From: a virus
Virus record (IMG/VR): IMGVR_UViG_3300032309_001546
Location: 64,001 to 128,000 of that record
Length of the DNA: 64,000 nucleotides
Direction: 5' to 3' (one strand)
Part shown: one piece after another, positions 1 to 64,000 of the stretch
How the letters are laid out: each line of letters starts with the position of its first letter
Position numbering within the stretch: the first letter of the stretch is position 1
Notes under the pieces: generated by a model
Told to the model about the DNA's origin: nothing
The model's database searches: none
What the model saw: only the letters and a program-made list of their open reading frames with translations
Position numbers and translations under genes: made by a program

Positions 1-141
1 CGTGTTAAAACCGGTACTAATGATTGTACCACCCTTAATTAGAACTGCGCCATGGCAGAACCTCTCATAACTGGATCGTCTAGCTTGTTTAATAGCAACT
101 CGAATATATCCTAGTTCTTTCTTACTCAGGTTATACTCCAT
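1..141 (-). CDS. Cytidine/dCMP deaminase-family protein, N-terminal part (runs off the window)
   Basis: Manual translation from ATG at 141: MEYNLSKKELGYIRVAIKQARRSSYERFCHGAVLIKGGTIISTGFNT. The A..A..S...HGAVL.K.G.II..G.N pattern is typical of the deaminase N-terminus; catalytic HxE/PCxxC lies outside the window. Confidence 0.7.
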   Translation of the reverse strand, partial: MEYNLSKKELGYIRVAIKQARRSSYERFCHGAVLIKGGTIISTGFNT

Positions 142-152
142 AAATTATTTCC

Positions 153-1301
153 TTATTCGTAGTCTCTTAATGCTTTCGCATATGGAAACCTAGGTACCCC
201 ATCAGGGGTTAGATTGAAATATTGAATAGTTACCTGCTTACCTATAAGTGAATCCTTGTTCTCCCATAGTCTTACAAGATACTCATGAGGGCCCATAATA
301 TTACTATTAAAGTGGCGACCATCTGACATGACCAGGGTAAATGCCCCAGCCATGCCAGACTTGTTCCCCTCGCCCTCAACAACACCAACAATTTCATATT
401 CGCTATCGATAAACTTCTTAAGCTTTAGAAGATTCTTACTTCGCTTATTTTCATAAGCAGTATTTCTTCTAAGCATAAGACCCTCATATCCTTCCTTAAG
501 ATATGCAGTAAGCTTAGCCTGGACTTCTTCCTGGCTGTTTACAGTGTGCGTTTCAACTGTTGTGACATATTTCATGTCGATCAGTTTCATACCAAACGTA
601 TTGTATTGCTTAAAAAACTTAAGACGATCAATGAAGTTACCATCTACCATGTTGTCGTAGCACCAGAACTGAATATACTTCTTGCTTTCAGCAAGTTGCG
701 CATCATCAATCTTCTGGCGCTTAACAAGTTCTACAATCCTATTAAAGTTATCTTTAAATTCATGATTGTAAAGTTCACCATCTAGCTGGACATCCGGGCA
801 CTTCTCAAAGAATGACTCAAGAGCTGAGTTAATATGAGGGCATGAAACAATCTTTTCATTGTTTCTAGTCCACATACCATCCTTATTGATCCTGCATCGA
901 ATGCCATCGAGCTTAGGTTGAGTATAAGCGGGCCAAGTAATGTCATCTGCATAGTCATCGTAATTCTTAGCGAGCATTACCTGATAGGGTAAAGCCTCAT
1001 CTACATTATCGACAGTCTCAGTATAACCCTTCTTGATCTGTTTATCCCACTTAGCTTTTGCTTCCTTTGCAGCTTGGTCAGCTGCAGTAGTCGCATTCTT
1101 CTTGCCAACATTCATTGGCTCACAAACAGTAGGCTTACTGGTAGTCTTAACACCATCAATATGCCCACTGGTTGTATAAAATGAACCATTACCTAAAACG
1201 GCAATGGTCCATTCCTCAATCTTATTGCCATTTACTTTCTTATAAAGTGTAGGTAAAAAGTAATTAGTTACAACATCATCAACAGTTTCTAGCTCTGCCA
1301 T
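153..1301 (-). CDS. lig: ATP-dependent DNA ligase
   Basis: Motif I QPKLDGIR, motif III LDGELY, EGYEGLMLR, KRSKNLLKLK and C-terminal OB domain ending PRFP. Start moved to MAELET at 1301, which has GGAGGA upstream. Confidence 0.95.
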   Translation of the reverse strand: MAELETVDDVVTNYFLPTLYKKVNGNKIEEWTIAVLGNGSFYTTSGHIDGVKTTSKPTVCEPMNVGKKNATTAADQAAKEAKAKWDKQIKKGYTETVDNVDEALPYQVMLAKNYDDYADDITWPAYTQPKLDGIRCRINKDGMWTRNNEKIVSCPHINSALESFFEKCPDVQLDGELYNHEFKDNFNRIVELVKRQKIDDAQLAESKKYIQFWCYDNMVDGNFIDRLKFFKQYNTFGMKLIDMKYVTTVETHTVNSQEEVQAKLTAYLKEGYEGLMLRRNTAYENKRSKNLLKLKKFIDSEYEIVGVVEGEGNKSGMAGAFTLVMSDGRHFNSNIMGPHEYLVRLWENKDSLIGKQVTIQYFNLTPDGVPRFPYAKALRDYE

Positions 1302-2350
1302 GCAAAGTAGTCCTCCCAATTAACAAATTCTGGATGATCAGAGAAAATAACATCTTCCTCAAGAAGATTAGAGCATTCGCCCTCGATGATCTCTGCAATA
1401 GTAGTCTGCATTTCTTTGAGTGTCTTGCATGTAACAAGCTCGTCGCGAAAGCGGAACTTAAATGGGTTACCTTCTTCTATCTTAGTTAGAATGTCACCTT
1501 TATTAAGTACAACGCAGGTGACGCCAGACAGGCGAATCGCAGCAATCATCTTATCAAGATTAAGATAATTAACAATTCTTTGACGTCCGGTTGTAATACC
1601 TTGTTCCTTGCCAATTCTGCCAATCTCAGCAAGAACTGGATCCTGCATTAAACTAACAGGAAACATAGGATCTGCCCCACTCTTAGTGTCGTACATCTTA
1701 CCAATGCCAATAATGCGAGTAATATCCATAGGCGAGAAGCCAAGTGAACAAGCATTATAAGGCAAAGTAGAACTACTAGTAACGTAAGGATAAGATCCAT
1801 GATCGATGTCTAGCCAGACACTCTGCGCGCCTTCTGCAAGGATAGAACCAAAAAGTTTCTCATCCCAGATCCACTTGGGATCAAGAACTTCAGCTGCACG
1901 AATTCCTTTACGCAACATCTTATCTGAGTAGCACGGAGCAATACCTTGCCCTGTAGTCCCAAGATGCGAAAGATAATTAGTGTCATAGCTAATGTGATCT
2001 TGAGTAATTACATGAGCCTTAGGTGAAACCTTAACAAGACTCGTATCAAATCTATTAACTTCTAGATAAGCAATCTCTGCCATGAACTTGCTAATATTGA
2101 TTACACAAGCAGGGCCGATAATGCTAGGAACACCGTGGAATACACCACTAGGGATAAGATGAGTCTTGTACTGCTTACCATCCAAGTAAACAGTATGACC
2201 TGCATTAGGGCCGCCGTTAAAGCGACAGACAAAGTCATAGTGTTGGTAATTAACCAATGAACTAACGACCTTGCCCTTGCCCTCGTCACCCCAAGCAAGC
2301 CCAACAACAACATCTACTGTATCAATCTCACGAGAATTAGCAAACTGCAT
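1289..2350 (-). CDS. purA: Adenylosuccinate synthetase (short form, canonical PurA not PurZ)
   Basis: GLAWGDEGKGK, RFNGGPNAGHT, EGAQ..LDIDHG.YPYVTSS, TTGRQR. The catalytic Asp of GDEGKG is retained. Confidence 0.95.
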   Translation of the reverse strand: MQFANSREIDTVDVVVGLAWGDEGKGKVVSSLVNYQHYDFVCRFNGGPNAGHTVYLDGKQYKTHLIPSGVFHGVPSIIGPACVINISKFMAEIAYLEVNRFDTSLVKVSPKAHVITQDHISYDTNYLSHLGTTGQGIAPCYSDKMLRKGIRAAEVLDPKWIWDEKLFGSILAEGAQSVWLDIDHGSYPYVTSSSTLPYNACSLGFSPMDITRIIGIGKMYDTKSGADPMFPVSLMQDPVLAEIGRIGKEQGITTGRQRIVNYLNLDKMIAAIRLSGVTCVVLNKGDILTKIEEGNPFKFRFRDELVTCKTLKEMQTTIAEIIEGECSNLLEEDVIFSDHPEFVNWEDYFAWQS

Positions 2351-2358
2351 AAATTTCC

Positions 2359-3417
2359 TTAAAAGGCATAGCGAACTTCACACCAGGGAATAAATTTCTT
2401 AATACCAGCAGAGAAAGCTTTAACATTGTCACCTTTAAGTCCATACTGATAGCATAGGACATCAGGCTTATTAGCTTTAGTTTGCTGGATTTCAGGAGTC
2501 CAAAGAAATTCTTCACCCTTAGGATTCCATTGCATGTTAATATCATGCAGATCAGTACTGTGAGTTAGAAAAATAACCTCAGATTTCATCTGAAGCTTGG
2601 CTCTGTCTGTTAGCTTACTATCCATAAGTTGCCATAGCTCAATCCAATCTTTCTTCCATTGCTTATCTCCATACATAATGACAGGAGAAAAGTTAGCATG
2701 AACCTCATAGCCTGCCTCAACAAGTTCGTTCATTGCATCAATACGATCTTCGATTGGAGAAGTTCTAATGTCAACATATTTAGACACTGCCTGAGGCATC
2801 AAACTGTAACGAATTCTAGTTCTGCTCTTAGGATTAAACTTTAAGAACGGATCAATATTAACAGTTTTAGTTGCAAAAGTCAACTTACCATGCTTAGTAC
2901 TCTTGATAGCTTCCATTAGTACAAATGGATTGTCACTAATCATTGCATCAATGCTGACGTCATTGTTATTGCCAATGTCATAGATCCAATATTCAGGATC
3001 ACACTGATTAGATTCGGGCTTAGGACCAAGCTCATTGCAGTGATCTACAATGCTTTCAGCAACCTTCTCACTATTAAGAAATACTGTCAAAGGATTACTG
3101 CCGCCCTTGCGCCGAGCAACATAGCAATACTGGCATGCACTTAAGCAGCCATTACTATGAGATGGAGCAATGAAGTCAGAGCTTCTACCGTTGACTGTAC
3201 TTGCAAGAATCTTAAGCTTACCAAGAACCAAGATGTGCTTCTTAGCCTTAATCCAATCAACAGGATCCATATCTACTAGATCTGGAATTTTCCAATGACT
3301 AGCAACTTTTTTAACCTGAGCATCAGGAAATCTATTTAGAATAGAATCAAGTCTGCTTTGCTCAGACTGTGAATAGTTATTATTCTCTACATAGATAGTC
3401 TTAAAGTCCAACTTCAA
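2359..3417 (-). CDS. Spore photoproduct lyase-family radical SAM protein
   Basis: NGRSSDFIAPS..NGCLSACQYCY (CX3CX2C), FATK, RIRYSLMP, RIDAMNELVEAGYEVHANFSPV. Confidence 0.88.
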   Translation of the reverse strand: MKLDFKTIYVENNNYSQSEQSRLDSILNRFPDAQVKKVASHWKIPDLVDMDPVDWIKAKKHILVLGKLKILASTVNGRSSDFIAPSHSNGCLSACQYCYVARRKGGSNPLTVFLNSEKVAESIVDHCNELGPKPESNQCDPEYWIYDIGNNNDVSIDAMISDNPFVLMEAIKSTKHGKLTFATKTVNIDPFLKFNPKSRTRIRYSLMPQAVSKYVDIRTSPIEDRIDAMNELVEAGYEVHANFSPVIMYGDKQWKKDWIELWQLMDSKLTDRAKLQMKSEVIFLTHSTDLHDINMQWNPKGEEFLWTPEIQQTKANKPDVLCYQYGLKGDNVKAFSAGIKKFIPWCEVRYAF

Positions 3418-3420
3418 GGT

Positions 3421-4053
3421 TTACTCCACGGTTGTGAACTCTGTCATGTAATGATCGCTTGTCTGCATAGCACGCAGATCTTCGACGGAATAAATATTCA
3501 TGTCAATCAAATAGCCAGGGTTGTTACGAATTCGGTTGCTAACCCAAGCAGAATCAATCCAGATACAACGATTGTTTGGATAAGCAAAATAGTTGCCATC
3601 TCTTCCTGCGAAGAAATGAGCGCATTTATGCTCTGGAGTCTCTGAGAAGTTGACGTCTAGAGCGCCGGCTTTGTTCTCCCAAGACCAGTCTAAAGTAAAT
3701 AGGTACTTACCTGTACGTCTAATGCCAGTAGGGCCAACAAGCTCTGCTGAGAGTCCTGCTAGCCGTGCTCTAACCTGCACATCAATGTAGGGTGAGAAGC
3801 AATCCCAGTAAACATGCTCTGTCAAAGGCAAGATTGGTGCATCCTTCTTCCAGCAAAAAGCTGTAATAGGACGACGAGTCCAATTTACCCCATTGTCGAG
3901 AAAGGCTTCAAACAGCGGAACCCGCTTTTCAATAGAAGCTACTGAGTGCACGTCACAGGGAGTAAACTCTCCATGACCCTTAGTATGATTGAACAAGTAC
4001 TCATTTCGAATTAGACAAGTAACTGTAGGGATATTATGGTTTAGATAAGACAT
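3421..4053 (-). CDS. Conserved phage hypothetical protein
   Basis: 210-aa ORF tightly packed in the operon; YLN.NIP...IRNEYL and EHKCAH...GN..AYPNNR motifs recalled from phage hypotheticals. Confidence 0.75.
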   Translation of the reverse strand: MSYLNHNIPTVTCLIRNEYLFNHTKGHGEFTPCDVHSVASIEKRVPLFEAFLDNGVNWTRRPITAFCWKKDAPILPLTEHVYWDCFSPYIDVQVRARLAGLSAELVGPTGIRRTGKYLFTLDWSWENKAGALDVNFSETPEHKCAHFFAGRDGNYFAYPNNRCIWIDSAWVSNRIRNNPGYLIDMNIYSVEDLRAMQTSDHYMTEFTTVE

Positions 4054-4061
4054 TTTAAACC

Positions 4062-4427
4062 TTAGGGAGCGCCTTCTAATGCATCAATAAGAGCTAATCC
4101 TTCAAGAGGATAGCCCCAAGCATTGCAAGCTCTACCCTTAACCTCCCATCTGGGAATCGCGTAAATATCTCCTGCTGCCTTGCCTTCAGCAAGACGAACA
4201 TAAATACTATCGTCATTGTAGGCTTTGCGAACAAGACTGAGTAGACATCCTACTGTTGCAGGATCGTTGAAGTCTGGAAGCCCACCAGGTAGATCTTCAT
4301 AGTCTCCGTCAGGAATACGAATATAAGATTTAGTCTCAGGGAAATAGACCCGCATACCTCCGGTCCATTTCCAGTGCTTAGACTCAATAGCTTTCTCAAG
4401 TAAACCTCGAACTGCAATTACATTCAT
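4062..4427 (-). CDS. Hypothetical protein, paralog of 4598..4993
   Basis: Shares HW.W..GM, PD..DPAT.GCLL.LVR.A and AL..ALE.AP with the neighbouring ORF. Confidence 0.8.
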   Translation of the reverse strand: MNVIAVRGLLEKAIESKHWKWTGGMRVYFPETKSYIRIPDGDYEDLPGGLPDFNDPATVGCLLSLVRKAYNDDSIYVRLAEGKAAGDIYAIPRWEVKGRACNAWGYPLEGLALIDALEGAP

Positions 4428-4597
4428 TAGTATTCCTCTCCATCACCAGAAGGTGGCTCAAGATCATAACAATCATTAACACCAGCAACACCATGAAGCA
4501 TTGCTGTTTCCCAATAAGTTTCACTCTCTTCTAGATCATAATGTTCCATAAAAGTCTCCAGTTATTATTTAGATCTTTAATACAGAGTAATAGATAT

Positions 4598-4993
4598 TTA
4601 TGGCGCGACCTCTAGTGCGGCAACAAGAGCTTCTGCTTCGCTGGGGCCAACCCATTCACTAGAAAACGAGACGCCCATGCAACGCCACTTGTCACGAAAA
4701 GGCGAGTAAGCCTCAACAAATATCCTAGGGTCACGATGCGCATCTCGCACGAGAGCTAGTAAGCAACCAAGCGTAGCAGGATCTGAAAGATCTGGAATTG
4801 TATCTTGAGTTACCTGTGTTAGATAATTAAGGTAGCTTTGATAACCTAGAACATATCCATCAGAATCAATGCGAATAACACGTTGATTACTACTAGTAGA
4901 CATGCCAATTTTCCATTGCCAATGTTTACAAGCAATAGCCCGCTGGCCTAACTTATCAAAATAATCTAAGAGTTCATTTAGTTCATCTTTCAT
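4598..4993 (-). CDS. Hypothetical protein, paralog of 4062..4427
   Basis: PDLSDPATLGCLLALVRDAH. Start moved to MKDEL (4993) because the longer ORF call overlaps tRNA-Tyr. Confidence 0.8.
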   Translation of the reverse strand: MKDELNELLDYFDKLGQRAIACKHWQWKIGMSTSSNQRVIRIDSDGYVLGYQSYLNYLTQVTQDTIPDLSDPATLGCLLALVRDAHRDPRIFVEAYSPFRDKWRCMGVSFSSEWVGPSEAEALVAALEVAP

Positions 4994-5030
4994 TCTAGTA
5001 GAATCTCCAGTGATAAAGTAAATAAATAAG

Positions 5031-5112
5031 TGGGAGTAGATGGACTCGAACCAACGTAGACCGAAGTCGGGGGATTTACAGTCCCCTGCAATTGCCACTA
5101 TGCGATACTCCC
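5031..5112 (-). tRNA. tRNA-Tyr(GUA)
   Basis: GGGAGTA/TACTCCC acceptor, GGGGA-CTGTAAA-TCCCC anticodon arm, long variable arm, TTCGAGT T-loop; no encoded CCA. Confidence 0.95.
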
Positions 5113-5167
5113 AATATAAGTGCTCAGGACGGGACTTGAACCCGTAATTCCAAGGAAGGCAGATTTT

Positions 5168-5855
5168 CTTACCACTATAGTTTTCACTACCAGCATATGC
5201 CGTTTGTGGTCTGGACTATACCTTTACCATAGTATTTCTACATTAGGTAACAACCGTCTAGTCTCTACACTTTCCTTAAATGGTTTGCTTTTCTCCAAGA
5301 GTCTGTCATAGAATGACAGTTTGGACAAAGCAACTGCAAGTTTTCTTCTACATTATTTGTCCTATCTCCATCAATGTGATGTATTTCCAATTTTATCTGT
5401 TCAGAAAGCCATTCTGAAAGATTACATTGTTCGCATTGATGAGTACGCTTTTTTATTAAATGAGGTTTTAGATTAGCAGCTTTAGAATAAGAACTCCAGT
5501 CTTTCAACTGTTGATCTTTATTCCAACCCTTGCCAGTAAAGTGAGAGGTGTCACACAATAGTCTTTGGATGTTCCGTTGGACATTTGCGTAATTACCTCC
5601 AGCTTGCTTTAGCCCAAGAACTTTAAGTACTTGGGAAATGCTTTTACTAGCCTTAACAGCATCTATTATTTGCTGATCTGTATAATCTTTATATTTTCTC
5701 ATAGTAATATTATAGCATAGGTAATGGAGAATAAACTGTGCGTTTGCCATTTAAGGCTTAGCTCGGTATTAGCATGCTAGTAAACTAGTTTAGCCTTCAC
5801 CGAATTTGATTGTGTTCACCTATAAGGTTTCCCCTATAGGGCTCAAATTTTCTAT
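5168..5855 (-). mobile_element. Group I intron (IC3-like) inserted after U34 of the tRNA-Leu anticodon
   Basis: 5' exon ends in U and intron ends in G. P2 CCTATAGGGGAAACCTTATAGG; P AAATTCGGTGAA; Q AATACCGAGC; R GTAGAGACTAG; S AAGGTATAGTCC; P9 GGTAGTGAAAACTAT. Confidence 0.9.
5265..5702 (-). CDS. Intron-encoded HNH homing endonuclease
   Basis: CEQC...LEIHHIDGDRTNNVEENLQLLCPNCHS; lies between intron Q and R elements and its stop overlaps R. Likely start MRKYKD at 5702. Confidence 0.92.
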   Translation of the reverse strand: MRKYKDYTDQQIIDAVKASKSISQVLKVLGLKQAGGNYANVQRNIQRLLCDTSHFTGKGWNKDQQLKDWSSYSKAANLKPHLIKKRTHQCEQCNLSEWLSEQIKLEIHHIDGDRTNNVEENLQLLCPNCHSMTDSWRKANHLRKV

Positions 5856-5897
5856 AAGTCTGCTGCGTATGCCGATTTCGCCACCTGAGCAAAGGCA

Positions 5898-7067
5898 TTA
5901 CGCCACAAGTTCTTTATACTTGTCACGCAATGCAAAATAAGCTAAGTCTTTAGCCTTAGCCTCGACCTCAAGATCGAGATCAAAAGGTGCATAAAGTAAA
6001 TTGTCAGAAATCTCATTTACATAATCATGATGAGATCTGTCATATTCATGATCTCGACCTTTTGAAATATGCAGTAATGGTTTGTATGCTTTAGAGCGCC
6101 ACCAATGAAAATCAAATGAACTTACAGGCTTAATAGACATTTGATAATTAGCATTATTAATTTCTGAAGGATGATCAATTACAAACTGAATATGCTTACT
6201 ATAATTAGTACGAGTTTTCCATGTTTCATGGCATGCTTCAAGCGCTTCAGTTAATGGCTCGCCTTCGTTATTAATTTTCCAATGATGCACATCTAGAGTG
6301 ATGGGCATACCAGGAAAATGTTTAATAAGTTCTTGCCATGTCCAGCAACCCTTGTCCTCGGTCTCAAAAACAATACGCTTAAAAGCATTAGGATAGTGCT
6401 TTAGTACCTGCAAAAGCATGACATTAACATTATTTGCAGTTATAGCTGGATTATCAGCGCCTCTACTAACGTGAATGTTAAGTGGACAAGAGTAATCAGC
6501 TGGGGCACCAATCCAGTCAAGAAACATTGCATGGGCAATAAGTTCTGCTCTAGATGAGTTCTGCACTACAGGTGATCCACCAAGACTAACAAACTCTGGA
6601 GGATGCATAGTCAAGCGACCACCTCCATCCAGATATTTCTGAACAGTCTTTCTTAGTTGAAGCTCAAGGCCATTAAAAGCTCCATCAAATCTACCTTTGA
6701 TCATAGAGTTAAAAACTTTACATGGTCTAATCCAATAATTAAAATTTTTATAGGTAAATTCTAGACTCTGTCCATAACTCCAGAATGGAAATAAATTACT
6801 GCTAATGCGATACAACTTGATATTGTTCTGAATGTTATAGTCTAGAACAGCAATCAATTCCTTAATATTATGAACATAGATATTAAAGAGAACTTTAGCG
6901 CCAATCTCCATATGGTCATAGTGCGCATACCAGTCATCAAGATGACGCCAACTGCCGTCAAATTGAACTGGCTCAAAGTTAAGAGTCTTGATCTTCTTAA
7001 GAGTAATAGTTTTAAAGTTAGTTTTATGTGTTCCTAGGCTATTACAACAGTAACCAAGTGTAATCAT
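5898..7067 (-). CDS. uvsE: UV-damage endonuclease (UvsE/UVDE)
   Basis: LGYCC, IKLYRISSNLFP, RLTMHP.EFV.L, NIHV, RIVFETED, LDVHH, LHIS...RSHHDY, VEAKAKD. Confidence 0.92.
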   Translation of the reverse strand: MITLGYCCNSLGTHKTNFKTITLKKIKTLNFEPVQFDGSWRHLDDWYAHYDHMEIGAKVLFNIYVHNIKELIAVLDYNIQNNIKLYRISSNLFPFWSYGQSLEFTYKNFNYWIRPCKVFNSMIKGRFDGAFNGLELQLRKTVQKYLDGGGRLTMHPPEFVSLGGSPVVQNSSRAELIAHAMFLDWIGAPADYSCPLNIHVSRGADNPAITANNVNVMLLQVLKHYPNAFKRIVFETEDKGCWTWQELIKHFPGMPITLDVHHWKINNEGEPLTEALEACHETWKTRTNYSKHIQFVIDHPSEINNANYQMSIKPVSSFDFHWWRSKAYKPLLHISKGRDHEYDRSHHDYVNEISDNLLYAPFDLDLEVEAKAKDLAYFALRDKYKELVA

Positions 7068-7378
7068 AGTTCCTTACTAGGCCAACTATCTACCATACCA
7101 GTAATTAGAAATTCACGATCTGTTGAGTCCAGTCTAGGAAATGCTTCCTGAATCATCTTTCCCTGATTCCAAGCAGACAGACACAACATAAATTCACTAC
7201 TACTCATCTCAGGATAGAGAACGTAGTAAGCCCTACTAAAGGGATCCTTGCGAATAAGTCTAATCTCATCAGTCTCATGAACAATATAAGCCGTAAGCGG
7301 ACCTCTTGGAGTCGTAAGGGTGTGGTATTCACCATCAAGACTAGGCATCCAAAAAGTATCAGTATGAGGATACAACAT
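7064..7378 (-). CDS. Hypothetical protein
   Basis: 104-aa ORF with AAGGAG RBS; C-terminal W.QG.MIQ.AFP.L...DREFLITG motif common in phage hypotheticals. Confidence 0.75.
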   Translation of the reverse strand: MLYPHTDTFWMPSLDGEYHTLTTPRGPLTAYIVHETDEIRLIRKDPFSRAYYVLYPEMSSSEFMLCLSAWNQGKMIQEAFPRLDSTDREFLITGMVDSWPSKEL

Positions 7379-7426
7379 AATATATCTCCTTTGTTACAGA
7401 TTAATTTTCAAATAACTAATTATAAG

Positions 7427-7498
7427 TGCTTCAAGTAGGATTCGAACCTACGCAATCTAGTTTACAAAACTAGGGCTCTGCCACTGAGCTATTGAAGC
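7427..7498 (-). tRNA. tRNA-Thr(UGU)
   Basis: GCTTCAA/TTGAAGC acceptor, CTAGT-TTTGTAA-ACTAG anticodon arm, GTAGG-TTCGAAT-CCTAC T-arm. Confidence 0.95.
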
Positions 7499-7499
7499 A

Positions 7500-7574
7500 T
7501 GGTCGGGATGACAGGGATCGAACCTGCGACATCTTGCTCCCAAAGCAAGCGCGCTACCACTGCGCTACATCCCG
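7500..7574 (-). tRNA. tRNA-Pro(UGG)
   Basis: CGGGATG/CATCCCG acceptor with encoded ACCA; CTTGC-TTTGGGA-GCAAG anticodon arm. Confidence 0.96.
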
Positions 7575-7604
7575 ATTAACAATAAGATACCGTACGAGTA
7601 CCAG

Positions 7605-7677
7605 TGCGACGGGAGGGGCTCGAACCCTCGACTGACGGATTAAAAGTCCGCTACTCTACCAACTGAGTTACCGTCGC
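7605..7677 (-). tRNA. tRNA-Lys(UUU)
   Basis: GCGACGG/CCGTCGC acceptor, GCGGA-CTTTTAA-TCCGT anticodon arm, GAGGG-TTCGAGC-CCCTC T-arm. Confidence 0.95.
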
Positions 7678-7698
7678 AAAATAGCAAACAAAATAAAG

Positions 7699-7779
7699 TG
7701 GACCGGGTGGGGGTCGAACCCACATAGCTTGCGCGTTCCGTTATGAGCGAAATTCCGTAACCAATTCGGAGGCCAGTCC
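7699..7779 (-). tRNA. tRNA with CAU anticodon, probably tRNA-Ile2 (lysidine); atypical structure
   Basis: GGACTGG/CCGGTCC acceptor, TTTCG-CTCATAA-CGGAA anticodon arm, 12-nt variable region, GTGGG-TTCGACC-CCCAC T-arm; lies immediately downstream of tilS. Confidence 0.8.
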
Positions 7780-7838
7780 AAAAGAGGGGATATCCCATCC
7801 CCAAGAAAAGCAAATTGCACCATAGTACAATTACTTTT

Positions 7839-8513
7839 CTAAATGTATTCAAATAGTACTTTATTATTTGGTGGATAAAGAATCTTTTCCACTACAGTAT
7901 ATAAACCAGCATTTACGAATAGTGCGTGAGGCACAATGTTCTTCCTAATGTAAGATCTCATGTTTGAGCCATCAAAATTAGTTGGATCAACATAATAGCA
8001 AAGATTATTTTCTTTGCAATACATTAGTAGAGATTCTTTTTTGTTTCTAATGAAAGGTCTAACTACAAAGACATCTGAATCTTCTTTTAAACGACGACTG
8101 ACTGGCATAGTATAAGCTTTGCCATTCAACGTATTAAAAAGGTATGTTTCAACAGCATCATCTAAGTGATGAGCTGTAATAATTTTACAAGCGCTAAAAC
8201 TCGCTGCTACTTGACCAAAAAGTCTGTATCTCTCGTCGCGCCAGTACTCTTCTTGACTGGAAGCCATTGGTCTATCTGGCTTGATAGCCAAGGACTTAAA
8301 CTGCCAAGAGTGAGCCTTACAATAATCTCTAACAATCTTTTCAGAAAGATCAGAAGTTACTGTGCCATGATGGATAAATACCACCATACCATGCTGACTA
8401 TGCTTACCCTTTGTTAAGAAGTGCAAGCAAGCCATACTATCCGGCCCACCTGAGCAGGCAAAAATAAATGGTTTGTCTTTTGAGAGTAATCTTTTGTCGT
8501 ACTTAAGATACAT
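7839..8513 (-). CDS. tilS: tRNA(Ile)-lysidine synthetase, catalytic domain only
   Basis: PP-loop ACSGGPDS, HHG, EEYWRDERY, TAHHLDDAVET, VRP, DPTN...RSYIR; lacks the usual C-terminal domains. Confidence 0.9.
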   Translation of the reverse strand: MYLKYDKRLLSKDKPFIFACSGGPDSMACLHFLTKGKHSQHGMVVFIHHGTVTSDLSEKIVRDYCKAHSWQFKSLAIKPDRPMASSQEEYWRDERYRLFGQVAASFSACKIITAHHLDDAVETYLFNTLNGKAYTMPVSRRLKEDSDVFVVRPFIRNKKESLLMYCKENNLCYYVDPTNFDGSNMRSYIRKNIVPHALFVNAGLYTVVEKILYPPNNKVLFEYI

Positions 8514-8521
8514 ACTTTCCT

Positions 8522-10789
8522 TTAAAGATTAGCGATATAGTAGTCAAATACGTCTAGAATTTCAGTAGACTGTACTGTAATATCAGGACGACCTTGAGTA
8601 ATGATATTCTTAGGAAATCCTAGAAGGAATGACTGATTAGCATAATCAGCAATTAACTCAGATCTATAGCCAGAAAGACTATGAATATACTTTACTCGAT
8701 AGTCTGTCTCGTTCTTGATTAGAATTTCCATATACTTAACAGGATTGGCAAGAGCCTTAGCCTTAGCTTGAATAAACTTCTTCTTATACTCACCAAAAAT
8801 TGAGTTCATAAGCTTAGCATCGGCAACAGCTGGGATATCGGCACCACATTTGACATTTAAGTCATAGCCAATATTATTGCTCTGACCAAGGTAGTATCTT
8901 GTAAATGTATACTCGACGTAATGTCTCATAAACAATTGAAGATATCCAAGATTAATCTTTTCCTCTTGGGTAAGACTGTCTTCCCTGCTAGTAAGATCCA
9001 CATACATTGCAGTGTATGCTTCAAAGGTCTTATTCTTTACAATAGAAGTTGTAAAAGCATTAAAGTATTTAGGCATATGCTTTGTCTGCTCCTCAAAGTA
9101 AGCAGGAACAAGTTCGTTAATAGCATGTACAATCTCGTGCCACTTAGCCCTATCATCATAGGGCATTGCTGGATGAGCATCTTTCTCATTAAATCCACAA
9201 AATGTACGCCTATAATTATTTACGCCATACTGATAAGGAGTCGATGCATATCCATGTCTGGTTCTAGTGCGACTATTGACCAGACCAGTAAGAGTCTGAC
9301 CAACCTTCTTTTGAACCCACTTGTTAAGACTTGCGCCTGTAACATTAGAGTTGGCCACAAGATCCATAGCCATATCAAGGGCATAAGATTTGGGCTCTAC
9401 AGAATTTTGCCAAATAGATCCATGATAGCTTTGATCTGGGGCAAGTTCAGGCAAGTCAAAAGACTGAAGCATTTTACTTGCAGTCTTTCTAGTGTTTAAA
9501 TCCTCGCTTCGGAGCATACCATACAAAGAATCATATGTTGCAAGATTCAAAGTAGGATTACTTTGCTTTAGTTGAGCAACAAAAGCACTTTCACTAACAA
9601 CCGTGATATCAGGATTCTCAGAAAGAAATCCAAACAAACGGTCTAGTGAATCAAAATGAGTTTCCAGTGCAATATATCTATCAGTATTTACAACTTCATA
9701 GTGATCAGTATCTAGAAGATCAATCTCTAGCTTTGCAGGAATAACTTCAGAAGAAAATGATCCGCTATTAAGACCATAGCTATTGCCATAGTATTGTCCA
9801 GCATTTTTTCTTTCCCACCTGGCTTGCCACTCATTCCATTGAGCCAAAGGCATTTCAAGCTTAGGGCCATTCTTAAGATCTAAGATGTCTGCGTCAGACA
9901 TAAAAGACATATAAAGCATGGGAACATTATATATATGTGCAAATCCAGTAGTAGACTTTGGGATATCTAGTCCTCTGAGGATGCGATTTTGCCATCCCCA
10001 GTCAAAGGTAAAATGAGGAGAGCTCAGTACACGGCCTCTGCCTGGGATTTCCTCTATCTTCAAATCAGAGTAAGGACTGCTATAAGCAGGGCCAAGATAA
10101 CCATACTTAATAGTTTCAAGTATTCCTTCGTAAGGACTATGTTGATAATTGCCGCGACTAACAGCAGTGCTAGAATCCATTGAACGAGTACCAACAAGTA
10201 ACTTAACAATGTTATCCTTAATTGCTGATTGATTGTCTAGAAAATGCCGCTCAAGAGCATTCTTAATAGCATGTGGTGTTGCAATAACTGCCTTAATAGG
10301 AGCAGCCTTCATCATACCCTGAGGATACTTTACAATATGATTAAGACAACGTTCTTCATCGCTAGACAAAACATAATACTGTGTCTTGCTAGGAGCCTTT
10401 GCAACGCTACAATCATACTTTAAGGCAAAAGCTTTTTGCTCGTCATTGGAGTAATAGCCAGAGCCAAAAGCAATTGTAGAGTCATTAGGAATTGGCTTGG
10501 TTGAGATATCAACATACTGCATTCCAAGACGACGCACTGCTTCTTCCTGAGTAACAACAAGATCACAAGATGAGCCTTCGTTGTAAAAAGGAATAGGCAA
10601 TCTGGTACGACCACTATAATGATGCCGGGTACCCTGGTTGGGGATACAACAAACTGTATCCCACTCGGACACCAAAATGTTATCTAGATTATACTTAATA
10701 TTATTAAGAAGATAAGTACTAGAATCATTTGGTTTAGTTGCAACAATATCGAGAACAATAGACTTTAAATTAGACTTTCTCCCAATCAT
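8522..10789 (-). CDS. Large hypothetical protein with a possible BRCT-like segment
   Basis: 755-aa ORF directly after the AAA ATPase; segment IAFGSG...KAFALKYDCSVAKAPSKTQYYVL is weakly BRCT-like. Confidence 0.7.
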   Translation of the reverse strand: MIGRKSNLKSIVLDIVATKPNDSSTYLLNNIKYNLDNILVSEWDTVCCIPNQGTRHHYSGRTRLPIPFYNEGSSCDLVVTQEEAVRRLGMQYVDISTKPIPNDSTIAFGSGYYSNDEQKAFALKYDCSVAKAPSKTQYYVLSSDEERCLNHIVKYPQGMMKAAPIKAVIATPHAIKNALERHFLDNQSAIKDNIVKLLVGTRSMDSSTAVSRGNYQHSPYEGILETIKYGYLGPAYSSPYSDLKIEEIPGRGRVLSSPHFTFDWGWQNRILRGLDIPKSTTGFAHIYNVPMLYMSFMSDADILDLKNGPKLEMPLAQWNEWQARWERKNAGQYYGNSYGLNSGSFSSEVIPAKLEIDLLDTDHYEVVNTDRYIALETHFDSLDRLFGFLSENPDITVVSESAFVAQLKQSNPTLNLATYDSLYGMLRSEDLNTRKTASKMLQSFDLPELAPDQSYHGSIWQNSVEPKSYALDMAMDLVANSNVTGASLNKWVQKKVGQTLTGLVNSRTRTRHGYASTPYQYGVNNYRRTFCGFNEKDAHPAMPYDDRAKWHEIVHAINELVPAYFEEQTKHMPKYFNAFTTSIVKNKTFEAYTAMYVDLTSREDSLTQEEKINLGYLQLFMRHYVEYTFTRYYLGQSNNIGYDLNVKCGADIPAVADAKLMNSIFGEYKKKFIQAKAKALANPVKYMEILIKNETDYRVKYIHSLSGYRSELIADYANQSFLLGFPKNIITQGRPDITVQSTEILDVFDYYIANL

Positions 10790-10803
10790 TGTTATCCTTA
10801 CCC

Positions 10804-11997
10804 TTACGCCCCAAGGACGTAGCTAGAAAACTCTTGCTGCATTGCAAGACTTGCGAACTTATCATTATTGGCAATAAGAGACTGACAAATATGACGGGTC
10901 AGATCTTCCATAAAGATCTTTTCCTTCACAATATGCGTAAGCCGATCCTTGGTTCCCTTATCAACAGGCTTCTTAGAGTGAAGCTGATTAAGGAAGATTA
11001 CAAGTCGAGTTGCAAGGATGCTTGCAATAGCGGCCTTATAGGTGCCGTCAGTATTCGTAGCGCTGCGAATCTGATTGCCAAGGAAATCAATATCCTTGTG
11101 GTCGTAAGCAGCACGAATATCAGGAAGCTTATCCAACTCATCGTTAATGAAGTTGATAAAGAGGCTGGTAGTCTCAGGACCACAGCTGGCATCACCAACA
11201 AGTCGAATGAACTTAAGCTGCTTCTTGAAGTCCTTGAAGTCGCTAATCTGATTAAAGAAATGCACGATTGAACGCGGATTAATCTTCTCAGGAGACATAA
11301 TCTCAGGATGCTTAAGAACAAAGTTGATACAACGCTGGTCTAGGGCATTCTGCTCTGCCCAGGTAGCCCAGGTCTCTGCATCAAAGCCATACTGAATCGT
11401 AATGAAACGAGTCTTCATAGCATTGTCGATCTCCTGAACCATGTAATTATCATTAGCAGGGTTACTAGTCAGGATAATCGTCCAGCCCTTCGGGAGCTTG
11501 AAGCTAATATACTCCTGACGGTCAATAAGCTCCATGACAGCCTGCATGTAGCGGGGGTCTGCACGAGTGTAGTCGTCCAAGAGAAGGATACCGCCCTTGT
11601 CAGTGCGGCCCTGAATCCATGAGGGAACGGCATAGCCCATACGAGCCTGACCAGTCAACGGATTGCTGTCAAGATGGTCACCAGTCAAAACACCTAGGTG
11701 GTCACTGGTAATCCAAGTACCATTTTCACGCTCGTACTCCTTAACGGGGAAACCTACGATATCGCCAAGCTCTTCGCACTGTGCAAGATTAATCTTGACC
11801 ATGTGAAGATCATTGCGCTGAGCAACCTGAAGAACAGTAGAAGTCTTGCCAAGACCAGCATGGCCCTCGATGTTAACAGCCGTAGGCATCATGCCACGGT
11901 CCTGAAGATTCCTATTGGTACGAATTACATGCTCGAGAAACGTAACAATTTCACGAGAGTTGAGAACGAGACTATCATCAATCTTAATCTGAGACAT
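10804..11997 (-). CDS. MoxR-like AAA+ ATPase
   Basis: Walker A GHAGLGKT, Walker B ILLLDDYTRA, sensor TSNP, D.AMKTRF, NPRS. Confidence 0.9.
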   Translation of the reverse strand: MSQIKIDDSLVLNSREIVTFLEHVIRTNRNLQDRGMMPTAVNIEGHAGLGKTSTVLQVAQRNDLHMVKINLAQCEELGDIVGFPVKEYERENGTWITSDHLGVLTGDHLDSNPLTGQARMGYAVPSWIQGRTDKGGILLLDDYTRADPRYMQAVMELIDRQEYISFKLPKGWTIILTSNPANDNYMVQEIDNAMKTRFITIQYGFDAETWATWAEQNALDQRCINFVLKHPEIMSPEKINPRSIVHFFNQISDFKDFKKQLKFIRLVGDASCGPETTSLFINFINDELDKLPDIRAAYDHKDIDFLGNQIRSATNTDGTYKAAIASILATRLVIFLNQLHSKKPVDKGTKDRLTHIVKEKIFMEDLTRHICQSLIANNDKFASLAMQQEFSSYVLGA

Positions 11998-12082
11998 TTT
12001 ATTTATCCTTGGTTATAAGGTATTAGGATAAATACTAAAGAATACTTTAATCTTTTTTACTTTAATTAATAATCAAAAAGTT

Positions 12083-13462
12083 CTATAGAACTTCTTTCAT
12101 AATAACAACATCGCCAGGAAACTTTTGGTCTTTGTATTGCTCGCGCTCACCGCGAGTCATAACCCAAAGAATTGGCTTAGTTGTCTTAATAGACGGAGGA
12201 CTACATGCTCCGTCGCTGAAATAAACAAGACAAGTATACTTGCTCTTATTCCTATTCATATACTGAACAGGAGGATCAAAATCAGTACCACCACGGCCAT
12301 AGATTTTAACAGTACTCTTCTTAGAGTATTCTTCAACCTTAGCAATTGCAGCATCGCAATGAAGAAGCGTCATCTTTGCGCCAGTCTTAGAGATAAACTC
12401 TAGTTCTGCCATAAAGTTTGCCAACTCTTGATCGCTAACGCTCCCGCTAGTGTCAATTGCAATAAGCAACTTATGCTTAGGATTGAACTTGAGACCAGGC
12501 TGGCCAAGGAAACGAATAGATTCCTTACGCTTAGTCTTCTTTACAACTACACTAGTACTTGCAGCAATGAATCTCCTGAAGTAAGCTTTCCAGTTAGTAA
12601 CTGGATCCTTCTTTTCAAGAAGACGATCAATCTCTGAAAGTAGGTTACCAGGGATATAGCCGCGAGCAGTAGAACCAGACTGACGAATAGTCTCATGGTA
12701 AGCTCTACGGACCTGCTGACGACGAATCTCGTCTACAGCTTCCCAGTATCCAGTAGAATCTTCACCAGGCTCAAGGTCTGGCTTGTCCCACTGGCTATGG
12801 CTAGGATCGCCCTGGCCATACATATCCATTAGATTCTGATCTGCCTTGGATGGACCTTTGCCAGACTGACTCTCAGAGTCACCATCTTTATCTCCTGATG
12901 GACCAGGAGAAGATCCTTCTTGCCCATCCTGACCGCCATCAGGACTATCACCAGGATTCTTAGGGCCCTGATCTGGTCCATCACCAGGACAGGGATCTCC
13001 ATAGAATTCCTCAGGATACTCTCCCTTTAGATCTTCAATCTTCTGCTTTAGAAAATCATAGTAGAAGACAGTACCTGCCTTTTCAGGCAAGTTGTAATCT
13101 GGGAAGGTATCCATCTGGATACAACCTTCAGGAAGTTCTGATCTATCAATATACTGATTGATCTCAAGATCAGCAGCAATATTAAAGATCTTATGATCTG
13201 GGCAACGGTTACGATAGTAAGGACTCAAGTGGCCAAGTGAGATATGAAGAATCTCATGCTTTAGTACACCAACCTGATGCTCAGGGGGCATATCAAGATA
13301 CGCACCTTTTCTAAGCAACAACTTAAAGTTGTATCCTTCCATCGCAACTGCTGCAATAGGAATCGAATGATCGATCTCATACTTATTGACACCCAATAGA
13401 TACAATCCGAAGAAAGGATTGTCGTTCATCAATAGCCGAAACGGCTTAGTATATTGTTGCAT
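12083..13462 (-). CDS. Metallopeptidase-like plus VWA domain protein (DUF2201-type), MoxR partner
   Basis: HEILH (HExxH), NIAADLEINQ, G/D/S-rich linker, MIDAS DTSGS, GRGGTDF, YFSDG. Confidence 0.9.
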   Translation of the reverse strand: MQQYTKPFRLLMNDNPFFGLYLLGVNKYEIDHSIPIAAVAMEGYNFKLLLRKGAYLDMPPEHQVGVLKHEILHISLGHLSPYYRNRCPDHKIFNIAADLEINQYIDRSELPEGCIQMDTFPDYNLPEKAGTVFYYDFLKQKIEDLKGEYPEEFYGDPCPGDGPDQGPKNPGDSPDGGQDGQEGSSPGPSGDKDGDSESQSGKGPSKADQNLMDMYGQGDPSHSQWDKPDLEPGEDSTGYWEAVDEIRRQQVRRAYHETIRQSGSTARGYIPGNLLSEIDRLLEKKDPVTNWKAYFRRFIAASTSVVVKKTKRKESIRFLGQPGLKFNPKHKLLIAIDTSGSVSDQELANFMAELEFISKTGAKMTLLHCDAAIAKVEEYSKKSTVKIYGRGGTDFDPPVQYMNRNKSKYTCLVYFSDGACSPPSIKTTKPILWVMTRGEREQYKDQKFPGDVVIMKEVL

Positions 13463-13485
13463 TCTTACCTTATTTTATATTTAAC

Positions 13486-14151
13486 TTATCGGCGGAATCC
13501 TTTGAATACCGTCTCAAGTTCTCTCGTCAACTTTTCAATATCATTAATATCGCCATCAAACGAATAGCCTACACCAAAAGGTAGCTTATAGGATGTAACA
13601 CCCTTAAGTTTCTGATTACCCCAGATGTTCTTGTCAGTAATCTTGGAATCATCGCCATCGTAGTCTGAAGATCCCTTAGGCCAAACAGGAGGACGCACAG
13701 CAGGCTTATTAAGATCAGTCTTAGGCTTATCTCGACGAGCCCCTTCAAGGGTCCAAAAATACTTGTCAGCTGTCATAAACGCAGAAATAATCTTTGCTGT
13801 AAGCTCAGTGTACTGAGGAGTACGCTTCTCGTCGGCGGCCAGGGTAAGCTCTCTGCGGACTTCATGACAAGCAGTCTCAAGAAGAGCAATACCACTAGTA
13901 ATTAGCGCATGCTTACTGGCATCGCGAAAATTGAGAAGACGATCAGCCTTGGAGTCATAGATCAAAGACGGATCCTTCTCATAAACAAAGTGATATTCTG
14001 GGAATAGCGAAGAAAGCTCTCTTAGAACAGTGGCAAAATGCTGACCACTGACTGTCATGGGACGATCAGTGTTAGGCAATTGCACAATGTAGCAGCCCTT
14101 AGTAGGCGCATCAAAAATGACAATCTGGGGACGAGTAGTATTAACTTCCAT
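13486..14151 (-). CDS. Hypothetical protein
   Basis: Long ORF; likely start MEVNTT, preceded by GAAGGAG. Confidence 0.7.
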   Translation of the reverse strand: MEVNTTRPQIVIFDAPTKGCYIVQLPNTDRPMTVSGQHFATVLRELSSLFPEYHFVYEKDPSLIYDSKADRLLNFRDASKHALITSGIALLETACHEVRRELTLAADEKRTPQYTELTAKIISAFMTADKYFWTLEGARRDKPKTDLNKPAVRPPVWPKGSSDYDGDDSKITDKNIWGNQKLKGVTSYKLPFGVGYSFDGDINDIEKLTRELETVFKGFRR

Positions 14152-14260
14152 TTTATTCTCCTTCAAAAACAAGTAGTTACAAGAACAACAACAGGAAATA
14201 AACAAAATGTTCCTGCGTTATTTGAATATTTAGACACAATTATATTTGTGTCAAGTAATT

Positions 14261-14641
14261 TTATCCAAGCATTTTAACTGCGTCTTCAGTTTGACTAGCA
14301 GTAAACGTTTGAGTCTTAGCTGACTGATTCTGCAGACTAGGACAAATAATGTCTTCAACATGCACAATATGATTATAGGTTACACGGATAGGTTCAGTCT
14401 GTCCCTTTGGAACAAACGGCTTAGTAACATATGGTTCTCCTAGTCTGCAATTGTGCAATCCAATTACACTACCAGGAGGAACTCCCATAAGTTTATCAGT
14501 TAAAGTGCCCTTTTGAAGTCTAACCATAAAAGTTGTATACTTTTTATTTGCTTCTGAACTCGTTACTTTAATATACAAATAGTCAGAGCTATCTGCATTA
14601 TAATTACCAAGAACACCAGAAACATACATTGAATGGGACAT
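14261..14641 (-). CDS. Possible OB-fold/SSB-like protein
   Basis: Beta-rich pattern (VSGVLG...LYIKV...FMVRL...GSVIGL..CRL) resembling SSB strand order; weak. Confidence 0.45.
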   Translation of the reverse strand: MSHSMYVSGVLGNYNADSSDYLYIKVTSSEANKKYTTFMVRLQKGTLTDKLMGVPPGSVIGLHNCRLGEPYVTKPFVPKGQTEPIRVTYNHIVHVEDIICPSLQNQSAKTQTFTASQTEDAVKMLG

Positions 14642-14856
14642 TAATCCTCTATTGGTTTAACGTAAATTGTAGCTGCAGTATCTTTATCAAAAAGATAAAC
14701 TACATTATTAATACGAATTCTAATACCAAGAGCATTGTTAGCAATCAGATAAAAAACTTTATCTAAGGTAAATCCTAATTCTACTAAACGAGAAGACCAT
14801 GGTTGAATGGTAGCTATCTTATAGTTGCCAGGCTTACAAAGACTTATTTTAATCAT
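14641..14856 (-). CDS. FeoA-like SH3 domain protein
   Basis: 71 aa with RLVELGF...IRIRINN..YLFDKDTAATIYV, matching the FeoA pattern RL..LG....I.I......L....A..I.V. Confidence 0.65.
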   Translation of the reverse strand: MIKISLCKPGNYKIATIQPWSSRLVELGFTLDKVFYLIANNALGIRIRINNVVYLFDKDTAATIYVKPIED

Positions 14857-15119
14857 TAGATGGGATTGTCTCTATTTAGCCATGATGACTTGAAATTATC
14901 AATACCAACAGCTAAATCAACTTCAAATGCAGTAATAGTAGAGGTTCCAGATTCTCCGCTAACACACCAGACCATAGACCCATCAGATGTTTCGGCCTCA
15001 TAAATACTGACAGAGCCAACAGTGCCGGCTAAGCTTGCTGTGTTTCCAACAACAGTATCAGGTGATACCTCAAAACACCAAGTATAAAGTTCAACGAGTA
15101 TTGATTCAGAGTATTCCAT
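14856..15119 (-). CDS. Hypothetical protein
   Basis: ORF abutting the FeoA-like gene; likely start MEYSES after AAGGA. Confidence 0.6.
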   Translation of the reverse strand: MEYSESILVELYTWCFEVSPDTVVGNTASLAGTVGSVSIYEAETSDGSMVWCVSGESGTSTITAFEVDLAVGIDNFKSSWLNRDNPI

Positions 15120-15197
15120 GATAATCCTTATATTGTTCATTAGATATATTAATATTTTAACGCAATAAGAAAGGCCGGCGCAGCCGGCCATGCTTAC

Positions 15198-15476
15198 TTA
15201 ATTTTCTGTTCCATCGATTGCATACTCAATCTTAAATTGATGAATAGCCTTAAGAAGTGAAACAAATGCATTCAGAATGCAAAGACAAGAAGTGTCGTTA
15301 ACTTGCTCTGCCATCTGATTAGACAAATACCACATTGTTGATAGTAGGTGTCCAGGAAGCTGGCCATTCAAGTCATGAATAATCATGTCATATAATTCGC
15401 TCTTGCTAATTTGATCAGTCTGTTGAAGTCTATAAACTTGAAAAATAAGATCTGAATTAATTGAGGGACCAGTCAT
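15198..15476 (-). CDS. Hypothetical protein
   Basis: 92-aa ORF with AAGGAG RBS. Confidence 0.7.
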   Translation of the reverse strand: MTGPSINSDLIFQVYRLQQTDQISKSELYDMIIHDLNGQLPGHLLSTMWYLSNQMAEQVNDTSCLCILNAFVSLLKAIHQFKIEYAIDGTEN

Positions 15477-15486
15477 TGTTAACTCC

Positions 15487-16191
15487 TTAGGCTAAAGCTT
15501 TTTCCATTTGGTTACCATGTGCAATAAATGCAATAATAGGTGCAGCTTTCTTGCTACCATTACAAAGCCTACACTGATTACAAGTAATACTGCTTTTGGT
15601 TTGCGCTGGACAGACAACTACTTTATTACCAGCTGGACTAGTAAATGCATGAGGACTATCTTCACCTACAATTGTTGTAGCTCTCCATCCCTGAGCAACT
15701 GCAAGATCTGCGTCATTAATTTTTTCGCAGCTTGCCATAAGAGAACCACGCCAATTCTTAGCTACTTTCTCTTCTCTCCAGTGATGGGTATACCCTACTA
15801 ATTCAAGTTTTGTTTTGCTAATAGTTTCTTTGATCTCAGATGCTTGCGTTGCTGAGCATCTTCCGATGTCACCAATGGCGGATACACGAACCATTCTAGC
15901 GGCCTTGTGTCTATTCTTAAGAGCGTAAGATAAGGTCTTATCAGCGCCTTTTGCATAGGCACGCCTAGTTGAACTAGATCCAATATTGACGCTACCACTC
16001 CACGCATAACAGCCGTTACCTCTGAGCTTACATCCATCGCAACTCTCCCATGCTTCTTGCTTAGTATAGCCAATATATAGAGTAGGAACATTGCCAGTCT
16101 TTACGTTAACAGCCTGAGCATTCCAAATAAGGTTAAAGTCTACTTCTTGTGAAGAGGACTGTAGTGATTCTAAAATATTATCGTAATTCAT
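15487..16191 (-). CDS. Conserved Cys-rich phage protein (possible metal/Fe-S binding)
   Basis: N.KTG, SCDGC....GCYA, R....GD, GYTHHW, MASCE, VCPAQ...TCNQCRLC, IAF.AHG. Confidence 0.7.
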   Translation of the reverse strand: MNYDNILESLQSSSQEVDFNLIWNAQAVNVKTGNVPTLYIGYTKQEAWESCDGCKLRGNGCYAWSGSVNIGSSSTRRAYAKGADKTLSYALKNRHKAARMVRVSAIGDIGRCSATQASEIKETISKTKLELVGYTHHWREEKVAKNWRGSLMASCEKINDADLAVAQGWRATTIVGEDSPHAFTSPAGNKVVVCPAQTKSSITCNQCRLCNGSKKAAPIIAFIAHGNQMEKALA

Positions 16192-16317
16192 ATAAATATC
16201 CTAATATGAATAATTAAAAATCAAATATCAAAGAATACATTGTAAACAAATACAGATAAACAAAAAGTCCCAAGTATTTCTACTTGGAACTTATTTATTA
16301 CTTACATTTGAATATTA

Positions 16318-16761
16318 CTATTCTAAAGTTTTCTTAGCTATTTTCTTTGGAGCATAGCTAACTTTATGTAAACCATTTTTAATACCAAAATCTTTACCAA
16401 AAGTAGAAACTGCCTGATAGACATACCAAGCTCTAATAGCCCACATTCCATCTTCTTTGCACATTTGCTGAAGAAGACGGTCTGCTTTGTCTCTATAAGA
16501 CAAAGGAAGATGCTTTTCTATAATAAGCTGATAAAGAACATCATGGACTAAAGATCCACGCATGAAATCCTTACTGTCAACAGCTGGACCTGAAGCTCCA
16601 TCCCATGCATAGCCATGACGAATTGTCAATGTGCCATCACCAAGAAATTCTATATATTCGGTTTTGATATTCAAGGGAGGAATTATATTTATTTTACAAG
16701 TATAATCCTCTTTTAATTGATATTTCCAACCATCTGTATATGTAATGTAACCTTCAGTCAT
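16318..16761 (-). CDS. DUF1353-family protein
   Basis: GYAWDGASGP...SLVHDVLYQ...R.KAD........DGM...RA..VY.AV..FG. Confidence 0.8.
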   Translation of the reverse strand: MTEGYITYTDGWKYQLKEDYTCKINIIPPLNIKTEYIEFLGDGTLTIRHGYAWDGASGPAVDSKDFMRGSLVHDVLYQLIIEKHLPLSYRDKADRLLQQMCKEDGMWAIRAWYVYQAVSTFGKDFGIKNGLHKVSYAPKKIAKKTLE

Positions 16762-16770
16762 GATATTCCT

Positions 16771-17415
16771 TTAAGTGTGAGTTACTGCAGCTAATGCCAT
16801 CTTGGTACCATGACCATCATACCAAGCTCTATTCATCTTACCAAAGGCAGCAACAGTTTCCTGCTGCTTAATTGGATCAGGTCCGGCCTTAAATAACCTC
16901 TTAGCGCCAGTTTCTGTACAGTGAGACTGTGAAGTTATAGTAAGAGCTTGAAGCTCACTAAAGCCTGCAGCAAGACATGCCAGATAAATCTGGCGATATC
17001 TAGCCAAAGTTAAAGTGATCTCTTGAGTTGAAGTCATACTCCAAGGCTTTGAATCCTTAGGAATAGTAGCTTCTGTCTCAGGCTTATAGCCAGGTACCCA
17101 GTTAAGCCTTCGTCTAAGATCCTGATAAGCAGGGTTATTAAATTGATAACAACCCCAAGCAGTAACCATTGCCTTACCATTCCTTTGTTCCTTAGGAAGG
17201 AAATTAAAGGTATTAGCAGGTAAAGAAAGAGTAGCTGAACTCTCGTGCTTGGCAAGTAGAATTGCCCATCTCTGGAATTCCACAGAATCATTTGCAGTTA
17301 CAGATTGAATTAACTCAATCGCATCTCCCATTTCAACTACTGTCTTAGCAGTAGCTGGCATACCAGGAGGAACTTTATTCTTCCAATACCTACCGTAGTA
17401 AGGTAAGGTGTCCAT
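16771..17415 (-). CDS. Lysozyme-like/lytic transglycosylase-like protein
   Basis: Catalytic-Glu-like AKHESS followed by AWGCYQF (GxxQ motif). Confidence 0.55.
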   Translation of the reverse strand: MDTLPYYGRYWKNKVPPGMPATAKTVVEMGDAIELIQSVTANDSVEFQRWAILLAKHESSATLSLPANTFNFLPKEQRNGKAMVTAWGCYQFNNPAYQDLRRRLNWVPGYKPETEATIPKDSKPWSMTSTQEITLTLARYRQIYLACLAAGFSELQALTITSQSHCTETGAKRLFKAGPDPIKQQETVAAFGKMNRAWYDGHGTKMALAAVTHT

Positions 17416-17846
17416 TACTGAGCATCAACCTCAGCAGCAGTGGCTGCATCAGCAGGATGAGCAGGATGTGTATCGAAAGGCACACCTAGAACAGCCTCAG
17501 CCGCCACGGTCTTGGCATCATAAGGAAGTGCTCTAGGAGCAGCCTCAGTAGCTGCACTGCCACTAGCAGCAGGTGCAGGGGTAGCTGCACTACCCGATCC
17601 AGAGCCAACACCTGAACCAGCTGGAGCCTCAACGGCAGCAGGAGCAGTAGTAGCACGACCAGTCACAAAACCGACAACACCACCTAGAAGGGGAAGCACC
17701 AACGCTAGAACTGCAGCAGCTACACGAGAAAGGAACCAGCCACTCTGCTTAACTACCGCAGGAGCCGCAGCAGCAAGGGCTGCCTCAGCCATAACCTTCA
17801 TACCATCACCAGTAATCTTTGAAAGATCAGTACCATCAACACTCAT
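17415..17846 (-). CDS. Ala-rich membrane protein
   Basis: One hydrophobic segment (VAAAVLALVLPLLGGVVGFV) and a low-complexity A/G/S/P tail; likely start MSVDG. Confidence 0.7.
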   Translation of the reverse strand: MSVDGTDLSKITGDGMKVMAEAALAAAAPAVVKQSGWFLSRVAAAVLALVLPLLGGVVGFVTGRATTAPAAVEAPAGSGVGSGSGSAATPAPAASGSAATEAAPRALPYDAKTVAAEAVLGVPFDTHPAHPADAATAAEVDAQ

Positions 17847-19112
17847 AATTATCTCCTTTGTCAAAATTAGAGGCCTGAGCCACCTCTGTTAAAATTGTTA
17901 TAATCTCAGCGTAAACAGTATAAGCATCGCAGTCATCTAGATTGTAACCTTTAGCTACAAATCTAGCATTAAGCATTTGCGCAATTGAACTAATTGCTTG
18001 AATATCTGGATAGAAGCCAGCGCCTCTGCTCATAAGCAAAGCGAATTGACCTTCTGTCGTGTTAATATCAAATCCAGTATTAAGATTATCCATTAGATCT
18101 CCTAGATAGATTCATGGCTCTTAAGTTTAAACTTAAGGTCTTTGCTTTCTGGTTGAGGAACATCACTAGCAATACTATGAAATTTTTCCAATGCAAGAGC
18201 AAACGAAGTTACAGGATGTAAACTATAAGCTGTGCCAAGTAAAGTGCCACGGTCATCTGCATGCATAAAGCATGTAGCCCATCTACCTTCACTATTTAAC
18301 CACATCTCAAATCTAAATCTGCCAAATCTACAATACCAAACACCATCTTTAGCTTTATCAAAAAGTATTTTATATGTAGCTTCTAGATGTTGTCGATAAG
18401 TAAGAAATTCTTGATCTGCTTTATTTATATTTAATATTGTCATAGTATCACTTGTTATAAAATATTATGTATTATGGCTTTCAACTAGTAAGTCTTGTTC
18501 TTCAACAATTAGAACAGTCTTAAAGACTTTAGTTTCTCCATAAATGGGAATCAAAGATTTACGCATTGCAAAAACAAGAGGCTTAGACTCAGAAGCATTC
18601 ATGTAATAGACTGGCTGAAAATTTTTATCTAAAAAAACATATATTTCATAGGTCTTAAGCCAACCAGCAGGAGTCTCTCCATGCTCATAAATTGCCTTCG
18701 TCATTAGTTATCCTCTCTCTGCATACTTAGCAGATGTTGAATATCTTCACGGATATCTTCAACTTTTGTAATTAGCTCCTCAACTTGTCTTTCAAGCTGA
18801 GTAATCTTAAATTCTAGATCGTATTCATCAGGCATTGTCGTCTTCCTCCTCCTCCTCAAGGTCTGCAAAGTCTTCCAGGACAAGAACAGGCTTGCTAAGA
18901 GCATCTCGCATCTGATTAAGCGTTTTCTGTAGTTCATCAAAAGACTCTGCACTTACAAAAGGCTCACAGTAAGTAGAAACAAGTCCATTTCTATACTGAA
19001 CTTCTACGATGCGAAAATCCTCATAAACAGATCCCTCAATCTCACTAGTAGTCTTAAGGACTCTATGATTCCATGTAAAGCTATAGTCAAGGTCGTATTG
19101 ATAATCACTCAT
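17836..19112 (-). CDS. Run of small hypothetical genes (17836..18093, 18102..18443, 18465..18704, about 18704..18835, 18828..19112)
   Basis: Abutting or overlapping stop-start junctions on the minus strand; no recognisable motifs. Confidence 0.65.
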
Positions 19113-19180
19113 CCCAATTCCTGTAAAGTAGTATTGCTGTATACGTAAATAAAGTAATCATAAATAGACAGAGTAAAACA

Positions 19181-19651
19181 TTACTCAGCATCTGGCTTAT
19201 CTTCCTCTTCTTCGTCCTCATAATCAAGCTCTACAAGCTTATTACCAGTTTCTGCAATATACTCATCACTATGAGTCTTGCATAGGGTCGTCCACCATCC
19301 TCTGTAGGAACCACAGTGTCCGGGCTCACCACAGACCTCACAAGTCTTAGCACTAAGAGCTCTGGCTTCTGAGATAAACTTGTCAATAGTAGGACAACTA
19401 TAGTCTAGATAAAAGGACAAAGTTCCAAACTTTTCTTTAACCTGAACAGCCTCAATAGTGTACCTAGGGTACGTAAGCTTAGTCTCATCAACATAAGCCT
19501 TAATCTTAGCACAAAGATCGTCAAGTAGCTGATACCATCCATCACCAGTATCAATGCCCCAACACATACATGTCTGAGTCATTGGAAGATGCCGCTGACA
19601 AAAGATATCAGGATATTTCTCAAAAAGCTGGTCTTGTAGTTCTTGTTTCAT
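19181..19651 (-). CDS. Conserved phage hypothetical protein
   Basis: GDGW..L...LC, QVKEKFGTL.FY, TCEVCG..G....GW..TLC..H motif family. Confidence 0.8.
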   Translation of the reverse strand: MKQELQDQLFEKYPDIFCQRHLPMTQTCMCWGIDTGDGWYQLLDDLCAKIKAYVDETKLTYPRYTIEAVQVKEKFGTLSFYLDYSCPTIDKFISEARALSAKTCEVCGEPGHCGSYRGWWTTLCKTHSDEYIAETGNKLVELDYEDEEEEDKPDAE

Positions 19652-19791
19652 TATTCATCCTCTTCTGTGAAAAGATAGTCGTCTTCAACAAACCAAGATT
19701 CTTCATCTTCTAGGTATTGACCTGAAGACTCGTCAGCAAGCTTATTAAGCTCATCAATAGCAAGGTCTTTCATTCTTCCCATGTTAATCTC

Positions 19792-20190
19792 CTACCACCA
19801 ACAGATATAGTAAACTTTCTTTCCAAGAGCAACTTCTATATAGGCTCTGCAAAAAATTTCAATATCTTCTCTAAGCCTATCTTCATTACAAAAGTCACCA
19901 GTATGAAATGGTCCATTTGCAGGCGGAAGATTACTAGCAAGAAGATCCTCAAAAAGTGCTTTAAGATCTTCTAAGTCTAGATAGACTTTCTCAACATTAA
20001 ATGCGCTAATATCAAAGTAATCATCACCAAATCTAACCGTACGCATAGTAACTTCTGGCTTATACTTTTTAAGCCAAAGTTTTTCAAACCAGGCATTAAG
20101 ATCGCCATGTTTACGCCAAGATCCAATTTCTTCGTCATTTTCATCAGAATTCTCAGGATCTTCAATCCTAAGATACATATCAAGTCCCAT
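19792..20190 (-). CDS. MGLDMY-family phage protein (paralog 1)
   Basis: MGLDMY...WRKH..L..WFE...FN....L...LP...GKKVYY.CWW. Confidence 0.8.
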   Translation of the reverse strand: MGLDMYLRIEDPENSDENDEEIGSWRKHGDLNAWFEKLWLKKYKPEVTMRTVRFGDDYFDISAFNVEKVYLDLEDLKALFEDLLASNLPPANGPFHTGDFCNEDRLREDIEIFCRAYIEVALGKKVYYICWW

Positions 20191-20199
20191 ATTATTCTC

Positions 20200-20592
20200 C
20201 TACCAGGAACTGGTATAAAAGACTTTCTTACCAATAGCAAGTTCAATAGCAGCTTTTCCAAGCAATTCTAGATCTATTTCTAGTTGTTCTTCAGTCTTCT
20301 CACTTCCTGCACTAAAAGGCACGTCTGTGTTAGGAAGCCTATCATTGATAATTGCATCTTGCAATTGAGTAAGAAGGGCCATATCCACGTAGACTGATAC
20401 TCCATTAAAGCAACTAAGAATAAAAGTGTCTTCTCCAAAGGACACATTTACACTGACTTTGTCTGGCTTATGATTTTCAATCCAAAAGTTTTCCATCCAA
20501 CCATGAAGGTTAGAATGATTACGCCAGTATGCAATCTTCTCAACGTCTCCTGTATTAGGATCCTCAGAAACAAAGTACATATCAAGACCCAT
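20200..20592 (-). CDS. MGLDMY-family phage protein (paralog 2)
   Basis: MGLDMY...YWRNH..LHGWME...FN...LP...GKKVFYTSSW. Confidence 0.8.
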   Translation of the reverse strand: MGLDMYFVSEDPNTGDVEKIAYWRNHSNLHGWMENFWIENHKPDKVSVNVSFGEDTFILSCFNGVSVYVDMALLTQLQDAIINDRLPNTDVPFSAGSEKTEEQLEIDLELLGKAAIELAIGKKVFYTSSW

Positions 20593-20942
20593 TTTATCAC
20601 CTGTTATTAAGTGTTGCTTAATAGGTAAAAAATACTATTTAAACTGTAAATTTAAATTATTAGTTGTTGCATAATCTGCAAGCTCTTGTCCATCACTAAA
20701 GCTTTTAAACTTTGAAAGATCAGGACCAAAAAGTAAATATTGTTTTGTTCCATCCTTTATAAAAGTATAAACAATACAATGATTTAGCTTTGTTGTTTCA
20801 TACCACTGTGACATTAACTCTCAGGTTCTTGTGGAGTTACTGGCTTGTCTTTGTCGATTGGAGCCTGATTAGCTAGCTTTGCAGCAAGTACAATCTCTTT
20901 TAGACGATTAGATAACATTGCAAATCTATCCATTTTAAATCC

Positions 20943-21203
20943 TTAGTCAACATAATTTTTAAAATTTGAATAATTAATTAGACTATTACCAAGTTTAGTA
21001 AGAACTCCGTCTTTCCAAGCAATTGAGCTATCCATAAGATCTCTTACTTCTTGCTCTGAAAGATTAGAAGTATCTTCACCTTCTTCGCTGTCATCAGTCA
21101 AGTAGATAATCCCATTACCTTTTGAGATTGCAATAGCGTCAAGAATATCTTCAGACTCAACAACTTCACAAGTTTTATTCTTGGGATTAGCATAAACGTA
21201 CAT
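20943..21203 (-). CDS. Hypothetical protein
   Basis: 86-aa ORF with AAGGAG RBS. Confidence 0.7.
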   Translation of the reverse strand: MYVYANPKNKTCEVVESEDILDAIAISKGNGIIYLTDDSEEGEDTSNLSEQEVRDLMDSSIAWKDGVLTKLGNSLINYSNFKNYVD

Positions 21204-21265
21204 ATATTATCTCCTTATTATTAATTACCAATAATAACTAATAATAAGAAATAATCAAAAAGTAC

Positions 21266-21844
21266 TTAGATTATATGGAAAGCTGTCTTATAAAGCTCAG
21301 AGTCTTCTATATACTCTTGTTCTTTATAATAAAATCCAGTATCTTTATCTTGTATTTGTTGTTGTTGCACCGCTTTTATTACTTCATTCTTAAATAAGCT
21401 TGCAAAACCAAGTGTCAAACCACCAAAAAGTAAACCAATTATTGTTCTAACTATAGTTCTAGTTAGCCATTCACGGTTTTCTGACTCTTTTTTCTCTTTT
21501 TCTGTCCGAATATCAACTTTTACACGCTCAATTTCTTTAGCTATACGGTCATTTTGATCAATCGTAAATCGCGTAAGTAATTTCTCATTTTCACTTCTAT
21601 TTAACTCTATAGTCTTATTAATCGCTTCTATCTGCTGACGCTGAAGCTCAGCAAGCGAATCAAGATCTTTCTCTACGTCTCTGAGACGCATATTTATTCC
21701 GGGATTTCCGTCATAAGATCCAAGGACTATTGTCTTTAGATCATCAATTGCTTTATCATGTTTTTCATGACTTTTCTTTAAATCATCAAGCTTAGTGTTG
21801 ATGGAGTCAAGTAAAGAATTAGGGCAATCGGTTGAGTTTGACAT
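21266..21844 (-). CDS. Coiled-coil protein with one C-terminal transmembrane helix
   Basis: Heptad-rich N-terminus followed by TIIGLLFGGLTLGFASLF. Confidence 0.7.
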   Translation of the reverse strand: MSNSTDCPNSLLDSINTKLDDLKKSHEKHDKAIDDLKTIVLGSYDGNPGINMRLRDVEKDLDSLAELQRQQIEAINKTIELNRSENEKLLTRFTIDQNDRIAKEIERVKVDIRTEKEKKESENREWLTRTIVRTIIGLLFGGLTLGFASLFKNEVIKAVQQQQIQDKDTGFYYKEQEYIEDSELYKTAFHII

Positions 21845-22171
21845 TGGGAAATCCTCTATAAATAAATAGTATTGTTAAAACATTTTCACCACCTGTATAG
21901 AGGAAACTAGACAATTCTATCTAGCCCTAAATCATAGTGTAATTATACTAGAGTTTACAGTATCTTATACTTTTGATGTATTTTTGATAAAGAAAAAACC
22001 CTAGGTTTTACGCCACTTTTTCAACCATCTATTTTACTTATAAGTAGCAAAATAAAAATAGTTAAAATTAGCATAAAACCTAAGGTTTTCTTTCTTTTTA
22101 GCCTAAAGCGGCAAGCAAATTAAAATAAAAGCAATGACTAGAAATATGATAGCAGCTGCTTGAATTTCCAT

Positions 22172-22393
22172 TTAATATCCAGAACGAGTTATGTTTGCAA
22201 TCTCGTAGTGATCTTTATCATAAAGACGCCAAGAATTCCAATCATCTCCAGGATCACTAAAAGAACTATGAACTAGATGAAATGTTTCAGCTTGCTGAAG
22301 TACAACTTCATTAAAGTTCAACTTAATACGCTCACTTTTAAGATACTCGCGAATATTCTTATTACCATTAATGGTAGCTCCAATGTAAGGCAT
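22172..22393 (-). CDS. Hypothetical protein
   Basis: 73-aa ORF with GAGGA RBS. Confidence 0.65.
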   Translation of the reverse strand: MPYIGATINGNKNIREYLKSERIKLNFNEVVLQQAETFHLVHSSFSDPGDDWNSWRLYDKDHYEIANITRSGY

Positions 22394-22406
22394 TTAGTTC
22401 TCCTCT

Positions 22407-23873
22407 TTAGTAAGGTGCATCAATCATTTCATAACCATATGCAGGAATTCCGTAAGGATATCCAGGAATAGCAAATTTAACTTTCTTTGGGGCAGGAGCA
22501 GGATACTCTAACTTAGCCTTCTTAATCTCAGCCTCGAGATAAGAAGAAAAGCTCTTACTAGCTGGTGTACTCTTATTGTTCCGGTCAAAACACTGAATAA
22601 TATGACCATTAGTCATGCTGACCATAGCACATACGTTTCCTTTACGGAAAAACATATGGCTATTATCATTGTAGTAACTACCAATACAGTGTGCACAGTC
22701 ACTGCCCGCGACTCTCATCTCATTAGAAGTCTTAATACGGATCTTTTCAAGATGCTCCGGCAAAGCAAGAGTAGGCATATCACGATCAGGAACATTAACA
22801 TCATACTTAAGCAGTGCAAGACGATTCTGTTCCGCCGCGATTCTATGATTATTAACACTAGCATTAATCATTTCAAGAACACTCATAGTCTCGTAATCAA
22901 TAGCACTAAGACGCTCATCTCTGGCTCGAAGACCAGGAAGGCCCATACGGTAACCATCCTTAATGAACTTTTCCACAGCCTCTGCAAGACCAGTACCAAC
23001 ATTAACAGGATGAAGATCCTTCATAGCCTTTACCCAGCCATCAAGAATCTTAACATCATTAACTTTGCTCATCTTCGTATAAAGAGTAGCCTGGTTCTTA
23101 TCAATATCAGCCAGTAGCTTAGGGATACCATTGCCACTCATCTCTTCATTATGATTAATAGGAATCAACTGAACATACTCACAAGCAAGACCAGAATGGA
23201 ACCAACTAAGCCGCCGATTACTAAAGGTACGGTACTTGTAGCTCTGAATGAATTCCGCATTAATAGGATGATTTTGCATTAGAGACTTTGTCTCTGGAGC
23301 TTCATCTCTAGTCATAGAAATTTTTCTAGGAGTCCAATTGCCACGAGGAGCATTGCCATTAGGCCAGATCTTAACAGAATCCCAAGCTTTCATAGTACGA
23401 ATAGACTGAGGAATCTTATTAAGCAGTACCCGTCTATCAGTATACTTCAAAGACGAGTAACCATGGTTAAAAGCGCGCTTTACAGTGAACTTTTCCCAAG
23501 GGGTACGGGCATTATGAAGATCCTTAAGAGCCCAAGTAAGATCAACAAGATCATTAGACTCTCTAGGGAAGGAACTAGGATCCTTACTTCTCTCAGTAGT
23601 CTGATGACAAGCAGAGATAAGAGTTATCGCAGCATCAAGCTTATCATGCATATCCTTATGCCAGTAAGCAAGGCCGGCAACCAAGTTAATAATAGTCTTG
23701 TGCCGAGACATCATAGGCTTAATATAGTGCCATCTAGCACTTACTTTATAAGCACCATTCTTACTCTTATTACTGTAGTGCCGCGGCATATTCTTCATCT
23801 TAATATCAAGACGATCATTCATATTCTTCCACAAGTAATTCTTATCCTCAACAAACGCATTAAAGTCATACAT
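22407..23873 (-). CDS. PcfJ-like domain protein
   Basis: C-terminal IKTSNEMRVAGSDCAHCIGSY...IIQCFDRNN matches the PcfJ pattern L..EG..M.HCVG.Y...Q.....N. Start moved to MYDFN at 23873 (AGGAG RBS). Confidence 0.7.
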   Translation of the reverse strand: MYDFNAFVEDKNYLWKNMNDRLDIKMKNMPRHYSNKSKNGAYKVSARWHYIKPMMSRHKTIINLVAGLAYWHKDMHDKLDAAITLISACHQTTERSKDPSSFPRESNDLVDLTWALKDLHNARTPWEKFTVKRAFNHGYSSLKYTDRRVLLNKIPQSIRTMKAWDSVKIWPNGNAPRGNWTPRKISMTRDEAPETKSLMQNHPINAEFIQSYKYRTFSNRRLSWFHSGLACEYVQLIPINHNEEMSGNGIPKLLADIDKNQATLYTKMSKVNDVKILDGWVKAMKDLHPVNVGTGLAEAVEKFIKDGYRMGLPGLRARDERLSAIDYETMSVLEMINASVNNHRIAAEQNRLALLKYDVNVPDRDMPTLALPEHLEKIRIKTSNEMRVAGSDCAHCIGSYYNDNSHMFFRKGNVCAMVSMTNGHIIQCFDRNNKSTPASKSFSSYLEAEIKKAKLEYPAPAPKKVKFAIPGYPYGIPAYGYEMIDAPY

Positions 23874-24077
23874 TAGTAAGTCTCCTAAGTAGATTAGATC
23901 ATTGTTTAGCCAAGAGATAAAAAAGAGCACTGTAAGAGGCCGGCGCAGCCGGCCCATAAATAAAGTACATTGAAGACTATATACTAGTAAAGAGAGATAG
24001 ACAGAGTAATAGGATATACAGAAGAGATTAAGGTCTAGACAGTAAGGAGTATACATGTAGCATGACAAGTCATGTCC

Positions 24078-24425
24078 TGCTATACCCTGCGTTATACCTT
24101 GCTATACCCTGCAAATACCCTGCAGATCCCCTTAAAATACCTTGCTATACCTACCCCGCTCCTACAAACTATACCAATATACCTTGTCCTCGCGTAAGCC
24201 CGTCTTATACCTCTATATACCCCTATATGCCAAAAGCATACAAGGCTATTCTCTGGACTCTTTTTGAACAAGTTCTTATACCCCTATATAGTAAACTTAT
24301 ATACTTGTATGTATACTTGTATACCCCTATGGGGCAAAAGCTGCCTTCATGAAACTCTGGATATCCATCGTAAAACTCTGGACTCTTTTTGGATCTTAAA
24401 AATGACTCTTATCTCTGGACTCTTT
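24078..24425. repeat. Low-complexity short-repeat tract (about 12 x (T/A)ATACC, then 4 x CTCTGGA)
   Basis: ctataccc/ttatacct/aataccc units across 24078-24330; ctctgga(ctcttt) at about 24251, 24355, 24377 and 24413. Confidence 0.8.
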
Positions 24426-24486
24426 ATGGTCTCAGAATCCTGGCCCGGTTGCTTGCATGTATAGCCCTTTATAGCTATATCCTCCT

Positions 24487-24520
24487 TGAAAAGAAAAACC
24501 CTGCTGTTAGGCAGGGTTCT
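24487..24520 (-). terminator. Intrinsic terminator
   Basis: AACCCTGC-ctaaca-GCAGGGTT hairpin followed by a T-rich tract on the minus strand. Confidence 0.8.
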
Positions 24521-24531
24521 CTTCCTTGAGA

Positions 24532-24921
24532 TTAGATCTCTTGGGCATGAGAGTGACGAGTCTCTCGATTAGGACTGTTAGCAGCACGGCGGCGCTTGAT
24601 AGCCTCCAACTTTGCAGCTAGTTCATTTTCCTCACGTTCAGCATTCAAAGCATCCAACTTACGCTGGTACTCACGCTGAGCACGGGTCGTCTTTACTTCC
24701 TCAACAGGCTTACTAGTAGATTGAGATGCTGCGGGTCTAATACCCTCAACCTTCTCAGTTACCATATTACTACCCTTCTTGAGGATAGGACCAAACAACC
24801 CCATGAAGATAGCAGGGATTACTAGAAGAACAGTACCGAAGATACCCCAAAGGGCACCTGCTGCACCTGCTGCTCCTGCTTTGGCAAGAAATGTTCCGCC
24901 TTCTGCGCCTACATCAGCCAT
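24532..24921 (-). CDS. Membrane protein with C-terminal coiled coil
   Basis: Hydrophobic ALWGIFGTVLLVIPAIFMGLFG; GGAGG RBS. Confidence 0.75.
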   Translation of the reverse strand: MADVGAEGGTFLAKAGAAGAAGALWGIFGTVLLVIPAIFMGLFGPILKKGSNMVTEKVEGIRPAASQSTSKPVEEVKTTRAQREYQRKLDALNAEREENELAAKLEAIKRRRAANSPNRETRHSHAQEI

Positions 24922-24923
24922 GA

Positions 24924-25238
24924 TTAGCCCTCCACTCGATAGAATGCACCTGCATTAGGTGCGTGAATCTGAATAGCGCGATAACCTGGATGAAGCGGCT
25001 TACCCGTTGCATCCTTCTTGTGTCGCTTTAGAAATAGAGGAAGGTTCTTGAAGCCCAAGGTGAATCCCTCGGCACCAATCTCCCCATTGCTCCATACCTC
25101 GATATCATCACCACCCATCTTGCAACGAGTAACGACGAAGCTACCAGCCTCTGTACGAACTCGTGCTACAGTAGGAACTGCAGGGTTAGATGAACCAACT
25201 CGAATCACACCACTCGCGGTCAAAACATCACTCATCAT
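24924..25238 (-). CDS. Hypothetical protein
   Basis: Start moved to MMSDVL (GAGG RBS); the longer ORF call overlaps tRNA-Arg. Confidence 0.7.
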   Translation of the reverse strand: MMSDVLTASGVIRVGSSNPAVPTVARVRTEAGSFVVTRCKMGGDDIEVWSNGEIGAEGFTLGFKNLPLFLKRHKKDATGKPLHPGYRAIQIHAPNAGAFYRVEG

Positions 25239-25283
25239 ATACCTCTCATGTTGTACTCTAGAATATAGAGCGTTTGGGGAAAG

Positions 25284-25358
25284 TGTGCCCGACTGGACTT
25301 GAACCAGTGACCTACGGCTTAGAAGGCCGTTGCAACTATCCAACTGTGCTACGGGCAC
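25284..25358 (-). tRNA. tRNA-Arg(UCU)
   Basis: GTGCCCG/CGGGCAC acceptor, ACGGC-CTTCTAA-GCCGT anticodon arm, ACTGG-TTCAAGT-CCAGT T-arm. Confidence 0.95.
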
Positions 25359-25386
25359 GCAGCCTAGGTTTTACCCTAGTAGTTGT

Positions 25387-25881
25387 TTAGAAGCCGTCTC
25401 CATCCTCGAAGACAAAGTTGTCAGCAGGATTTCCGGCAGTCTGACGACGACGCACAGTAGTACGAGCCACAGCACGGACTGCAGGAGTTGCCACAGGACC
25501 AGCCGCCTTCATCTGCTGAGGAGCTGGAGTAGAAGCAGGTGCTGCTTCCTTGGTTGGCCGGCGACCATAGTTGATCTCATTCGCGACAACTTCAGTGATG
25601 TAGCGGGTCTCACCCTTGCTCTCATACTGACGAGTCTTGATTCGACCCTCGATCTCGGCCTCACTACCCTTTGACAGGTACTTGGCAGCATTCTCTGCAG
25701 CCTTACCCCACACAACAACACGATGCCACTCCGGCTCACTGACCGTCTCTCCCGCCTTATTTACGTACTCGTAATTAGTGCAGATAGACAAAGTAGCCCG
25801 GCTACGGCCAGTTTCAGTCGTAGACAACTTGGGATCATCACCAAGGAAACCACGAAGCTCAACACGATTCTTATTACGCAT
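25387..25881 (-). CDS. ssb: Single-stranded DNA-binding protein
   Basis: NRVELRGFLGDDP, EWHRVVVWGKAAE..AKYL.KG....IEGRIKTRQYE, acidic tail EDGDGF. Confidence 0.95.
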   Translation of the reverse strand: MRNKNRVELRGFLGDDPKLSTTETGRSRATLSICTNYEYVNKAGETVSEPEWHRVVVWGKAAENAAKYLSKGSEAEIEGRIKTRQYESKGETRYITEVVANEINYGRRPTKEAAPASTPAPQQMKAAGPVATPAVRAVARTTVRRRQTAGNPADNFVFEDGDGF

Positions 25882-26327
25882 CTCTCATCTCAACTTACCC
25901 ATCCACTGATGGTAATGTTTATTTCAATAAAGCATAATACTCACGATAAAAAGCGAGCGCAGCGAAGCTAATGTATGCCAAGTACAAAGATCTGAAACAT
26001 TGTACTAACAATGCTCAAAAATGTAATGGCAAAGTATAAAACGAAGATCCCACTGATAATGTCCCACAGTGTAGATTTCTTCATGCTAGGAAAAACACTA
26101 TCTCTGAAAGCACATTTGTGAAGAGTACCTTCAGTATCCAAGCTATTCCAATCAACGTAATGATTCTTTGCATTATTACCTCGTAGCTAGAGCCAAGATA
26201 GCAATAGCAGGCCAGATCAGACTAGCCGCAGTATAAGCAAACACAAACCAGACAGGAACCACAACGCTTGCAGTTCCATTGATGTGGCTCATAGTGAAGG
26301 ATACAGTACTCATAAGAATTGACTTCA

Positions 26328-28816
26328 TTAGATCCCCTTTCTGGTTTCGGCGTCTCCGATGTTGACGAACTTTGCTCCCTTGAATTTGCGGTACGAGGCG
26401 ATGAGAAGGCCTGGGACTCTCTGTACCCAGATGCCACCTTGTGCTTTGATTCGCTTTGCGATCCGCCTTGCAGCGTATCGATTAGGCGTTTCATGCACGG
26501 AAAGACATCCACTAGCAACAAGTACACTGTACATTAGATCTCCTGGTTGCGGATGATTTCAATTTCTTGACTGATCCGGATATCCCGGACAGCAAGCATC
26601 AAAGTACTGATACGGTCAACTCCCCAGACTGCTTCCAGCATTGCAATCAAGTATGCAATGTTCTCTGCATTTCGGTAGTTGATGTCAAAAAGACGGTTAT
26701 CGACTTTATCCATAGGATCTACGTTTTCCATGTTCTTCTCCTACTTGATGTCTTCAGCGCGGGCGATTGCCTCTGCTGCGAGAATGATGCATTCAAGGTT
26801 CTCGAAGTTCTTTTCAAGATACTCGATGCGGTTACGGGCCTTACGAGATCCTTCCTTGATTGCGAAGTCTTCATTCCACAGAGGAGCGGTGTCCTGAAGT
26901 AGATTGAATGCACAACGGTACTCTTGGAGCTGGGCCTTTCGACTTTCACGGGTATTAGCCGTAAGGTTGATGTAAGTCAGGTGATGAAAAGTATCGGTAA
27001 TCAGACTCTTTGTCTCGTACATTTATTCCTCCGAGGAATTGTTGTTGAACTTGAACTTGCGGCATCCATTCTTAGATTCCTCCTTCCGGGGGTCTCCATG
27101 GTTGCCGTTCTTGAAACCACCGTAAGCAAGCGTCATTGCGGCGCTATCACGACGAGGGACAAACTTATCTTTCTTTACAGTCTTTGACATTGTAACCTAC
27201 AGGTATAAGTAGCTAGAATCAAAGAACATCACTGCTGCGATGATCCAGAAAGCAACGCCGCCATAAAAACTGGCGACGAGAAGGGTTGTTTCAGCAAGGT
27301 TGAAGGTGTGCTCTTCAAACCGCTCCTTGTCAATGTTGAATGTAATCTTCATGACCAGTAACTCCAGCGAAGGATGTCAATGAGGACCATGAATGCGCAA
27401 GCAGCGAATCCAAGTCCACTAAGACAGAAAAAGAACAACGTGCAGAATTGCCAATTGTTCACAGTAACAGCATACTTACCAACTTGAATCTTGTGCATTC
27501 TTATTCTCCTTCAGGAAACAAACGAAAGAACTTATCCTCTGCCCAGTCTTCAAATGAGAAGTCCAGTTCTCGGTCAAGACCAAGTTCCGCAGCTTCAATC
27601 AACAAGTTATCCTCATTCTTGTCAAACCACTCTTCAAAGTCAATCATGGTGTCCTCCTTAGGACATAAGGGTTTAGAATTGTTCGAATGCCTTCTCAGCG
27701 TGAGCAAGCGCAAGGACAAGGCTATCTCTGTAGCCCTCAAGCTCTGGATGGGTTGGTAGTACACCATTTGCCCGCGTAACCAAACTCTTGAGAGTAGATA
27801 CCATGCCTTTCAGCGCATCGTAATCTATTCCACTATGACCAGCATACATCTTCATCATGACTTACTCCTCCAAACCAGAGTGATTGAGGAAGTCCCCGAT
27901 AACGGCATGGATAGCGCTGACCTTGTCACCAGCATATCCGTTCCAGTCATGGACTTCCATGCTATTGTCAGCGCGGACATCAAGGCCAAGGATCATGACA
28001 TCTCCCTGGTAGATCTTGATAAACGCAGATCCAGTCTCTATGTTCTTCAAAAAGTCTACAGTCAGCATGTTGTCCTCCAAGGACATAAGGGGGAAAGTCT
28101 TCCTGATAGGATTCGAACCTATCTGCTAGACCCGCAGAAGGCGGGTTTGCAATACCATAAGGAAGTGATTCAGCCTTTGTGGCTACTGGACATGACACCC
28201 AATAGGTTATCCTACCAACGGGCAGGTTACAGGCTGTTGACCTATTGGACTACTAGTTCTCTGGGAAGATGTTTCCCAGCAGAAACTCTTGACATTCCAG
28301 TCGGGAGCTGGGCTCGTAGTAAGGAGCGAGTTCAGGATCACGGGCGTTGACCTTGGCTCTCTTGGCCTTGATCTGTTCCCTGAAATCCTGAAGTTCCTTG
28401 CTGCCCTTCTCCATGCGCATGATAGAGTCTGTCTCGTTAGTGAGGACTTCTCCCCACAACTTCAGACCCTTCTTCAACGTCTCAAGGAACACGGGAGTCA
28501 TGGATACCAGGTGAGCAATCTGGTAGAAGCAATTCTCGTGGACACTGTTCTCCAAAGAGATGCCGACATCTCTCCAGCCAGTGCCATGGTCCCAGTACAG
28601 ACCCTGGAACTCCAAGTCAACTACCTGGATGGTGTTCGGAAAACTGACCTTGAAGGTCGTATCTTCCCACCTCTTGCTCCAGGGGTCCTGTTCCTTAGCG
28701 GAGTAGAAGTTCTTCGTGCTCTTCTGGACAACCTCGATGTTCCAATCATGCTCTTCACAGATACTCTCCAGAGTCTTCTGGATGATAAAGTCAAGGACAA
28801 TGTCTTTCATGTTCAT
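26328..28816 (-). CDS. Run of small hypothetical genes (26328..26534, 26534..26731, 26741..27022, about 27501..27647, 27673..27858, about 27862..28070, 28253..28816)
   Basis: Short minus-strand ORFs, most with GGAG/GGAGG RBS and tight spacing; no recognisable domains. Confidence 0.65.
28098..28165 (-). ncRNA. tRNA-like element 1 (no proper D-stem, non-canonical anticodon loop)
   Basis: CTTCCT-TATGGTATTGCAA-ACCCGC-CTTCT-GCGGGT-CTAGCA-GATAGG-TTCGAAT-CCTATC-AGGAAG-A, intergenic. Confidence 0.6.
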
Positions 28817-28941
28817 TCTCCAGTAAAGAGGTAACATTACCTCTGAGGTTATAAAAAGTGCTCCAGTTTACAGACATGGAGCAAGGTCACGGGACACCAT
28901 TATTTGTGCTCCCCTATACTAGGCTGTTTCTCACCTAGTAA

Positions 28942-29013
28942 TTCAATCATATGGGAATCGAACCCATAACTAGATATCCATAATGGTATATCTAGCGTCA
29001 CCAGACTAATCAA
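28942..29013 (-). ncRNA. tRNA-like element 2 (mini D-arm, elongated anticodon-position stem)
   Basis: TTGATTA-GTC-TGGT-GAC-G-CTAGATAT-ACCATTATGG-ATATCTAG-TT-ATGGG-TTCGATT-CCCAT-A-TGATTGA. Confidence 0.55.
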
Positions 29014-29470
29014 AAGGGTACGGGTCGTCTTATTTGCTAGCGTGCGAACCCCTTCCCAGTCGTTACTAGCGAACTAGTAACCACCCCATGTCTATATAAC
29101 TACTAGGGCAGGGGTCCCTAATAATTAGCCCATGTTTACTCTCATTACTCGCGGCAGGGCTCCGCCAGTAATAAACCCTATGTTTATCTCGTTACTAGAA
29201 GCAAGGGACTAACTAGTAACCACCCCGTGTTCATCTTGTCCATTAGTGGCTGAGGCCCACTAACAGCCAGCCTATCTTTATAGCCAGGTTTGCAACCCTG
29301 ACACCCCTAGGTTTCCATGAACGGTAGGCGCGTTCATGTGTTTCTAGAAGGATTAGAAGGTGACGTCTTGCAGTACGAACAATAGGGTTTACATCCCCTA
29401 CTATTCGCAATGTAACCTGCGTGACGCCGTAAACTTGTGAGCATTTTATAGACCTACTCAGGTCTGAGGA

Positions 29471-29677
29471 TTACACGAAGAAGCGACGAGCCACGTGAAC
29501 GGCCTCAATGAGAGACTCAGAACCAGTGCTGGCATCTTCCTCGTATTCCTCGAAATCGACAAACTCTTCAGGACTGTCCGGGCGATGGCTCCAGTCGATG
29601 CGGTCAATGACCTCATCTTCGCTACCGACAGGAATGTTGAAGCAATCCTCAAAAGACACGAACTCAACAGGGACCAT
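29471..29677 (-). CDS. Small acidic hypothetical protein
   Basis: 68-aa ORF with GGAG RBS, located downstream of a GCA-triloop hairpin. Confidence 0.65.
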   Translation of the reverse strand: MVPVEFVSFEDCFNIPVGSEDEVIDRIDWSHRPDSPEEFVDFEEYEEDASTGSESLIEAVHVARRFFV

Positions 29678-29762
29678 GACAGACTCCGTTTGTTACGAAG
29701 ACACACATAATGTCTTCACCATGAAAGGCGAGCGCAGCGAGCCTAATACTGTGTAGCGGAGT

Positions 29763-29800
29763 AAAAATAAAACCCCAACACATCCTACTGTGCTGGGGTT
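29763..29800 (-). terminator. Intrinsic terminator
   Basis: AACCCCAGCACA...TGTGTTGGGGTT hairpin followed by TTATTTTT on the minus strand. Confidence 0.75.
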
Positions 29801-30364
29801 CTATCTCTCTATCTCGCATTAGGACACTAGCAGGGTCACTACTAGTTACGAGTCTATCAGCCCAAGAGGAGGCTTATCCAAATCGTAATGCGGAATTGGC
29901 AACCGCACCTGTCTACTTACACTAGAACCCGACAGGCCCTTTCTAGTGCTTTGATACCCGACAACTACTGGTGTGGTATCTACTGGAGTCTTGAGCCCAG
30001 TCTACTCTCCTCCTGGGTACGCCTAACTAGGCTCACCATGCTCCCCCGAGGTTGGGAACATGGGTACGGGGCGCGTAACTGCCCCTTCCCAGTTTTTATG
30101 TTAAGCGGACTGGGAACCGCCCCTGTCTGATACATACCAGAAGCCGACAGGCCTCATCTGGTACGAGTAGCGGTAGCTACTATCCGCCATGTGAGGCGAG
30201 CGCAGCGAGCCTAATAGAATCCTATTACCTGGACTCTGTCTGGCCATACTAGTAATGCAACTATTTTTGGCCGACCCTAGTAAAGGGGTTTCCCCCCGAG
30301 TAGGGGGGTTTCGTGGGGGTAAAAAAGTTCCCCTCCCACACTGTAAGTGTGAGAGGGGGGTTCT

Positions 30365-30844
30365 CTAGTCCCAGTCGCCAGCAACAGGGGCGGACTTGCG
30401 GGCGGCAGGCTTGGCGGCGGGCTTGGCAGGCCTCGCGGGAGCCTTGGCAGCGGGCTTGGCGGGTGCCTTGGCGGGCTCCTCGACAACACCGTGACGACGC
30501 ATAAGCGCCTTCTCGGTGGCCAAGAGACGAATCTGGGCCTTGCTGTACACGATGAGCCTGGTGGCGTTGTGCCAGGCCTTGTCATCGCTCTGCCAGGACT
30601 CCGTCTCGAGGCCTGCCCCGTCGATGTGCACGAAATTGTACCCGCTCTCGTCCGCCTTTGCGACGAACCAGTTCACGAGCTCCTGGCCGACCAGACGCAC
30701 CCGCGTCCAGTTGGTGTCCTCCGTCCCGTAGGACGAACTGACCGAGAAGTCCGCGTACTTTCCGCTGGCCCCGATCACGGGCTGCTTGCCCATGTAGCCG
30801 AAGCCCGAGACCTTGAGGGTGAGAAACTTGCGATTCTGTTCCAT
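30365..30844 (-). CDS. Divergent SSB-like OB-fold protein
   Basis: G.MGKQP...ADFSV....EDTNWTRVRLVG...VHIDG..LETESWQS, AKP-rich linker, acidic tip GDWD. Start MEQNRK after GGAG. Confidence 0.7.
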   Translation of the reverse strand: MEQNRKFLTLKVSGFGYMGKQPVIGASGKYADFSVSSSYGTEDTNWTRVRLVGQELVNWFVAKADESGYNFVHIDGAGLETESWQSDDKAWHNATRLIVYSKAQIRLLATEKALMRRHGVVEEPAKAPAKPAAKAPARPAKPAAKPAARKSAPVAGDWD

Positions 30845-30888
30845 TGACGTTCTCCGTGGTAAGTGAGCCAAAGGCGGCTCATCATGAA

Positions 30889-31087
30889 AGGCGAGCGCAG
30901 CGATGCCTGTGCTGCGGCGTTGTTGCTGTTGCCTGCGTAGCGCAGCGGAGCAGGCTGTGTTGCTACCTGCGGAGCGCAGCGAAGCAGGGTAACCACGTAG
31001 CGCAGCGGAGTGGTGTGTCCTGTGGTTCTGATGAGCGTAGCGCAGCGGAGTGAATCAGAGGCGAGGACTCGGCGCAGCCCAGCGGAG
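30889..31087 (+). promoter_or_regulatory. Cluster of about five GC-GCA-GC triloop DNA hairpins
   Basis: AGGC-GA-GCGCAGC-GAT-GCCT; CCTGC-GTA-GCGCAGC-GGA-GCAGG; CCTGC-GGA-GCGCAGC-GAA-GCAGG; ACCAC-GTA-GCGCAGC-GGA-GTGGT; one more near 31036. Confidence 0.65.
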
Positions 31088-31169
31088 TATCTGGACTTTT
31101 TTACGACTATTTGTACTATTTTTGTATTATAGAAAGAATAGCCCATTGCTGGGCTACTCAATCTAATGG

Positions 31170-34100
31170 CTACTTCTTACCCGTGATACGGTTAAGACGT
31201 GCCGCGACACCGGCCTTCTTCTCCGAGGGAGCAGGGGCGGGCTTCTCTTCAGCCTCAACCTCGGCGTCGAAGTCATTGGGATCGATGAAGATAATCTTCA
31301 GGCCCGACTCTTCAGCGTAATCAACCGCATTCTTTGTACCGCCAGTGCTGCCATCCCAGACAGCAATGACGATATCGGCGCAGTCAATCATCTGCATGTT
31401 ACGGCGCTGCATGCAGAACTTGTCTTCGCCATAGGTCTTCTCGCTGACCTGGACGACTTCGCTGGCAACTTCCAGCATGTTCCAGTAGCGCTGCTTGGCT
31501 TCGCGGGGCCACATAGCCTCCTGCTCTACACAGGGGATCATGACCGTGAACGGGATACCCATCTCGTGCGCAATCTCTGCCGCATCCTGGTCAACGCCAA
31601 GGGCACCGCCAGTGATTAGCCAGAGCTTCTCACCGTGCTTGGCAAGACCACGCTCAAGCTGAGCCGCAATCTGTTCACGTACCCAGATGCGCTTCTCCGC
31701 ATTGGGATTGTATCCGCCGATCTTGTCGGGACGGTGACCAGTGAAGGCCACAAAGAAGTACTCCGTCTCTTCGGCTTCAACTTCCTCAGTTGCAGCCGCG
31801 ATCTTAACCTTGAAGGGATCGACATACAGCATACCGGGCTTGTAGTCTGCATACCCTTCGGGGCGGTTGTTGTGGGTAGACTTCGCGCCCGCAGGAGGAT
31901 TCGGCAGAGTGCTGACATCCCGCTTCTGGATGTAAAGCATTACTCCATCAAGTCGGGCTTCGTCATACCAGGCTTGAGGGCCCTTCTGGCGGATCTGCCA
32001 CTCGCTAAGGTCAACGCTATCAGCATCAAACTCGATGTAGGGGCCATGGTCCCCGTACACAATGCGTGCGTACTCGGTTGCAATAATGCTTCCATTCGGG
32101 GTTTGGATTTCCCCATCAAAGCCCTGACCATCCTCACGGAGTCCGAGTTTGGCTTCGACTTCACGCTTGTCGGCTTCGCGATTAGGCAAACCAAGCGTTG
32201 TGGACTTGAAGTCTTCGGACTCTTCGTCTTCGGCAACAGGGCACACAGCGGCCATCGAGGGGCCATTGTCTTCGTATCTGGCTTCGCAGGTCGGGCAGAG
32301 ACCGGCCACGAAATCCCCCTCGACTTTGCAGTCCTCACAGGCATTTGTGCAAATGCGGCAGCCAGCGCCCTCGCACACTTCGCACACAGATGTGGGGATG
32401 GACTCTTCTGCTTCTTCCTCAGTCTTGTTGGCAAGGCGCAGCAGGACGTCAGCGTGGCAGGCTTCGGGTGCACAATGGCAAATCAACGACTTGCCAGTAA
32501 GTTCTCCGAGGCTATCCATGAGATTAACCTGTGCCTTCACCCAAGCCTCGTACTTGGCAATGACTTCCTCACGGTTGCCATCGCGGCCAAGGACGAAGGG
32601 ATTACCCCACTTGCTGGGACGGCCAACGTATACCGCACCGGAAGGAATATCCTTATCTGCCCGGTTGTAGACGGCAGGTGCAGCGTTAGCAACGACCGGA
32701 GCGCTAGCCTCAGTGGCTTCAGACTCTTCGTCTTCGCTGTCCACCCAGCAATCGGTGTAATCGAAGCGGTCGCTGCTCTTGGCCTTCTCGTCTTCCTCAA
32801 AGACCTCGGACTCTTCCTCTTCGTCACCGTACTGGCTAGGGTCGAAGTCCGGGTTCTCTTCACCGAAGTCCGGCTCTTCTGCATCTTCCGGCTCGGGCAT
32901 CTCGTCAGCGTCCTCCGAGATGTCATACTCGTGCGAGGGCTCATCCTCGTAACCCTCCTCGTACGTATCCTCTTCAGGCTCATCACCAGAGAAGACATCG
33001 TTGAGATCCTCTTCGCCTCCACCCTGAGGACCGTTGTCGTCGCCAAGGAAGGTGAGGATCAGGAAGCTGTTCAAGCCCTGAGGCGCGAACCTGGTGCCAA
33101 CAGCCACGGTGCGACCCATGACAGTTTTACCATTCTCGTCCTTGGTCTTGATGTCGGGGTTCCACTCGGTAACCCACTCACGCTCCACAAGCTCTGCCTT
33201 CACCGCAGTACCCGGGAAGATCTCGATCAAGCGACGCAGGAAACCGAATGAGTCAGCAGCTTCAAGCGTGCTCATAGCGTTGAAGCTGTCGAGCTCAGCC
33301 TGCGCTTCTGCGATCTTTGTCTCGCTGGGCTTCTTGGCCTTCTTCAAGTCAGCCAGTGCGTGACGAAGCTCCTCACCCTTGTTCTTCCGACGAAGCTCGA
33401 TCTGACGACCGATTTCGCTGACAGTCGCAAGCTGACCCTCAAAGCCATTGGCCTCTCGACCATCGCTGATGCGCACGCCGGGCAGGCTGAGAAGACCATC
33501 GATCCCCCAGCCAAGCTTCTCGCCGTCACCGCCGAAGCCACCGCAGTTCTTCTCACCACGGATGTAGGCGAGGAGAGCTTCTGCGTCCTGGCGTACCGTC
33601 GGGGTACCACCCTTGCCCAAGTAGAGAGCAAGCTGACGGGCTTCACCGAGGCTGTTATCGTCGAGGCCGTTGATTGCGGCAATGCCATTGCTGGACATCC
33701 AGTCCGTGAGGTATTCCCAGGGACCGCCGACGAAGAACGCAGTGGTAGCGATACCGCCATTCGCCTTAAGGTTGCCATTGGCATCCTCGGTGATGGTGAT
33801 CTCAAGAGCCTGTGGCTTCGCATCCTTGCCGACCTTCTTGGCCTTCTCAGCAGGCTGCAGGTAACGATTGGCAAAGGCAAGCCAGGCCATCTTCACAGCA
33901 GCGTCGCGGTCTTCAGCCTCAAAGTTCTTGAGGATGTACGACTCGATCTGGGAGTCTACGAGTTCAATCGCCGCTCTGATGGGCATCGCCGAGTAGGCCA
34001 GCCAGAGTGCCTTCTTGGCACGCGAGATGTTGCCGCCAGCCAGCATTGCACTGACGACCCTGTAACGACGGTTGCTCTCGTGGCCTGCAGGAGCCATGAT

Positions 34101-37100
34101 CTTGTGGATCAGTTCCTGGTTGGTCCAAGCCTGGAGGTTCTTGAAGCTACCGGGGCTCCAGTTCCAGTAGAGCCAGGCCTCGGTCTCTTCGCCAGGGGCC
34201 TCGTCTTCCGTGCGACCAAGCCAAGCAGTGAGCGTCTGGTGCAGGACGTTCTGGCGACCAGCTTCCCACTGAGCATTGGCGAGGGATTCGACCTCATCGA
34301 TGCACCACTGGCGGTAGTCAGCCCAGAGGGTGTAGACCTTCGAGCTAAGCTCACCAGCGACGAGGTGGGTAACGATCTCGCCTTCTTCGTTGCGGACGGG
34401 AGCGGTCACCTTCGTGCCATTCTCGAACAGGGGCTGCATGTCTTCACCGAGGACAGCAACACGCTTGGCCGGGTCGACGAACAAGCTCTTCGCACCAAGG
34501 CTGAGCTTCCGCAGAACGGCAGGCACGAATGCCCAACCTTCACGGCCCTTGCCTTCGGTGACAAGGTCAAGCCAGACCTGGTAGACCTGCACCATCCGGT
34601 AGGATGCCCAGGCTTCAGCGTAACCCGTCATCTTGACCGCTGCGTCAACGATGTCGGACAACGTCACGCCGAAGAGGAGCGTCTCGGAGATCTCCTCACG
34701 AAGCTCCTCGAGGAAGGTAGGCAGCTTCACCCAGCCAACAGCCAGGGACATGCCGTAGATCTTCGCGTTAGCGACGATACCAATCGCCTTCTGGAAGACG
34801 TTCTCCTCCATGTTCATCACCGACTCGTACAAGCTCTCGTGGCTCATACCAGCAGTGGTGGCTTCGACCGGCGCTTCGGGCTCCGTAACGGCGGTAATGA
34901 CGAAGTTCTCCGTCTTCACCTTGAAAGCCTGACCGAGGATCGTGGCCGCGTTGAGGCGGGTCCACAGGCTCTTGTTCTCCGGGATACCGGCGACCATCTT
35001 AGCACGGAGCGCGTTCTTCTGTGCACGCTTCTCGGCGTTGAGCTTCGCCTTATCAGCAAGAGCGGTACGCCAGGCCAGACCCTTCACGATGAGCATGGCA
35101 AGCTTACCACGCGCAGTGGGGCAGCGGTCATCATAGTCCATGCCTTCGTTTGCCTGGAGCAGGAGGACTACCGTGTCTCCGCTCGCCGTGGTGAACATGA
35201 TCACCATACGGCCGCTTACGCCGATGATGAAGATATTCAGGCTTTCCGGCAGCTCACGGATCTCCGCAACCGTGCCCGACGTTTCGCCGGTGGGGTTACG
35301 GAAGAAGATTGCCAGGTTGGGCGCGCAGTTGTTCTTCGCCCAGCGAGCAAAGTTGGTGCAGTAGACAATAAGACGACCATCAGCCGTCTTCGTCTCCAGC
35401 TCCATGGTCTGCTTCGCCTTCGTAGCAACCTCCTCAGAGTGCTGCCCTTCAGCAATCCAAGCCGCATGCAGCATCGGCCAGAGGACCGGGATGGGGTAGG
35501 TTGCCCACAAGTCGCTTCCCTCCTCGGTAACAGGAGCGATCTTCATCGAGCCAGGCTCAATGTTCTTGCTCAAGGTGCCAACCAGCTGCTGTGCCAGCAT
35601 GCGGAAGGGGAGAACAGGGATTCGCATCGCGCCGAGGAGCTTCGCAAGAACGCTGTTGCGGTTGTCCTCGACCTTGGCCTCTTCGTCGCCAGCAACGAAG
35701 TCGTCAGCATCCTCGTCCAGACCCTTCAGGAAGTCGGGGAGACGCTTCTTGGCGTAGGCGATGTAGCCAGCAATGAGCTGGTAGAACTCCTTCGAGTTGA
35801 CCTCAGCTCCGAGAAGCATAAGGATCGACTGAAGCGACATAACCGCCTTCTCCTTCGTGAGCGCCGCAGTGCCGGGGATCCAGCAAAGGGCATAGTCGTT
35901 CTGGGTAGCGGACCACTCGGTCTTCACCTCACTGGCAATGATGCAGACGCCTTCAGGGAAGTACCGAGCCGGAAGCGGGATGCACATACCCTTGATCAGA
36001 CCTTCGCTGGTCAAGATACGAGCCACCATCGGAGCGGTCAGACCCATGGCCTTCGCCACGTCGGCACGGACAAGCACAAGGCCGTCGAAGAACTTGACCA
36101 GTGCAGCGGCAATCTTGCCCAGGTCCAGGACCTTACCCGGCAGGACAACGCGGGCAGTAACCCGCGAGATCCAGTACGAGTCAGCATACTTAGCAATGCG
36201 GCCCAGGGTCTTACCCTTGAACCGCAGAGCCGCCATGCTGACCTTCTTGGCTTCGGGCGTGCAGTAGAGGGTCATACCCTTCTGCAGAACCCGAATGGTG
36301 ACAAGGCCAAGCTTCTTAGCGTTGGCCACGGCATCGGTATCGTCGTCAGCGACAACGAGACCTTCGAGGAGTCCAGGGCTATCGTCAGCCGCAGGACTAG
36401 TAGCACACGCCTCCTCAAGGAAGGCTGCGAACGTGCCGGGAGTGCATACCCGGACTTTCTTGTTACCCATCTTGTTCTCCTTAGGGGTGGGTGCCCCGGT
36501 GTGCTTCGTCGAGGCCAGGATGATTCCCGGCTTAACGGAAGCTTTGGTGTCGTTGTTGGTGCTGGTGGCTTCACCGTTTAGGTCATTGTTGACCTCGGCA
36601 AAGATATCCTCGCAAGCCGCCATAAGACGAGCTGCGATGGCTGAGATGGCGTCGCTGGGGATGCCGGCATAGAGGCGGTCATAGCCACCTCTCATGGTCA
36701 ACTCGGTACCGTCCGCCTGGCAGACATTGCAGAATTGGCCCTTTGAGCCAAATCCTGCAACACCGCAACCGACGCAGGTCTCGGGCCCGCAGTCGGCTTC
36801 GCTGGGCTTAGCCTTAACCATGGCCTCGAGCTTCGTCGCAAGGGCATTGCCCACTACAACGAACAGGATACCGACGATGCCGACGACAAACAGAAAGCCG
36901 GGTCCTGCAAGGAACTCGGCCGGGCTCTTAGCCCAAGCGGCTTCGACCGCCTGGCTGAACGTGGGTGCTGCAGCGGCGAGTACGGCGATAAGCGGGGAGC
37001 TGGCCTTCACCGCATTGCGGCGTTGGCGGCTCAGTTCCCGCTTTCTGGTGCGCTTCTGGGCATCCTCAGTCGCCGTCATGGCGAAGAAGACGCTTGCGGT

Positions 37101-37967
37101 ATCCTGTGCGGACTTGCCCGTGTTACCACAGACAGCGGCTTCGATGCGCTTGGCAAGGGTGGTCTTGATGACCACAATCTTAGCGCCGATAGCTACGGGC
37201 TTCACAGGAGTAACCTGCTTGGCCTTTGCCGCCGCGATGTGCGCCGAGAAGGTCATGGCCTTCGTGACGCGGGGGAATTTCGCGACGGGCTTCGCAGCAG
37301 CCTTAGCGACGGGCTTCGCAACGGGCTTGGAGGCAGCCTTGGGAGCAGGCTTTACAGCGGGCTCAGCGACGGCTTCCACTGCCACTTCCGTGACAGCAGC
37401 AACCTCGATGGCAGGGGCAGGGGCAGGCTTCACAGGAGCCTTAGCGACAGGCTTGGCAATTGCCTTCGGAGCGGGCTTGGCGACAGCCTTGGGGATATGG
37501 ACCCCCTTCGACCGCAGCCAGCGGTCAAGGCGGATAGTGGTCCAGCAGTTACGCCGGGCCAAACGGGCTGCATGGCGGGTAAGCGCCTGCAGCCTGAGCG
37601 ACGCCGCCGACTGGGCAGCAACAGTCCGCCGAAGCGGAAGGACGATGGCGTATACGTTCGCCAGAAAACGGGCCACGAAGGCCAAGATGACACGGACCAT
37701 GGGATGGTCCTTACCCTCCGCGAGGAGGATTGGGGTGGTCGGCTTCACCGAATTGGCAAAGCGGACCACGAGGGAAGCGGGGATGCGGGGAGCGATGCGG
37801 GTTGCAGCCTCCGTGACCAGCACGAAGCTGGTGACGAAGAAGCTGACTAGGGCAGCGGCCTGCTGCGAAAGGGTGGGGGCCAGCTGGGCCTCCACGGTCA
37901 GCGCCGTTGCGAAAACGGCGAACACCACAGCCACGATGGCGGTGATGGCGAGTTGGATCCGAGACAT
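31170..37967 (-). CDS. 2265-aa polyvalent protein: N-terminal TM/AKP-rich region, putative single-chain two-barrel RNA polymerase core, acidic tract, DUF4326, Zn-finger, unknown domain, C-terminal YspA-type SLOG
   Basis: Ordered motifs FFDG, R.....IKG, FFRNP, GMDYDD, IG..AN, SDIVDAAVK.TG; DUF4326 VYVGRPSKWGNPF...L.CHCAP..CHADVL; SLOG AFTGHRP...GGALGVD...MQRRN..MID.....IAVWDG..GGT.N.V.YA. GGAGG RBS. Confidence 0.75.
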   Translation of the reverse strand: MSRIQLAITAIVAVVFAVFATALTVEAQLAPTLSQQAAALVSFFVTSFVLVTEAATRIAPRIPASLVVRFANSVKPTTPILLAEGKDHPMVRVILAFVARFLANVYAIVLPLRRTVAAQSAASLRLQALTRHAARLARRNCWTTIRLDRWLRSKGVHIPKAVAKPAPKAIAKPVAKAPVKPAPAPAIEVAAVTEVAVEAVAEPAVKPAPKAASKPVAKPVAKAAAKPVAKFPRVTKAMTFSAHIAAAKAKQVTPVKPVAIGAKIVVIKTTLAKRIEAAVCGNTGKSAQDTASVFFAMTATEDAQKRTRKRELSRQRRNAVKASSPLIAVLAAAAPTFSQAVEAAWAKSPAEFLAGPGFLFVVGIVGILFVVVGNALATKLEAMVKAKPSEADCGPETCVGCGVAGFGSKGQFCNVCQADGTELTMRGGYDRLYAGIPSDAISAIAARLMAACEDIFAEVNNDLNGEATSTNNDTKASVKPGIILASTKHTGAPTPKENKMGNKKVRVCTPGTFAAFLEEACATSPAADDSPGLLEGLVVADDDTDAVANAKKLGLVTIRVLQKGMTLYCTPEAKKVSMAALRFKGKTLGRIAKYADSYWISRVTARVVLPGKVLDLGKIAAALVKFFDGLVLVRADVAKAMGLTAPMVARILTSEGLIKGMCIPLPARYFPEGVCIIASEVKTEWSATQNDYALCWIPGTAALTKEKAVMSLQSILMLLGAEVNSKEFYQLIAGYIAYAKKRLPDFLKGLDEDADDFVAGDEEAKVEDNRNSVLAKLLGAMRIPVLPFRMLAQQLVGTLSKNIEPGSMKIAPVTEEGSDLWATYPIPVLWPMLHAAWIAEGQHSEEVATKAKQTMELETKTADGRLIVYCTNFARWAKNNCAPNLAIFFRNPTGETSGTVAEIRELPESLNIFIIGVSGRMVIMFTTASGDTVVLLLQANEGMDYDDRCPTARGKLAMLIVKGLAWRTALADKAKLNAEKRAQKNALRAKMVAGIPENKSLWTRLNAATILGQAFKVKTENFVITAVTEPEAPVEATTAGMSHESLYESVMNMEENVFQKAIGIVANAKIYGMSLAVGWVKLPTFLEELREEISETLLFGVTLSDIVDAAVKMTGYAEAWASYRMVQVYQVWLDLVTEGKGREGWAFVPAVLRKLSLGAKSLFVDPAKRVAVLGEDMQPLFENGTKVTAPVRNEEGEIVTHLVAGELSSKVYTLWADYRQWCIDEVESLANAQWEAGRQNVLHQTLTAWLGRTEDEAPGEETEAWLYWNWSPGSFKNLQAWTNQELIHKIMAPAGHESNRRYRVVSAMLAGGNISRAKKALWLAYSAMPIRAAIELVDSQIESYILKNFEAEDRDAAVKMAWLAFANRYLQPAEKAKKVGKDAKPQALEITITEDANGNLKANGGIATTAFFVGGPWEYLTDWMSSNGIAAINGLDDNSLGEARQLALYLGKGGTPTVRQDAEALLAYIRGEKNCGGFGGDGEKLGWGIDGLLSLPGVRISDGREANGFEGQLATVSEIGRQIELRRKNKGEELRHALADLKKAKKPSETKIAEAQAELDSFNAMSTLEAADSFGFLRRLIEIFPGTAVKAELVEREWVTEWNPDIKTKDENGKTVMGRTVAVGTRFAPQGLNSFLILTFLGDDNGPQGGGEEDLNDVFSGDEPEEDTYEEGYEDEPSHEYDISEDADEMPEPEDAEEPDFGEENPDFDPSQYGDEEEESEVFEEDEKAKSSDRFDYTDCWVDSEDEESEATEASAPVVANAAPAVYNRADKDIPSGAVYVGRPSKWGNPFVLGRDGNREEVIAKYEAWVKAQVNLMDSLGELTGKSLICHCAPEACHADVLLRLANKTEEEAEESIPTSVCEVCEGAGCRICTNACEDCKVEGDFVAGLCPTCEARYEDNGPSMAAVCPVAEDEESEDFKSTTLGLPNREADKREVEAKLGLREDGQGFDGEIQTPNGSIIATEYARIVYGDHGPYIEFDADSVDLSEWQIRQKGPQAWYDEARLDGVMLYIQKRDVSTLPNPPAGAKSTHNNRPEGYADYKPGMLYVDPFKVKIAAATEEVEAEETEYFFVAFTGHRPDKIGGYNPNAEKRIWVREQIAAQLERGLAKHGEKLWLITGGALGVDQDAAEIAHEMGIPFTVMIPCVEQEAMWPREAKQRYWNMLEVASEVVQVSEKTYGEDKFCMQRRNMQMIDCADIVIAVWDGSTGGTKNAVDYAEESGLKIIFIDPNDFDAEVEAEEKPAPAPSEKKAGVAARLNRITGKK

Positions 37968-38259
37968 GAGTTACCTCCTAGTCAACGGGGTCCAGCGCGA
38001 TCTATAGGGAAGCATTCCCTATGACCGACATACCAGTGTCTTGTAACACACTGGAAGATTTCTGGTCCTTTATGGGAAGGACCCTGTTTAAAACCCTGGC
38101 TTTCTGTTCGCTCCGGCATTGACCCATACTACCTTCTTGGAAGATACTGGGGTGCCATTCGAACTATCCGGCCCATTGCGACCACCCCTTAGCAGAGAGC
38201 TGGTCCACATTTTAGCCCATAGTAGTGCAACTATTTAAGTATCGTACAAAAAATACCCT

Positions 38260-39810
38260 TCCTGGGAAGTTCATTAAAACACTTACACACCCAGTGTGCA
38301 GTTTGCTCAACGCATAAATTACTAGTCTGATACTTGTTAACAGACCAGCGATCTATACGCCGTGAACCCATCCAGGGACGCCAGGAGCCTTGCCTCCGTC
38401 CTGGGATTAGCTTCGCACATTAGCATGACATAAAGCGTTTTATCCCTTAAAGGATTCTTGCGCTGCAGTCTTCTTCTCCCACTACATTACTAGACTAGAG
38501 GTTCAATGGGCCTCTATGCTAGGGATCTTGCCGCCGAATTGCGCGAGAAGATATAACCATCCTACTCCTTTTGAGAGCAAGAGCATCTAGTAATTACCTG
38601 ACCTATGTGTAGTTATCTATGGGCAAACAGATCCTAACAAGAACTGAACCTCTGGCAGCGGTTTCTTGTTAGTTTAGGCGTACAAGCGCCTATCCCCTCT
38701 TATACGTGCATGCCTGGCAGTCATCACATACTAATTGGGGGCTGATCTTTTGCTTGCATAGTGATTTGGGTTCTTCTTACCAGTAAGAGCGGCGCTACTC
38801 GCTAAAACCAGTATATAGGGTGTTTATAACCCAATCCAAATGCAAACGGCTCCTCGGTATTTCAACCGAATCACAGCCTTCTACAAGTGTCAAGTGTGGG
38901 AGTCAAAGACACAGCATCCTTCTTGGGACGCTTTGTGTCATACTTCTGTTACGAAGCTAAAGCAACGAATCTCACCATCTCACAGACCAGGTCCTGTCTA
39001 CACAGTAATCAACTGTATAGCGGTTATCTGATCTGTCCTCGTTGATTCCTCGTTATCTCTGCAGAAGGGCTACCGCTTAAAGTAGAAATCCTCCTGGATA
39101 ACTTGGTCCACCGGCCACACCTGCTAGAGTGCGCCTACTCTGTCTCACGACAGTTGGGGAATTATGCAGCATTTACTCTGTAAAAACAGGGAAAGGGTTC
39201 AGCACTTGCCGCCTTGCTTAAGGGCGGGAGTTTGCCTATCACGAGATCTGCTTGTGTCGGTTTTGCGGGGTGTTTTTGTTGAGGTTCCCCTTTTGCCTCC
39301 TTTTTTAAAGTCCGTACTCTCTTTCGAGGACAACAGACTTAGTGCGCGTAATCAACGCTTGGGAAAGTTAAAACCCATATAGTCATCTTTGGTGAGGGAT
39401 GACGCCCTACTGCCGACAGGCAGACCCCTAAAATCTCTATTAGCCATACTTGACATCCACACCACCGACATATTAGGAGCTTTCGCCCCCGGAAGAACTG
39501 TTCCTCCTTGGTGTTTCAGTCTGTGTTGCAGGCCGTACGAGATCTTAGGTTGACAGTTTTTCTGCTACCGACTTTTAGGGATTGCTCCCTCCGCCGGATT
39601 TATGCAGGAACACAGTTTTGGCTGTTAGCCTAGCTGCTTATACTGTCCTCGTGTCCTCTCCGACCATCCACCTTTGGGCATGGCCAGATACTGCACAAGT
39701 CAACGAACCGGTAAGATTCGTTGCTTATTTTTTATGGGGCGTTAACTACGTGCAAAACCTTGCCAACGCTGATCCCCACATATGGTCACTCCATATGTTT
39801 AAGACTCCAC
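38260..39810 (-). ncRNA. Candidate large structured non-coding RNA (about 1.55 kb)
   Basis: No minus-strand ORF of 60 aa or more; bounded by two copies of the cassette element; dense in inverted repeats. Confidence 0.5.
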
Positions 39811-39999
39811 TGTTTAGCCCATAGTATTCTTTTGACGACTATTTTTGGACTATTTGAGTAAAGTAAAACAATTTAACCCATAACTATACAACTCTTTGAG
39901 TATTAGAGAAAAAATAGCCCTTAACGCGGGCTAGACGTGCTTTTCTGTTCCCAAGAAGCAACTCTCGGATGGGCACCACCCCATCAGGCACCTCCCGTT

Positions 40000-40287
40000 T
40001 CAGGGAGACGGGCACTCCCCATCTTTGAGGTGACGCTTGCTGCGCACACAGCCGTATTCGGCCATGCGAGCCTCCACCTTGCGAAGGTGAAGAGTGTCAC
40101 CCCAAACCGAGATGTAGGGTTTATTAGCCAAAGCTCCGAGAAGCCGGCCAATTCCCCACATCACGTCGGAAGCCTCGTCCTTGAGTTCTTCAAGGTTTTT
40201 AACCTCGAAAAGCTCTACTGCCTCTTCGGCAATATGGACGATAGCAACCCGGATGGGAAGCACCTCAAGACATTTACAGAAATGCAT
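40000..40287 (-). CDS. Small MazG-like NTP pyrophosphatase-fold protein
   Basis: HIAEEAVELFE...ELKDEASDV (EExxE...ExxD); AAGGAG RBS. Confidence 0.55.
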   Translation of the reverse strand: MHFCKCLEVLPIRVAIVHIAEEAVELFEVKNLEELKDEASDVMWGIGRLLGALANKPYISVWGDTLHLRKVEARMAEYGCVRSKRHLKDGECPSP

Positions 40288-40445
40288 CTGTAGACTCCTT
40301 GTGGTAATGCTGTATGCAGTACAGCGCTGTGAGTAAAAGGATCTTTACTTCACTGTTTAGCCCAGACTAGTGTACTATTTAAGTATGTTTCAAAGAATGA
40401 CCCATCTTGCGATGGGTCACTCAGTGATGTCTCTCTTCCCTTTCT

Positions 40446-40808
40446 CTACTTCCGCCAGGCCCCAGTACGAGCCTCGACCACAGTCTTGAGGTTGCAGTAG
40501 AGGTTGCCCACCGCATAGCGGCAGGGGGTAGCGGTGGTCAGCCAGTCCTCGTTGGACTGAAGGTCGGGACCCTTGGCCATGGCCAGAGAGTAGCGAGCTT
40601 CCTCTGACAACTGGCATTTGGCCAGAGTCTTGCGGTGCACCGAGACCTTGACGGTGTCGATCTCGCCGCTGAAAGAAGCCGCCACGTGGTTCCAGCCGAT
40701 GGCCTTGAGGGCCTCGACGATCTCCGTCTTGTAGACCGAGACGGGAAGGGTGGGGGGGAAGGAGATAAGGAGCGCGCTATCCGTCACATCATTGATCTTC
40801 TTGCACAT
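40446..40808 (-). CDS. Hypothetical cassette gene
   Basis: Start MCKK after GGAGG; GC3-rich codons; has its own repeat element. Confidence 0.75.
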   Translation of the reverse strand: MCKKINDVTDSALLISFPPTLPVSVYKTEIVEALKAIGWNHVAASFSGEIDTVKVSVHRKTLAKCQLSEEARYSLAMAKGPDLQSNEDWLTTATPCRYAVGNLYCNLKTVVEARTGAWRK

Positions 40809-40953
40809 GGTTTCCTCCATTGGAAAGGCGGTGTGGCGCACCGTGGCAGGGGGTAGAATCTGCCATCTTCTAGTTCATAGTAGGACTATTTAAGTACTAT
40901 AGATTACTTACCCCACCTTGCAGTGGGGCTTTCATCTACCTCAACCTCAGCTC

Positions 40954-41100
40954 TTAGTCCTGCATGCAGCTCCACGAGATGCCGATCCAGGACAGGATCA
41001 GAAGACCCGCGCAGACCGGCTCCATCACGCCAGAGCCAAAGCTCCAGCCGAGGGTGCAGGTTGCGAGGAGGAAGCTGGCGGTAGCGATTGCATTCTTCAT
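40954..41100 (-). CDS. 48-aa two-helix membrane protein (not in the ORF track)
   Basis: MKNAIATASFLLATCTLGWSFGSGVMEPVCAGLLILSWIGISWSCMQD; GGAG RBS; fills one cassette. Confidence 0.7.
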   Translation of the reverse strand: MKNAIATASFLLATCTLGWSFGSGVMEPVCAGLLILSWIGISWSCMQD

Positions 41101-41244
41101 GACATTCTCCAGTTTGGCATCATTCTTTACGAAGTGTAAAGCTATGTATGCCCACAGCCTAGCCCATACTACTATTTGTGTATCCTAGAAAAGATAGCCC
41201 ACCTCCTCAGGGTGAGCCATCCTATCTATCCTCAATCGCTCTAG

Positions 41245-41424
41245 TTACTCGCTGCGGTCAGCAAGCCAACCACCACGACGCACCGACTGGCGGCACGCGA
41301 GGCAGTCACAGCCCCAAAGGGCGTCGGCGATGTCGCTTTCCCAGGCAAACTCCTCTTCCTCCGTGAGGAGGACGATGAGCTCGATCTGAAACAGGGCGAG
41401 GATCTTGACAAGAATCTTGTCCAT
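41245..41424 (-). CDS. Hypothetical cassette gene
   Basis: Start MDKILV after AAGGAG. Confidence 0.7.
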   Translation of the reverse strand: MDKILVKILALFQIELIVLLTEEEEFAWESDIADALWGCDCLACRQSVRRGGWLADRSE

Positions 41425-41549
41425 GGCTAACTCCTTTACGAGTGGGGACGACATTATCCCAAAGCTGGCCAAAGATTAACTCATAGCAGTACAACTATTT
41501 ATGTATTGTCGATTACTTACCCCTTACGGGGCTTTCGTCGGGTTGCTCT

Positions 41550-41810
41550 CTACTTGTCGCCGCATACCGGGAGTGGCGTGCCGTTAGGCACGTCACTCAT
41601 CGGGTGTGGGTGAGTCGCAGAGAAGTCTACAATCCACCACCGCCAACGGGTTTCCCCGCTAAGGCTGCAGTCGATCTCAACAAGCTCGTCCTCAACGCAG
41701 TACCCAGCAACCTTCGGCTCGATCGTACCGGTGGTCGGCACGGGGAGCGTGTTGTTGCTGGAGCAAGCGGTGAGGAGCGAGGCAAGCAACGCGATCTTCA
41801 ACTTATCCAT
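41550..41810 (-). CDS. Putative lipoprotein
   Basis: MDKLKIALLASLLTAC: signal peptide with lipobox LTAC; AAGGAG RBS. Confidence 0.75.
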   Translation of the reverse strand: MDKLKIALLASLLTACSSNNTLPVPTTGTIEPKVAGYCVEDELVEIDCSLSGETRWRWWIVDFSATHPHPMSDVPNGTPLPVCGDK

Positions 41811-41934
41811 GAGATCTCCTTTCGGTTTGGGTGACATTACCCATCTCACCGTTTAGCCCATAGGACTGTTTAAGTATTGTTCAAAGAATAGCCCGCCTAA
41901 GCGAGCCACTCGATGATGCAGTCTACCTCATCCT

Positions 41935-42135
41935 CTAGTCATCGAATCCATACTGCCAAAACAGCGAGGACACGATGGCCATGCCGATCAGCACGATCGT
42001 TGCGAACGTGCCGAGAGCGTTGAACAGGTTCTCGGGGCCGGCGACCCGAAGCCAGTTGTCCATGAGGCAACCAGCGAAGAACATATTCAAGAGGTGAACG
42101 AAGACGCGGACAATGTTCCAGAGAACCTTAACCAT
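41935..42135 (-). CDS. Small two-TM membrane protein
   Basis: Start MVKVLW after AAGGAG; two hydrophobic segments. Confidence 0.75.
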   Translation of the reverse strand: MVKVLWNIVRVFVHLLNMFFAGCLMDNWLRVAGPENLFNALGTFATIVLIGMAIVSSLFWQYGFDD

Positions 42136-42276
42136 GACAGACTCCTTTCTAGTAATATTCCCCAACGAAATGCGGGGCTATATCACCACACTTTAACCCA
42201 CACTACTTGAACTATTTAAGTACAGTAGAAAAGATAGCCCACCTTGCGGTGAGCCAGAGCTTCCCTGATTGTGGAC

Positions 42277-42567
42277 CTAAGGCTTGTTAGCCAAGTGGTC
42301 CGTGATGGCCTTGCTGTTGCCCTGCGAAGGGCAGCACCCAAACTCGCGGAACCAGTAGTCCCGCTTGTTATGCCACTTCTTCTTGGCGGCCTTCTTCCGA
42401 GCCTCGCTTGCCTTTTTACGGGCAGCACGGACAGAGGCGCGAATCTTGCGAGCCTGCTGACGAGTTTCCTCGTCAACAAGCCCGCAGAACAGGATCATGA
42501 AACCCGTTCCTGCACCCCCGAGAAGAATGACGGCGAAAATCAATCGCAACCACATCATCGAGTCCAT
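42277..42567 (-). CDS. Membrane-anchored basic protein
   Basis: N-terminal TM then K/R/A-rich helix; AAGGAGG RBS. Confidence 0.75.
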   Translation of the reverse strand: MDSMMWLRLIFAVILLGGAGTGFMILFCGLVDEETRQQARKIRASVRAARKKASEARKKAAKKKWHNKRDYWFREFGCCPSQGNSKAITDHLANKP

Positions 42568-42725
42568 AACAAACCTCCTTTACGTTAGGTTAGCGCTCTG
42601 CGAATCTGCAGTTTACGCCATGTCATGTCACCTTCTAAGTCATACTATTTAAGTATCTTAGAAAAAATGACCCGTCCAAAGACGGGCCATGTTCCCTTGC
42701 CCACCCTAAGGTGAGCCGTTGCTCT

Positions 42726-42968
42726 TTACCTGAACGGAACGTACAGGTAGAGAGCGCGACGATTGAACCCAGTCGCCTTGTGGATGCTCGCGAAGAGCCG
42801 GTATTCCGGGGGCGAGCTGGTCATGGCGCTGTAAACGCCACGTGCGACCTGGTAGCCGCATCTGCTCCCGCGGTTCTCGAAGGCAGTCCAGGCCGCAGCC
42901 TGAGACAGCCAGTCGAGAAGACGATCCTCCTCTGTCTTGGGGGTCGTCTCGTTGGTGTTGTTGCTCAT
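42726..42968 (-). CDS. Hypothetical cassette gene
   Basis: Start MSNNTN after AAGGAGG. Confidence 0.75.
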   Translation of the reverse strand: MSNNTNETTPKTEEDRLLDWLSQAAAWTAFENRGSRCGYQVARGVYSAMTSSPPEYRLFASIHKATGFNRRALYLYVPFR

Positions 42969-43123
42969 TTTATCCTCCTTGAAGGTTGCAGTGTGGCGCA
43001 CTGGGCAGGGGGTAGAATCTGCCATATATTAACTCATAGCAGAACTCTGTAAGTATTAGAGAAGAAATACCCCACCCTAGCATAAGCCAAAGTGGGGCAA
43101 TCCTCTAGTCCATCAACCAGTTA

Positions 43124-43351
43124 TTACCAGTTGAAATCCTGCTCAACATGATGGAGCACCTCAGTGCCAAACACGCTGAACCGAATCAACAGTCGAAGGC
43201 GCACAGGGGTGCCACCCTCGATGCCGTGGTGCTGCAGCCCAAAGGCCACAAGATTCTTCCACCCACGGCCGGGGTGGGGAGTGGTGTCAATGACAACACC
43301 GTTCACCATGGTCTCAACCTCAAGCAACTGCATCTCGGTCGTGATCATCAT
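43124..43351 (-). CDS. Hypothetical cassette gene
   Basis: Start MMITTE after GGAGG. Confidence 0.75.
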   Translation of the reverse strand: MMITTEMQLLEVETMVNGVVIDTTPHPGRGWKNLVAFGLQHHGIEGGTPVRLRLLIRFSVFGTEVLHHVEQDFNW

Positions 43352-43551
43352 CTTATCCTCCATTGAAAAGGAAGGGAATTTCACCCCACCCGAGAACACT
43401 CTCAGGATTTGAAGTTCATAGAAAATTTGAACCTCCACACTTTAGCTCATACTATTTAAGTATATAAGAAAAGATGGCCCATCCTCTCGGACAGGCCACC
43501 TAAGCTAATACAAGCTGACTCAAGGGCTCAAAGGATCAAGCTCTCAATCAA

Positions 43552-43752
43552 TCAATGCCAGGGATTACGCCCAGCAGGATTGAAGAAGCCGCGACGGGCG
43601 CACTCACGCTTGATCTCCTCGCGCCTCTCTTCCATATCCCGGCAGTAGCTGTTGCCCCAGCCGTACTGGCTGTGGAAACGGACATCATCCGCGAGAAGGT
43701 TGACGGAAATGAGGGAATTGCAGTTCCGAATCTCAATCTTCAACTTATCCAT
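43552..43752 (-). CDS. Hypothetical cassette gene
   Basis: Start MDKLKIE after GGAGG. Confidence 0.75.
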   Translation of the reverse strand: MDKLKIEIRNCNSLISVNLLADDVRFHSQYGWGNSYCRDMEERREEIKRECARRGFFNPAGRNPWH

Positions 43753-43892
43753 GGCAAACCTCCAGGTTGAAATCACTCCTATGAAATATAGGTAGTGTGC
43801 CAAATGTTAACTCATAGTAGTACTCTGTTAGTATGTTAGAAAAGATAGCCCCCGAAGGGGCCAGAGCTTGACCAGAGCGTGAGCTCTAGTTA

Positions 43893-44156
43893 CTACTTGT
43901 ACATCGCCTTAATGAAGGCGTTCTCGATGGCGCGAACCAGCTGCCAGCTCGCGTTCATCTCCTTGTCCAGGTCCCAGGAGGAACCGTCCTTGGCCTCGAT
44001 GTCCTTGAGGCGGGAGATCTCGACCTTGATCGTGCTAAGCGTGTTCCGAAGCTCCTCATGGGAACCCTCTTTGATACCGTTGTTGTCAACAGAATCATTG
44101 AAGGTTGCCCAGCAGGTCTCCGCAATCTCGCTCATCTGGATCATGCTCTTGTTCAT
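43893..44156 (-). CDS. Hypothetical helical cassette gene
   Basis: Start MNKSM after GGAGG. Confidence 0.75.
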   Translation of the reverse strand: MNKSMIQMSEIAETCWATFNDSVDNNGIKEGSHEELRNTLSTIKVEISRLKDIEAKDGSSWDLDKEMNASWQLVRAIENAFIKAMYK

Positions 44157-44313
44157 CTTATCCTCCGTTGGTTGGAAGGGAATTTCACCCTGCCCGAGAC
44201 AATTCCCAGGACTTGAAGCTAGTAAGATTACCAACTCCCACATGTTAACCCATAATACTATTTGAGTATCTTAGAAAAGATAGCTCGCCATTACAGCGAG
44301 CCAGAGCTAATCT

Positions 44314-44670
44314 CTAACGCCAGTTGTGAACAATGCTGAACCAGGGTTGAACCAGGTCAGCCGGAAGCTCCTTGTGGAGCTTATCCGTGATTTCCCTCCA
44401 CTCCAGCATGTGCTGGTAGCGGATAGAGGACGGGATCTCACGGTTGTAGCCGTGGAACCCCTCAAACCAAGCGACGAACACCTGGATATCCTCTGCAGTA
44501 GCCTTGCGAGCCTGATCCCTAATCTCCTCAAGGGAGACCTGGGCAGCAGACTTGACGGCAGGAGCAACGTTGACAGTCTTGACGCTCTCCTTCCCGAAGG
44601 GGAAGAAAAGAGTAACAAGGCCGACGACGAAGCAAAGAGCCATCAAAGCGACAAGAATAACGTTCAACAT
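44314..44670 (-). CDS. Membrane-anchored hypothetical protein
   Basis: N-terminal TM; AGGAGG RBS. Confidence 0.75.
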   Translation of the reverse strand: MLNVILVALMALCFVVGLVTLFFPFGKESVKTVNVAPAVKSAAQVSLEEIRDQARKATAEDIQVFVAWFEGFHGYNREIPSSIRYQHMLEWREITDKLHKELPADLVQPWFSIVHNWR

Positions 44671-44789
44671 GGCAAACCTCCTGGTTGAAATCGTTCCTAT
44701 GAATTATAGGTAACGTGCCACAAGTTAAGTCATACTATTTGTGTATGTAAGAAAGAATGACCCACCTTGCGATGGGTCACTCAATCAGG

Positions 44790-44981
44790 CTACAGAGAGA
44801 AGTATCTCTGTGACCACACGACGGACAGGCTGTTCCACGTACCCCAGGTCAGGGTGCTATGGCGGGTGTGCTTGTCCATGCTGCGGTCGATGACATCAAG
44901 CTCCTTGCGGGAGACTGCCGAAGCAATCTCTTGAAGGAACTTCTTTGCCAGGTACTCATTAGACGCGACATTGATTCTCAT
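44790..44981 (-). CDS. Hypothetical cassette gene
   Basis: 63 aa; GGAG RBS. Confidence 0.7.
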   Translation of the reverse strand: MRINVASNEYLAKKFLQEIASAVSRKELDVIDRSMDKHTRHSTLTWGTWNSLSVVWSQRYFSL

Positions 44982-45084
44982 TGTCTATCTCCATGAAGGG
45001 TGAAATTACCCACATACTATCCCATACTATTTAAGTATAGGAGAAAAAATGACCCATCTCTCGATAGGTCATTGATCCTAGTAC

Positions 45085-45573
45085 CTACTTGATGTAGGTA
45101 TTGATTGACATCAGGCTGCGCATAGCCTGGTGTTGATACTCCGTTTTGGCAACCCACTCAAAGGTCGCCTCAATGGAGCGTTCGAGCCGATTAAGCGGCC
45201 CGCTGAGGAACTGAATCTCACCCTGCGACATAGGCGGGGTAAGGTCCGACTCAACAAACTTAGCAAAGACATCCCACTGGTTGTTAAGCCAGAGAGTGAA
45301 AGATGCGTGAGCCTGTTGAGCCCGGACCAAGCGTTCCATTGCTTGATCCGTCGTGATGTTCTGAGCACAGGCGTTGATGCCAGTCCTCCAGACGCAAGTC
45401 TTGAGGCCCACCGCCTGGATCTCAAGAACATCACGCTCCACTGCAGCGACCTGCTCGTGGAAGTACCGAGAGATCATCCCGGCGGTGGGTGCCTCATTGG
45501 TTGAATAGGTATAAATACCCTCAACCGATGAAGCGTTGACGAGGAGAGCGGACACGATAACGTTGTTCGACAT
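45085..45573 (-). CDS. Hypothetical protein, first gene of the leftward arm
   Basis: Start MSNNV after GGAG. Confidence 0.75.
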   Translation of the reverse strand: MSNNVIVSALLVNASSVEGIYTYSTNEAPTAGMISRYFHEQVAAVERDVLEIQAVGLKTCVWRTGINACAQNITTDQAMERLVRAQQAHASFTLWLNNQWDVFAKFVESDLTPPMSQGEIQFLSGPLNRLERSIEATFEWVAKTEYQHQAMRSLMSINTYIK

Positions 45574-45639
45574 GATTGACTCCAAGACAAAGGGCGGAAT
45601 TGCCCACACACTAGCCCATAACGGTACAGGCGGTCGATC

Positions 45640-46035
45640 CAAAGGGGGTGGGCTAAAACGAATAGGGGGTACACATCTTTACCAGGCGGGCTATATAGAG
45701 TACCCACTCTTTTCCGAAAAAAAATATATTAATTATATATATCCAGATATATAGCCTGTCTTTAGATTGCTCTTTTCCAAAAAAAATATATATAAATATA
45801 TAAGCCTATATAGAGTTCTTTAGGCAAGTCTACGTCCCCTTTTCAGACCTATACCCCCTTTTCCCCTAGCTTTCCCACTAAGTGTTTTCTCAAAATATAT
45901 ATAGAGGTTTTCCCCTATACTATATATAGGACTTTTCCTTATACATATAAGGTCTTTCCTTAAATAATATTTAAGGTTTTTTCCTTTTCCCTATATAGCG
46001 TCCCTTATGGTATCAAGTTAATAAAGTTTAAACTT
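45640..46035. other. Divergence point; AT-rich low-complexity region, candidate genome terminus or packaging site
   Basis: Strand switch and abrupt GC drop; two GGGGGT runs (45643, 45665), duplicated CTCTTTTCC.AAAAAAAATATAT (about 45708, 45770), many TATA/CCCC runs; adjacent to the TerS-like gene. Confidence 0.55.
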
Positions 46036-46038
46036 AGT

Positions 46039-47361
46039 TTGATTACTAGTAAGAAGTACTCTGTTTTGGCACACTATAACGACATTAATAAGGCTAATAA
46101 TAAGAAGCCTAGGTCTTCACACGATAATAGTGCTGGGCGGGGAGTTGATAACCCATATAAGAATGCAGAGAGACTAGCTCAACCTACTTATACTGGAACT
46201 ATCTCTGGACAAGTTATAGATCCTTATACTCTTAAGAATAGCTTAGAGTTTTCAAGTAGGGAAGAGGAGATGCCTTTTGACTTGCAAGCTCTTTCTGAAG
46301 AAGAAAATGTTAATGTTATAGAGAGCGCAAAGGGCCTTCCTACTAGGGGTCTTGCTATCAGTGAGGATAAGTCCTTTACTAAGACTGCTAGTCTCTTAAA
46401 GGACTCTAGTCTCGTCTCTGGCAATCATAATACTAATGGTCTTGGCGGCGTGGAGGCCAGTACACAAATACTACTTGATAGAGTTGGGGAGCTTTTAGAT
46501 AACGATGAAACATTACTGGAAAGAGCTGAGCCCCTTGATCATACTTCTTCTACTTCTATCTCTCTTAAAGATGCTTTTCAAAGTGCTTTAGACGCCAGTG
46601 ATCCTAATACTATAGATGTTAATGCTTTCTTCTCTAGCAGTAGTCTTGGGACTTTTCTTGGTAGTGATCCTGATCTATATAAGGACTTGCATATAACACC
46701 TCAGAGTGCCGCTAGAATGAGGTCGCATCTTGCCGCCGTTAAACATGGTACTTATGCTAGTGTGCCTCTTATCTGTAAAGGATATGAGAGTTGCCCCATT
46801 CGCAGCTCATGTTGGTTTGCTGTTAAGAAGGACAATGGAAGTATTGATCTTGCCTCTAGTAAATTCCCAGTACTGCAACCTTGCCCGGTAGAAGCTAGTA
46901 TTCTTCAGGTTAAGGTTAAGCAATACTGCAGTGAGAACTTTAGAGATATGAATAACATTACCCCTAGTGTTATTAGCTTGGCTACCAAGCTTGCTGAACT
47001 AGATATCTATGAGATCCGGGTTAATATGCTGTTATCTCAAGGTGACAGCCTTGGCGAGGGTAGAGACTTAATGCAGGAGGCCGTGCTAAGTAGCGACTTA
47101 CATGGTAATCCTGTTAAGACTGCGATGAAAGAACATCCTGCTTTTGCGTTGAAGGAACGCTTTCAGAAGATGCGTAGTCAATTGATGAAGGAACTTTTAA
47201 GTACTCCAGAAGCTAAGTTAAATGCGAGGGCTAAGATGGAGTCTACTAAGGTTGAGAGTGTTAGTTCAACAATGACAAAAATGTCTGCTGCATTAAGTAA
47301 GATTAATAGTTTAATAAGAGATAATAAAGATAGTGATCCTTTTGATTACGAAGATGATTAG
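46039..47361 (+). CDS. Putative terminase small subunit with N-terminal extension
   Basis: C-terminal KEHPAFALKERFQKMRSQLMKELLSTPEAK resembles the P27-type TerS motif K.HPA...........EL..TP..R; Cys cluster C....CP....C...CPVE; first gene of the packaging arm. Start uncertain. Confidence 0.6.
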   Translation: MITSKKYSVLAHYNDINKANNKKPRSSHDNSAGRGVDNPYKNAERLAQPTYTGTISGQVIDPYTLKNSLEFSSREEEMPFDLQALSEEENVNVIESAKGLPTRGLAISEDKSFTKTASLLKDSSLVSGNHNTNGLGGVEASTQILLDRVGELLDNDETLLERAEPLDHTSSTSISLKDAFQSALDASDPNTIDVNAFFSSSSLGTFLGSDPDLYKDLHITPQSAARMRSHLAAVKHGTYASVPLICKGYESCPIRSSCWFAVKKDNGSIDLASSKFPVLQPCPVEASILQVKVKQYCSENFRDMNNITPSVISLATKLAELDIYEIRVNMLLSQGDSLGEGRDLMQEAVLSSDLHGNPVKTAMKEHPAFALKERFQKMRSQLMKELLSTPEAKLNARAKMESTKVESVSSTMTKMSAALSKINSLIRDNKDSDPFDYEDD

Positions 47362-47392
47362 CTTTTAACTATTTGTACTTTAAGGGATTTAA

Positions 47393-50300
47393 ATGGCACA
47401 ATTTAGTCCGCGAGTAAGAGCCGCAAGAGACTACATTTTGAATCCCGACATGGATCCTATCAAAGCAGCAAGTGCTTTGTATGGAAAGCATGCTAATGCT
47501 AATACCTACTTAAGTACTGTAGATGCTAGTGTTCGCGGTATTTTCACTGCTAGTACTGCTATTATGAAGGGTACTGCTAGGTTTACTGGCGACGTAGCTA
47601 AGTCGCTGAATAAGGTTGTTAAACCTCGTAAGATTATAGAAAGTACATTAAGTAGGTTGATTGGTCAGAAAGATACAAATGATATTTTAAACTTTACTGA
47701 TAATATCCTTAAAGAATCTACGGATGCTTTAAAGGAGATGGGTAAACAAATATCTATCTTTACAACTGAGTATGCTGCTAATGCAACTAATATGGAATAT
47801 GGGGGAAGTGCAAGTAACGTACTTAGAAGTATGAAGACTGCAATGCTTTCTGCTAGTGGATATAGTTTCTCTGTTAATGAAATGATACAGAATACTGTAG
47901 TTATAGACATTGAGACCGGCGGCCTTGGCAAGAATGCCCCGATTGTTCAGATGGCTATGGCAGATATATCTCGTATTCCAAATATGAGTCAAATGACTCC
48001 TGATGAGATTAGAGCTTACCAGGAAGAGATAGCCAGATTAACTCCTCGTGAGCAATTAGAGCGAGGAATGCTAAGCATGCAGATGCTGCCTGAAGCAGTT
48101 CTCAGAGATGATGCTAGAACTGCTGCTAATGGAGCTGTACGCACACCTACTTACAATATGACTACACACTTACCAAGGAGTGCTCAGGCTTTCCAAGAGA
48201 CTTTTGGTGGTTGGGGCTTGCATACTGAAGGCTATACTATCGGAGACTTTTATCGAGAGTATGCAGATGAAGTAGATCCGTCAGCCGCAGATCCTAATGA
48301 TCCTATGGCTCGTAGAATCTCTGATGCTAATATGGCTTCTATTAGAGCAAATCTTGAACAGCATGGTTTTATTTCATTGCAAGATGGCAGAAGACTATAT
48401 AGTCAGAGAGAAGCGACTAAGTGGTCAACTATTTTTATGAAGAGGGCCGCAGATGAGAATAAGAATTTAACTGCAGCTAATATTTCATTCGAATCTTTTC
48501 GAGTAGGTAAGCTGCAGAATTTCTTTGTTGAGGATGCAGAGGTAGGAGTAGATGACAGAGCTGTCAACTTTGTTATTGGCAGAGATCAAATGACACAGGC
48601 TGAGAAGGATAAGTTCTTCCTGAATAATGATCCAGATATTGTTGCTGCTTTTGGCGGAGAACTAAAAGGGCACAAAGATATAAGAGATATGTATCAAGCG
48701 ACTTGGAAAAGTAAGTATAAGCTTAATATCTTAGATGAGAATAATTATTACTTTGTAGACCAGTTTAAGACTTTGCAGAACAAAGGAAGAAGCAATGAGA
48801 TGATAAATCTTTTTCCTGAGTTTATGCGTCGCCTTGGCGGCGGATTAAAAACTTATGACCAGCAGAACTTGACTAAGATGTTATTCTCTGGGCTAATGCA
48901 ACTTGACTATATTCCTCATAGCCAAGATATCTTCTCAGGTACAGCTATTGACTGGGCGACTAGAACTGCTTTGGGCGAATCAGAAAGTCACTTAGCTTTC
49001 TCTGACGTTTTACAGCAGGCTAGAATCATGACAGAAGGTAAGTTAGGTGACGCGACTTCTGATGTCTATAACATGACTAAAGCAACTGGATCTGCTGCCG
49101 TTGGTGACCAGGTAAAGGGAATGTTTTCTGCGATAAGAGTCTTGCTTGATCCTAAGAGAAAGACCTGGTTTGATTTAGGAAAAATTATTAGAGAGACTGA
49201 AGTAAGTGTTAACCATCCTATTCAAAGAACAACTGAAGCAGGTCAAGTATTTAATGCTCCTGCTGCGTTAGGTAATCTCCAATTTACTGGAAGTATTGCT
49301 GAGGTAAACAAGCAATATAACATTACCAAAGAACTATTAAGAATAAATGAGACTGTAGACCATGCACTAGGAGTAGGCAATACTCTATATGACCAGAGAG
49401 GAGCGGGATTAACAGAGACAATGCCCGCGAGACAACTAGAAGCAAACAGCCCTCAGTTAAGAGAAGGTACAACTATCGAATACAATGGTACTACTTACCA
49501 AACACGTGCTAGTATACAAACTCCATCTGGCCGAATGTATCAGGTTCAAGGTTCGAATGCTCTTATTCCAGCTCAAGATATAACAATTCCAGCACAGGAT
49601 GTCACCTGGTTTGAAACTGGACATGAGCCTTTCTCTCTAGGAAGACAGACAGGACAAAAGCGCCATGAGCTTACAACTCCTGACAGTAGAAGTTTATACA
49701 TGAGCTATACTACTCATGACTATGAGTTGACAGATAGAATTAGAGAGCAACATCAAAGCCATCTTGCAGCAGGAGCAACGGCAGATGAGGCAAATGCAGC
49801 AACGAAAGAATGGCTAGTTGGTCAGTATGCGGAGACAAGAGGTATACAGTCAACTGGTAGAACTGCTCCTGGAATGATTGACCAATTCCGTACTTTAATG
49901 GGAATGTTTAATAATCGACAAGAAATGACAGATACTTTGCGCTTCCAGATGGAACATGGTAAGAAAGCAATGGATGCATCTATTCATGAACAAGTAAGAG
50001 GTAGAGTTGCAGAAGTTGCAAGACTAGGCAAGGAAGACATTATAACTCCGACACGAGACTTTGTAACCGAAGGCGCAAGAACTGTTAGTGATGTCTTCTC
50101 GGGCCGTCGCTCTTTAAACGATATAAGCTTAAGTTCTATATCTAATTTGCCAAATGCAATAGTCCAGCAGACTTTTAATGTAGATGCAGACTTTGCAAGA
50201 ATGTTTACCCGTGTTGCTGGTAGGCCATTGGCTGTTGCTGGAGCAGTAGGAGCAGTTGCTGGAGCTGTAGGTGCTGGCTATATGGTAGATGGTCCAAGTT

Positions 50301-51214
50301 GGAAAGCAACTACAGGTGACATTCTTAAAATGACAGGCGAGGAAAAAACAATCCTTGAACAGGGACATCACAAATCTGGTGGCAATCTTCTTGATGTTTC
50401 TACTCCTTATCTTGGAGATATACAACATATCAATCCAAATGGCGCAGTACTAACTGCACTAGACTCTAGTAAAGTTGATTATGCGATTGGTGACGGTGAC
50501 ACTGTTGAAGTCTTGTCAAAAGGCTTTCTTGGTATGGGTAGAAAAAAGCTAGGAAGTATCCGTGTTGCAGGCATTGACACACCGGAAACTTCGCATGGTG
50601 GTGGTAATGGACCAGGTAATATGCCTTACTCTGCTCAGGGTAAACAGTACTTAAGCAACGTGCTTAGCTCTAGAGAAGGAGCTTATGTTGCTATTGGACC
50701 AAAACAGACGTATGGTCGCGCCGTTGGTCTTGTTGTTGATGAGTCAGGAATTAACTATTCTCACCAGATGGTTGAGCAAGGACTTGGTTCAGTGCTTTAT
50801 CGTGAAACTCCATTTGAAGACTTAATTAGCCAGAAAGATTATAATCGAGCTGAGAATAGAGCAAGAGCTGGCAACAGAGGAATGTGGAGTGAACCATTCT
50901 ACTATGGTGCACAAAGCGGGATTGAAGGTAGAGACAGAACTGGTTGGAATAAAATGACACCGACTAATGCTTATAAATTTAACTTTGATAGAAGTCCTGG
51001 CACAACTACTGAACAAGTTGAAAAGATGAGAGAACCAATGGAGATGGCTCATTCTTTAAATAGTATAATTGATACAACACAAGAAGATTTTTTAAATGCT
51101 GCAGGCAGTAGCATTGGAAGAGGTAATCATAAAGCATTGATGGCAGATATGCAACAGATGGCGCTAGCAAATAGCATGCAAAAAAACCGAGGAAGAGGCA
51201 GGGAGCGTAGATAA
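47393..51214 (+). CDS. Large protein with a DEDDh exonuclease-like domain and a C-terminal thermonuclease (SNase) domain
   Basis: ExoI VIDIETGG, ExoII-like AANISFE, ExoIII SHLAFSD; SNase DGDT...IRVAGIDTPE...YGR...MVEQGL...AE..AR...RGMW. Confidence 0.75.
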   Translation: MAQFSPRVRAARDYILNPDMDPIKAASALYGKHANANTYLSTVDASVRGIFTASTAIMKGTARFTGDVAKSLNKVVKPRKIIESTLSRLIGQKDTNDILNFTDNILKESTDALKEMGKQISIFTTEYAANATNMEYGGSASNVLRSMKTAMLSASGYSFSVNEMIQNTVVIDIETGGLGKNAPIVQMAMADISRIPNMSQMTPDEIRAYQEEIARLTPREQLERGMLSMQMLPEAVLRDDARTAANGAVRTPTYNMTTHLPRSAQAFQETFGGWGLHTEGYTIGDFYREYADEVDPSAADPNDPMARRISDANMASIRANLEQHGFISLQDGRRLYSQREATKWSTIFMKRAADENKNLTAANISFESFRVGKLQNFFVEDAEVGVDDRAVNFVIGRDQMTQAEKDKFFLNNDPDIVAAFGGELKGHKDIRDMYQATWKSKYKLNILDENNYYFVDQFKTLQNKGRSNEMINLFPEFMRRLGGGLKTYDQQNLTKMLFSGLMQLDYIPHSQDIFSGTAIDWATRTALGESESHLAFSDVLQQARIMTEGKLGDATSDVYNMTKATGSAAVGDQVKGMFSAIRVLLDPKRKTWFDLGKIIRETEVSVNHPIQRTTEAGQVFNAPAALGNLQFTGSIAEVNKQYNITKELLRINETVDHALGVGNTLYDQRGAGLTETMPARQLEANSPQLREGTTIEYNGTTYQTRASIQTPSGRMYQVQGSNALIPAQDITIPAQDVTWFETGHEPFSLGRQTGQKRHELTTPDSRSLYMSYTTHDYELTDRIREQHQSHLAAGATADEANAATKEWLVGQYAETRGIQSTGRTAPGMIDQFRTLMGMFNNRQEMTDTLRFQMEHGKKAMDASIHEQVRGRVAEVARLGKEDIITPTRDFVTEGARTVSDVFSGRRSLNDISLSSISNLPNAIVQQTFNVDADFARMFTRVAGRPLAVAGAVGAVAGAVGAGYMVDGPSWKATTGDILKMTGEEKTILEQGHHKSGGNLLDVSTPYLGDIQHINPNGAVLTALDSSKVDYAIGDGDTVEVLSKGFLGMGRKKLGSIRVAGIDTPETSHGGGNGPGNMPYSAQGKQYLSNVLSSREGAYVAIGPKQTYGRAVGLVVDESGINYSHQMVEQGLGSVLYRETPFEDLISQKDYNRAENRARAGNRGMWSEPFYYGAQSGIEGRDRTGWNKMTPTNAYKFNFDRSPGTTTEQVEKMREPMEMAHSLNSIIDTTQEDFLNAAGSSIGRGNHKALMADMQQMALANSMQKNRGRGRERR

Positions 51215-53979
51215 TGTTATCTCTTATAAGTAAAATCCTAGGGAAAGCTGGATCTGCCATTGGTAAAGCTGGTGGAGCTGCACGAGGAGCGGCAACCGGA
51301 GGCGCGGGTCGGGCTGCTGCAAGTGCTGGTCTCGGTGTCTTCAATGGAGCAGCAACTGGAGCTATGATTGGCTCTGCTATTCCTGGGGTTGGGAGTGTAG
51401 CAGGTGCGGTTGTAGGAGGTGTAACTAGCGCCCCTGTAAGGGCCGGCCTTGGTGGCTTAGCTCGACGTCTTGGATTGTCTAAAGCAGGAGGAGCAGCCGC
51501 TAGTTCTGCTGCTGGAGGTGCGGCTCAAGTAGTGCAAGGAGCTACTCCAGTCGGGGCAAGTGCAGCTTCTAATTTAGCTGGAGCTTTAATTGGAGATGCT
51601 GGAAGAGCTGCCCCTGCTGCTTCAAGGGCGGCCGCAACAACAGAAAAACAAGTAGCTTCTGTAAGTCGAAAAAAGAATAGAGGTGCTGGTAGAAGGGAAA
51701 AAATAGAAAGGGAAAAACAAGCCGCAGCTAGTGCGCCTGTAAGAACAGCCAAAGAAGCAACTTTAGGTCCCAATGCGAATGAGCAAGCACTATATGATTC
51801 TGCAGATGTTGATCTTCCTATGCGTAAAGGAAAATCGCCAGCAGCAATGCAGTCTACAGATCATATTTTCCCTGGAAAAATGTCTGGTGCTGCGGATGAA
51901 GTTTCAGATTTTCCAGCGCGTAAAGGAAAATCAGCCGCAGGGGGAATGCAATCTGGAGACTCTCTTTTCTCAGGACAAGTGCCTGGTGTCACTAGACCAA
52001 CTGAAGTTGGAGGAGCTGCTGCGGGAGAGGATATATTAGATCTTCCAGGCAGAAAAGGAGCAACAGGACCAGGAGCAGTTCAATCTGGAGACTCTCTTTT
52101 TTCTGGGCAAGTTCCTGGGGCTACTAGACCAACGTCTGCTGAATCTTTTGCTAGTGCAGAAGTAGATGCTGACTTACCAGTAAGCAAACCTAAAGATGTT
52201 CCGATGTTGCCTGGCACTCGACCCCAAGATGCTGCAATGTTGCCTGGCACTCGACAAGCTGCCCCTGCTCCAGGAGTGAACCCAGCTGCGCCAGATCCAA
52301 GTGTAGCAACACCTGGAGCCGCACCAAGTGCAGGCCCTACAACTGGAGCACAGGCAGCGAAGAAGATGCCAGGACCACCAGAAAGGATGGCTAATATAGT
52401 AACAGGTGGAGGAGATACAGTTGATGACATAAAGAAACTTAAAGATCCTAGTAGATTGATTGACTGGGCTGTTGGTCCTGCTATTGGAGCAGCAATTGGT
52501 GGTGCTGAAGGATTTTATAATTACGACTCATCAAAAGAAAAAGATCCTCTATTAAAAGAGACACCTTTTATTGCACGTATGAAAGCTGCAGGTGAAGGAG
52601 CCGCTAAAGGAGCTGGCTACGCAGCTGCAGGTATTGCAGGCGAGAGAGCTTTAGTTGGCATTGGCAAGATGAATATGTCGGAGTATCAGAAGTCTCTATT
52701 GCCTGGCCCAATAAGTTTAACTGAAGCTTTTACAAAAGGATTTGGTTCAACAGCAGGAGCATCTGGCACTACTAGCATGGGAGGGATATCAAATAGAGTA
52801 ACTGGTGCTTTTGACGAAAGTAGTGGTTATGTTGCGGCCCTTAGAACTGATAAAGGAATAAAAGCTGAAGAAGCTGTTTCGGGCAAGATAAGACAAGTAG
52901 AAAGAGAGGCGGCAGAGGCTACGAAGAAAAGGGCTGCTGCTGCAGCTTCTGCTCCAACCGCGACTGCACCTGCTGCGGCAACCGCAGCTCCAGCTGCAGC
53001 TGCAGGGGCAACTCCGACTCGCCGTACTGTTAGTGCTCCTCCTGCGAACTTTAGACCCGGTTCAATGACAACCCCAACACCTGCTCCTGCTGCTTCTGCA
53101 ACAGCCGCTCCTTCATCTTTTCCAGCAGGTACCCCCGCAGCAGCGCGTAATCCAGCTTCGGCAGCGCCAGCGGCTGCGCCAGCAGCACCCGCTCCTCCTC
53201 CTCCAAGTGCTACAGTAACTGCAGCAACAGCAGCTTCTAATGCAAATGCGCCAAGAGTTCAATCCAGAATTCAGATAGAGCAGCTTAATAAGCAGAGAGA
53301 AAAAATTAGGAATAATACTGCTGATAGTATGATGCACTTGCCAGATCATATGACTCCACAAAGAGTTAGCGATAGCGTGAACTCTGCTAGAGGTATAGTT
53401 GATGCTGGTGTTATTGCAGCAACTGCAGTAGGGGCACTCGCAGGTACCCCTATACTTATGGCAAAGCAAGCTGTTCATAATTATAAAGAACATATTTTAC
53501 AGCCAAATGAAAAGACAAGTCAGGTCTCAGCAGGAATGAGTTTAAGAGGGCCTCAGATTCAAAATCCATTCTTGAGTGAAGGTCAAGCAACAGGTGAATA
53601 TGGAATCCGCAGTACCTTAGATGCTCAGTTTGGAGATGGCGCTATTGCAAGGAATATTATAGCTGCAGGCGTAACAACCACTGTTGGTGGAGCCGCAATG
53701 TTTGGAGCAATGGGAGCTACTAGTTATGGTGGTGGACCTGGTCACCCAATGAATGCTTTACAAATGAGAGATCCTGCAGTAAGTGCTAAGGCTCAGATGG
53801 ACGCAGATGCAAGTAATAAGATTAGAATGAGTGATCCATCTCAGCTTGGACTAGCTGACGCCGAAGAAATGTACTATTCAAATCCGAGTATGAGACCAGT
53901 TCAAAGCAGATCAAGACCCGGTCAGTATAATGACACTGGTAATCTAACACTTGCTCTTAGTGCATTAAGAAGAGGTTAA
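51214..53979 (+). CDS. Ala/Gly/Pro-rich low-complexity protein (possible virion or ejection protein)
   Basis: 921 aa; glycine-zipper-like hydrophobic segments; internal repeats. Confidence 0.7.
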   Translation: MLSLISKILGKAGSAIGKAGGAARGAATGGAGRAAASAGLGVFNGAATGAMIGSAIPGVGSVAGAVVGGVTSAPVRAGLGGLARRLGLSKAGGAAASSAAGGAAQVVQGATPVGASAASNLAGALIGDAGRAAPAASRAAATTEKQVASVSRKKNRGAGRREKIEREKQAAASAPVRTAKEATLGPNANEQALYDSADVDLPMRKGKSPAAMQSTDHIFPGKMSGAADEVSDFPARKGKSAAGGMQSGDSLFSGQVPGVTRPTEVGGAAAGEDILDLPGRKGATGPGAVQSGDSLFSGQVPGATRPTSAESFASAEVDADLPVSKPKDVPMLPGTRPQDAAMLPGTRQAAPAPGVNPAAPDPSVATPGAAPSAGPTTGAQAAKKMPGPPERMANIVTGGGDTVDDIKKLKDPSRLIDWAVGPAIGAAIGGAEGFYNYDSSKEKDPLLKETPFIARMKAAGEGAAKGAGYAAAGIAGERALVGIGKMNMSEYQKSLLPGPISLTEAFTKGFGSTAGASGTTSMGGISNRVTGAFDESSGYVAALRTDKGIKAEEAVSGKIRQVEREAAEATKKRAAAAASAPTATAPAAATAAPAAAAGATPTRRTVSAPPANFRPGSMTTPTPAPAASATAAPSSFPAGTPAAARNPASAAPAAAPAAPAPPPPSATVTAATAASNANAPRVQSRIQIEQLNKQREKIRNNTADSMMHLPDHMTPQRVSDSVNSARGIVDAGVIAATAVGALAGTPILMAKQAVHNYKEHILQPNEKTSQVSAGMSLRGPQIQNPFLSEGQATGEYGIRSTLDAQFGDGAIARNIIAAGVTTTVGGAAMFGAMGATSYGGGPGHPMNALQMRDPAVSAKAQMDADASNKIRMSDPSQLGLADAEEMYYSNPSMRPVQSRSRPGQYNDTGNLTLALSALRRG

Positions 53980-53981
53980 TT

Positions 53982-56900
53982 ATGGCGTTAAGAAGAAAGA
54001 GTTTACAGTCTCCGTCGCTCTTTAATATTCCTCCTGAAGCGGAAGAAACTTTTAATGTTTATGATAAGCAGGCATTAGAAATAGGTCAGTCAGTAGGAGG
54101 TGACAATAGAAGTTATTTTGATCAAATGCATGAAATTATGACCAAATCTGGTCACAATTTGGTTGGATTTGAATCAAGTGAAGCGGATATGGTAAATCAA
54201 ACTTTAGGAGGAATGTCTCCTAGCCGAAGACTAGGATACGGACAAGGGACTCGAGCACATTATCAAAACCCAGAAACAGGATCGGTTAGAAGTGTTATTA
54301 ATGATGATTTAGATACAGATCATGCGGTAAACTGGATGGACAAAGAGGGATGGGAGCAACACCAAGCCAGGCACGCAAAGGCTGCACGTGACATGGGATA
54401 TGATCTTCCTAGTCTGCCTGCGTTAAATCCGGATGGAACTGTTGCGCGACCTCATCATGCTGAAGCTGCTGTAGGTAATAGTCCAGGAGTTTCTTCTGCC
54501 TCCTCTTCTGCTTCCTCTGTAGTTGATTCTCCACCGCCAGCCCCTGATCCAGTCCCTGCCCCTATTGAGACTAAAACTCTAGAAGAAAAGAAAGCCGAAG
54601 TTTTAGGACAAAGAGCAAAACAGCCACAGCGTGTTCCTCAACAGCATAATACTTGGCAAAGAACAGTTAGAGACTATTTAGCAGACGTAGCAAAGCCGCC
54701 GGAGCCATCTGCCGACCCTACAAAACTTCGAGCAAAAGGCGGAAAGGGTTTTATTCCCACTCCTGTTAGGCAGGCTTTAACAGGAATGGGATATGAAATA
54801 CCTGAGCCTGAGATGCCAGGCACACCAGCTCAGGGTGATAACCCGGCGAGTCCAGCGTATCATTCTAGAAAACAGGTTGAAGAGATGTATGGAATGGCAG
54901 AACATCTTGCTGGGCGTGACCTTGAGAATGAAGCTCGTCTCCGATATTTCAATGATCAGAGGAGCGCGGGTAATGCCCCTGCGGCTCCTGCTAAGCTTGC
55001 TCAGGGTGCTGAGAAAGTTGCACAGGCTGCATCGAGTGGCGCTCCTATTCCACAGCCTGTTAGCGTAGAGGAATATCTTAGTGCTCATAATAAAATGATT
55101 AATGATCCGTCTCCGGAGAATAAAGCAACAATGGAGCGTCCTGAGTATATGCAGACTCGGGCCAATGAAGGGGCAGCGATAGACAAATCACTGATGGAGC
55201 AGGCTAAGGCAGCAACACCTGCCGGAGCTAAGATTCCACAAGCAGCTGATGCTCCTGCTCAAGCCGCGCAAAAACTTGCTAGTACTGAGTCTGTACCTAC
55301 GACATCCGCCCCTGCTAGTTCTGCTGCTCAAGCTGCAGATGATGGTCCAGGTAAATTTGATATGGGCGCTGTTCCTGAAGACAGAATACCAAAGCGCCCT
55401 AAGCCTGGGGAGCTAGGATCACAAGAATATGTAGATAAACAACAAGCCGAGATAGAAGAAAGACAGCGTGCGCAGGCAAAAAAGAAATATGAGCAGTTGG
55501 CTAATTCTGATAACCCTAGACATCGAGCTATGGCCGAGAAATTAAAAGCCAGAGCTGAAGGTGGAAATGTTATTAAGGATGGTAAAGCGGCTGGAACTCT
55601 TGCAGAGCAACCTGGCTCTACTGTACCTAAAATATCAGACTCTCCTGCTGAAGCCGCACAAAAAGTTGCGAATACTGCAAGTGTACCTATTGAGACCGGC
55701 GCAGCAGCAGCAAGAAAAAGTAGTCTCCCTGAAGGCGCAAACAACTTAGGTACTACTAGCACTCCTGGTAGCAACCAAGCTGGTCCAACTACTGGAGCCC
55801 AAGCCGCAAGATCTGCCGCAAATATGTCACCTCCTGCCTTCGGACATCAAGGCGGAGAGGATGGCCCTGGAACCACAAGAGGTCAAGCAGCAAGAGGTGC
55901 TAGAGGCGTTGATCCAAATCTTGATAGAAGTGTTGACAGAGTATTTGGCGAAGCAACAAATGGAGTTGCTAATAATGGAGCTAAGGTGGCTCCAGGTGCA
56001 GCAGTGCGTAAGCGTAGAGGAGCTGGAAAAACAGGAGGTGCAACTGGTGCAGCTGCGTTTCCTTCTTCTCCTGCGGCAGGAGCTGGTCCAGTTGGCGGGG
56101 CTAATGCTCCAGCAGGTTCACCAGGCGCAGCACCATTATCTCCTAGTGCGGCCTATCAGGCCCAAGTAGAAGAAGCTAAACAGGCACGAGCTGCAAAAGC
56201 TGCTAGGGCAGGTGGTGGCTCTGGAGCTGCTGCAGCAGGGAAAGCTACCAAAGGATCAAGAACTAATGGAATGCTAAGAGGTATGGCATACAATAGCTCT
56301 CTGGTTGATAGAGAATTGGACTTAACCACTAGGGGCTTTGTAGCCGGTATTGGATCTATTGCGAATGACCTTGGTCTTAATAGGCGTGTTACGGCATACG
56401 GAGCAGACGGAAAGCCGAGTTCTTACATGGATACTTTTTTTGGAACTACTATTAGAGGTGGAACTGGATATGCACATCCTTTGATGGATGATGCAGGTCG
56501 AGTTACTTGGACAACCGCAAAGACAGTTCAGGCAGCTACTGCTGGTTGGGGAAAACACATTGAAGACTCATTCCAAAGTTCTACTGGAATTATGAAAACA
56601 ATGACGGGTATTAGGCGGAGTCTTTACAATGGTCTTGGTGGTGGATCAGATGGATTTATAAATAAAATGCTAACTAAACTTGGAGGTGCTGGTACATTGG
56701 TAGCTCCAGTTCTTATGGGTGCAACAGCGATTGCCGACTTCAGGCAAGGTTACAAGAAGGGTGGAGTGTTTGGAGGCATTGCTGGTGCTGGCAAAGGCAT
56801 AGTTGCTGGCTGGATAATGAATAAGGTAGTTGCTGCCGCTCTACTTAATCCTGTTACTACTCTTATTGCTGGCGGCGCTATTGCCGCTGCTGCCTATGCA

Positions 56901-57170
56901 ACATATAAAATCTTTGACGTACGAAATCAAGGAAATAACTATCTAAGACAAAGACAGATGCAAGGACCCTCATGGAAGAGTGGGCCAAGCGCAGGAATGA
57001 GTAGCTCTATGGGTAATACAATTAGACAGCGAAGCATTCATGCTATGGAGAATTCACGATTCAATGCAATGAGATCTATGGGCAATGAATCCTATATGAT
57101 TACAGCTCCGAAAAGCAGATATGCTAACTCAACATCAATACACAGTACGGCTCCAATGCTATCTTATTAA
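53982..57170 (+). CDS. Ala/Gly/Pro-rich protein with C-terminal hydrophobic helices (possible virion or ejection protein)
   Basis: 1062 aa; C-terminal GGVFGGIAGAG...LIAGGAIAAAAY segments. Confidence 0.7.
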   Translation: MALRRKSLQSPSLFNIPPEAEETFNVYDKQALEIGQSVGGDNRSYFDQMHEIMTKSGHNLVGFESSEADMVNQTLGGMSPSRRLGYGQGTRAHYQNPETGSVRSVINDDLDTDHAVNWMDKEGWEQHQARHAKAARDMGYDLPSLPALNPDGTVARPHHAEAAVGNSPGVSSASSSASSVVDSPPPAPDPVPAPIETKTLEEKKAEVLGQRAKQPQRVPQQHNTWQRTVRDYLADVAKPPEPSADPTKLRAKGGKGFIPTPVRQALTGMGYEIPEPEMPGTPAQGDNPASPAYHSRKQVEEMYGMAEHLAGRDLENEARLRYFNDQRSAGNAPAAPAKLAQGAEKVAQAASSGAPIPQPVSVEEYLSAHNKMINDPSPENKATMERPEYMQTRANEGAAIDKSLMEQAKAATPAGAKIPQAADAPAQAAQKLASTESVPTTSAPASSAAQAADDGPGKFDMGAVPEDRIPKRPKPGELGSQEYVDKQQAEIEERQRAQAKKKYEQLANSDNPRHRAMAEKLKARAEGGNVIKDGKAAGTLAEQPGSTVPKISDSPAEAAQKVANTASVPIETGAAAARKSSLPEGANNLGTTSTPGSNQAGPTTGAQAARSAANMSPPAFGHQGGEDGPGTTRGQAARGARGVDPNLDRSVDRVFGEATNGVANNGAKVAPGAAVRKRRGAGKTGGATGAAAFPSSPAAGAGPVGGANAPAGSPGAAPLSPSAAYQAQVEEAKQARAAKAARAGGGSGAAAAGKATKGSRTNGMLRGMAYNSSLVDRELDLTTRGFVAGIGSIANDLGLNRRVTAYGADGKPSSYMDTFFGTTIRGGTGYAHPLMDDAGRVTWTTAKTVQAATAGWGKHIEDSFQSSTGIMKTMTGIRRSLYNGLGGGSDGFINKMLTKLGGAGTLVAPVLMGATAIADFRQGYKKGGVFGGIAGAGKGIVAGWIMNKVVAAALLNPVTTLIAGGAIAAAAYATYKIFDVRNQGNNYLRQRQMQGPSWKSGPSAGMSSSMGNTIRQRSIHAMENSRFNAMRSMGNESYMITAPKSRYANSTSIHSTAPMLSY

Positions 57171-57198
57171 TAATAGAAATTTAAAAAATAAGAATAGC

Positions 57199-59340
57199 AT
57201 GAAAGAAAAAATCTTAAATTTATCTGATCTTTACAAGAAGGTCGACACCGAGAGCATAGATGTTTCCTATGTTGACTATTGGAGTAAGATCCAAAACAGC
57301 ATAATTCAAGAGTACATAGATACCTATGGACTTAGAACTAAAACAAAAACAGGAGCAGCATGTTCAGTAGGATGTGAGAACTGCCAAGTCTCACATATAG
57401 AGAAGTATAAGAAAGACTATCCTACGCATCCTATTGAAAGTAAAAGAAAAATAAAAGCAGATCCTAAAGCTTTTCCAACTCATGCTTTCCAAATTAGTTG
57501 TCCTCTTATTCCTAAAGATTATCTTGAACAGTATTCTGACTTTGCCAGTGAGCTTTCTGCTGAAGAGAAAGATGCTTTAGTTATTAACACTGATCCGGTC
57601 ACATTTGCTAGTAAAATGTTCAACTGGAAACCAAGAGCACATCAAGAGATTGCACTTAGATGTCAAAGCAAAAAGAAAGTTTATCGATTTGGGCGGCGTT
57701 CTGGTAAGTCGGATGCTCTTGCTATTGAAATACTATTTCATGCATTTACTAGAATTAGAGAATATTTTGATGAAGACATTAAAGAGAAAGTTAATGGGAT
57801 TAAGATTCTTGTTTGTTGTCCTTTTGATTCTCAGGTAACTGCAATATTTAATAGAATACTTGAATTGCTTAATAGTAATGCTAGTTTAAGAAAAGAATTT
57901 AGATATAAGCAATCACCTTATCATCAGTTAAGATTGGATAATGGTGCAATTATTTCTGGGTTTACTACTGGCAGCAATGGCGCTAGCGCAGTAAGAGGCC
58001 AGGACGCTCATGTTATCATCCTTGATGAGGTTGATTACATGACTGAGAAGGACTTTACTACAATCCTTCCAATCGCCCAGTCCCATGGTGATTGTCTAAT
58101 TAGAGCTGCCTCTACCCCTAGTGGTCTTCGTAGTAAGTTTTATGAATGGTGCCAAGAAGCAGCCGACTGGAAAGAGTTTTATTTCCCAACAGCTGTTATT
58201 GATGAGACTCCTTTCGCACAGGCTAAGATCTCTTGGAAAAGTCTTCGCAATGAAATGAGACGAGAGTATACAAGTGATGGCTGGTTACAAGAAGTCATGG
58301 CTATGTTTATTAGCAACGCAGATGGCGTGTTTGCTGCTCCACTGGTTGCGAGTGCAATGGATGGCTATACTTATAGTCAAATGAGAGAAGCTAAAATGAA
58401 AGGAGACCTTGCGGGTTTTAGATACAGCCTTGGAGTTGACTGGAATACTAGCTTTGGTACTTGGATATGTATTACTGGATTTCATCCACAAGTTGGATTA
58501 CAAGTAATGGAAGTTGTTAATGTTCCTAAACAAAACTTTACTCAGCTACAAGGTCTTCAAAAAATAACTGAATTGCTTAGCTTTTGGCAACCTCATCATA
58601 TCTACGTTGACAAAGGTCATGGTGCAACACAATGGGAGACATTGAAAATGTGGTCTTCCCAGCAGAAAGCTGGGACTTACGAGTTTAATGTACAAAGAAG
58701 AATCAAAGCTTATGACTTTGGTAGTAAGGTTGCAATACGAGAGCCATCAAGTGGGCGAATTATTGAACATCCTGCTAAACCATTCCTTGTAGAAAATGCA
58801 GTTAGAAGATTCGAAGATAAGATGATTAGGTTTTCTTTTGAAGATGATTTGCTTAGAAAACAACTACTTAACTATATTATTAAGTCTCGTCAGCCTAATG
58901 GGACTCCTGTATTTGGACAAGATAATACAAGTATTGGAGATCACGCACTTGATGCATTTATGCTAAGTCTTGTAGCATTTACAATAGAAGAAGGACCTTT
59001 AGCTATGTCTAGAGGAATAGTTTCTAATTTTGGAATAACTGAAACTCTCGGACATTCTATTCTAAGCGAACAGAATCAAGATCCACATAATAAGAAATTA
59101 ACAGGTGGAGAGTTGCTAAGGCAATTGCAAAATGAAAGGAACTCTGCTATAGATAGCAGGAAAAATGGCTCTGGTCCTTATGAGAAAAAGACAGAGCACT
59201 ACAGTGACCTTGATAGAAGAGCATGGGAAAGAGATATGATTGTTACTAGAGATGGCAAAGGAAACATGGGACAAGCAATAGCTCCAGTGTTTAACTCCCG
59301 ACACAATTACCAACGACCAAGTGGTCGAACTATTAAATAG
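57199..59340 (+). CDS. terL: Terminase large subunit
   Basis: Q-motif PRAHQ, Walker A GRRSGKS, Walker B IILDEVD, ASTP coupling motif, nuclease GVDWN...YVD...DHALDA. Confidence 0.95.
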   Translation: MKEKILNLSDLYKKVDTESIDVSYVDYWSKIQNSIIQEYIDTYGLRTKTKTGAACSVGCENCQVSHIEKYKKDYPTHPIESKRKIKADPKAFPTHAFQISCPLIPKDYLEQYSDFASELSAEEKDALVINTDPVTFASKMFNWKPRAHQEIALRCQSKKKVYRFGRRSGKSDALAIEILFHAFTRIREYFDEDIKEKVNGIKILVCCPFDSQVTAIFNRILELLNSNASLRKEFRYKQSPYHQLRLDNGAIISGFTTGSNGASAVRGQDAHVIILDEVDYMTEKDFTTILPIAQSHGDCLIRAASTPSGLRSKFYEWCQEAADWKEFYFPTAVIDETPFAQAKISWKSLRNEMRREYTSDGWLQEVMAMFISNADGVFAAPLVASAMDGYTYSQMREAKMKGDLAGFRYSLGVDWNTSFGTWICITGFHPQVGLQVMEVVNVPKQNFTQLQGLQKITELLSFWQPHHIYVDKGHGATQWETLKMWSSQQKAGTYEFNVQRRIKAYDFGSKVAIREPSSGRIIEHPAKPFLVENAVRRFEDKMIRFSFEDDLLRKQLLNYIIKSRQPNGTPVFGQDNTSIGDHALDAFMLSLVAFTIEEGPLAMSRGIVSNFGITETLGHSILSEQNQDPHNKKLTGGELLRQLQNERNSAIDSRKNGSGPYEKKTEHYSDLDRRAWERDMIVTRDGKGNMGQAIAPVFNSRHNYQRPSGRTIK

Positions 59341-59347
59341 AGGACTT

Positions 59348-59785
59348 ATGGCTTTAAAATTATTTACTCTAGAAGACGATAATCAATTCCATGAAGTTGA
59401 TAACGTTACTAAGAGAATAACTTCATTTCATGACACCACTGATGGCTCATATAGCATATCTAGGTTCTACCTAGTAAATGATCCATTAGAATTAGGTTAT
59501 GAAAACATTACTATTACTCTTGTAATCAATGGACTAGAAAATGGTCCAATTTCACAAAATGGTATTGTTTATCAACTGCTAGCAATGCGCAATGAAACTG
59601 CTCTCCCAGAGAATAATGTCTGGGAAAATATTCCTTTTAATAATGAAATTGCAATATCTAACATTGAAGCTGGTGTTGAATCTTATCGCTACTTCGCACT
59701 AAGAACTTACGTTCCTCGTGGCCATGGAGCTAACTATATTAACGAAGCAAATCTAAAGGTTCTAGCTACTGAAATAACAGGTTAA
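59348..59785 (+). CDS. Hypothetical (probably structural) protein
   Basis: Start MALKLF after GAGGA; beta-rich; lies between TerL and portal. Confidence 0.7.
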   Translation: MALKLFTLEDDNQFHEVDNVTKRITSFHDTTDGSYSISRFYLVNDPLELGYENITITLVINGLENGPISQNGIVYQLLAMRNETALPENNVWENIPFNNEIAISNIEAGVESYRYFALRTYVPRGHGANYINEANLKVLATEITG

Positions 59786-59786
59786 A

Positions 59787-62132
59787 ATGAAAATTGGAAA
59801 AATTAAAAAAGATGGAGATCCTGCTCCGATTATAGGACTTGACGTAGAGCTAGCTCCTGACGGAGCAAAAGGTGTAATTAACCAAAACATTACGCTAGAA
59901 GAGGTCTTGGAAGAGACTATAAGAAATAATCCTTCGGCTATAACTGATGACTCTGGTAATGTTGATCCTGAAAAGCTTCAACAGCTTGTGAGGGATATAT
60001 CAATAAAGATTAATGCACAGTCTAACTATAATCAAACATTAGACACTCCTGTCTACAAGGCAGGTAGTAACAAGACAAACTGGGATCCAGAAGAAGTTGC
60101 AGCCTTAAAGCAATCAAATAGAGAAAGAGCTGCAGACTTAATGAGAAAGATAGAATCTTCTCTAGATAAAGTAGATAAAGAGCTTGAAGATCTTGATTAC
60201 TATATCGAGTACGACACATCTAATCCTAGATTCGTTATGCTGGCAAAGTCTCTGTTCCCAGACCACACTCTTGGAGTTTTGCAATTCAAAGAAATTAATG
60301 AACTTAAGAAACTAAGAAGTCGAATAGGGGCAATAAAGGCAGCTGAGAAGACTAATAAATATAATAAAAAAACCAATAATCCTCTTATAAATCTGAATAA
60401 AGAATTTGAGCCAGAGCTTCAGGCTGCTTTGAAGTATGCTACTTTAAAGGCAGAAGCAGCTACAATTGAATCTATGAAGTTATCCATAATGGGCAATCAA
60501 GTAGAAGCTGAACGGACTTTAGCTACAGGCACAAGAGATCTTGCTATCCAATTGGGATGGGACAGTTTTGTTAGCGATATTACATCGGCAAGAGAAAAAC
60601 CAATTAGGCTAGTAGATGAAGATGTAAGTTTTCCAAGAGATCTTCTTGAATTTGCAGGTGCCATTGAAGAAGACGAGGTTTTAATTACTGAGAATAATAT
60701 AGGCTCAAAAGTTAGTCTTATTCCTTTACAGAAGCAACTAGTAAAGGGAAAACAATCTACTGGCTATATTAGAGACTTACTTGGTAAGCTTGATGAGCAA
60801 AGTAGTTATGTTGATAATGTTCTGAATGGCAAGAAGCCTGTTCAGATAAAAAGAGGAAAGAATGGAAAGGTTGAGTATGATCCTATTACAATAGAAGATT
60901 GCTGGAAGTGTTTTAAGCTTTCCTGGGATGGACTAAAAGATTTCTCTGCCGGTATAGATATAGAATATGATGCTAAACTTGCGTTAGACAATATTGAGTA
61001 TATGTATAAGAAGATAAATTATGCGTTTGACTTACCTTACTTGATACAGCAAAATCTCTGTAGTCTTGTTAGGCTAGGCAGTTTGTGTCCAATCGAATTA
61101 GCTTTTCTTCTTTCATCTTTTCTTGGTCTATTCATGTTTACATGGAAAGAAATGTTCAGTCTTAGTGCGGCTGGATCTTTCCTAAAGGACCTACTTTTTC
61201 AAGGATTGCTTAAGCCTATCCTTGGAGGATTACAGATTGGTCTCCAGCTTTCTGTCGGGCCTCTGCCTACTTATAAAAGTTGTGTATTAAACTCAATAAC
61301 TAATCTTCAGTCTTTTGATAATACTCTTGGTAGTTATGGCTTTAAAGTAAGCGAACTATCTGATTGGCTTGATGGCAAAGCAGAAAGTGTAGAGAGTGAG
61401 AATGGACAACTTATATTGCAAAAACTTATAACTGAAGGTAAAGCTGTTGCAGGCTTTGGAGAGACTGGAAATGAAGTTAGATTAGGAGAAGATGTACTTG
61501 CTCCAATGAGAGACACAGTTGTAAGCTGGGCAGGCGGAGATACTAAGGATAAGTTCTGGACTACAGTCACTAATCCCTTACTTGGTATAGGCGCACTTGA
61601 TGCTCTTGAGATGTTTAAGGGCGCACTTGAAGATTTCACTGTATTTGCTGGAGAGCAGTCTGATATAGTTAAGTCTATCCTCAAGGCAATTGAATTTACT
61701 ATGAAGGATGAAGGAGATTCGATTGTTGAATTGGCCGCTAAGCTTGCAGGTCTTGGTACATGTATTAGCCTACTGTATGGAATCTTCAGCGGCTTTAAGG
61801 ATGCAAATATTGATGCTTGTATAAAGATGGAGATGCCAAATGGCGCAGGCAGTCCTTCAATTCTTGAAACACCTTTCACTATACCAGAGCTTGCTGAACG
61901 ATTGAATATCACTGATATTAAATATGACGAAGCGGTAATCTCAAGGAATCCTAGCGCTGAAGGTTCAGCAGAGAAAGCTCTTGGCCAACAAGCTTATCTT
62001 TATAATCCTTTAACTGATAAAAGATTTAACTTAACTAATTGCGATAGAGCAAAATCATCTATAATAAGCAAAGGCGAAAGCTTGGAGTTCTGGAAGCGCA
62101 TTGCACTAGGAGCAAATGTAGACAATGTTTAA
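59787..62132 (+). CDS. Large hypothetical protein
   Basis: 781 aa; overlaps the portal start; Cys cluster (CWKC...LC......LCP) and a hydrophobic segment. Confidence 0.75.
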   Translation: MKIGKIKKDGDPAPIIGLDVELAPDGAKGVINQNITLEEVLEETIRNNPSAITDDSGNVDPEKLQQLVRDISIKINAQSNYNQTLDTPVYKAGSNKTNWDPEEVAALKQSNRERAADLMRKIESSLDKVDKELEDLDYYIEYDTSNPRFVMLAKSLFPDHTLGVLQFKEINELKKLRSRIGAIKAAEKTNKYNKKTNNPLINLNKEFEPELQAALKYATLKAEAATIESMKLSIMGNQVEAERTLATGTRDLAIQLGWDSFVSDITSAREKPIRLVDEDVSFPRDLLEFAGAIEEDEVLITENNIGSKVSLIPLQKQLVKGKQSTGYIRDLLGKLDEQSSYVDNVLNGKKPVQIKRGKNGKVEYDPITIEDCWKCFKLSWDGLKDFSAGIDIEYDAKLALDNIEYMYKKINYAFDLPYLIQQNLCSLVRLGSLCPIELAFLLSSFLGLFMFTWKEMFSLSAAGSFLKDLLFQGLLKPILGGLQIGLQLSVGPLPTYKSCVLNSITNLQSFDNTLGSYGFKVSELSDWLDGKAESVESENGQLILQKLITEGKAVAGFGETGNEVRLGEDVLAPMRDTVVSWAGGDTKDKFWTTVTNPLLGIGALDALEMFKGALEDFTVFAGEQSDIVKSILKAIEFTMKDEGDSIVELAAKLAGLGTCISLLYGIFSGFKDANIDACIKMEMPNGAGSPSILETPFTIPELAERLNITDIKYDEAVISRNPSAEGSAEKALGQQAYLYNPLTDKRFNLTNCDRAKSSIISKGESLEFWKRIALGANVDNV

Positions 62133-63669
62133 ACTAAAAGCACAAGTTATCAATCTTAAGAATCTTGCATCATCTGTTAAGGTAATAGACGATGCTGAGA
62201 GTAAGATGCCTGCTCCTAATTTAGAGAAGACAAAAGATCCTGTCTTTAACTATAGAACCACTCGTCCATACTTTATGAACGACTGGCAGAAGCTAGAGCA
62301 TGACTTCAAAGAGATTGATAAGGTTGCTACGATTGAAGCTTACTTACAAATTAGCTTTGATAAGAAGCTTTCTTTATTTATGAAAGAGGGCTATGAGGTT
62401 ATGGGCAAGGATCCGGATCTTGTAGAGTATATAGAGCGTCGGCTAAAAGAAGTATGCTACGTTAGCCGGACTACGCCTAGGCAGTTTATAACTGATATAG
62501 CTAAGAACATTATTAGATATAGTAATTGTTTCGTCCTTGTTAAACGCAATGACAAGACATCTGGTGGCTACACTAGAACAGACTCTAAAGGGCGCAAAAT
62601 ACCCCCAATTAGCTCACTTCATATACTTCCTACCAGTATGGTACAGGTAAAGGTCAACGACCTTAAACAGCCCGTAAAGTATCGACAATACAGCGAAGAG
62701 GACTGGACAGAGAATACCCGTCCTACGACAATCTATGAGCCTAGCGAGATTATACATTTCCATGTTAATAAGCTTGAAGGCTTTATTGTTGGTACTCCAA
62801 GATGTAGTGCTGCTATTGAAGATATTAAAGCTTTACGTCGAATCGAAACTGACGTAGAAGTTTTACTTCACCAGAGTATCTTCCCAATTGTCCAATACAA
62901 GATTGGGACAGATGCAATGCCAGCTACAATTCTTCCAGATGGTAGAGATGAGATTAGTATGGTTACTGAGGTTATTAATAATCAGCCACCAGAAGGTTTC
63001 TTTGTTACTCCTGAGCGTCATGAAATTAAGATGATTGGCGCTGAGGGTCGTTCGCTCAGAGCAGAAGGTTATCTTGATTATTTCAAGAAGCGTGTTCTTG
63101 CAGCTCTTGGTCTATCAACAGTCGATATTGGTGAAGGCGATACGGCTAACAGGTCAACTGCAGCCACTATGTCTAGTAGTCTTATTAATGCTGTTAAGAG
63201 TGACCAGCTTGTTCTTGAGGAACAAATTTACGCTAATCTTATTGTTCCTCTTTTACAAGAGAGTACAGAGGATAATTCATTTGACTGGCTTGAGCCAAAG
63301 AATAAAATTATTCTAAGATTCAAAGAAATAGATGTTGAAAATCAAATAAAGAAAGAAAATGCTGCAATTCAGCTATGGTTGAATAGCGCAATCACGCATG
63401 ATGAACTAAGAGATCGTATTGGTATGTCAAGCTCCACAGATGATGACTGGGATCACTCATACTATAAGATGGTTACGGAGGCTCAAGAACTTCTTAGACT
63501 TGGAGCTAATCCAATGTCTCCGCTTGCTGAGACTTCTGCGAAGAGCGATAAGACTCCAATGTCTTCCGGTGATTTACAGAAGGCAAGAGATCTAAGAGCT
63601 GGTGCTGAGGCAAAGAAAGCAGCTGCCCCTGGACAAGATCCAGCAGATATTAAAAAAAAAATTCAATAG
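62125..63669 (+). CDS. Portal protein (frame probably extends beyond 63669 by a -1 shift)
   Basis: Position after TerL; YSNCFV.VKR, EIIHF......GTP....A.EDI..LR.IE, LG......GEG.TANRSTA, IT.DE.R..IG. Confidence 0.85.
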   Translation: MFKLKAQVINLKNLASSVKVIDDAESKMPAPNLEKTKDPVFNYRTTRPYFMNDWQKLEHDFKEIDKVATIEAYLQISFDKKLSLFMKEGYEVMGKDPDLVEYIERRLKEVCYVSRTTPRQFITDIAKNIIRYSNCFVLVKRNDKTSGGYTRTDSKGRKIPPISSLHILPTSMVQVKVNDLKQPVKYRQYSEEDWTENTRPTTIYEPSEIIHFHVNKLEGFIVGTPRCSAAIEDIKALRRIETDVEVLLHQSIFPIVQYKIGTDAMPATILPDGRDEISMVTEVINNQPPEGFFVTPERHEIKMIGAEGRSLRAEGYLDYFKKRVLAALGLSTVDIGEGDTANRSTAATMSSSLINAVKSDQLVLEEQIYANLIVPLLQESTEDNSFDWLEPKNKIILRFKEIDVENQIKKENAAIQLWLNSAITHDELRDRIGMSSSTDDDWDHSYYKMVTEAQELLRLGANPMSPLAETSAKSDKTPMSSGDLQKARDLRAGAEAKKAAAPGQDPADIKKKIQ

Positions 63670-64000
63670 CGCCGCCTAGTGGCAAAGCTAATGCTAATGC
63701 TGTTAGACCTACAAATCAGCACGGTACTAAAAGTGGTCCGGGAAGTTTAGTTACTAATAGTATCTTGGACTTCGATGAATATAGAGAAGATGTAAATGGA
63801 CTAGTTAGCCATCTAAAAGAGAAGGCTGACTATGACATTCATCCTGAGTTTACTGTTGACGCTGCCTTTGAGCGTTTCTCTATTATGCTTAAAGACAACA
63901 GTATTAAGGCTTACATAAAAGGCTACTCTGAATACGCCGACTCTTCTAACTTAACGAATGAGACGCATACTGGTAATATAGAATTCCAGCTAAAGGTTCA

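What the first reader, a model, noticed from the sequence alone, without database searches (positions are those of the whole stretch)
15173..30908. Template-strand GCA-triloop DNA hairpins 45-75 bp upstream of leftward genes (candidate hairpin promoters)
Seen on the plus (template) strand: AGGC-GA-GC-GCA-GC-GA-GCCT at 29726 and 30194, variants at 30889 and 25952, and perfect GGCCGGC-GCA-GCCGGCC at 15173 and 23938. Five sit just upstream of a start codon (both SSB genes included) and one upstream of an ORF-free unit; 25952, 29726 and 30889 share a flanking TCA(C/T).AT(G/A)AA. Established: GNA triloops and tandem sheared GA pairs are especially stable in ssDNA and are strand-specific; N4 virion RNAP promoters are 3-nt-loop hairpins on the template strand. 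Inference: promoters for the phage polymerase, or priming sites.
Basis: partly seen in the sequence, partly recalled or inferred. Interest (0 to 1): 0.75.

Follow-up and report, generated by a model that had tools for sequence, protein, structure and literature searches.

The report
Template-strand DNA hairpin start signals
An uncultured 146-kb freshwater phage and its distant relatives place small, one-strand-only DNA hairpins in front of the genes that follow their unusual RNA polymerase gene; these are most likely start signals (promoters) for that polymerase, a design known so far only from the unrelated phage N4.

Summary
All six hairpins are at the stated coordinates, and there are more: a five-copy array at 30931-31090 and a third perfect copy 8.6 kb left of the window. 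The core GCGCAGC occurs 17 times on the + strand and 6 on the - strand (5 expected). The full motif occurs only on the + strand, which is the template for the leftward genes.

Outer stems covary, while the G and A of each GNA unit never change. G.T wobbles occur only on the purine strand.

The 2265-aa neighbouring gene folds as a QDE-1/crAss-type two-barrel RNA polymerase. Six lineages carrying this polymerase each have their own template-strand C-GNA-G hairpins, placed after terminators and about 45-70 nt before start codons. A conserved TG(R)G lies 9-12 nt past the hairpin base. One perfect hairpin is the positional orthologue of a GA-type hairpin in a distant relative, so it is not merely a terminator.

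Best reading (about 0.5): N4-like hairpin promoters used by a different polymerase class. No 5' ends could be mapped. The exact 17-mer also occurs in unrelated viruses in which no homologue of this polymerase was detected. Nearest-neighbour energies do not single out the interrupted hairpins.

Earlier notes of this scan describe similar hairpins on other DNA; I did not check them.

The parts
15173..15189 (+). Perfect hairpin GGCCGGC-GCA-GCCGGCC. It lies 8 nt after a stop codon and 52 nt before the next start.
   Evidence: It also fits an intrinsic terminator on the - strand (tail TTTCTTATT).
23938..23954 (+). Perfect hairpin, 64 nt before the start of the PcfJ-like gene. It is conserved in L005 and is the positional orthologue of a GA-type hairpin in L010.
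25952..25969 (+). AGC-GA-GC-GCA-GC-GAA-GCT variant, 70 nt before the SSB gene start.
29726..29744 (+). AGGC-GA-GC-GCA-GC-GA-GCCT. It lies 25 nt after the terminator stem (29770-29798) of the ORF-free unit, which spans 29799-30190, and 48 nt before a 68-aa gene.
30194..30212 (+). The same 19-mer at the head of a roughly 400-nt ORF-free unit.
   Evidence: A relative's RNA contig (depth 117) covers part of the unit.
30889..30907 (+). AGGC-GA-GC-GCA-GC-GAT-GCCT variant, 44 nt before the SSB-like gene.
30931..31090 (+). Array of five further copies. Three are regular stem-GNA-GC-GCA-GC-GNA-stem, at 30931-30955, 30966-30988 and 30992-31014. Two are irregular, near 31043 and 31075. All lie in the leader of the SSB-like gene.
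29714..29717 (-). Conserved sense-strand T-G-R-G box 9-12 nt past the hairpin base. Equivalent places are 30877-30880, 25940-25943, 23926-23929 and 15161-15164. This is the predicted start region.
   Evidence: T 13/17, G 14/17, R 15/17. The start site itself is inferred.
31170..37967 (-). 2265-aa gene whose core (residues about 560-1300) is a two-barrel single-chain RNA polymerase. DUF4326 and YpsA/SLOG domains lie at the C-terminal end.
30365..30844 (-). SSB-like gene that follows the hairpin array.
25387..25881 (-). SSB gene.
31095..31138 (-). Promoter-like repeat of the second class (AAATAGT type), ending in ACTCCGCTGGGCT, between the polymerase-gene terminator and the array.
30243..30272 (-). 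AAATAGT-type promoter-like motif about 30 nt upstream of the 30194 hairpin.

Best explanation
These are DNA hairpins that fold on the template strand only. Each has a GNA triloop closed by a C-G pair inside a GC-rich heptamer. In most copies this is flanked by G.A-type purine mismatches, and outside these lies a stem whose sequence is free as long as it pairs.

They mark the heads of leftward transcription units downstream of the gene for a QDE-1/crAss-type two-barrel RNA polymerase. Most likely they are promoter elements for that polymerase. The proposed steps are:
1. The hairpin is extruded or kept open, possibly with help from one of the two phage SSB-type proteins.
2. The polymerase binds the loop and core.
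3. RNA synthesis starts about 10 nt downstream, at a conserved TG(R)G.

Shown here: the sequences, the strand exclusivity, the covariation, recurrence in six polymerase-bearing lineages, placement after terminators and before ribosome-binding sites, and the polymerase fold.

Inferred: that the hairpin forms in vivo, that the polymerase reads it, and where RNA starts. The role of the array copies, which lack the downstream box, is open.
For: 1. Strand. The strict motif gives 26 hits on the template strand and 0 on the other. Perfect C-GNA-G hairpins in relatives run about 41 on the template strand to 4 on the sense strand.
2. Pairing. On 12 distinct copies, 92.7% of cells pair, 5 of 6 outer pairs change on both sides, and 0 of 500 shuffles reach this. 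Slid controls give 19-64%. Internal G.T wobbles occur only on this strand.
3. Invariance. The G and A of every GNA unit never change while N varies.
4. Lineage-specific versions in contigs that carry a homologue of the polymerase:
   - GG-GA-GC-GGA-GC-GA-CC, 5 copies
   - CCCGC-GAA-GCGGG, 3 copies
   - GGCC-GA-C-GAA-G-GA-GGCC, 7 copies; three follow a terminator within 0-2 nt, and three lie about 33-50 nt before a start codon
   - GTCCGCC-GAA-GGCGGAC, 5 copies, and AGC-A-CGCC-GAA-GGCG-G-GCT, 6 copies
5. Downstream box. T, G and R at +9, +10 and +11 in 13-15 of 17 copies, across two lineages whose hairpins and spacers differ.
6. Orthology. The perfect hairpin at 23938 aligns with a GA-type hairpin of L010 in front of the orthologous gene.
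7. Polymerase. AF2 pLDDT is 83. The top Foldseek hits are QDE-1, RDR2, crAss phi14:2 gp66 and P23-45 gp64/gp96, with probability 1.0. DG, KG, RxP and GxDxDD are invariant.
8. Literature. N4 promoters are template-strand hairpins with a GC-rich heptamer, a C:G-closed loop with 5'G and 3'A, and free stem bases, and they are activated by SSB (PMC4496689). gp66 and QDE-1 transcribe single-stranded DNA, and no promoter motif was found for gp66 (bioRxiv 2020.03.07.982082). d(gcGCAgc) is a very stable DNA mini-hairpin (PMC3201870).
Against: There is no 5'-end evidence. The one RNA run held contigs of a relative, and one contig may run through the 30194 hairpin position.

The 30194 hairpin and the array lie downstream of AAATAGT-type promoter-like motifs, so they could be inside transcripts. 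The array copies lack the TG(R)G box.

The hairpins cover only about 10 sites in the leftward block, and none lies in the rightward structural block.

The exact 17-mer GGCGAGCGCAGCGAGCC also occurs, intergenic, in unrelated AT-rich viral records in which no homologue of this polymerase was detected. One of these records is 99% complete. That search had no positive control, so the absence is not established.

Nearest-neighbour DNA energies do not separate the interrupted hairpins from shuffles (z -0.2 to -0.7).

Two of the three perfect copies also look like ordinary intrinsic terminators.
Confidence: 0.5

Rival explanations
1. The hairpins are single-strand or duplex binding sites for a regulator rather than initiation sites. 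The regulator could be the SSB-like protein encoded right behind the array, or a factor controlling pausing, antitermination or polymerase loading. Read as duplex or single strand, the core is also three tandem GNAGC pentamers.
For: The array sits in the leader of the SSB-like gene, and its copies lack the downstream TG(R)G box. The conserved positions form a direct repeat, GNAGC three times. Arrays follow the polymerase gene, or the YpsA gene next to it, in four lineages even though the next gene differs.
Against: The single copies sit at a fixed distance from a conserved box and directly after terminators. Covarying outer stems show that intrastrand pairing matters, not only a repeat.
Confidence: 0.17
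2. The hairpins act at the RNA level or as terminators. The perfect hairpins would be ordinary Rho-independent terminators of leftward genes. The GA-type ones would be 5'-leader RNA structures for stability, processing or translation control.
For: The hairpins at 15173 and -8584 have a 7-bp GC stem followed by a T-rich tail within 8-16 nt of a stop codon. The 30194 hairpin and the array lie downstream of promoter-like motifs. Each GA-type hairpin is followed by a second small stem-loop in the leader.
Against: On the sense strand the conserved mismatches are U.C/C.U and the loop is UNC. The wobbles become A.C mismatches. Sense-strand folds are 1.7-7 kcal/mol weaker (typically about 2.5) with RNA parameters. 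The orthologous site in L010 carries a hairpin that cannot terminate, and L010 hairpins sit directly behind separate, good terminators. All three perfect copies are identical 17-mers, whereas other terminators here vary.
Confidence: 0.13
3. The hairpins are single-strand initiation (priming) signals or origin elements. SSB-resistant hairpins on the + strand would direct a primase, as in phage G4 or plasmid ssi sites.
For: The architecture matches: a stable GNA mini-hairpin plus a fixed-distance start box. SSB genes are adjacent. An iteron-like field of GGGTATA repeats (24050-24340) lies just upstream of the 23938 hairpin.
Against: Copies are spread over about 40 kb. Each lies between a terminator or stop codon and a ribosome-binding site. 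The same leader motif, ACTCCGCT, and a related box recur in the AAATAGT-type promoter-like repeats. All copies share the orientation of the genes.
Confidence: 0.12
4. The hairpins are recombination or cassette-shuffling modules like the PeSL elements of T4-type phages. On this view they are kept because they move genes, with no special strand-specific role.
For: Units differ between close relatives. The ORF-free unit is absent in L002/L006, and there is an extra hairpin-led gene in L001/L005. The neighbouring 38-45 kb region is a PeSL-like array of terminator-plus-promoter cassettes. PeSL properties are described in PMC2839356.
Against: PeSL stem-loops are terminators next to sigma-70 promoters. 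Here the stems are interrupted by conserved purine mismatches, are strand-specific, and are reinvented with the same geometry in lineages with only about 30% identical polymerases.
Confidence: 0.05

Closest known systems
Early promoters P1-P3 of coliphage N4, read by the virion RNA polymerase (PMC4496689)
   Same: Both are template-strand hairpins with a GC-rich heptamer and a 3-nt loop with 5'G and 3'A closed by C:G (sheared G:A). Some stem bases are fixed and others only need to pair. There is a short A-rich template spacer to a start at a fixed distance. SSB is involved in N4, and SSB genes are adjacent here.
   Different: The N4 enzyme is a T7-like single-subunit polymerase; here the only phage polymerase found is a two-barrel QDE-1/crAss-type enzyme. 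Most stems here are interrupted by tandem G.A-type mismatches. There is a tandem array of copies. The genome is 146 kb and not Schitoviridae-like. Function is untested.
crAss-like phage phi14:2 gp66 and fungal QDE-1 (two-barrel single-chain polymerases; bioRxiv 2020.03.07.982082)
   Same: These are the best structural matches to the polymerase core. Both enzymes transcribe single-stranded DNA far better than duplex DNA, and QDE-1 needs RPA.
   Different: No promoter motif is known for gp66. The catalytic loop here reads GxDxDD, not DxDGD or DFDxD. Whether this enzyme is virion-packed is unknown.
d(GCGAAGC)/d(GCGCAGC) extra-stable DNA mini-hairpins (PMC3201870)
   Same: The invariant heptamer GC-GNA-GC with a C-G closing pair is exactly this motif.
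   Different: Those are biophysical model oligonucleotides. Here the heptamer is embedded in a longer conserved hairpin with a genomic placement rule.
PeSL (promoter-early stem-loop) cassettes of T4-type phages RB49 and phi1 (PMC2839356)
   Same: Both are repeated intergenic modules that combine a stem-loop and a start signal in front of small genes, in a plastic genome region.
   Different: PeSL uses sigma-70 promoters and terminator stem-loops that fold equally on both strands. The elements here are strand-specific with purine mismatches and no sigma-70 boxes.

Membership tests
N4-type hairpin promoters | Hairpin on the template strand with a 5-7 bp stem and a 3-nt loop | tested here: met
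   Three perfect copies have a 7-bp stem and a 3-nt loop. The GA-type copies have a 3-nt loop with an interrupted stem of 8-11 positions. All are on the template strand of the adjacent genes.
N4-type hairpin promoters | Loop 5'G and 3'A with a C:G closing pair inside a GC-rich heptamer | tested here: met
   GC-G(C/T)A-GC is invariant in 18 aligned copies. Other lineages use GGA or GAA.
N4-type hairpin promoters | Non-conserved stem bases need only keep pairing | tested here: met
   5 of 6 outer pairs show changes on both sides, and 0 of 500 shuffles reach the observed pairing.
N4-type hairpin promoters | Transcription starts at a fixed distance downstream of the hairpin | tested here: inconclusive
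   A conserved TG(R)G lies at +9 to +12, but no 5' ends were available.
N4-type hairpin promoters | Read by a T7-like virion RNA polymerase (gp50 homologue) | tested here: inconclusive
   There is no PF00940 match in the 146-kb record, but the search's control genomes also did not ring, so this absence is weak. The phage polymerase that was found is a two-barrel enzyme. The element is therefore not filed as a member of the N4 family; at most it works like one.
N4-type hairpin promoters | Activation by supercoiling-driven extrusion and SSB | not testable with these tools
   The only evidence is circumstantial: one clear SSB gene and one probable SSB gene are each led by a hairpin.
Intrinsic (Rho-independent) terminators | Uninterrupted GC-rich stem followed at once by a U-tract, downstream of a gene | tested here: inconclusive
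   Met by the 15173 and -8584 copies. Weak for 23938, whose tail is TCTTACAG. Not met by the GA-type copies (interrupted stem, three T). The L010 orthologue of 23938 has no terminator features.
PeSL cassettes of T4-type phages | Sigma-70 type -35/-10 promoter joined to a terminator stem-loop | tested here: not met
   The consensus scan places no sigma-70-like site at any of the hairpins. The stems are strand-specific and interrupted.
Rfam RNA families | Match to a curated covariance model | tested here: not met
   Only tRNAs pass the gathering score in the window. Nothing credible appears at E up to 10 over 29650-31150.
Two-barrel single-chain RNA polymerases (QDE-1 / crAss gp66 type), for the neighbouring gene | Double-psi beta-barrel fold pair with an acidic metal-binding loop | tested here: met
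   The top 20 or so Foldseek hits are all such polymerases (E 2.5e-6, probability 1.0). GxDxDD is invariant in 20 homologues. Activity is untested.

The most novel reading that the evidence does not exclude
Template-strand GNA-triloop hairpins with sheared-G.A shoulders are the promoters of a whole family of QDE-1/crAss-type two-barrel single-chain RNA polymerases in freshwater phages. This would be a second, independent invention of the N4 hairpin-promoter principle. It would also give the first promoter rule for a polymerase class known to prefer single-stranded DNA.
Probability: 0.45. Interest if true: 0.85.

Novelty: new variant of a known kind. Interest (0 to 1): 0.72.

Why it matters
Hairpin promoters are textbook only for N4-like phages. 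For the two-barrel single-chain polymerases (crAss gp66, YonO, QDE-1 relatives), how start sites are chosen is largely unknown: gp66 transcribes single-stranded DNA, and no motif was found upstream of its transcripts.

A conserved, strand-specific hairpin with a fixed-distance box, reinvented in six lineages that share this polymerase, gives a concrete prediction that can be tested with oligonucleotides. It would also show that DNA secondary structure is a recurrent solution for phage transcription.

It further offers compact orthogonal promoter-polymerase pairs for tool building.

Tried and rejected
- **Close relatives in IMG/VR by protein patterns:** none found.
- **Megablast against deposited phages:** only a 71-nt tRNA-like hit.
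- **Rfam:** nothing at gathering or permissive thresholds.
- **RNA evidence:** one freshwater metatranscriptome held 10% of the words. Laid on 25000-44999, it gave contigs of a relative over the ORF-free units, but no starts, strands or ends, so there is no verdict on 5' ends.
- **PF00940 (T7-like polymerase):** no match in the genome or in four other records. The control genomes did not ring either, so this is weak.
- **Exact 17-mer scan of IMG/VR:** 95 records, mostly chance or coding hits in GC-rich viruses, plus a few real intergenic copies in unrelated AT-rich viruses. No homologue of the polymerase alignment was found in four of those records, in a search with no positive control.
- **AF2 of the SSB-like protein:** pLDDT 47, so not used for a fold search.
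- **Nearest-neighbour DNA folding:** the interrupted hairpins are not distinguishable from shuffles. The model carries no special terms for sheared G.A or GNA loops, so I did not use energies as support.
- **IS200/IS605 ends, integron attC and DGR hairpins:** considered and dropped. No transposase, integrase or reverse transcriptase turned up among the proteins I scanned or in the precomputed Pfam hits of the related loci, and the placement rule is transcriptional.

Full report
**What is in the sequence**

The window is bases 64001-128000 of a 145,919-bp IMG/VR virus record. Genes run leftward up to about 45,640 and rightward (terminase, portal and others) from 46,039.

They fall into two forms:
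- A perfect form, GGCCGGC-GCA-GCCGGCC, at 15173 and 23938, with a third identical copy at window -8584.
- An interrupted form, outer stem / GA or GNA / GC-GCA-GC / GA or GNA / outer stem. It occurs at 25952, 29726, 30194 and 30889, and as three regular and two irregular copies in an array at 30931-31090.

The core heptamer GCGCAGC occurs 17 times on the + strand and 6 on the - strand, against 5.3 expected. Nine copies lie in 5.1 kb, where 0.36 per 7.2 kb would be expected.

**Strand and pairing**

A strict structural scan required an outer stem of at least 3 pairs, G..A shoulders, and GC-GNA-GC. It finds 5 sites on the + strand of the genome and none on the - strand. It finds 21 sites on the corresponding strand of four close relatives and none on the other.

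On 12 distinct array-type copies, 92.7% of cells pair. Five of six outer pairs change on both sides, no shuffle out of 500 reaches this, and slid registers give 19-64%.

The G and A of all three GNA units are invariant, while N takes all four bases. Three internal wobbles are G.T on this strand, which would be A.C on the other. With RNA parameters the purine strand is 1.7-7 kcal/mol more stable, typically about 2.5.

With DNA nearest-neighbour parameters the interrupted hairpins are not distinguishable from shuffles. The case therefore rests on conservation and covariation, not on computed energy.

The purine strand is the template strand of every adjacent gene.

**Context**

Read on the sense strand, the order of elements is:
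1. The terminator of the 2265-aa gene.
2. An AAATAGT-type promoter-like motif ending in ACTCCGCTGGGCT.
3. The array, then one GA-type hairpin, then the SSB-like gene and its terminator.
4. Another AAATAGT-type motif, a hairpin, a roughly 400-nt ORF-free unit and its terminator.
5. ACTCCGCT, a hairpin, and a 68-aa gene.

Further down, a hairpin precedes the SSB gene (PF00436). Gaps from hairpin to start codon are 44-70 nt.

The AAATAGT-type motif is a separate and much commoner repeat. It has 15 strong copies at 38253-45049, each behind a terminator and ahead of a small gene.

**The polymerase**

The 2265-aa protein has no sequence match in the PDB or in PHROGs over its core. An exhaustive HMMER search finds about 20 related clusters. 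Their alignment has invariant DG, KG, RxP and GxDxDD.

An AF2 model of residues 560-1300 has pLDDT 83. Its best Foldseek matches are QDE-1, plant RDR2, crAss-like phi14:2 gp66 and P23-45 gp64/gp96, with probability 1.0.

So the phage encodes a two-barrel single-chain RNA polymerase.

**Relatives**

Contigs encoding homologues of this polymerase were fetched.

Close relatives (80-95% identical polymerase) keep the same hairpins, with GTA as an alternative loop and different outer stems.

Distant lineages (27-35% identity) each have a version of their own, always with the purine strand as template of the neighbouring genes:
- GG-GA-GC-GGA-GC-GA-CC, five copies behind the polymerase gene.
- CCCGC-GAA-GCGGG, three copies behind the polymerase gene.
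- GGCC-GA-C-GAA-G-GA-GGCC, seven copies. Three follow a good terminator within 0-2 nt, and three lie about 33-50 nt before a ribosome-binding site and start codon.
- GTCCGCC-GAA-GGCGGAC, five copies, and AGC-A-CGCC-GAA-GGCG-G-GCT, six copies.

Perfect C-GNA-G hairpins of at least 4 bp run about 41 on the template strand to 4 on the sense strand in these loci. One 10.7-kb locus and one 5-kb locus showed none.

**Two further points**

First, 9-12 nt beyond the hairpin base the sense strand reads T (13 of 17), G (14 of 17), R (15 of 17), G (10 of 17). This holds in two lineages whose hairpins and spacers differ.

Second, the perfect hairpin at 23938 aligns with a GA-type hairpin of the distant relative L010, in front of the orthologous gene. 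The L010 hairpin has no terminator features. The perfect form therefore belongs to the same class of element, although two of its three copies would also pass as intrinsic terminators.

**Interpretation**

The anatomy matches the N4 early promoters point for point, as described in PMC4496689:
- a template-strand hairpin;
- a GC-rich heptamer;
- a C:G-closed loop with 5'G and 3'A;
- free stem bases that must pair;
- a short A-rich template spacer to a fixed start;
- dependence on SSB.

The polymerase class differs. No T7-like enzyme was detected, though that search's controls were silent. The enzyme present belongs to the family whose studied members transcribe single-stranded DNA, and for which no promoter motif was found.

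I therefore read the hairpins as promoter elements of the two-barrel polymerase, with confidence of about one half.

**Evidence against, and limits**

- There are no mapped 5' ends.
- Two sites lie downstream of another promoter-like motif.
- The array copies have no downstream box.
- There are no such hairpins in the structural block.
- The exact 17-mer also occurs, intergenic, in unrelated AT-rich viral records, in which neither the polymerase alignment nor PF00940 found a match. Neither search had a positive control, so the absence is weak.

The rival readings are set out in their own section: regulator binding, RNA-level or terminator roles, priming signals, and recombination cassettes.

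**Comparison with the rest of the scan**

Earlier AI notes describe similar template-strand C-GNA-G hairpins next to two-barrel polymerases in other uncultured phages, and in giant viruses. I did not check those, and they are not counted as evidence here.

Noticed in passing
window 38227-45057 (and 31112, 39872): There are about 16 cassettes of terminator hairpin, then TACTTAAATAGT, a variable spacer and ATGGGCTAAAnTGTGG, each ahead of a small gene on the - strand. The motif is kept in relatives whose polymerase is only 27-35% identical (L004, L009, L121). The layout is PeSL-like, but without sigma-70 boxes.
   Followed up: partly
window 31170-37967 (-): The 2265-aa protein has, in order, an N-terminal membrane or signal segment, Ala/Lys/Pro-rich linkers, a two-barrel RNA polymerase core with GxDxDD in place of DxDGD, then DUF4326 and a YpsA/SLOG domain. 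In L120 and L122 the polymerase is instead fused to a PIF1-type helicase, and YpsA+DUF4326 is a separate gene. The L004/L008 contig has two polymerase paralogues.
   Followed up: partly
window 28840-29470 and 29799-30190 (-): Two ORF-free units are bounded by hairpin or terminator signals. Contigs of a relative in a freshwater metatranscriptome cover parts of both at high depth (501 and 117). They are candidate abundant phage non-coding RNAs with no Rfam match.
   Followed up: partly
window 24050-24340 (-): A gene-free field holds a dozen or so GGGTATA-type iterons, plus three CAAAAAGAGTCCAGAG repeats at 24238-24428, just upstream of the 23938 hairpin. This is a possible replication origin.
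   Followed up: no
window 31088, 31051, 31011, 29762, 28704 (- strand); L004, L009, L010, L120, L121, L122 leaders: The octamer ACTCCGCT occurs 5 times on the sense strand and never on the other (1.4 expected). It recurs in the leader behind the polymerase or YpsA gene in every lineage examined. Its complement contains a minimal C-GGA-G unit.
   Followed up: partly
G001 at 106986-107002; G002 at 45290-45306; G003 at 14257-14289 and 14369-14401 (loci L111, L114, L119): The exact 17-mer GGCGAGCGCAGCGAGCC sits as a GC-rich island in AT-rich intergenic DNA of unrelated viral records. In one provirus it occurs twice, with extended covarying outer stems and GGGA/GGGA shoulders. No homologue of the polymerase was detected in these records.
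   Followed up: partly
window 5030-5112, 7426-7779, 25283-25358 (-): There are six phage tRNA genes: Tyr, Thr, Pro, Lys, Met and Arg-UCU. The Arg gene lies directly behind the SSB gene.
   Followed up: no

Follow-up and report, generated by a model that had tools for sequence, protein, structure and literature searches.

Organization of the module

We looked at a window of 64,000 nucleotides, the whole stretch of DNA analysed here, to which all positions refer. Between 24.1 and 45.6 kb it holds a candidate transcription module on the minus strand, which makes up about 21 kb of the 146-kb genome of an uncultured phage. The minus strand carries every plausible gene between 24.5 and 45.6 kb, and the GC content of the module is 0.45-0.63 as compared with about 0.39 for the genome. 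Strand and GC count thus bear out the contiguous, one-directional, GC-elevated block of about 21 kb described in an earlier note on this DNA, and all the elements named in that note were found, each of them non-random. At its end the module is bordered by a repeat-rich spacer (24069..24500, no strand assigned) with the units TATAGGGGTATA and AAAAAGAGTCCAGAG, which were also found in the related phage L017 (25437-25850). On the other side, a low-complexity spacer rich in CTATATA, recognised by reading the sequence (45643..46038, no strand assigned) and 80-90% identical in L003 and L017, lies between the module and a divergent late/structural arm. This arm, which adjoins the polymerase gene, holds other giant proteins and the terminase.

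A giant gene with a predicted two-barrel RNA polymerase core

The RNAP-like ORF of the module, P0001 (31170..37967, minus strand), encodes a giant polyprotein of 2265 aa made of N-terminal hydrophobic helices, an A/P/K-rich stretch, an RNAP core, an acidic linker, a DUF4326 domain, Cys clusters and a YpsA-SLOG domain. The two C-terminal domains were recognised by Pfam (DUF4326 at 32439-32654, minus strand, E 5.9e-24; YpsA SLOG at 31272-31751, minus strand, E 8.6e-17, with PDB 2nx2, YpsA), and homologues are fused to DUF4326, SLOG, HIRAN, trypsin-like and phosphoesterase domains. The core (aa 550-1290; 34098..36320, minus strand) gave neither a Pfam match nor a PDB match by profile. For this part, we used an AF2 model (pLDDT 85, pTM 0.83), and searches of the modelled core with Foldseek and VIA returned only two-barrel RNAPs at their top. 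The best structural matches were QDE-1 (E 2e-6) and RDR2, with 417-476 residues aligned over both barrels; P23-45-type gp64/gp62, crAss phi14:2 gp66 and gp96 were also matched. In the model, two DPBB domains make one catalytic cleft. Alignment of 23 sequences, with identity down to about 20%, showed that RxP and GxDxDD are invariant in all of them, together with several other motifs. The three Asp (D944/D946/D947; 35127-35138, minus strand) come after the invariant RxP, and their spacing is D-x-D-D in 23/23 sequences, not DxDxD (NADFDGD-type). In the structure match, the D-x-D-D barrel aligns to the Rpb1/RPC1 region, which we take to hold the active-site barrel. In the first barrel, the sequence alignment shows conservation of at least 90% for R650 and K659-G660 (R..T..GL.KG....LPD..FP), which may correspond to the catalytic Lys/Arg of the beta-like barrel. 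The invariance of the three acidic residues, of RxP and of the other motifs at such low identity indicates strong selection on an active site. By its predicted fold, the P0001 core is a single-chain RNA polymerase of the two-barrel type that represents a new family, and the earlier description of this gene as RNAP-like holds at the fold level. It is the one two-barrel RNAP copy and the sole polymerase found in the genome. No multisubunit RNAP was found there, and a PF00940 search for a T7-like RNAP gave 0 matches in the genome but also in 0/14 control genomes, so it does not show that such an enzyme is absent.

Class-1 sites and the cassette array

Two repeated signals were detected in the module. 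A class-1 site consists of box 1, ATACTTAAATAGT, and box 2, TATGGGCTAAAnnGTGG, separated by -1, 2, 5, 7-8 or about 25 nt. There are 17 such sites, mostly located directly after a terminator-like hairpin, and motif scan and PWM place 16 of them at 38221..45038 on the minus strand. The 13-mer of box 1, which is palindromic (ACT-TAAAT-AGT), has 19 matches at up to two mismatches against 2.5 expected; 15 of the 19 are on the minus strand at 38230-45038 and another, degenerate, is at 31115, and none occurs elsewhere in the 146-kb genome at up to one mismatch. The 17 sites given by the box 2 PWM are all found at 38221-45620 on the minus strand, and 12 of these copies contain a TAnnnT hexamer. One site is a box-2-only core, TATGGGCTAGTGTGTGGG (45603..45620, minus strand; PWM score 23.6), upstream of the first gene of the minus-strand arm (ATG at 45572); the counterpart position in L017 lies upstream of the L017 RNAP gene.

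Class-1 sites cut the distal half of the module into small-gene cassettes, a 1.55-kb RNA and the polymerase gene, which has one site upstream of it. The sequence layout shows an array of about 14 small-gene cassettes (40000..45572, minus strand) with the usual order of terminator hairpin and T-run, box 1, box 2, leader, AGGAG and ATG, a layout also found in L002, L003, L005 and L019. Read by eye, the translations of several of these small, putatively early proteins look hydrophobic or lipoprotein-like. The repeated element previously noticed upstream of the distal small genes and of the RNAP gene corresponds to these 17 sites, confined to the module. Class 1 lacks the -35 and -10 hexamers 16-18 nt apart of a sigma-70 promoter, and the module shows no enrichment of sigma-70-type sites (15 against 11.9 expected). 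Having about 29 conserved positions but no -35 among them, class 1 resembles a phage-polymerase promoter more than a host promoter.

Class-2 hairpin elements

The second class is a putative GCGCAGC mini-hairpin on the template strand, found only at 25.9-31.1 kb. Its sequence CGCTGCGCT is present eight times in 146 kb, always on the minus strand (25964-31047). Four copies carry a fixed downstream tail of the TTTCATGGTGA type and lie upstream of transcription units, namely the SSB-like gene (element at 30882..30911), a 430-nt ORF-free RNA (30187..30216), a 68-aa ORF at 29471-29677 (29719..29748) and SSB gene 1 (25944..25973), all on the minus strand. The other four exact copies and one degenerate copy form a five-unit tandem array without downstream tail (30936-31089); motif scan and folding place it after a degenerate box 1 (31115-31127), the whole spanning 30936..31127 on the minus strand. 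On the plus strand, the tandem hairpins have varied outer stems around a fixed GNA-GC-GNA-GC-GNA core, and the array is kept in L002, L003 and L005 with changes at the N positions only. The plus, or template, strand of class 2 reads stem/GA/GC-GCA-GC/GA/stem, that is, a GNA-triloop mini-hairpin. GCGCAGC is found with at least five different complementary outer stems, and the loop is GCA or GTA in relatives, differing at its middle base. The element therefore has the GC-rich heptamer, 3-nt loop and variable inverted repeats of the N4 type. Nearest-neighbour DNA folding gave -1 to -7.7 kcal/mol, not better than shuffles, with the plus-strand hairpin favoured by 0.3-1.6 kcal/mol only. The separate hairpin element proposed upstream of the proximal genes was thus recovered as eight minus-strand copies in the module only, and genome-wide scans showed the two motif classes to be genuine and restricted to the module.

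SSB genes and ORF-free structured RNAs

Of the two SSB-like genes reported before, the first (25387..25881, minus strand, 164 aa) is a bona fide SSB gene (PF00436, E 1.8e-27; phrog_44, E 8e-37), whose product has the OB-fold domain and the acidic tip at its C-terminus. The second (30365..30844, minus strand, 159 aa) is SSB-like by architecture only, with no Pfam or PHROG match: an OB-like part of about 115 aa (b1-b3/helix/b4-b5; model pLDDT 49), an A/P/K linker and an acidic C-terminal tip. Its L017 homologue ends in DDGMPF.

Three minus-strand regions free of ORFs had been described as structured, and compensatory pairs or folding z-scores confirmed this for all of them. The largest, of about 1.55 kb (38255..39810), has two tandem class-1 sites upstream, a terminator at its end and no Rfam match. 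In four relatives, the mean column identity is 93% over the whole alignment and about 95% over the RNA body, and the consensus fold has 528 pairs. It shows 20 compensatory pairs, where slid controls gave 1-5, and the proportion of broken cells is 1%. Region B (29765..30195; MFE -179 kcal/mol, z -6.5) has a terminator-like hairpin at its end and is missing from L003 and L005. Region C (28840..29470; folding z -7.8) contains repeated units and a tRNA-like T-arm, and is partly conserved as blocks 72-96% identical in L002, L003, L017 and L019.

Promoter-like elements and polymerase alleles in related phages

Co-variation of the motifs with the polymerase was compared across three lineages. RNAP alleles of related phages are just 30-34% identical, against 70-94% nucleotide identity in the proximal module. 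L017 shares 31% identity in the RNAP and 70-82% nucleotide identity in the proximal module. L019 has a short RNAP of 1081 aa (34% identity; proximal module, 70-94% nucleotide identity), and L018 carries a third RNAP allele with class 1 upstream. Giant alleles (2265-3963 aa) have at least four hydrophobic segments whereas the short allele has none.

Upstream of the same genes, three arrangements were observed: the GCGCAGC hairpin here, a hairpin of the same design but different sequence in L017, and none in L019, as seen at the 68-aa ORF orthologue. The L017 element, GGCC-TCCTTCGTC-GGCC, has 11 intergenic copies; the SSB2-like gene, the 68-aa ORF and SSB1 all have it upstream. Its template strand reads stem/GA/C-GAA-G/GA/stem, and the hairpins are followed by (C/T)ATGGGCA. 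It fills the gap of about 60 nt between terminator and start codon, indicating that the promoter must lie there, and in at least six cassettes with unrelated genes it is the sole conserved sequence between the terminator and the ribosome site. In L019, there is no GCTGCGC at all, and no clear promoter class was found for its polymerase, just a two-copy CGCAAGAAT. L019 holds at least 11 class-1 sites nearly as ours, one of them upstream of the RNAP. Class 1 is unchanged in our lineage, L019/L016 and L018; L017 has a box-2-like element only. Accordingly, the RNAP gene follows a class-1 element in three lineages, ours included, whereas in L017 it follows the box-2-like element. Hairpin classes were seen only with giant, helix-bearing alleles. 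No contig was found to have the motif arrays without the polymerase, a co-occurrence biased by the fact that the loci were picked through the polymerase. Altogether, class 1 stays constant while the proximal element changes or disappears with the allele, which ties the polymerase to the hairpin class and is in line with a cascade.

A possible transcription cascade and its alternatives

Part of the gene expression of this phage is probably under its own control, in an unusual manner. We tentatively favour, at close to an even chance, that the block is a phage-autonomous transcription module around a new single-chain two-barrel RNAP family, working as a cascade. Class-1 promoters would be read by a polymerase indifferent to the phage allele. 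Since this reader appears unchanged when the phage allele changes, it would most simply be host RNAP. Help may come from a dimeric factor bound to the palindrome of box 1, and the TAnnnT hexamer within box 2 may act as a -10. Class-1 reading would give the small early proteins, the large RNA and the polymerase, which would then recognise the proximal hairpin elements and turn on the SSB and neighbouring genes. By analogy with N4, SSB assistance and hairpin extrusion could take part. The fold, the confinement of the motifs, the position of the RNAP gene behind class 1 and the hairpin-allele link all speak for the cascade that the earlier note had proposed, although its order faces a serious rival in a virion-delivered polymerase. 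Points against the cascade are the phage-like promoter character of class 1, the modest folding energies of the hairpins, the similar end of the two classes, and the lack of a clear promoter class for the L019 polymerase.

The polymerase could be packaged and injected, as in N4, crAss-like phages and P23-45, with its N-terminal helices fixing it in the membrane, and could be active from the first moment. It would then read class 1, making the array immediate-early and the polymerase gene a source for progeny virions, or it would read the hairpins first as in N4. The hydrophobic helices and effector-type domains fit injection from the virion, and events would then follow a different order. The giant size of the helix-bearing alleles, to which the hairpin classes are restricted, agrees with this, as do the adjoining arm with its giant proteins and terminase, the virion enzymes gp66 and gp96 among the structural neighbours, and the high information content of class 1 without a -35. 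The fused domains of the homologues also recall the polyvalent-protein design (PMC5512222). However, unlike in N4, the gene is surrounded by early-looking cassettes and shares their promoter type. Class 1 shows no co-variation with the polymerase, and it is retained in L019 and L018, whose short alleles are devoid of a packaging/injection-type extension. We consider virion delivery rather unlikely, if well worth keeping in mind.

A single phage polymerase reading both classes is less probable. Both classes end in a similar yATGG...GTGR near the start (CTAAAnnGTGG in class 1, the TTTCATGGTGA tail in class 2), and ATGGGCA comes after the hairpins of L017, so one enzyme could use this shared core as the actual promoter, with box 1 and the hairpin as alternative upstream modules for strength or timing. 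Host read-through or the virion would then supply the first molecules. The presence of box 2 alone at the first gene of the arm and the terminators, alike in both halves of the module, are consistent with this. Yet the likeness between classes 1 and 2 is short and was aligned by eye, and enzymes of 30% identity would have to hold a 29-nt class-1 specificity while switching hairpin specificity.

Equally doubtful is that the hairpins are RNA or replication signals, such as SSB autoregulatory operators, single-strand priming sites or an origin by the SSB genes, and that the two-barrel enzyme, which in fold comes nearest to the RNAi polymerases QDE-1 and RDR2, makes primers or copies RNA. Elements do lie upstream of both SSB-type genes, the five-copy array has no tail, the outer stems co-vary in a way that fits RNA as well as DNA, and the repeat-rich spacers look origin-like. 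But an RNA and an ORF other than SSB also have the element upstream, the conservation of the L017 element across cassettes argues for a promoter, and the purine-rich GA/GNA design belongs to the template strand; an RNA version would have U-C mismatches. Finally, it is highly improbable that the core is catalytically dead or has another job and that host RNAP with phage factors reads both classes: the non-canonical DxDD replaces the universal DxDxD loop and the phage encodes a sigma factor (one, of the sigma-70 family), but the active-site-like motifs are invariant and the sigma gene lies far outside the module.

Comparison with known systems

Single-chain two-barrel RNAPs of phages include P23-45 gp64 (non-virion) and gp96 (a virion enzyme fused to the tape measure), gp66 of crAss-like phi14:2 and SPbeta YonO. 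No relationship to these was seen at the sequence level, either by Pfam or by PDB profile. Their metal loop is DxDxD and that of the present enzyme DxDD, and the latter is fused to hydrophobic helices, DUF4326 and SLOG, with a hairpin as promoter-like element. Two promoter classes have a precedent in P23-45, where the other class controls one polymerase gene (PMC10770324). QDE-1 and RDR2, the closest structures over both barrels, are eukaryotic, RNA-templated and DxDGD enzymes, unlike a phage module with DNA promoter-like signals. N4 promoters have a GC-rich heptamer, flanking inverted repeats, a 3-nt loop and a sheared G:A pair in a template-strand hairpin (PMC4496689). Class 2 is alike in its heptamer with a GNA-type 3-nt loop, its variable inverted repeats, its strand and its position upstream of genes, and the module shares with N4 a giant polymerase and itself holds SSB genes, where N4 uses the SSB of E. 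coli (PMC4496689). The N4 virion RNAP is a T7-like single-subunit enzyme whereas the fold here is two-barrel, and our hairpins have an inner GA/GA or GNA/GNA layer. N4-type promoters have the centre of their loop at -11 relative to the start site, depend on SSB for activation and extrude their hairpin through supercoiling. The favoured cascade follows the logic of the T7 type, from host RNAP to phage RNAP to private promoters, and, as in T7, T3 and SP6, the private promoter changes with the polymerase allele. It differs in the polymerase family, in early promoters that are not canonical sigma-70 sites, and in that nearly each early gene is its own terminated cassette.

Genome Context of the Module

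The source record is a single IMG/VR virus of 145,919 bp with a completeness estimate of 84%, and the window covers its bases 64001-128000. Genes run on the minus strand until ~45.6 kb and on the plus strand from 46.0 kb, where the arm opens with giant proteins, of which one carries an SNase domain, and continues with terminase and portal; distant relatives of the terminase were found in Moorella phage MTATph1 and Bacillus phage 0305phi8-36. The three giant proteins (47393-57170(+); 1273 aa with the SNase domain, 921 aa and 1062 aa) lie immediately 5' of the terminase, and are also beside the polymerase arm in a close relative (L002) and in a relative with a distant polymerase allele (L017). 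SNase was their sole family match, and they are candidates for ejected or internal virion proteins. GC content was 0.45-0.63 over 24-45.6 kb, with its maximum over the giant gene, against ~0.39 for the whole genome, and this elevation was common to all compared modules, those of the relatives included.

Elsewhere in the window, a short adenylosuccinate-synthetase homologue (353 aa, 1289-2350(-), PF00709, E 4e-77) has a PurZ-like size, PurZ being known from phages that replace A with 2-aminoadenine. Its neighbours are a spore-photoproduct-lyase-like radical SAM gene (2359-3417), a UvdE endonuclease (5898-7067) and an ATP ligase (153-1319). In the closing spacer of the module (24069-24500), AAAAAGAGTCCAGAG and TATAGGGGTATA are each present three times. 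Both recur at the equivalent place in L017 (25437-25850) and may mark an origin or a site for a regulator. The words GAGTCCAG and AAAGTCCAG, akin to these, stand beside promoter-like sites at 30236 and 31101. The spacers bracketing the module were rejected as terminal repeats, having just short CTATATA words in common.

The Giant Protein Has a Predicted Two-Barrel Polymerase Core

The giant gene (31170-37967, minus strand) encodes 2265 aa, in which Pfam found just DUF4326 (aa 1772-1843) and a YpsA-type SLOG domain (aa 2073-2232). Neither Pfam nor PHROGs gave an RNAP family, and PDB sequence and profile searches with the protein and its family returned YpsA and chance matches, with no polymerase. 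An exhaustive HMMER search gave 20 homologue clusters of 760 to 3499 aa, one at 90% identity and the others at ~23-35% over aa 565-1270. In the 11 clusters scanned with Pfam, no family was detected in the shared part, and some carried HIRAN, trypsin-like or phosphoesterase domains. Two motifs were invariant in the alignment, R890-x-P892 and G942-x-D944-x-D946-D947, and KY, DG, R..T..GL.KG....LPD..FP, NPF..G..ANAQ and LSD.VDA..KG were nearly so.

To look at the fold, the structure of aa 550-1290 was predicted from 23 sequences (pLDDT 85.2, pTM 0.83) and searched with Foldseek. The top 25 matches were all two-barrel RNA polymerases (25/25), among them QDE-1 (E 2e-6), RDR2, P23-45-type gp64/gp62, crAss phi14:2 gp66 and P23-45 gp96. 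The earlier note had proposed an RNAP-like gene at this place, and the core model together with these matches bears it out at the level of the fold. Taken on the predicted model, the core is a new sequence family with a two-barrel fold and a non-canonical metal loop (DxDD); the family escapes detection by Pfam and PDB sequence searches, and the superfamily's most conserved motif is altered in it. Giant forms have strong hydrophobic N-terminal segments (here aa 1-31, 33-56, 90-112 and 349-382), which were absent from the short alleles.

The polymerase is single-copy, no second copy being found in the genome, and a genome search for Rpb1/Rpb2 domains of multisubunit RNAP was negative. A T7-like RNAP gave no match in the genome either, which is weak evidence because the search was silent in control genomes too. 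Outside the window, one sigma-70-family gene (368 aa, Sigma70_r2 E 6e-21, genome 32,881-33,987(-), or 1003-2109 of L001, the locus on the source genome) adjoins a DnaG-type primase and is the only such gene found in the genome; its presence implies that host core RNAP, equipped with the phage sigma, transcribes part of the genome. Long plus-strand frames opposite the giant gene (33360-36581, 36694-38007 and 31635-33251; 1073, 437 and 538 aa) were rejected as genes, since they are by-products of the high GC there. In the public record of L017, such opposite-strand frames are annotated as genes, which shortens the true 3963-aa ORF.

Class-1 Elements in the Distal Half

The box 1 13-mer had 19 matches at up to 2 mismatches where 2.5 were expected, 15 of them on the minus strand between 38.2 and 45.0 kb; at up to 1 mismatch it occurs nowhere else in the genome. 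It is a palindrome, ACT-TAAAT-AGT, with a short form ATACT/AGTAT (38230-45038(-)). Most class-1 copies are preceded by a GC-rich hairpin with a T-run, and box 1 is followed by box 2 (TATGGGCTAAAnnGTGG) after a gap of -1, 2, 5, 7-8 or ~25 nt, then by a leader, AGGAG and ATG. The distance between the boxes shifts in ~3-nt steps. With a box 2 PWM, 17 minus-strand sites scored at least 15 bits, all within 38221-45620; other hits genome-wide reached at most 14.2 bits, the one exception being a lone site on the plus strand, beyond the window, at 15.9 bits. Class-1 elements stand before small genes, in tandem before a 1.55-kb ORF-free stretch, and before the polymerase gene (38221-38242, minus strand), and the first gene of the arm has box 2 alone upstream, without box 1. 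A TAnnnT hexamer lies inside box 2 in 12/17 copies, no conserved -35 was found among class-1 sites, and sigma-70 consensus sites were not enriched in the module, nor in a control region. Class 1 resembles a promoter private to the phage more than one of the host. Box 1 has the look of a binding site for a dimeric protein, not of a rigid promoter part. Neither an NtcA-type nor a MotA-type reading of box 1 was kept, as both are at odds with its spacing and orientation. Two adjacent cassettes (43124-44243(-)) have a common leader, CCTGRGARTGTTCTCGGG...GGTGAAATTCC, upstream of their start codons, which may be an RNA element used by both or the trace of a recent duplication.

Class-2 Hairpins, SSB-Type Genes and Structured Regions in the Module

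In the proximal half, CGCTGCGCT occurs in eight copies, the only ones in the genome, every one on the minus strand at 25964-31047. Four class-2 copies consist of TTAGGCTCGCTGCGCTCGCC then TTTCATGGTGA and lie 40-60 nt upstream of SSB-like gene 2, region B, a 68-aa ORF and SSB gene 1; five further copies, one degenerate, are arrayed in tandem in the interval from the polymerase terminator to the nearest tailed copy, that of SSB-like gene 2. Read on the plus (template) strand, the element is outer stem, GA or GNA, GC-GCA-GC, GA or GNA, outer stem. The outer stems vary among copies and retain complementarity, and substitutions in relatives fall at the N of the GNA units, including a change of the loop from GCA to GTA. 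Nearest-neighbour DNA folding, a model that gives no credit to sheared G:A pairs, returned the expected shape at -1 to -7.7 kcal/mol, no better than shuffles, with a plus-strand advantage of just 0.3-1.6 kcal/mol. The hairpins could also have a role in RNA or in replication.

SSB gene 1 (25387-25881) encodes a standard SSB. The product of the second gene (30365-30844) had no family match; it has an SSB-like layout, its L017 homologue ends in DDGMPF, and its predicted structure was too uncertain to serve as a structure query.

Region A (38255-39810, 1.55 kb, ORF-free) shows ~95% identity across four lineages, between which the polymerase cores are 76-90% identical. Its consensus fold of 528 pairs has 1% broken cells and compensatory changes at 20 pairs, where slid controls gave 1-5, a count to be read knowing that the fold was chosen with covariation in mind. 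Its size would place it with the largest structured non-coding RNAs that phages encode. Region B (29765-30195, folding z -6.5) is an extra cassette, absent from the close relatives L003 and L005, and region C (28840-29470, folding z -7.8) has conserved blocks, including a tRNA-like T-arm. Rfam, at gathering thresholds and at E<=1, returned tRNAs and sub-threshold noise only, and no family for regions A, B or C. Two tRNA-like pieces (28090-28170(-) and 28890-28990(-)) have GGTTCGAATCC / GGTTCGATTCC T-arms and acceptor-like ends; ARAGORN and Rfam made no call on them, and one is similar to the 3' half of the nearby tRNA-Arg (25283-25358).

The Proximal Element Changes with the Polymerase Allele

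The earlier note had tied the polymerase to both motif classes. Close relatives with polymerases 77-90% identical (L002, L003/L004 and L005) keep them together and retain the entire layout, and an IMG/VR motif scan gave nine contigs with one chance match each and no arrays. Protein and core-alignment searches of IMG/VR found no family member besides the source record, a metagenome scan for relatives gave one locus, and 185,579 species genomes held no member and therefore no host clue.

In L017, which comes from a 149-kb contig, the giant gene encodes 3963 aa, and its core shares 31% identity with that of the source phage. The gene opens the arm and is preceded by a box-2-like sequence, the homologue of the source phage's first promoter. 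The proximal module has 70-82% DNA identity to the source phage's. Here a different hairpin, GGCC-TCCTTCGTC-GGCC, occurs in 11 intergenic copies with co-varying stems upstream of genes, among them the SSB2-like gene, the 68-aa ORF and SSB1. Its template-strand reading is stem/GA/C-GAA-G/GA/stem, the class-2 design in other letters, and in several cassettes it is the sole conserved sequence from terminator to ribosome site. After the polymerase gene, 1.25 kb of L017 (18622-19870) holds four short terminator-plus-hairpin units ~320 nt apart and tiny ORFs only.

In L019 and L016, the polymerase allele is 1081 aa, 34% identical, without hydrophobic or effector domains, next to a proximal module 70-94% identical to the source phage's. 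GCTGCGC is absent throughout L019, where CGCAAGAAT is common to the upstream regions of the 68-aa ORF and SSB1, a tentative proximal element because only two copies exist. At least 11 class-1 sites near-identical to the source phage's stand in L019 before unrelated small genes, the polymerase and the SSB2-like gene, and a third, short allele (in L018) is likewise behind class-1 sites. Judged from these sequences, a switch of polymerase allele goes with a switch of the element upstream of the orthologous proximal genes, and class 1 is constant.

Interpretation and Comparison with Known Systems

This pattern would arise if the polymerase read the proximal element and something constant read class 1, and P23-45 is a precedent that agrees with it (PMC10770324). 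We consider it probable that the module is transcribed at least partly by its own polymerase from private signals. The earlier note went further, with class 1 firing first to produce the polymerase that then reads the hairpins. The tracking of allele by element fits this part, with three lineages chosen through the polymerase, which is not proof; the phage-private look of class 1 and a short downstream stretch common to both classes weigh against it, and we put the full cascade slightly below an even chance. The enzyme's giant, helix-bearing, multi-effector build suggests virion injection of the polymerase, which would change the order of events. Different polymerases and upstream elements before the same genes make these natural allele swaps a ready system for promoter specificity.

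The class-2 design agrees with what has been published on the early promoters of N4, in which a GC-rich heptamer with inverted-repeat flanks, a 3-nt loop and a sheared G:A pair forms a template-strand hairpin that SSB keeps open (PMC4496689). The N4 virion polymerase is T7-like, whereas the polymerase here is predicted to have the unrelated two-barrel fold. Our most complete reading is tentative, and we lean against it as a whole: a new two-barrel RNAP family with a DxDD metal site, often a membrane-anchored giant polyprotein, would read template-strand GNA mini-hairpin promoters, convergent with N4's polymerase, in a GC-elevated module also encoding a 1.55-kb structured RNA. If the hairpin reading is true, structured-DNA promoters would have arisen twice, with unrelated polymerase folds, and the enzyme with its short private promoters and terminators could serve as an orthogonal expression tool. 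Phage-encoded two-barrel polymerases are few, and each shifted ideas on RNA polymerase evolution. Such polymerases and dual-promoter programmes are known already; new are the sequence family with its DxDD loop, the fusion architecture of the polymerase, the natural allele/element swaps and the pairing of a putative N4-like structured-DNA element with a two-barrel enzyme.

What the first reader, a model, noticed from the sequence alone, without database searches (positions are those of the whole stretch)
33700..36470. Giant single-chain two-barrel RNA polymerase-like domain with a variant DYDD catalytic loop
Seen: the core of the 2265-aa ORF has, in order, FFDG (about 36085), R..T..GLIKG (about 35990), FFRNP (about 35295), EGMDYDDR (DYDD at 35127-35138), AIGIVAN and LSDIVDAAVKMTG (about 34640). 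Established: eukaryotic cellular RdRPs (QDE-1 type) and phage YonO-like RNAPs carry DG, KG, RxP, GxDxDGD, lG.i.n and S.AVD..KTG in this order. Inference: this is a very divergent member whose metal-binding loop is DxDD rather than DxDGD, so either an active enzyme with a shortened loop or an inactivated scaffold.
Basis: partly seen in the sequence, partly recalled or inferred. Interest (0 to 1): 0.92.

Follow-up and report, generated by a model that had tools for sequence, protein, structure and literature searches.

The report
Phage two-barrel RNA polymerase, shortened DxDD loop
A giant protein of an uncultured ~170-kb phage contains a real, very divergent single-chain RNA polymerase of the cellular ("two-barrel") type. 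In all of its relatives the metal-binding loop reads DxDD, one residue shorter than the DxDxD described as universal.

Summary
The ORF at window 31170-37967 (-) encodes 2265 aa, and every motif sits at the stated coordinates (DYDD = 35127-35138).

- Sequence methods see nothing: no hit in Pfam, PDB sequences, the RdRP model PF05183, or hhalign against YonO.
- An AlphaFold model built on 20 homologues (pLDDT 86, pTM 0.85) matches only single-chain two-barrel polymerases: maize RDR2 (Z 14.8), QDE-1 (Z 13.8, Foldseek prob 1.0), P74-26 gp62 (Z 12.3), P23-45 gp96 and crAss phi14:2 gp66.
- All eight residues called universal for two-barrel RNAPs have invariant counterparts: D628, R651, K659, R890-x-P892, D944, D946 and D947. 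The third Asp sits one position early. GxDxDD occurs in 24 of 24 family members at about 25% mean identity, which argues for an active enzyme rather than a dead scaffold.

The protein combines N-terminal membrane segments, the RNAP core, DUF4326 and a YpsA-type SLOG domain. It lies in a GC-rich, one-directional early module with SSB and two classes of repeated strand-specific elements.

Whether it is injected with the virion or made early, and which element is its promoter, remain open.

The scan has noted DxDD two-barrel polymerases and hairpin elements on other phage DNA before.

Verdict: a new variant of a known kind.

The parts
31170..37967 (-). Giant ORF, 2265 aa (P0001): membrane segments, RNAP core, DUF4326 and SLOG in one chain
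   Evidence: SD AGGAGGT 6 nt before the ATG
34188..36290 (-). Conserved two-barrel polymerase core, aa 560-1260 (the part modelled)
   Evidence: AF2 with alignment A1: pLDDT 86.2, pTM 0.85. RDR2 Z 14.8, QDE-1 Z 13.8, gp62 Z 12.3. Foldseek QDE-1 E 6e-6, prob 1.0
35877..36161 (-). N-terminal barrel (beta/Rpb2-like, DPBB-B), aa ~603-697, carrying D628-G629, R651 and K659-G660
   Evidence: beta-strands at model residues 44-138; invariant columns
35073..35543 (-). C-terminal barrel (beta'/Rpb1-like, DPBB-A), aa ~809-965, carrying R890-x-P892 and G942-x-D944-x-D946-D947
   Evidence: model residues 250-406 align to the beta'/Rpb1 barrel of Pol I, Pol III, M. tuberculosis, ASFV, phiKZ and AR9 RNAPs and to designed DPBB proteins
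35127..35138 (-). DYDD metal-binding loop (D944, Y945, D946, D947), one residue shorter than DxDxD
   Evidence: invariant GxDxDD in 24/24 members; loop between helix 371-381 and strand 390-393 of the model, pLDDT ~91
34641..34658 (-).
37632..37967 (-). Three N-terminal hydrophobic, membrane-type segments (aa 1-30, 37-56, 90-112); a fourth lies at aa 349-382 (36822-36923)
   Evidence: hydropathy scan; the same feature recurs in the long relatives P0002, 3, 13, 15, 16, 17 and 20
37188..37475 (-). Ala/Lys/Pro-rich low-complexity repeats (12-nt period)
   Evidence: families D2, D5
32439..32654 (-). DUF4326 domain (aa 1772-1843)
   Evidence: Pfam PF14216, E 5.9e-24; described as a rhodanese-phosphatase clade in PMC9503650
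31272..31751 (-). YpsA-type SLOG domain (aa 2073-2232)
   Evidence: Pfam PF06908, E 8.6e-17
38205..38263 (-). Class-A repeated element directly upstream of the giant gene: terminator hairpin with T-run, then ATACTTAAATAGT, then TATGGGCTAAAATGTGG, then a ~240-nt leader
38227..45057 (-). Array of 15 class-A cassettes, each with element, leader, SD, small ORF and terminator; a 16th element lies at 31112-31146 just after the giant gene
   Evidence: no sigma-70-like site on this strand, and 21 terminator-like sites against 7.1 expected
30890..31088 (-). Cluster of class-H hairpin elements built on GCGCAGC (+ strand) / GCTGCGC (sense); further copies are centred at 30200, 29732 and 25957
   Evidence: analogous covarying elements in relatives
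25387..25881 (-). Phage SSB gene in the same module, about 70 nt downstream of a class-H element
   Evidence: Pfam SSB, E 1.8e-27

Best explanation
Residues ~560-1260 of the 2265-aa ORF are a genuine and most likely catalytically active single-chain two-barrel (double-psi beta-barrel) nucleotide polymerase. It belongs structurally with QDE-1/plant RDR, YonO, crAss gp66 and Thermus-phage gp64/gp96.

It defines a small family restricted to phage metagenomes: 20 clusters among 1.84 billion representatives. In this family the beta'-type metal loop is always GxDxDD, so the third aspartate sits one residue earlier than in the DxDxD signature.

I infer that it is a DNA-dependent RNA polymerase serving the phage's own early or middle transcription, probably on single-stranded or hairpin-extruding template with the phage SSB.

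The chain is a polyvalent protein. It has N-terminal membrane segments and a C-terminal DUF4326 + YpsA-SLOG pair, which the literature predicts to process ADP-ribose-derived nucleotides.

Shown: the ORF, the motifs and their invariance, the fold, the domain content and the gene context.

Inferred: catalysis; DNA as template; the promoter (my split is class-H hairpins ~40%, class-A ~35%, other ~25%); and delivery (virion-injected ~45%, made early ~55%).

The confidence given is for the core claim: an active two-barrel polymerase with a DxDD loop.
For: Fold:
- AF2 on a 20-sequence alignment gave pLDDT 86.2 and pTM 0.85.
- The top Foldseek PDB hits are all single-chain two-barrel RNAPs: QDE-1 (E 6e-6, prob 1.0), P32 gp64, phi14:2 gp66, RDR2, P74 gp62 and P23-45 gp96.
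- An independent all-against-all aligner gave ZmRDR2 Z 14.8 over 435 aa, QDE-1 Z 13.8 over 451 aa and gp62 Z 12.3 over 391 aa. Multisubunit beta'/Rpb1 barrels map onto model residues 250-406, the stretch that holds RxP and DxDD.
- BFVD hits are crAss-like, P23-45 gp64 and 'RdRP'-annotated phage proteins.

Active site:
- The eight residues listed as universal in PMC2919709 have invariant counterparts.
- GxDxDD occurs in 24/24 members.
- Spacings resemble QDE-1: D->K 31 vs 34, K->R 231 vs 219, R->D 54 vs 45.

Context:
- The record is a phage (TerL, portal) with its own DnaG-DnaB, DnaE, RecA, RNR and ligase. A primase or replicase role is therefore already filled.
- No T7-like or multisubunit RNAP, and no other DxDxD candidate, was found.
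- Relatives fuse the core to HIRAN or to a PIF1/RecD-like helicase, and SSB lies downstream in 5 of the contexts seen. This fits the reported ssDNA preference of QDE-1 and gp66.
- DUF4326 + SLOG is fused again in a 23%-identical lineage and is a separate neighbouring gene in another.
Against: - No sequence-profile link to any known polymerase family: Pfam has none for all 20 members, PF05183 has none in the genome, PDB sequences give none, and hhalign against a YonO profile gives prob 0.2%.
- The DxDxD triad, held to be invariant, is not met literally. A one-residue shortening could change metal geometry or chemistry.
- No activity, transcript or virion data exist.
- The gene carries the same upstream element as the small early genes. 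That is unlike known virion RNAP genes, which are late.
- The class-A element is almost unchanged in a phage whose RNAP is only 32% identical. This suggests class A is read by something more conserved than this enzyme.
Confidence: 0.8

Rival explanations
1. An inactivated polymerase-fold scaffold: a structural or DNA-binding module of a giant injected protein that no longer catalyses synthesis.
For: The canonical DxDxD is broken. The crAss gp66 crystal shows that such giant proteins can hold the site in an inactive conformation.
Against: All metal-binding and NTP-contacting residues (D628, R651, K659, RxP, DxDD) are invariant in 20-24 sequences at ~25% identity. DxDD itself never varies, which indicates selection on the loop as it is.
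Confidence: 0.05
2. Chiefly an RNA-dependent RNA polymerase that copies or amplifies phage RNAs, for example the structured non-coding RNAs of the early module, as eukaryotic RDRs do.
For: The best structural matches are RDR2 and QDE-1.
Against: Characterised phage members of the fold (YonO, gp66, gp64, gp96) are DNA-dependent. QDE-1 itself prefers ssDNA. The fusions to HIRAN and a DNA helicase, and the SSB neighbours, point to DNA.
Confidence: 0.07
3. A DNA-synthesising or priming enzyme, by analogy with the two-barrel DNA polymerase PolD, used in replication or repair. The changed loop would reflect a changed substrate.
For: The helicase fusion in P0011 resembles helicase-primase architecture. 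HIRAN domains are commonly described as binding DNA 3' ends (my knowledge, not tested). SSB genes are adjacent.
Against: The phage already encodes a DnaG-DnaB fusion and a DnaE polymerase. Structural neighbours are RNAPs, and no PolD chain appears among the listed top Foldseek or VIA rows.
Confidence: 0.05
4. Chance motifs in a low-complexity GC-rich ORF, or an assembly chimera; not a polymerase.
For: The ORF has 59% GC in a ~38% GC phage.
Against: The same gene in the same synteny occurs on independent contigs from other samples. The GC-rich island is conserved in relatives. Fold and invariance are as above.
Confidence: 0.01

Closest known systems
Neurospora QDE-1 and plant RDR2 (eukaryotic cellular RdRP/DdRP; PDB 2J7N, 7Y7P, 7W84)
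   Same: Single chain with two double-psi barrels, and the best fold matches (Z 13.8-14.8 over 435-451 residues). Same order and similar spacing of D...R...K, RxP and the Asp loop.
   Different: No detectable sequence-profile similarity (PF05183 not matched). DxDD instead of DYDGD/DLDGD. Phage-encoded, and fused to membrane segments, DUF4326 and SLOG.
Thermus phage P23-45 gp64 / P74-26 gp62 (non-virion) and gp96 (tape-measure-fused virion) RNAPs (PMC10770324; PDB 8F72, 8F5M, 8H2N)
   Same: Phage single-chain two-barrel RNAPs (Z 12.3 and 9.5). They set the precedent for an RNAP fused to a membrane-channel-forming giant protein, and for a relay in which one class of elements drives the RNAP gene and another is read by it.
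   Different: Those enzymes keep DxDxD (DFDGD in gp96). There is no DUF4326/SLOG fusion. Here only one RNAP was found in the 84% of the genome that is held.
crAss-like phage phi14:2 gp66 virion RNAP (PDB 6VR4)
   Same: Giant (>2000 aa) phage protein with an internal QDE-1-like core; Foldseek prob 1.0. It prefers ssDNA templates.
   Different: DFDID motif; weaker structural match (Z 5.8). The gp66 gene is late and gp66 is shown to be in virions, whereas this gene sits in the early block behind an early-type element.
Bacillus SPbeta YonO
   Same: Phage single-chain two-barrel RNAP. The terminase of this phage is nearest to that of 0305phi8-36, a phage reported to carry a YonO-like gene (PMC2919709).
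   Different: hhalign between the two families is not significant. YonO family members match PF05183 at least weakly; this family does not.
Polyvalent proteins of phages (Iyer et al. 2017, PMC5512222; PMC9503650)
   Same: One giant chain combining unrelated enzymatic domains predicted to act early in infection, including the DUF4326-SLOG pairing described there.
   Different: Virion packaging is not shown here. An RNAP core as the central domain joined to DUF4326+SLOG is not mentioned in the passages I read.

Membership tests
Two-barrel (DPBB) RNA polymerase superfamily | Two double-psi beta-barrels forming one catalytic core | tested here: met
   AF2 pLDDT 86. Full-length matches to RDR2, QDE-1 and gp62 with Z 12-15, and DPBB-only matches on model residues 250-406.
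Two-barrel (DPBB) RNA polymerase superfamily | Invariant D, R/K and K in the beta-type barrel, and RxP in the beta'-type barrel (PMC2919709) | tested here: met
   D628, R651, K659, R890 and P892 are present in 20/20 members.
Two-barrel (DPBB) RNA polymerase superfamily | DxDxD metal-binding signature | tested here: not met
   The loop is GxDxDD in 24/24 members. Three Asp are present but the third is shifted by -1.
Two-barrel (DPBB) RNA polymerase superfamily | Template-dependent NTP polymerisation | not testable with these tools
   Needs a biochemical assay.
Pfam RdRP PF05183 (eukaryotic RdRP / YonO-like) | Match to the family HMM | tested here: not met
   No hit at E<=10 for any of the 20 members or in six frames of the genome. 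hhalign against a YonO profile gives prob 0.2%.
Virion-packaged RNAPs (N4 gp50, crAss gp66, P23-45 gp96) | Protein present in virions and injected | not testable with these tools
   Indirect evidence only. For: giant size and N-terminal membrane segments. Against: position in the early block behind a class-A element.
Polyvalent phage proteins | Two or more unrelated effector or enzymatic domains in one large polypeptide | tested here: met
   RNAP core + DUF4326 + YpsA SLOG. Relatives carry HIRAN, PIF1-like helicase or metallophosphatase.
N4-type hairpin-promoter transcription (works-like comparison only) | Strand-specific small DNA hairpins ahead of early genes, plus SSB | tested here: inconclusive
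   Covarying hairpins: 96.7% paired, 5/5 pairs with double changes, 0/500 shuffles. Strand bias 24:2. SSB genes follow them. Which strand folds, and whether they are promoters, is not shown; G-T wobbles in the sense strand argue partly against a template-strand hairpin.

The most novel reading that the evidence does not exclude
This would be a family of cellular-type (two-barrel) polymerases that has given up the DxDxD metal triad for a shorter DxDD loop and still works. It would be delivered or anchored at the membrane as part of a giant polyvalent protein. It would start transcription at small strand-specific DNA hairpins with the help of phage SSB, which is the coliphage N4 strategy reinvented on an unrelated enzyme fold, and it would carry its own nucleotide-signal-degrading anti-defence domains.
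Probability: 0.28. Interest if true: 0.85.

Novelty: new variant of a known kind. Interest (0 to 1): 0.7.

Why it matters
The DxDxD triad is treated as the one absolutely conserved signature of all two-barrel polymerases, from bacterial beta' to Pol II, QDE-1 and phage enzymes (PMC2919709, PMC10770324). It is also the motif people search with to find new members.

A family that keeps every other active-site residue but always has DxDD has three consequences:
1. Motif-based surveys miss real polymerases.
2. It offers a natural experiment on how much the metal loop geometry can change.
3. It adds a lineage to the phage single-chain RNAPs thought to be related to the ancestors of eukaryotic RNAi polymerases.

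The fusion to DUF4326 + SLOG links transcription and predicted counter-defence in one chain. The module of repeated elements and SSB offers a directly testable, compact phage transcription system.

Tried and rejected
- A single-sequence AF2 run of aa 540-1560 failed (pLDDT 37.5) and was not used.
- Sequence routes to known families all came back empty: Pfam and PHROGs on the core, phmmer and profile searches against PDB sequences including a barrel-only profile, PF05183 against the genome, and hhalign against YonO as a single sequence and as a 20-sequence profile.
- tblastn against 50,697 cultured or deposited phages found no match.
- Pattern-based scans for relatives found none in IMG/VR or GTDB genomes, and one metagenome locus. 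The word-indexed homologue search with the alignment returned only three close relatives.
- A second phage RNAP was looked for and not found in the 84% of the genome held. There was no T7-like or Rpb1 domain and no convincing DxDxD in other large proteins. A sub-threshold PF21769 'vRNAP_dom' hit in the 440-aa neighbour (E 0.005) had no PDB support and I treat it as spurious.
- A search of IMG/VR for the class-A element gave five loci. All were chance matches inside coding sequence without the hairpin/T-run or block-B context, so they say nothing about who reads class A.
- The sigma-70 consensus scan found no site on the sense strand of the cassette array. This excludes only canonical -35/-10 promoters.
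- Residue-to-residue distances could not be computed because model coordinates are not placed in the script box.
- Literature searches for DxDD with RNA polymerase and phage found nothing.


Full report
**Observation**

The window is bases 64001-128000 of a 145.9-kb IMG/VR phage record estimated 84% complete. The ORF at 31170..37967 (-) is one open frame of 2265 aa with AGGAGGT 6 nt before its ATG. Converting residues to coordinates puts FFDG at 36081-36092, K659-G660 at 35988-35993, R890-N-P892 at 35292-35300, D944-Y-D-D947 at 35127-35138 and S1104-DIVDA at 34641-34658.

**Is it more than chance?**

An exhaustive HMMER search of 1.84 billion cluster representatives with aa 470-1560 found 20 proteins at E<=0.001, 12 of them at E<=1e-30, with 23-35% identity apart from one 90% relative. 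In their alignment (25% mean column identity) the invariant columns are K593, Y594, D628, G629, K659, G660, P671, Q713, R890, P892, G942, D944, D946, D947, A1066, S1104, D1108, A1109 and A1119. R651 is also present in all 20 once an insertion in four sequences is placed after it. Every one of 24 members, including three close relatives, has exactly one GxDxDD.

**What it is**

Sequence methods are blind to it:
- Pfam finds only DUF4326 (aa 1772-1843) and a YpsA-type SLOG (aa 2073-2232) in the C-terminal part.
- None of the 20 cores hits any Pfam family.
- PF05183 (RdRP) does not hit the genome, although the same search rings sub-threshold on B. subtilis, where YonO lies.
- PDB sequence searches with the protein, the family profile and a barrel-only profile are empty.
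- hhalign against YonO, alone or as a 20-sequence profile, is not significant.

Structure is decisive. A single-sequence model failed (pLDDT 37.5). With the 20-sequence alignment AlphaFold2 gave pLDDT 86.2 and pTM 0.85 for aa 560-1260, with pLDDT above 88 at all motif positions.

- In Foldseek against the PDB, the hits at E <= 0.01 (ranks 1-28) are all single-chain two-barrel polymerases: QDE-1 (E 6e-6, prob 1.0), P32 gp64, phi14:2 gp66, Arabidopsis and maize RDR2, P74 gp62 and P23-45 gp96. From rank 29 (E > 0.01) isolated DPBB-type domains follow.
- An aligner that does not depend on Foldseek gave ZmRDR2 Z 14.8 (435 aa), QDE-1 Z 13.8 (451 aa), gp62 Z 12.3 (391 aa) and gp96 Z 9.5.
- It mapped the beta'/Rpb1 barrels of Pol I, Pol III, M. 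tuberculosis, ASFV, phiKZ and AR9 RNAPs onto model residues 250-406, the stretch that carries RxP (331-333) and DxDD (385-388).
- BFVD gives uncultured phage proteins, crAss-like proteins and P23-45 gp64.

PMC2919709 lists eight residues invariant in all two-barrel RNAPs; in QDE-1 they are D709, R738, K743, R962, P964, D1007, D1009 and D1011. Here the counterparts are D628, R651, K659, R890, P892, D944, D946 and D947, with similar spacings. The only departure is that the third Asp is at i+3, not i+4.

Literature searches found no report of a DxDD two-barrel polymerase. The papers read describe DxDxD as the signature.

**Active or dead?**

Strict invariance of every metal- and NTP-contacting residue, and of DxDD itself, across lineages that share about 25% identity argues for an active site under selection. 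I put an inactive scaffold at about 5%.

**The rest of the protein and its relatives**

- The N-terminus has four hydrophobic membrane-type segments and Ala/Lys/Pro repeats.
- N-terminal membrane-type extensions recur in the long relatives (P0002, 3, 13, 15, 16, 17, 20). Forms of ~1060-1250 aa start directly with the core.
- Accessory domains vary: HIRAN in P0003 and P0016, metallophosphatase in P0020, and a PIF1/RecD-like helicase in P0011.
- DUF4326 + YpsA is fused again in P0018 (23% identity) and is a separate gene next to P0011.
- PMC9503650 describes DUF4326 as a rhodanese-phosphatase clade often fused to SLOG in DNA viruses, and predicts processing of ADP-ribose-derived molecules.
- The protein therefore fits the 'polyvalent protein' pattern.
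- In locus L006 the gene caller truncated the homologue. The frame is open for 3966 codons and starts with a membrane segment right after the divergent junction.

**Genome context**

- The phage has TerL and portal, a DnaG-DnaB fusion, a DnaE polymerase, RecA, RNR, ligase and PhoH, and its own sigma-70-family factor.
- It has no T7-like or multisubunit RNAP domain and no other convincing DxDxD protein.
- Its terminase is nearest (about 28-30% identity) to Moorella MTATph1, Bacillus 0305phi8-36 and Acinetobacter ME3. The last two are themselves linked to YonO-like or two-barrel proteins.
- The giant gene lies in a one-directional block (window ~24.5-45.6 kb) of 47-64% GC in a ~38% GC genome. 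The same GC island, synteny and downstream SSB are seen on independent contigs, so the region is not an assembly artefact.

**Repeated elements**

Class A has 16 copies, all on the sense strand.
- Each consists of a GC hairpin with T-run (terminator-like), 5 nt, ATACTTAAATAGT, 0-9 nt, then TATGGGYTAA-N4-TGTGG, followed by a 40-240-nt leader, an SD and an ORF.
- One copy precedes the giant gene and one follows it.
- No sigma-70-like site lies on that strand, and terminator-like sites are three-fold enriched.
- The element is nearly unchanged in L002, whose RNAP is only 32% identical.
- This hints that class A is read by something more conserved than this enzyme. That could be host RNAP, which would make the giant protein an early product like P23-45 gp64 or YonO.

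Class H consists of small hairpins downstream of the polymerase gene.
- In the window and L004 they are built on GCGCAGC flanked by GA/GA on the + strand.
- In L006 and L021 the sense strand reads N4-TC-C-TTC-G-TC-N4. In L008 there is a 7-bp stem with a TTC loop.
- In L006 + L021 they are 24:2 strand-biased.
- 96.7% of cells pair, all five pairs show compensatory changes, and 0 of 500 shuffles reach the observed values.
- They sit directly after T-run terminators and 30-80 nt before genes, including SSB.
- On the template strand they would read as GNA-type mini-hairpins with tandem G-A, reminiscent of N4 virion-RNAP promoters (my knowledge of N4). Several G-T wobbles in the sense strand fit a sense-strand or RNA hairpin better, so the folding strand is unresolved.
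- A third shared motif, ACTCCGCT, also recurs.
- I rate class H as this polymerase's start signal at about 40%.

**Virion or not**

- For injection: giant size, membrane segments, the polyvalent make-up, the P23-45 gp96 precedent, and no other polymerase candidate to read non-canonical early elements.
- Against: the gene sits in the early block behind an early-type element, unlike all known virion RNAP genes, and the short relatives lack any extension.
- I leave it at about 45:55.

**Comparison and novelty**

It works like, and folds like, QDE-1/RDR and the phage single-chain RNAPs. It fails sequence membership of PF05183 and fails the literal DxDxD criterion. I class it as a new variant of a known kind.

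The scan has already noted DxDD-type two-barrel polymerases (one fused to SLOG) and hairpin elements on other phage genomes. Those are unverified notes that agree with, but do not add evidence to, what was tested here.

Noticed in passing
window 38227-45057 and 31112-31146 (minus strand): 16 copies of a composite element: terminator hairpin with T-run, ATACTTAAATAGT, a spacer of 0, 3, 6 or 9 nt, then TATGGGYTAA-N4-TGTGG. Each heads a small monocistronic cassette. The element is conserved in L004/L005 and, almost unchanged, in L002, whose polymerase is only 32% identical.
   Followed up: partly
window 25957, 29732, 30200, 30890-31088; L006:18846-25904; L021:6318-10445; L008:13895-19258: Strand-specific small hairpins with invariant TC...TC (sense) / GA...GA (template) flanks and covarying stems, placed after terminators and before genes including SSB. 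They are candidate promoters or 5' RNA elements.
   Followed up: partly
window 24500-45640: A ~21-kb island of 47-64% GC in a ~38% GC phage, all transcribed one way. The same compositional island is present in relatives L002, L004 and L006.
   Followed up: partly
window 38260-39890: About 1.6 kb between two class-A elements with no sizeable sense-strand ORF. The matching 2-kb gap exists in L004 (5879-7867). It may be a long non-coding RNA or a missed gene.
   Followed up: no
window 45660-46040; L006:6040-6300: The divergent junction between the early and structural blocks is AT-rich, with about ten CTATATAG-type palindromic repeats. It is conserved at the DNA level between the two phages and is a candidate origin, packaging site or regulatory site.
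   Followed up: no
window 30365-30871 (-) and 37188-37475 (-): [quoted passage not shown]
   Followed up: no
L006:6416-18316: The homologue P0003 (called as 2771 aa) lies in a frame open for 3966 codons. The two minus-strand genes called upstream are probably shadow ORFs of GC-rich coding sequence.
   Followed up: partly
G000:C1:32881-33987 (-), outside the window: The phage encodes its own sigma-70-family factor (Sigma70_r2, E 5e-19), so it also redirects host RNA polymerase.
   Followed up: partly
window 47393-51214 (+): A 1273-aa protein with a C-terminal staphylococcal-nuclease domain lies next to the terminase block and is conserved in relatives (1329 aa in L006 and the P0016 contig). It may be a virion-borne nuclease.
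   Followed up: no
window 25283-25358 (-): A tRNA-Arg(UCU) sits inside the GC-rich early module, apart from the main tRNA cluster at 5030-7779.
   Followed up: no

What the first reader, a model, noticed from the sequence alone, without database searches (positions are those of the whole stretch)
38211..45070. Array of about 14 single-gene cassettes, each delimited by a conserved terminator-plus-promoter-like element
Seen: in transcription direction nearly every spacer reads GC hairpin, (C)TATCTTTTCT or TCATTCTTT, ATACTTAAATAGT, 0-12 nt, ATGRGYTAA, leader, strong RBS and one small ORF. The ORFs are unrelated and several are membrane proteins or a lipoprotein. The core has no canonical TTGACA/-10 pair. 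Established: analogous units are the T4-type PeSL promoter-stem-loop cassettes and the SPO1 host-takeover module. Inference: phage-specific or alternative-sigma promoters that also act as recombination points for an exchangeable anti-host or anti-defence gene array.
Basis: partly seen in the sequence, partly recalled or inferred. Interest (0 to 1): 0.8.

Follow-up and report, generated by a model that had tools for sequence, protein, structure and literature searches.

The report
Phage early-gene cassettes with terminator-promoter joints
An uncultured freshwater phage carries 14 small early genes, one non-coding unit and its own giant RNA polymerase gene, each as a separate transcription unit between a terminator hairpin and a conserved non-bacterial promoter-like motif; related phages have shuffled these units at the shared motifs.

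Summary
On the minus strand, 17 units carry a conserved motif. These are 14 small ORFan genes (40000-45573), a tandem pair before a 1.6-kb ORF-less stretch, and the 2265-aa two-barrel RNA polymerase gene.

The motif has two parts. Element 2 (A.TA.T-ATG-RGY-TAR-nnTGTGG) precedes every unit, including the first. A GC hairpin, a ~12-nt T-rich linker and element 1 (ATACnnAMAnAGT) follow every unit, including the polymerase gene. Both elements occur nowhere else in the 146-kb genome, and always in sense.

The spacer between the elements is 0, 3, 6 or 9 nt in 41 of 44 distinct copies. It is a tract of A-N-T triplets. The "ATG-NNN-stop" reading is coincidental, because the stop is lost in distant relatives.

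Four close relatives differ in cassette content and order, and homology blocks break at the elements. Five more distant lineages (polymerase 28-36% identical) keep the composite motif; one lacks it.

No sigma-70-like promoter, integrase or second phage polymerase was found.

Best reading: monocistronic early units with a phage-specific promoter, analogous to T4 PeSLs and the P23-45 pre-early region. Which polymerase reads the motif is unresolved. Anti-defence roles are untested.

The parts
45603..45628 (-). Element 2 alone (ATGGGCTAG-tgTGTGG) before first cassette A; no hairpin and no recognisable element 1
   Evidence: same layout in relatives L009-L012, L017, L023, L025
45085..45573 (-). Cassette A, 162 aa, no family, unique to this genome among the relatives compared
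45009..45078 (-). Composite junction A/B: hairpin, T-run, element 1 (45026-45038), spacer 0, element 2
44790..44981 (-). Cassette B, 63 aa
44717..44786 (-). Composite junction B/C: element 1 44734-44746, spacer 0
44314..44670 (-). Cassette C, 118 aa, N-terminal hydrophobic helix
44237..44309 (-). Composite junction C/D: element 1 44257-44269, spacer 3
43893..44156 (-). Cassette D, 87 aa
43799..43874 (-). Composite junction D/E: element 1 43822-43834 (3 mismatches), spacer 6
43552..43752 (-). Cassette E, 66 aa
43434..43503 (-). Composite junction E/F: element 1 43451-43463, spacer 0
43124..43351 (-). Cassette F, 75 aa
43021..43100 (-). Composite junction F/G: element 1 43044-43056, spacer 6
42726..42968 (-). 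Cassette G, 80 aa (92.5% identical to the copy in L010)
42627..42696 (-). Composite junction G/H: element 1 42644-42656, spacer 0
42277..42567 (-). Cassette H, 96 aa, N-terminal hydrophobic helix, basic tail
42185..42263 (-). Composite junction H/I: element 1 42211-42223, spacer 9 (the orthologous leader in L012 has spacer 0)
41935..42135 (-). Cassette I, 66 aa, hydrophobic segment; unique to this genome
41845..41917 (-). Composite junction I/J: element 1 41865-41877, spacer 3
41550..41810 (-). Cassette J, 86 aa, lipoprotein-type signal (lipobox); unique to this genome
41468..41546 (-). Composite junction J/K: element 1 41494-41506, spacer 9; linker is AAGTAATCGACA, not T-rich
41245..41424 (-). 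Cassette K, 59 aa
41151..41223 (-). Composite junction K/L: element 1 41171-41183, spacer 3
40954..41100 (-). Cassette L, 48 aa, hydrophobic
40862..40937 (-). Composite junction L/M: element 1 40885-40897, spacer 6; linker not T-rich
40446..40808 (-). Cassette M, 120 aa
40349..40426 (-). Composite junction M/N: element 1 40374-40386, spacer 8 (the only lineage that is not a multiple of 3), CTG in place of ATG
40000..40287 (-). Cassette N, 95 aa, MazG-like NTP pyrophosphohydrolase lead; present in all four close relatives (94-96% identical)
39806..39943 (-). Hairpin plus two tandem element 1/element 2 copies (element 1 at 39891-39903 and 39849-39861; spacers 9 and 26); relative L010 has only one
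38243..39805 (-). ORF-less unit, about 94% identical to relatives, no codon periodicity of substitutions: conserved non-coding transcript or DNA
38204..38282 (-). Weak hairpin, element 1 38230-38242, spacer 9, element 2; followed by a conserved 253-nt leader of the giant gene
31170..37967 (-). Giant 2265-aa gene: N-terminal hydrophobic segments, two-barrel RNA polymerase core (GMDYDD loop), DUF4326, YpsA/SLOG
31115..31160 (-). Strong hairpin, T-rich linker and element 1 (ATACAAAAATAGT) after the giant gene, with no element 2; conserved in all close relatives

Best explanation
The array is the first temporal class of transcription units of this phage. Each unit is monocistronic. It starts at element 2 (about 25 nt: T..A.TA.T-ATG-GGY-TAR-nn-TGTGG), which I read as a phage-specific, non-sigma-70 promoter and initiation region. 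A 45-100-nt leader with a strong Shine-Dalgarno sequence follows. The unit ends at a GC hairpin with a T-rich tract, an intrinsic-type terminator, followed at fixed register by element 1 (ATACnnAMAnAGT). Element 1 is either a terminator-associated signal or an upstream accessory part of the next promoter.

The class comprises 14 ORFan cassettes, one conserved non-coding unit and the phage's two-barrel RNA polymerase gene. Because about 70 nt of nearly identical sequence flanks every unit, homologous recombination between junctions deletes, inserts, duplicates and reorders cassettes.

Shown here: the anatomy, the exclusivity of the motif, its conservation across relatives, and the shuffling with breakpoints at the junctions. 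Inferred: promoter and terminator activity, early timing, and the polymerase.

My split for the polymerase, given that the motif is a promoter: about 55% the phage's own two-barrel enzyme delivered with the virion, about 45% host RNA polymerase with an unknown specificity factor. In the second case the phage enzyme would read the GC-hairpin motifs downstream of its gene.
For: Element 2 precedes every unit in sense orientation, 44-99 nt before the start codon (253 nt for the giant gene). It precedes the first unit without a hairpin or element 1, in this genome and in relatives.

Hairpin plus element 1 follows every unit, and follows the giant gene without element 2. The hairpin-to-element-1 register is fixed, while the element 1 to element 2 distance varies from 0 to 30 nt across the family.

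Both elements are confined to the array in the 146-kb genome. No real copy was found in 185,579 bacterial and archaeal genomes; the 2 hits were single and chance-like.

Hairpins are stable with unrelated stems. Terminator-like sites are enriched, and there is no sigma-70-like promoter on the coding strand.

The composite motif is kept in five lineages whose polymerase is only 28-36% identical (L016, L017, L023, L024, L025): 38 copies, all in sense.

Cassette sets differ between close relatives. WIN has ABCDEFGHIJKLMN, L012 has PBDCQEFRKLMN, and L010 has YBVUWZ..GWRLH.K..N. Blastn blocks end at the elements, and K and L are in reversed order between WIN and L010.

Precedent: Thermus phage P23-45 has 14 AT-rich promoters read by a virion two-barrel RNAP at the genome end, including one before a second RNAP gene, plus a conserved 26-nt terminator motif (doi 10.1101/2022.12.01.518664). 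PeSL shuffling in T4-like phages is a second precedent.
Against: There are no transcript-end data, so promoter and terminator activity are inferred. The polymerase gene carries the same motif as the cassettes, so the enzyme can read it at time zero only if it is packaged, which is untested. No second phage RNAP was detected. One related lineage (L015) has the polymerase but neither the motif nor a cassette array. Three hairpins lack a T-run and one is weak. The first unit may keep a degenerate remnant of element 1 (GTAC..GTT), so the two-module split is not airtight. The phage also encodes a sigma-70-family factor, which could in principle read the motif.
Confidence: 0.62

Rival explanations
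1. The motif is a promoter read by host RNA polymerase, with the host primary sigma of an unknown host, the phage's own sigma factor, or a virion-delivered specificity factor. The two-barrel polymerase is simply an early product that reads other signals.
For: The polymerase gene sits in the same class as the small early genes, as the T7 RNAP and P23-45 gp64 genes do. A different GC-hairpin motif starts right after the polymerase gene, and a comparable one is repeated 7 times downstream of the polymerase in L015. The roughly 1100-aa polymerases of relatives have no membrane-like extension. The phage has a sigma-70-family gene.
Against: No -35/-10 pair is seen at any of 17 units. The conserved block is about 25-30 nt and is kept across very divergent phages. 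No real copy occurs in bacterial genomes. The motif is absent from the structural block, where a phage late sigma would be expected to act.
Confidence: 0.27
2. The elements act at RNA level. One long early transcript from the AT-rich region is cut at each junction (as RNase III cuts T7 early RNA), leaving 3' hairpins and standard 5' ends.
For: AU-rich single-stranded sequence lies next to a stable hairpin at every junction. Element 2 before the first gene could be an RNA 5' signal downstream of a promoter in the AT-rich zone.
Against: Most hairpins carry T-runs typical of terminators. Element 2 shows no conserved pairing partner and is conserved as plain sequence. Element 1 occurs without element 2 after the last gene. 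Internal copies such as L025:6400 sit just before a gene start inside an upstream ORF.
Confidence: 0.07
3. ATG-NNN-TAA is a translated two-codon mini-ORF (a start-stop or bar-like minigene) that regulates the downstream gene.
For: In the close relatives nearly all copies read NTG-NNN-TAA/TAG.
Against: There is no Shine-Dalgarno sequence before it. The first codon is CTG or GTG in several copies. The 'stop' is TAC or TAT in L010:2524, L016, L017 and L025:6400, while the rest of the motif is kept.
Confidence: 0.02
4. The junctions are integron-like (attC-type) sites for a site-specific recombinase that captures cassettes.
For: The layout is an array of single-gene cassettes, each with an imperfect palindrome plus a conserved core, with variable content between relatives.
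Against: No tyrosine or serine recombinase is found in the 146-kb record, and the search controls ring. Each cassette has its own promoter-like element and strong RBS. The hairpins are short tetraloop stems with T-runs. Junction homology of about 70 nt is enough for homologous exchange.
Confidence: 0.02

Closest known systems
PeSL (promoter-early stem-loop) cassettes of T4-like phages (Arbiol 2010, PMC2839356; Comeau 2014, PMC4122927)
   Same: A composite stem-loop terminator plus early promoter sits before small ORFan genes in plastic regions. Recombination between copies causes indels, replacements and reordering between close relatives.
   Different: PeSL promoters match the E. coli sigma-70 consensus, whereas this motif does not. 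Here the copies form one contiguous array at the head of the leftward block and include the phage polymerase gene and a non-coding unit. The phage is unrelated (TerL <=30% identical to any deposited phage).
Pre-early region of Thermus phage P23-45 (doi 10.1101/2022.12.01.518664)
   Same: A strongly conserved AT-rich promoter motif is repeated about 14 times at one end of a GC-richer region. It precedes small genes and a two-barrel RNAP gene, and a conserved terminator motif accompanies it.
   Different: P23-45 has two paralogous RNAPs, one fused to the tape measure, whereas only one RNAP was detected here. The motif sequence was not compared because the figures are not held. No TSS or ChIP data exist here.
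SPO1 host-takeover module and phiKZ/AR9 early promoter sets
   Same: These are clusters of small early genes, each with its own strong promoter and terminator. In phiKZ and AR9 they are read by a virion two-barrel-type RNAP (from my own knowledge, and titles and abstracts).
   Different: SPO1 uses host sigma-A promoters, and phiKZ and AR9 enzymes are multisubunit. Shuffling at the junctions was not the point of those studies.
T7-type single-subunit RNAP promoters
   Same: Both are long contiguous motifs. The spacer-0 form reads ATAC-N11-GGG and the spacer-9 form reads CACTACTATGGG, recalling TAATACGACTCACTATAGGG (from memory).
   Different: No T7-like RNAP was found, though that search had no positive control. 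The variable 0-9-nt spacing is incompatible with a rigid T7-type promoter.

Membership tests
PeSL (T4-like promoter-early stem-loop) | Promoter identical or close to the sigma-70 -35/-10 consensus | tested here: not met
   No sigma-70-like site on the minus strand in 37900-46100. The conserved positions do not form hexamers at 16-18-nt spacing.
PeSL (T4-like promoter-early stem-loop) | Stable stem-loop joined to the promoter in intergenic position before ORFans | tested here: met
PeSL (T4-like promoter-early stem-loop) | Copies are points of exchange between close relatives | tested here: met
PeSL (T4-like promoter-early stem-loop) | Formation of encapsidated mini-circles | not testable with these tools
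   Needs PCR or sequencing of phage DNA.
Phage-RNAP-specific early promoter class (P23-45, phiKZ, N4 type) | Conserved motif at mapped transcription start sites | not testable with these tools
   No transcript data. Position and orientation fit.
Phage-RNAP-specific early promoter class (P23-45, phiKZ, N4 type) | Motif restricted to one gene class and co-occurring with the polymerase family | tested here: met
   (restriction to the array). (present in 6 of 7 polymerase lineages examined, absent in L015).
Phage-RNAP-specific early promoter class (P23-45, phiKZ, N4 type) | The polymerase is present in the virion | not testable with these tools
   Only indirect: N-terminal hydrophobic segments and an Ala/Pro/Lys-rich region.
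Intrinsic (hairpin plus U-tract) terminator | GC-rich stem directly followed by a T-run | tested here: met
   11 of the minus-strand junctions pass the scan. Three junctions have AAGTAATC linkers instead of a T-run, and one hairpin is weak.
Integron cassette array | Integrase next to the array, and promoterless cassettes with attC | tested here: not met
   No tyrosine or serine recombinase. Every cassette has its own promoter-like element.

The most novel reading that the evidence does not exclude
Element 2 is the first promoter defined for a new family of QDE-1-like single-chain phage RNA polymerases (DxDD loop). The enzyme is ejected with the DNA, anchored by its N-terminal hydrophobic segments, and transcribes a self-contained early module that includes its own gene. 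The A-N-T triplet tract (0/3/6/9 nt) between the two elements sets unit-specific expression levels. The terminator hairpin plus element 1 is a dedicated stop signal for this enzyme.
Probability: 0.3. Interest if true: 0.8.

Novelty: new variant of a known kind. Interest (0 to 1): 0.6.

Why it matters
The finding gives a concrete, testable promoter and terminator candidate for a phage lineage with no cultured member, whose RNA polymerase no annotation tool recognises. With 80-plus aligned copies from seven lineages, templates for in vitro transcription can be designed directly.

It also shows that PeSL-type modular shuffling of early ORFan genes is not tied to sigma-70 promoters or to T4-like phages. 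Any repeated regulatory junction can serve as the exchange point.

The cassette set is a defined pool of about 30 small protein families, many membrane-directed, to screen for host-takeover, superinfection-exclusion or counter-defence activities.

Tried and rejected
- DNA search of the region against deposited phages found no match. The polymerase core against deposited phages also found none.
- Exact composite pattern in IMG/VR found none besides the own record.
- Single-protein locus searches with the giant protein and with cassette A found nothing.
- Pfam and PHROGs on all 14 cassette proteins gave nothing above threshold. The Atlas gave no usable feature hit for cassette A.
- Rfam and tRNA scans found nothing in the array or the ORF-less unit.
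- The search for a second phage RNAP found none. This covered T7-like Pfam (no control rang, so weak evidence), RdRP Pfam (likewise), tblastn with the polymerase core, PDB sequence searches of the 1273-, 921- and 1062-aa proteins, and PHROGs or Pfam on other large ORFs. The 921- and 1062-aa proteins are Ala/Gly/Pro-rich low-complexity proteins.
- Sigma-54 reading of TGGCAC in some leaders was rejected: there is no GC at -12, and only a subset of copies has it.
- Bacteroidetes -7/-33 consensus was rejected by eye.
- A palindromic operator reading of element 1 was rejected: the symmetry is inconsistent across copies.
- The mini-ORF and integron readings were rejected (see rivals).
- The genome-collection scan gave 2 hits, both single and chance-like (L018, L019). 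The metagenome scan gave 3 hits, of which L020 is chance-like and L021 and L022 are real small relatives.
- A literature search for the motif found only unrelated primers.

Full report
CONTEXT. The window is bases 64001-128000 of a 145.9-kb IMG/VR phage record, 84% complete. Plus-strand genes from 46039 onward are packaging and structural: an SNase fusion protein, terminase and portal, with a tail sheath further on. Everything from 45642 down to the start of the window is on the minus strand. An AT-rich, repeat-filled divergent zone lies at 45650-46030. The array is therefore the head of the leftward block. The large terminase is at most 30% identical to any deposited phage, and the polymerase has no match there, so this lineage has no cultured member.

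OBSERVATION. Reading the minus strand, each junction shows the same parts in order:
- a GC hairpin;
- a linker of about 12 nt (tATCTTTTCTnnn, or in three cases tAAGTAATCnAnA);
- element 1, ATACnnAMAnAGT;
- a short spacer;
- element 2, A.TA.T-ATG-RGY-TAR-nn-TGTGG;
- a 44-99-nt leader, a strong Shine-Dalgarno sequence and one small ORF.

There are 14 such genes (45573 down to 40000). A tandem pair of elements follows, before 1.6 kb without an ORF. A last copy precedes the 2265-aa gene. Element 1 with at most one mismatch occurs 10 times in the whole genome. A strict element 2 pattern occurs 14 times. All of these hits are in the array and on the minus strand. Thirteen of 16 hairpins are far more stable than shuffles, and their stem sequences are unrelated. 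The scan finds 21 terminator-like sites against 7.1 expected, and no sigma-70-like promoter on the coding strand.

TWO SEPARABLE MODULES. The first cassette has element 2 but no hairpin and no recognisable element 1. This holds here and in every relative that reaches that point. Conversely, the giant gene is followed by a strong hairpin, the linker and element 1, but no element 2, in all four close relatives. The hairpin-to-element-1 register is fixed, because conserved columns run through the linker. The element 1 to element 2 distance varies from 0-9 nt here to 30 nt in L016 and L017. So element 2 belongs to the 5' start of a unit. The hairpin plus element 1 belongs to the 3' end of the previous unit, or is an optional upstream part of the next promoter. 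A caveat is that the first unit reads GTACCGTT just before element 2, which may be a remnant of element 1.

TRIPLET REGISTER. Over 44 distinct copies from four genomes the spacer is 0 (17 copies), 3 (7), 6 (7), 9 (10) or 8 (3, a single orthologous lineage). Five more copies on L021 give 0, 9, 3, 9 and 3. Counting conservatively, 12 of 13 independent non-zero spacer types are multiples of three, which by my own binomial estimate has probability about 2e-5. The spacers are made of A-N-T-like triplets (ACT ACT, AGT AGT, AAT GCT), and so are the last 6 nt of element 1 (AAT AGT). The positions just before ATG keep the pattern A.TA.T whatever the spacer length. The same leader occurs with spacer 9 in three genomes and spacer 0 in L012. 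The simplest account is slippage or unequal exchange within a short triplet tract, under selection to keep A.TA.T before ATG. Whether tract length tunes expression is unknown.

NOT A MINI-ORF. ATG-NNN-TAA/TAG holds in most close copies. However, the first codon is CTG or GTG in several, no ribosome-binding site precedes it, and the third triplet is TAC or TAT in L010:2524, L016, L017 and L025:6400 while the rest of the motif stays.

RELATIVES AND SHUFFLING. The polymerase core has 7 close homologues at 81-95% identity. Their contigs (L009-L013) carry the same layout. Clustering the cassette proteins gives these orders:
- this phage: A B C D E F G H I J K L M N;
- L012: P B D C Q E F R K L M N;
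- L009: ..D U V W X M N;
- L010: Y B V U W Z aa G W R L H ab K ac ad N.

Only N, the ORF-less unit and the polymerase gene are constant. Cassettes are gained, lost, duplicated (W) and reordered (C/D; H, K, L). Blastn blocks start and stop at the junctions. For example, cassette K maps 5501-5830 to 5791-6121, and cassette L maps 5818-6117 to 4743-5041 in L010. The block ends lie on element 1 and the order is reversed. Upstream of K, three genomes have three unrelated neighbours and hairpins, and homology starts at element 1. Unrelated cassettes also share leader types. Identity of shared cassettes ranges from 30% to 96%, against 82-91% for the polymerase core. That spread argues for exchange among diverged lineages. 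No integrase or resolvase is present, so homologous recombination between the roughly 70-nt junctions is the likely mechanism, as shown for PeSLs.

WIDER FAMILY. An exhaustive search found 19 more polymerase relatives at 23-36% identity. Six contexts were fetched. Five of them (L016, L017, L023, L024, L025) carry the composite motif 3-14 times each, 38 copies in all and all in sense. Most have element 1 fused directly to element 2, in the form yTACTtAAAnAG-TaTGGGyTAAnnnrTGG. The most informative block is T.TGGGyTA...rTGG. In L023 and L024 the polymerase is a plain protein of about 1100 aa sitting as one unit among others. L015 has the polymerase directly after the divergent zone, no motif and no array, but a different GC-hairpin repeat downstream. 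No real copy of the motif was found in one genome each of 185,579 prokaryote species. The motif does not appear in the searchable literature.

WHICH POLYMERASE. It also encodes a sigma-70-family factor far down the leftward block. No second phage RNAP was found. The two large proteins next to the SNase fusion are low-complexity Ala/Gly/Pro proteins.

Points favouring the phage enzyme:
- the motif is long, unlike any sigma-70 pattern, and conserved with the polymerase family across deep divergence;
- the enzyme has four N-terminal hydrophobic segments and an Ala/Pro/Lys-rich region, as ejected proteins often have.

Points favouring host RNA polymerase plus an unknown factor:
- the polymerase gene is itself in this class, which is what T7 and P23-45 gp64 do;
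- a second, hairpin-type motif class begins right after the polymerase gene.

I put this at about 55:45 and regard it as open.

COMPARISON. The system works like PeSLs, but it fails the defining sigma-70 test. The closest analogue in logic is the P23-45 pre-early region, which has a repeated AT-rich promoter for a virion two-barrel RNAP, a polymerase gene within the class, and a conserved terminator motif. In the crAss-like phage phi14:2 the virion RNAP's early transcripts showed no common motif, and abundant early non-coding RNAs were seen. The latter parallels the ORF-less unit here.

CASSETTE FUNCTIONS. None of the 14 proteins matches Pfam or PHROGs. C, H, I, K and L have hydrophobic segments and J has a lipobox. 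N has a consistent lead to MazG-like NTP pyrophosphohydrolases (Pfam E 0.048; Atlas feature scores 0.91-0.95). Host-takeover or counter-defence roles are plausible by position, but nothing here tests them.

VERDICT. The interpretation as terminator-promoter junctions that double as exchange points is well supported by anatomy and comparison. Promoter activity, the polymerase involved and the cassette functions remain to be shown. It is a new variant of a known kind.

Noticed in passing
window 38243-39805 (-): A 1.6-kb unit has no ORF under any single stop-codon reassignment. It is about 94% identical to three relatives, with substitutions spread evenly over the three phases (31/28/36) against 57/55/179 in the neighbouring gene. 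It is more conserved than the coding sequence around it, so it is a candidate large non-coding RNA driven by two tandem motif copies.
   Followed up: partly
window 37968-38220 (-); L017:202-530: The 253-nt leader of the polymerase gene is highly conserved. A homologous leader (GGCCGAATGGTTCGAAAG...GGTCAATGTCGGAGCGAACA) precedes the first gene of the array in the distant relative L017, so it is a conserved 5' RNA element that moves between genes.
   Followed up: partly
window 45630-45700 (-); L017:130-160, L023:~3000, L025:~440: About 30-50 nt upstream of the first element 2, the sequence GTTTTTAGCCCACCCCC is kept across all lineages, including those with about 30% polymerase identity. It contains an inverted near-copy of the element 2 core (TTAGCCCA). 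It may be an entry-end, origin or divergent-promoter signal.
   Followed up: no
window 30880-31110 (-): A cluster of repeats of CTCCGCTGCGCTACG in GC hairpins lies directly after the polymerase gene and before an SSB-like gene. It is a second motif class. L015 has a comparable repeat (GGCCTCCTTCGTCGGCCGAAT, 7 copies) downstream of its polymerase.
   Followed up: partly
window 30000-45000; L015:7000-21000: The early module (cassettes, polymerase and following genes) has 50-63% G+C against 35-48% for the rest of the genome. The same step is seen in the distant relative L015.
   Followed up: partly
window 40820-44735 (-): Unrelated cassette genes share a few leader types with their own hairpins: C and E share TGGCACnnTACCTATAnTTCATAGG, D and F share a second type, and G and M share GGCAGATTCTACCCCCTGCC.
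   Followed up: partly
window 39806-39943 (-): This genome has an extra element 1 / element 2 pair with no gene behind it, compared with L010. It looks like the scar of a deleted cassette.
   Followed up: partly
G000:C1:33379-33588 (-), outside the window: A sigma-70-family factor (region 2, E 6e-21) lies in a 372-aa frame at the far end of the leftward block.
   Followed up: no
window 51214-57170 (+): Two abutting proteins of 921 and 1062 aa are Ala/Gly/Pro-rich low-complexity proteins with glycine-rich hydrophobic stretches. They lie between the SNase fusion and the terminase and are candidate ejected or internal virion proteins.
   Followed up: partly
L017:4244-13655; L025:6445-13637: In two distant relatives the polymerase is fused to a PIF1-type helicase, and the DUF4326 plus YpsA/SLOG part is a separate downstream gene. 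In this phage those domains are fused to the polymerase.
   Followed up: no
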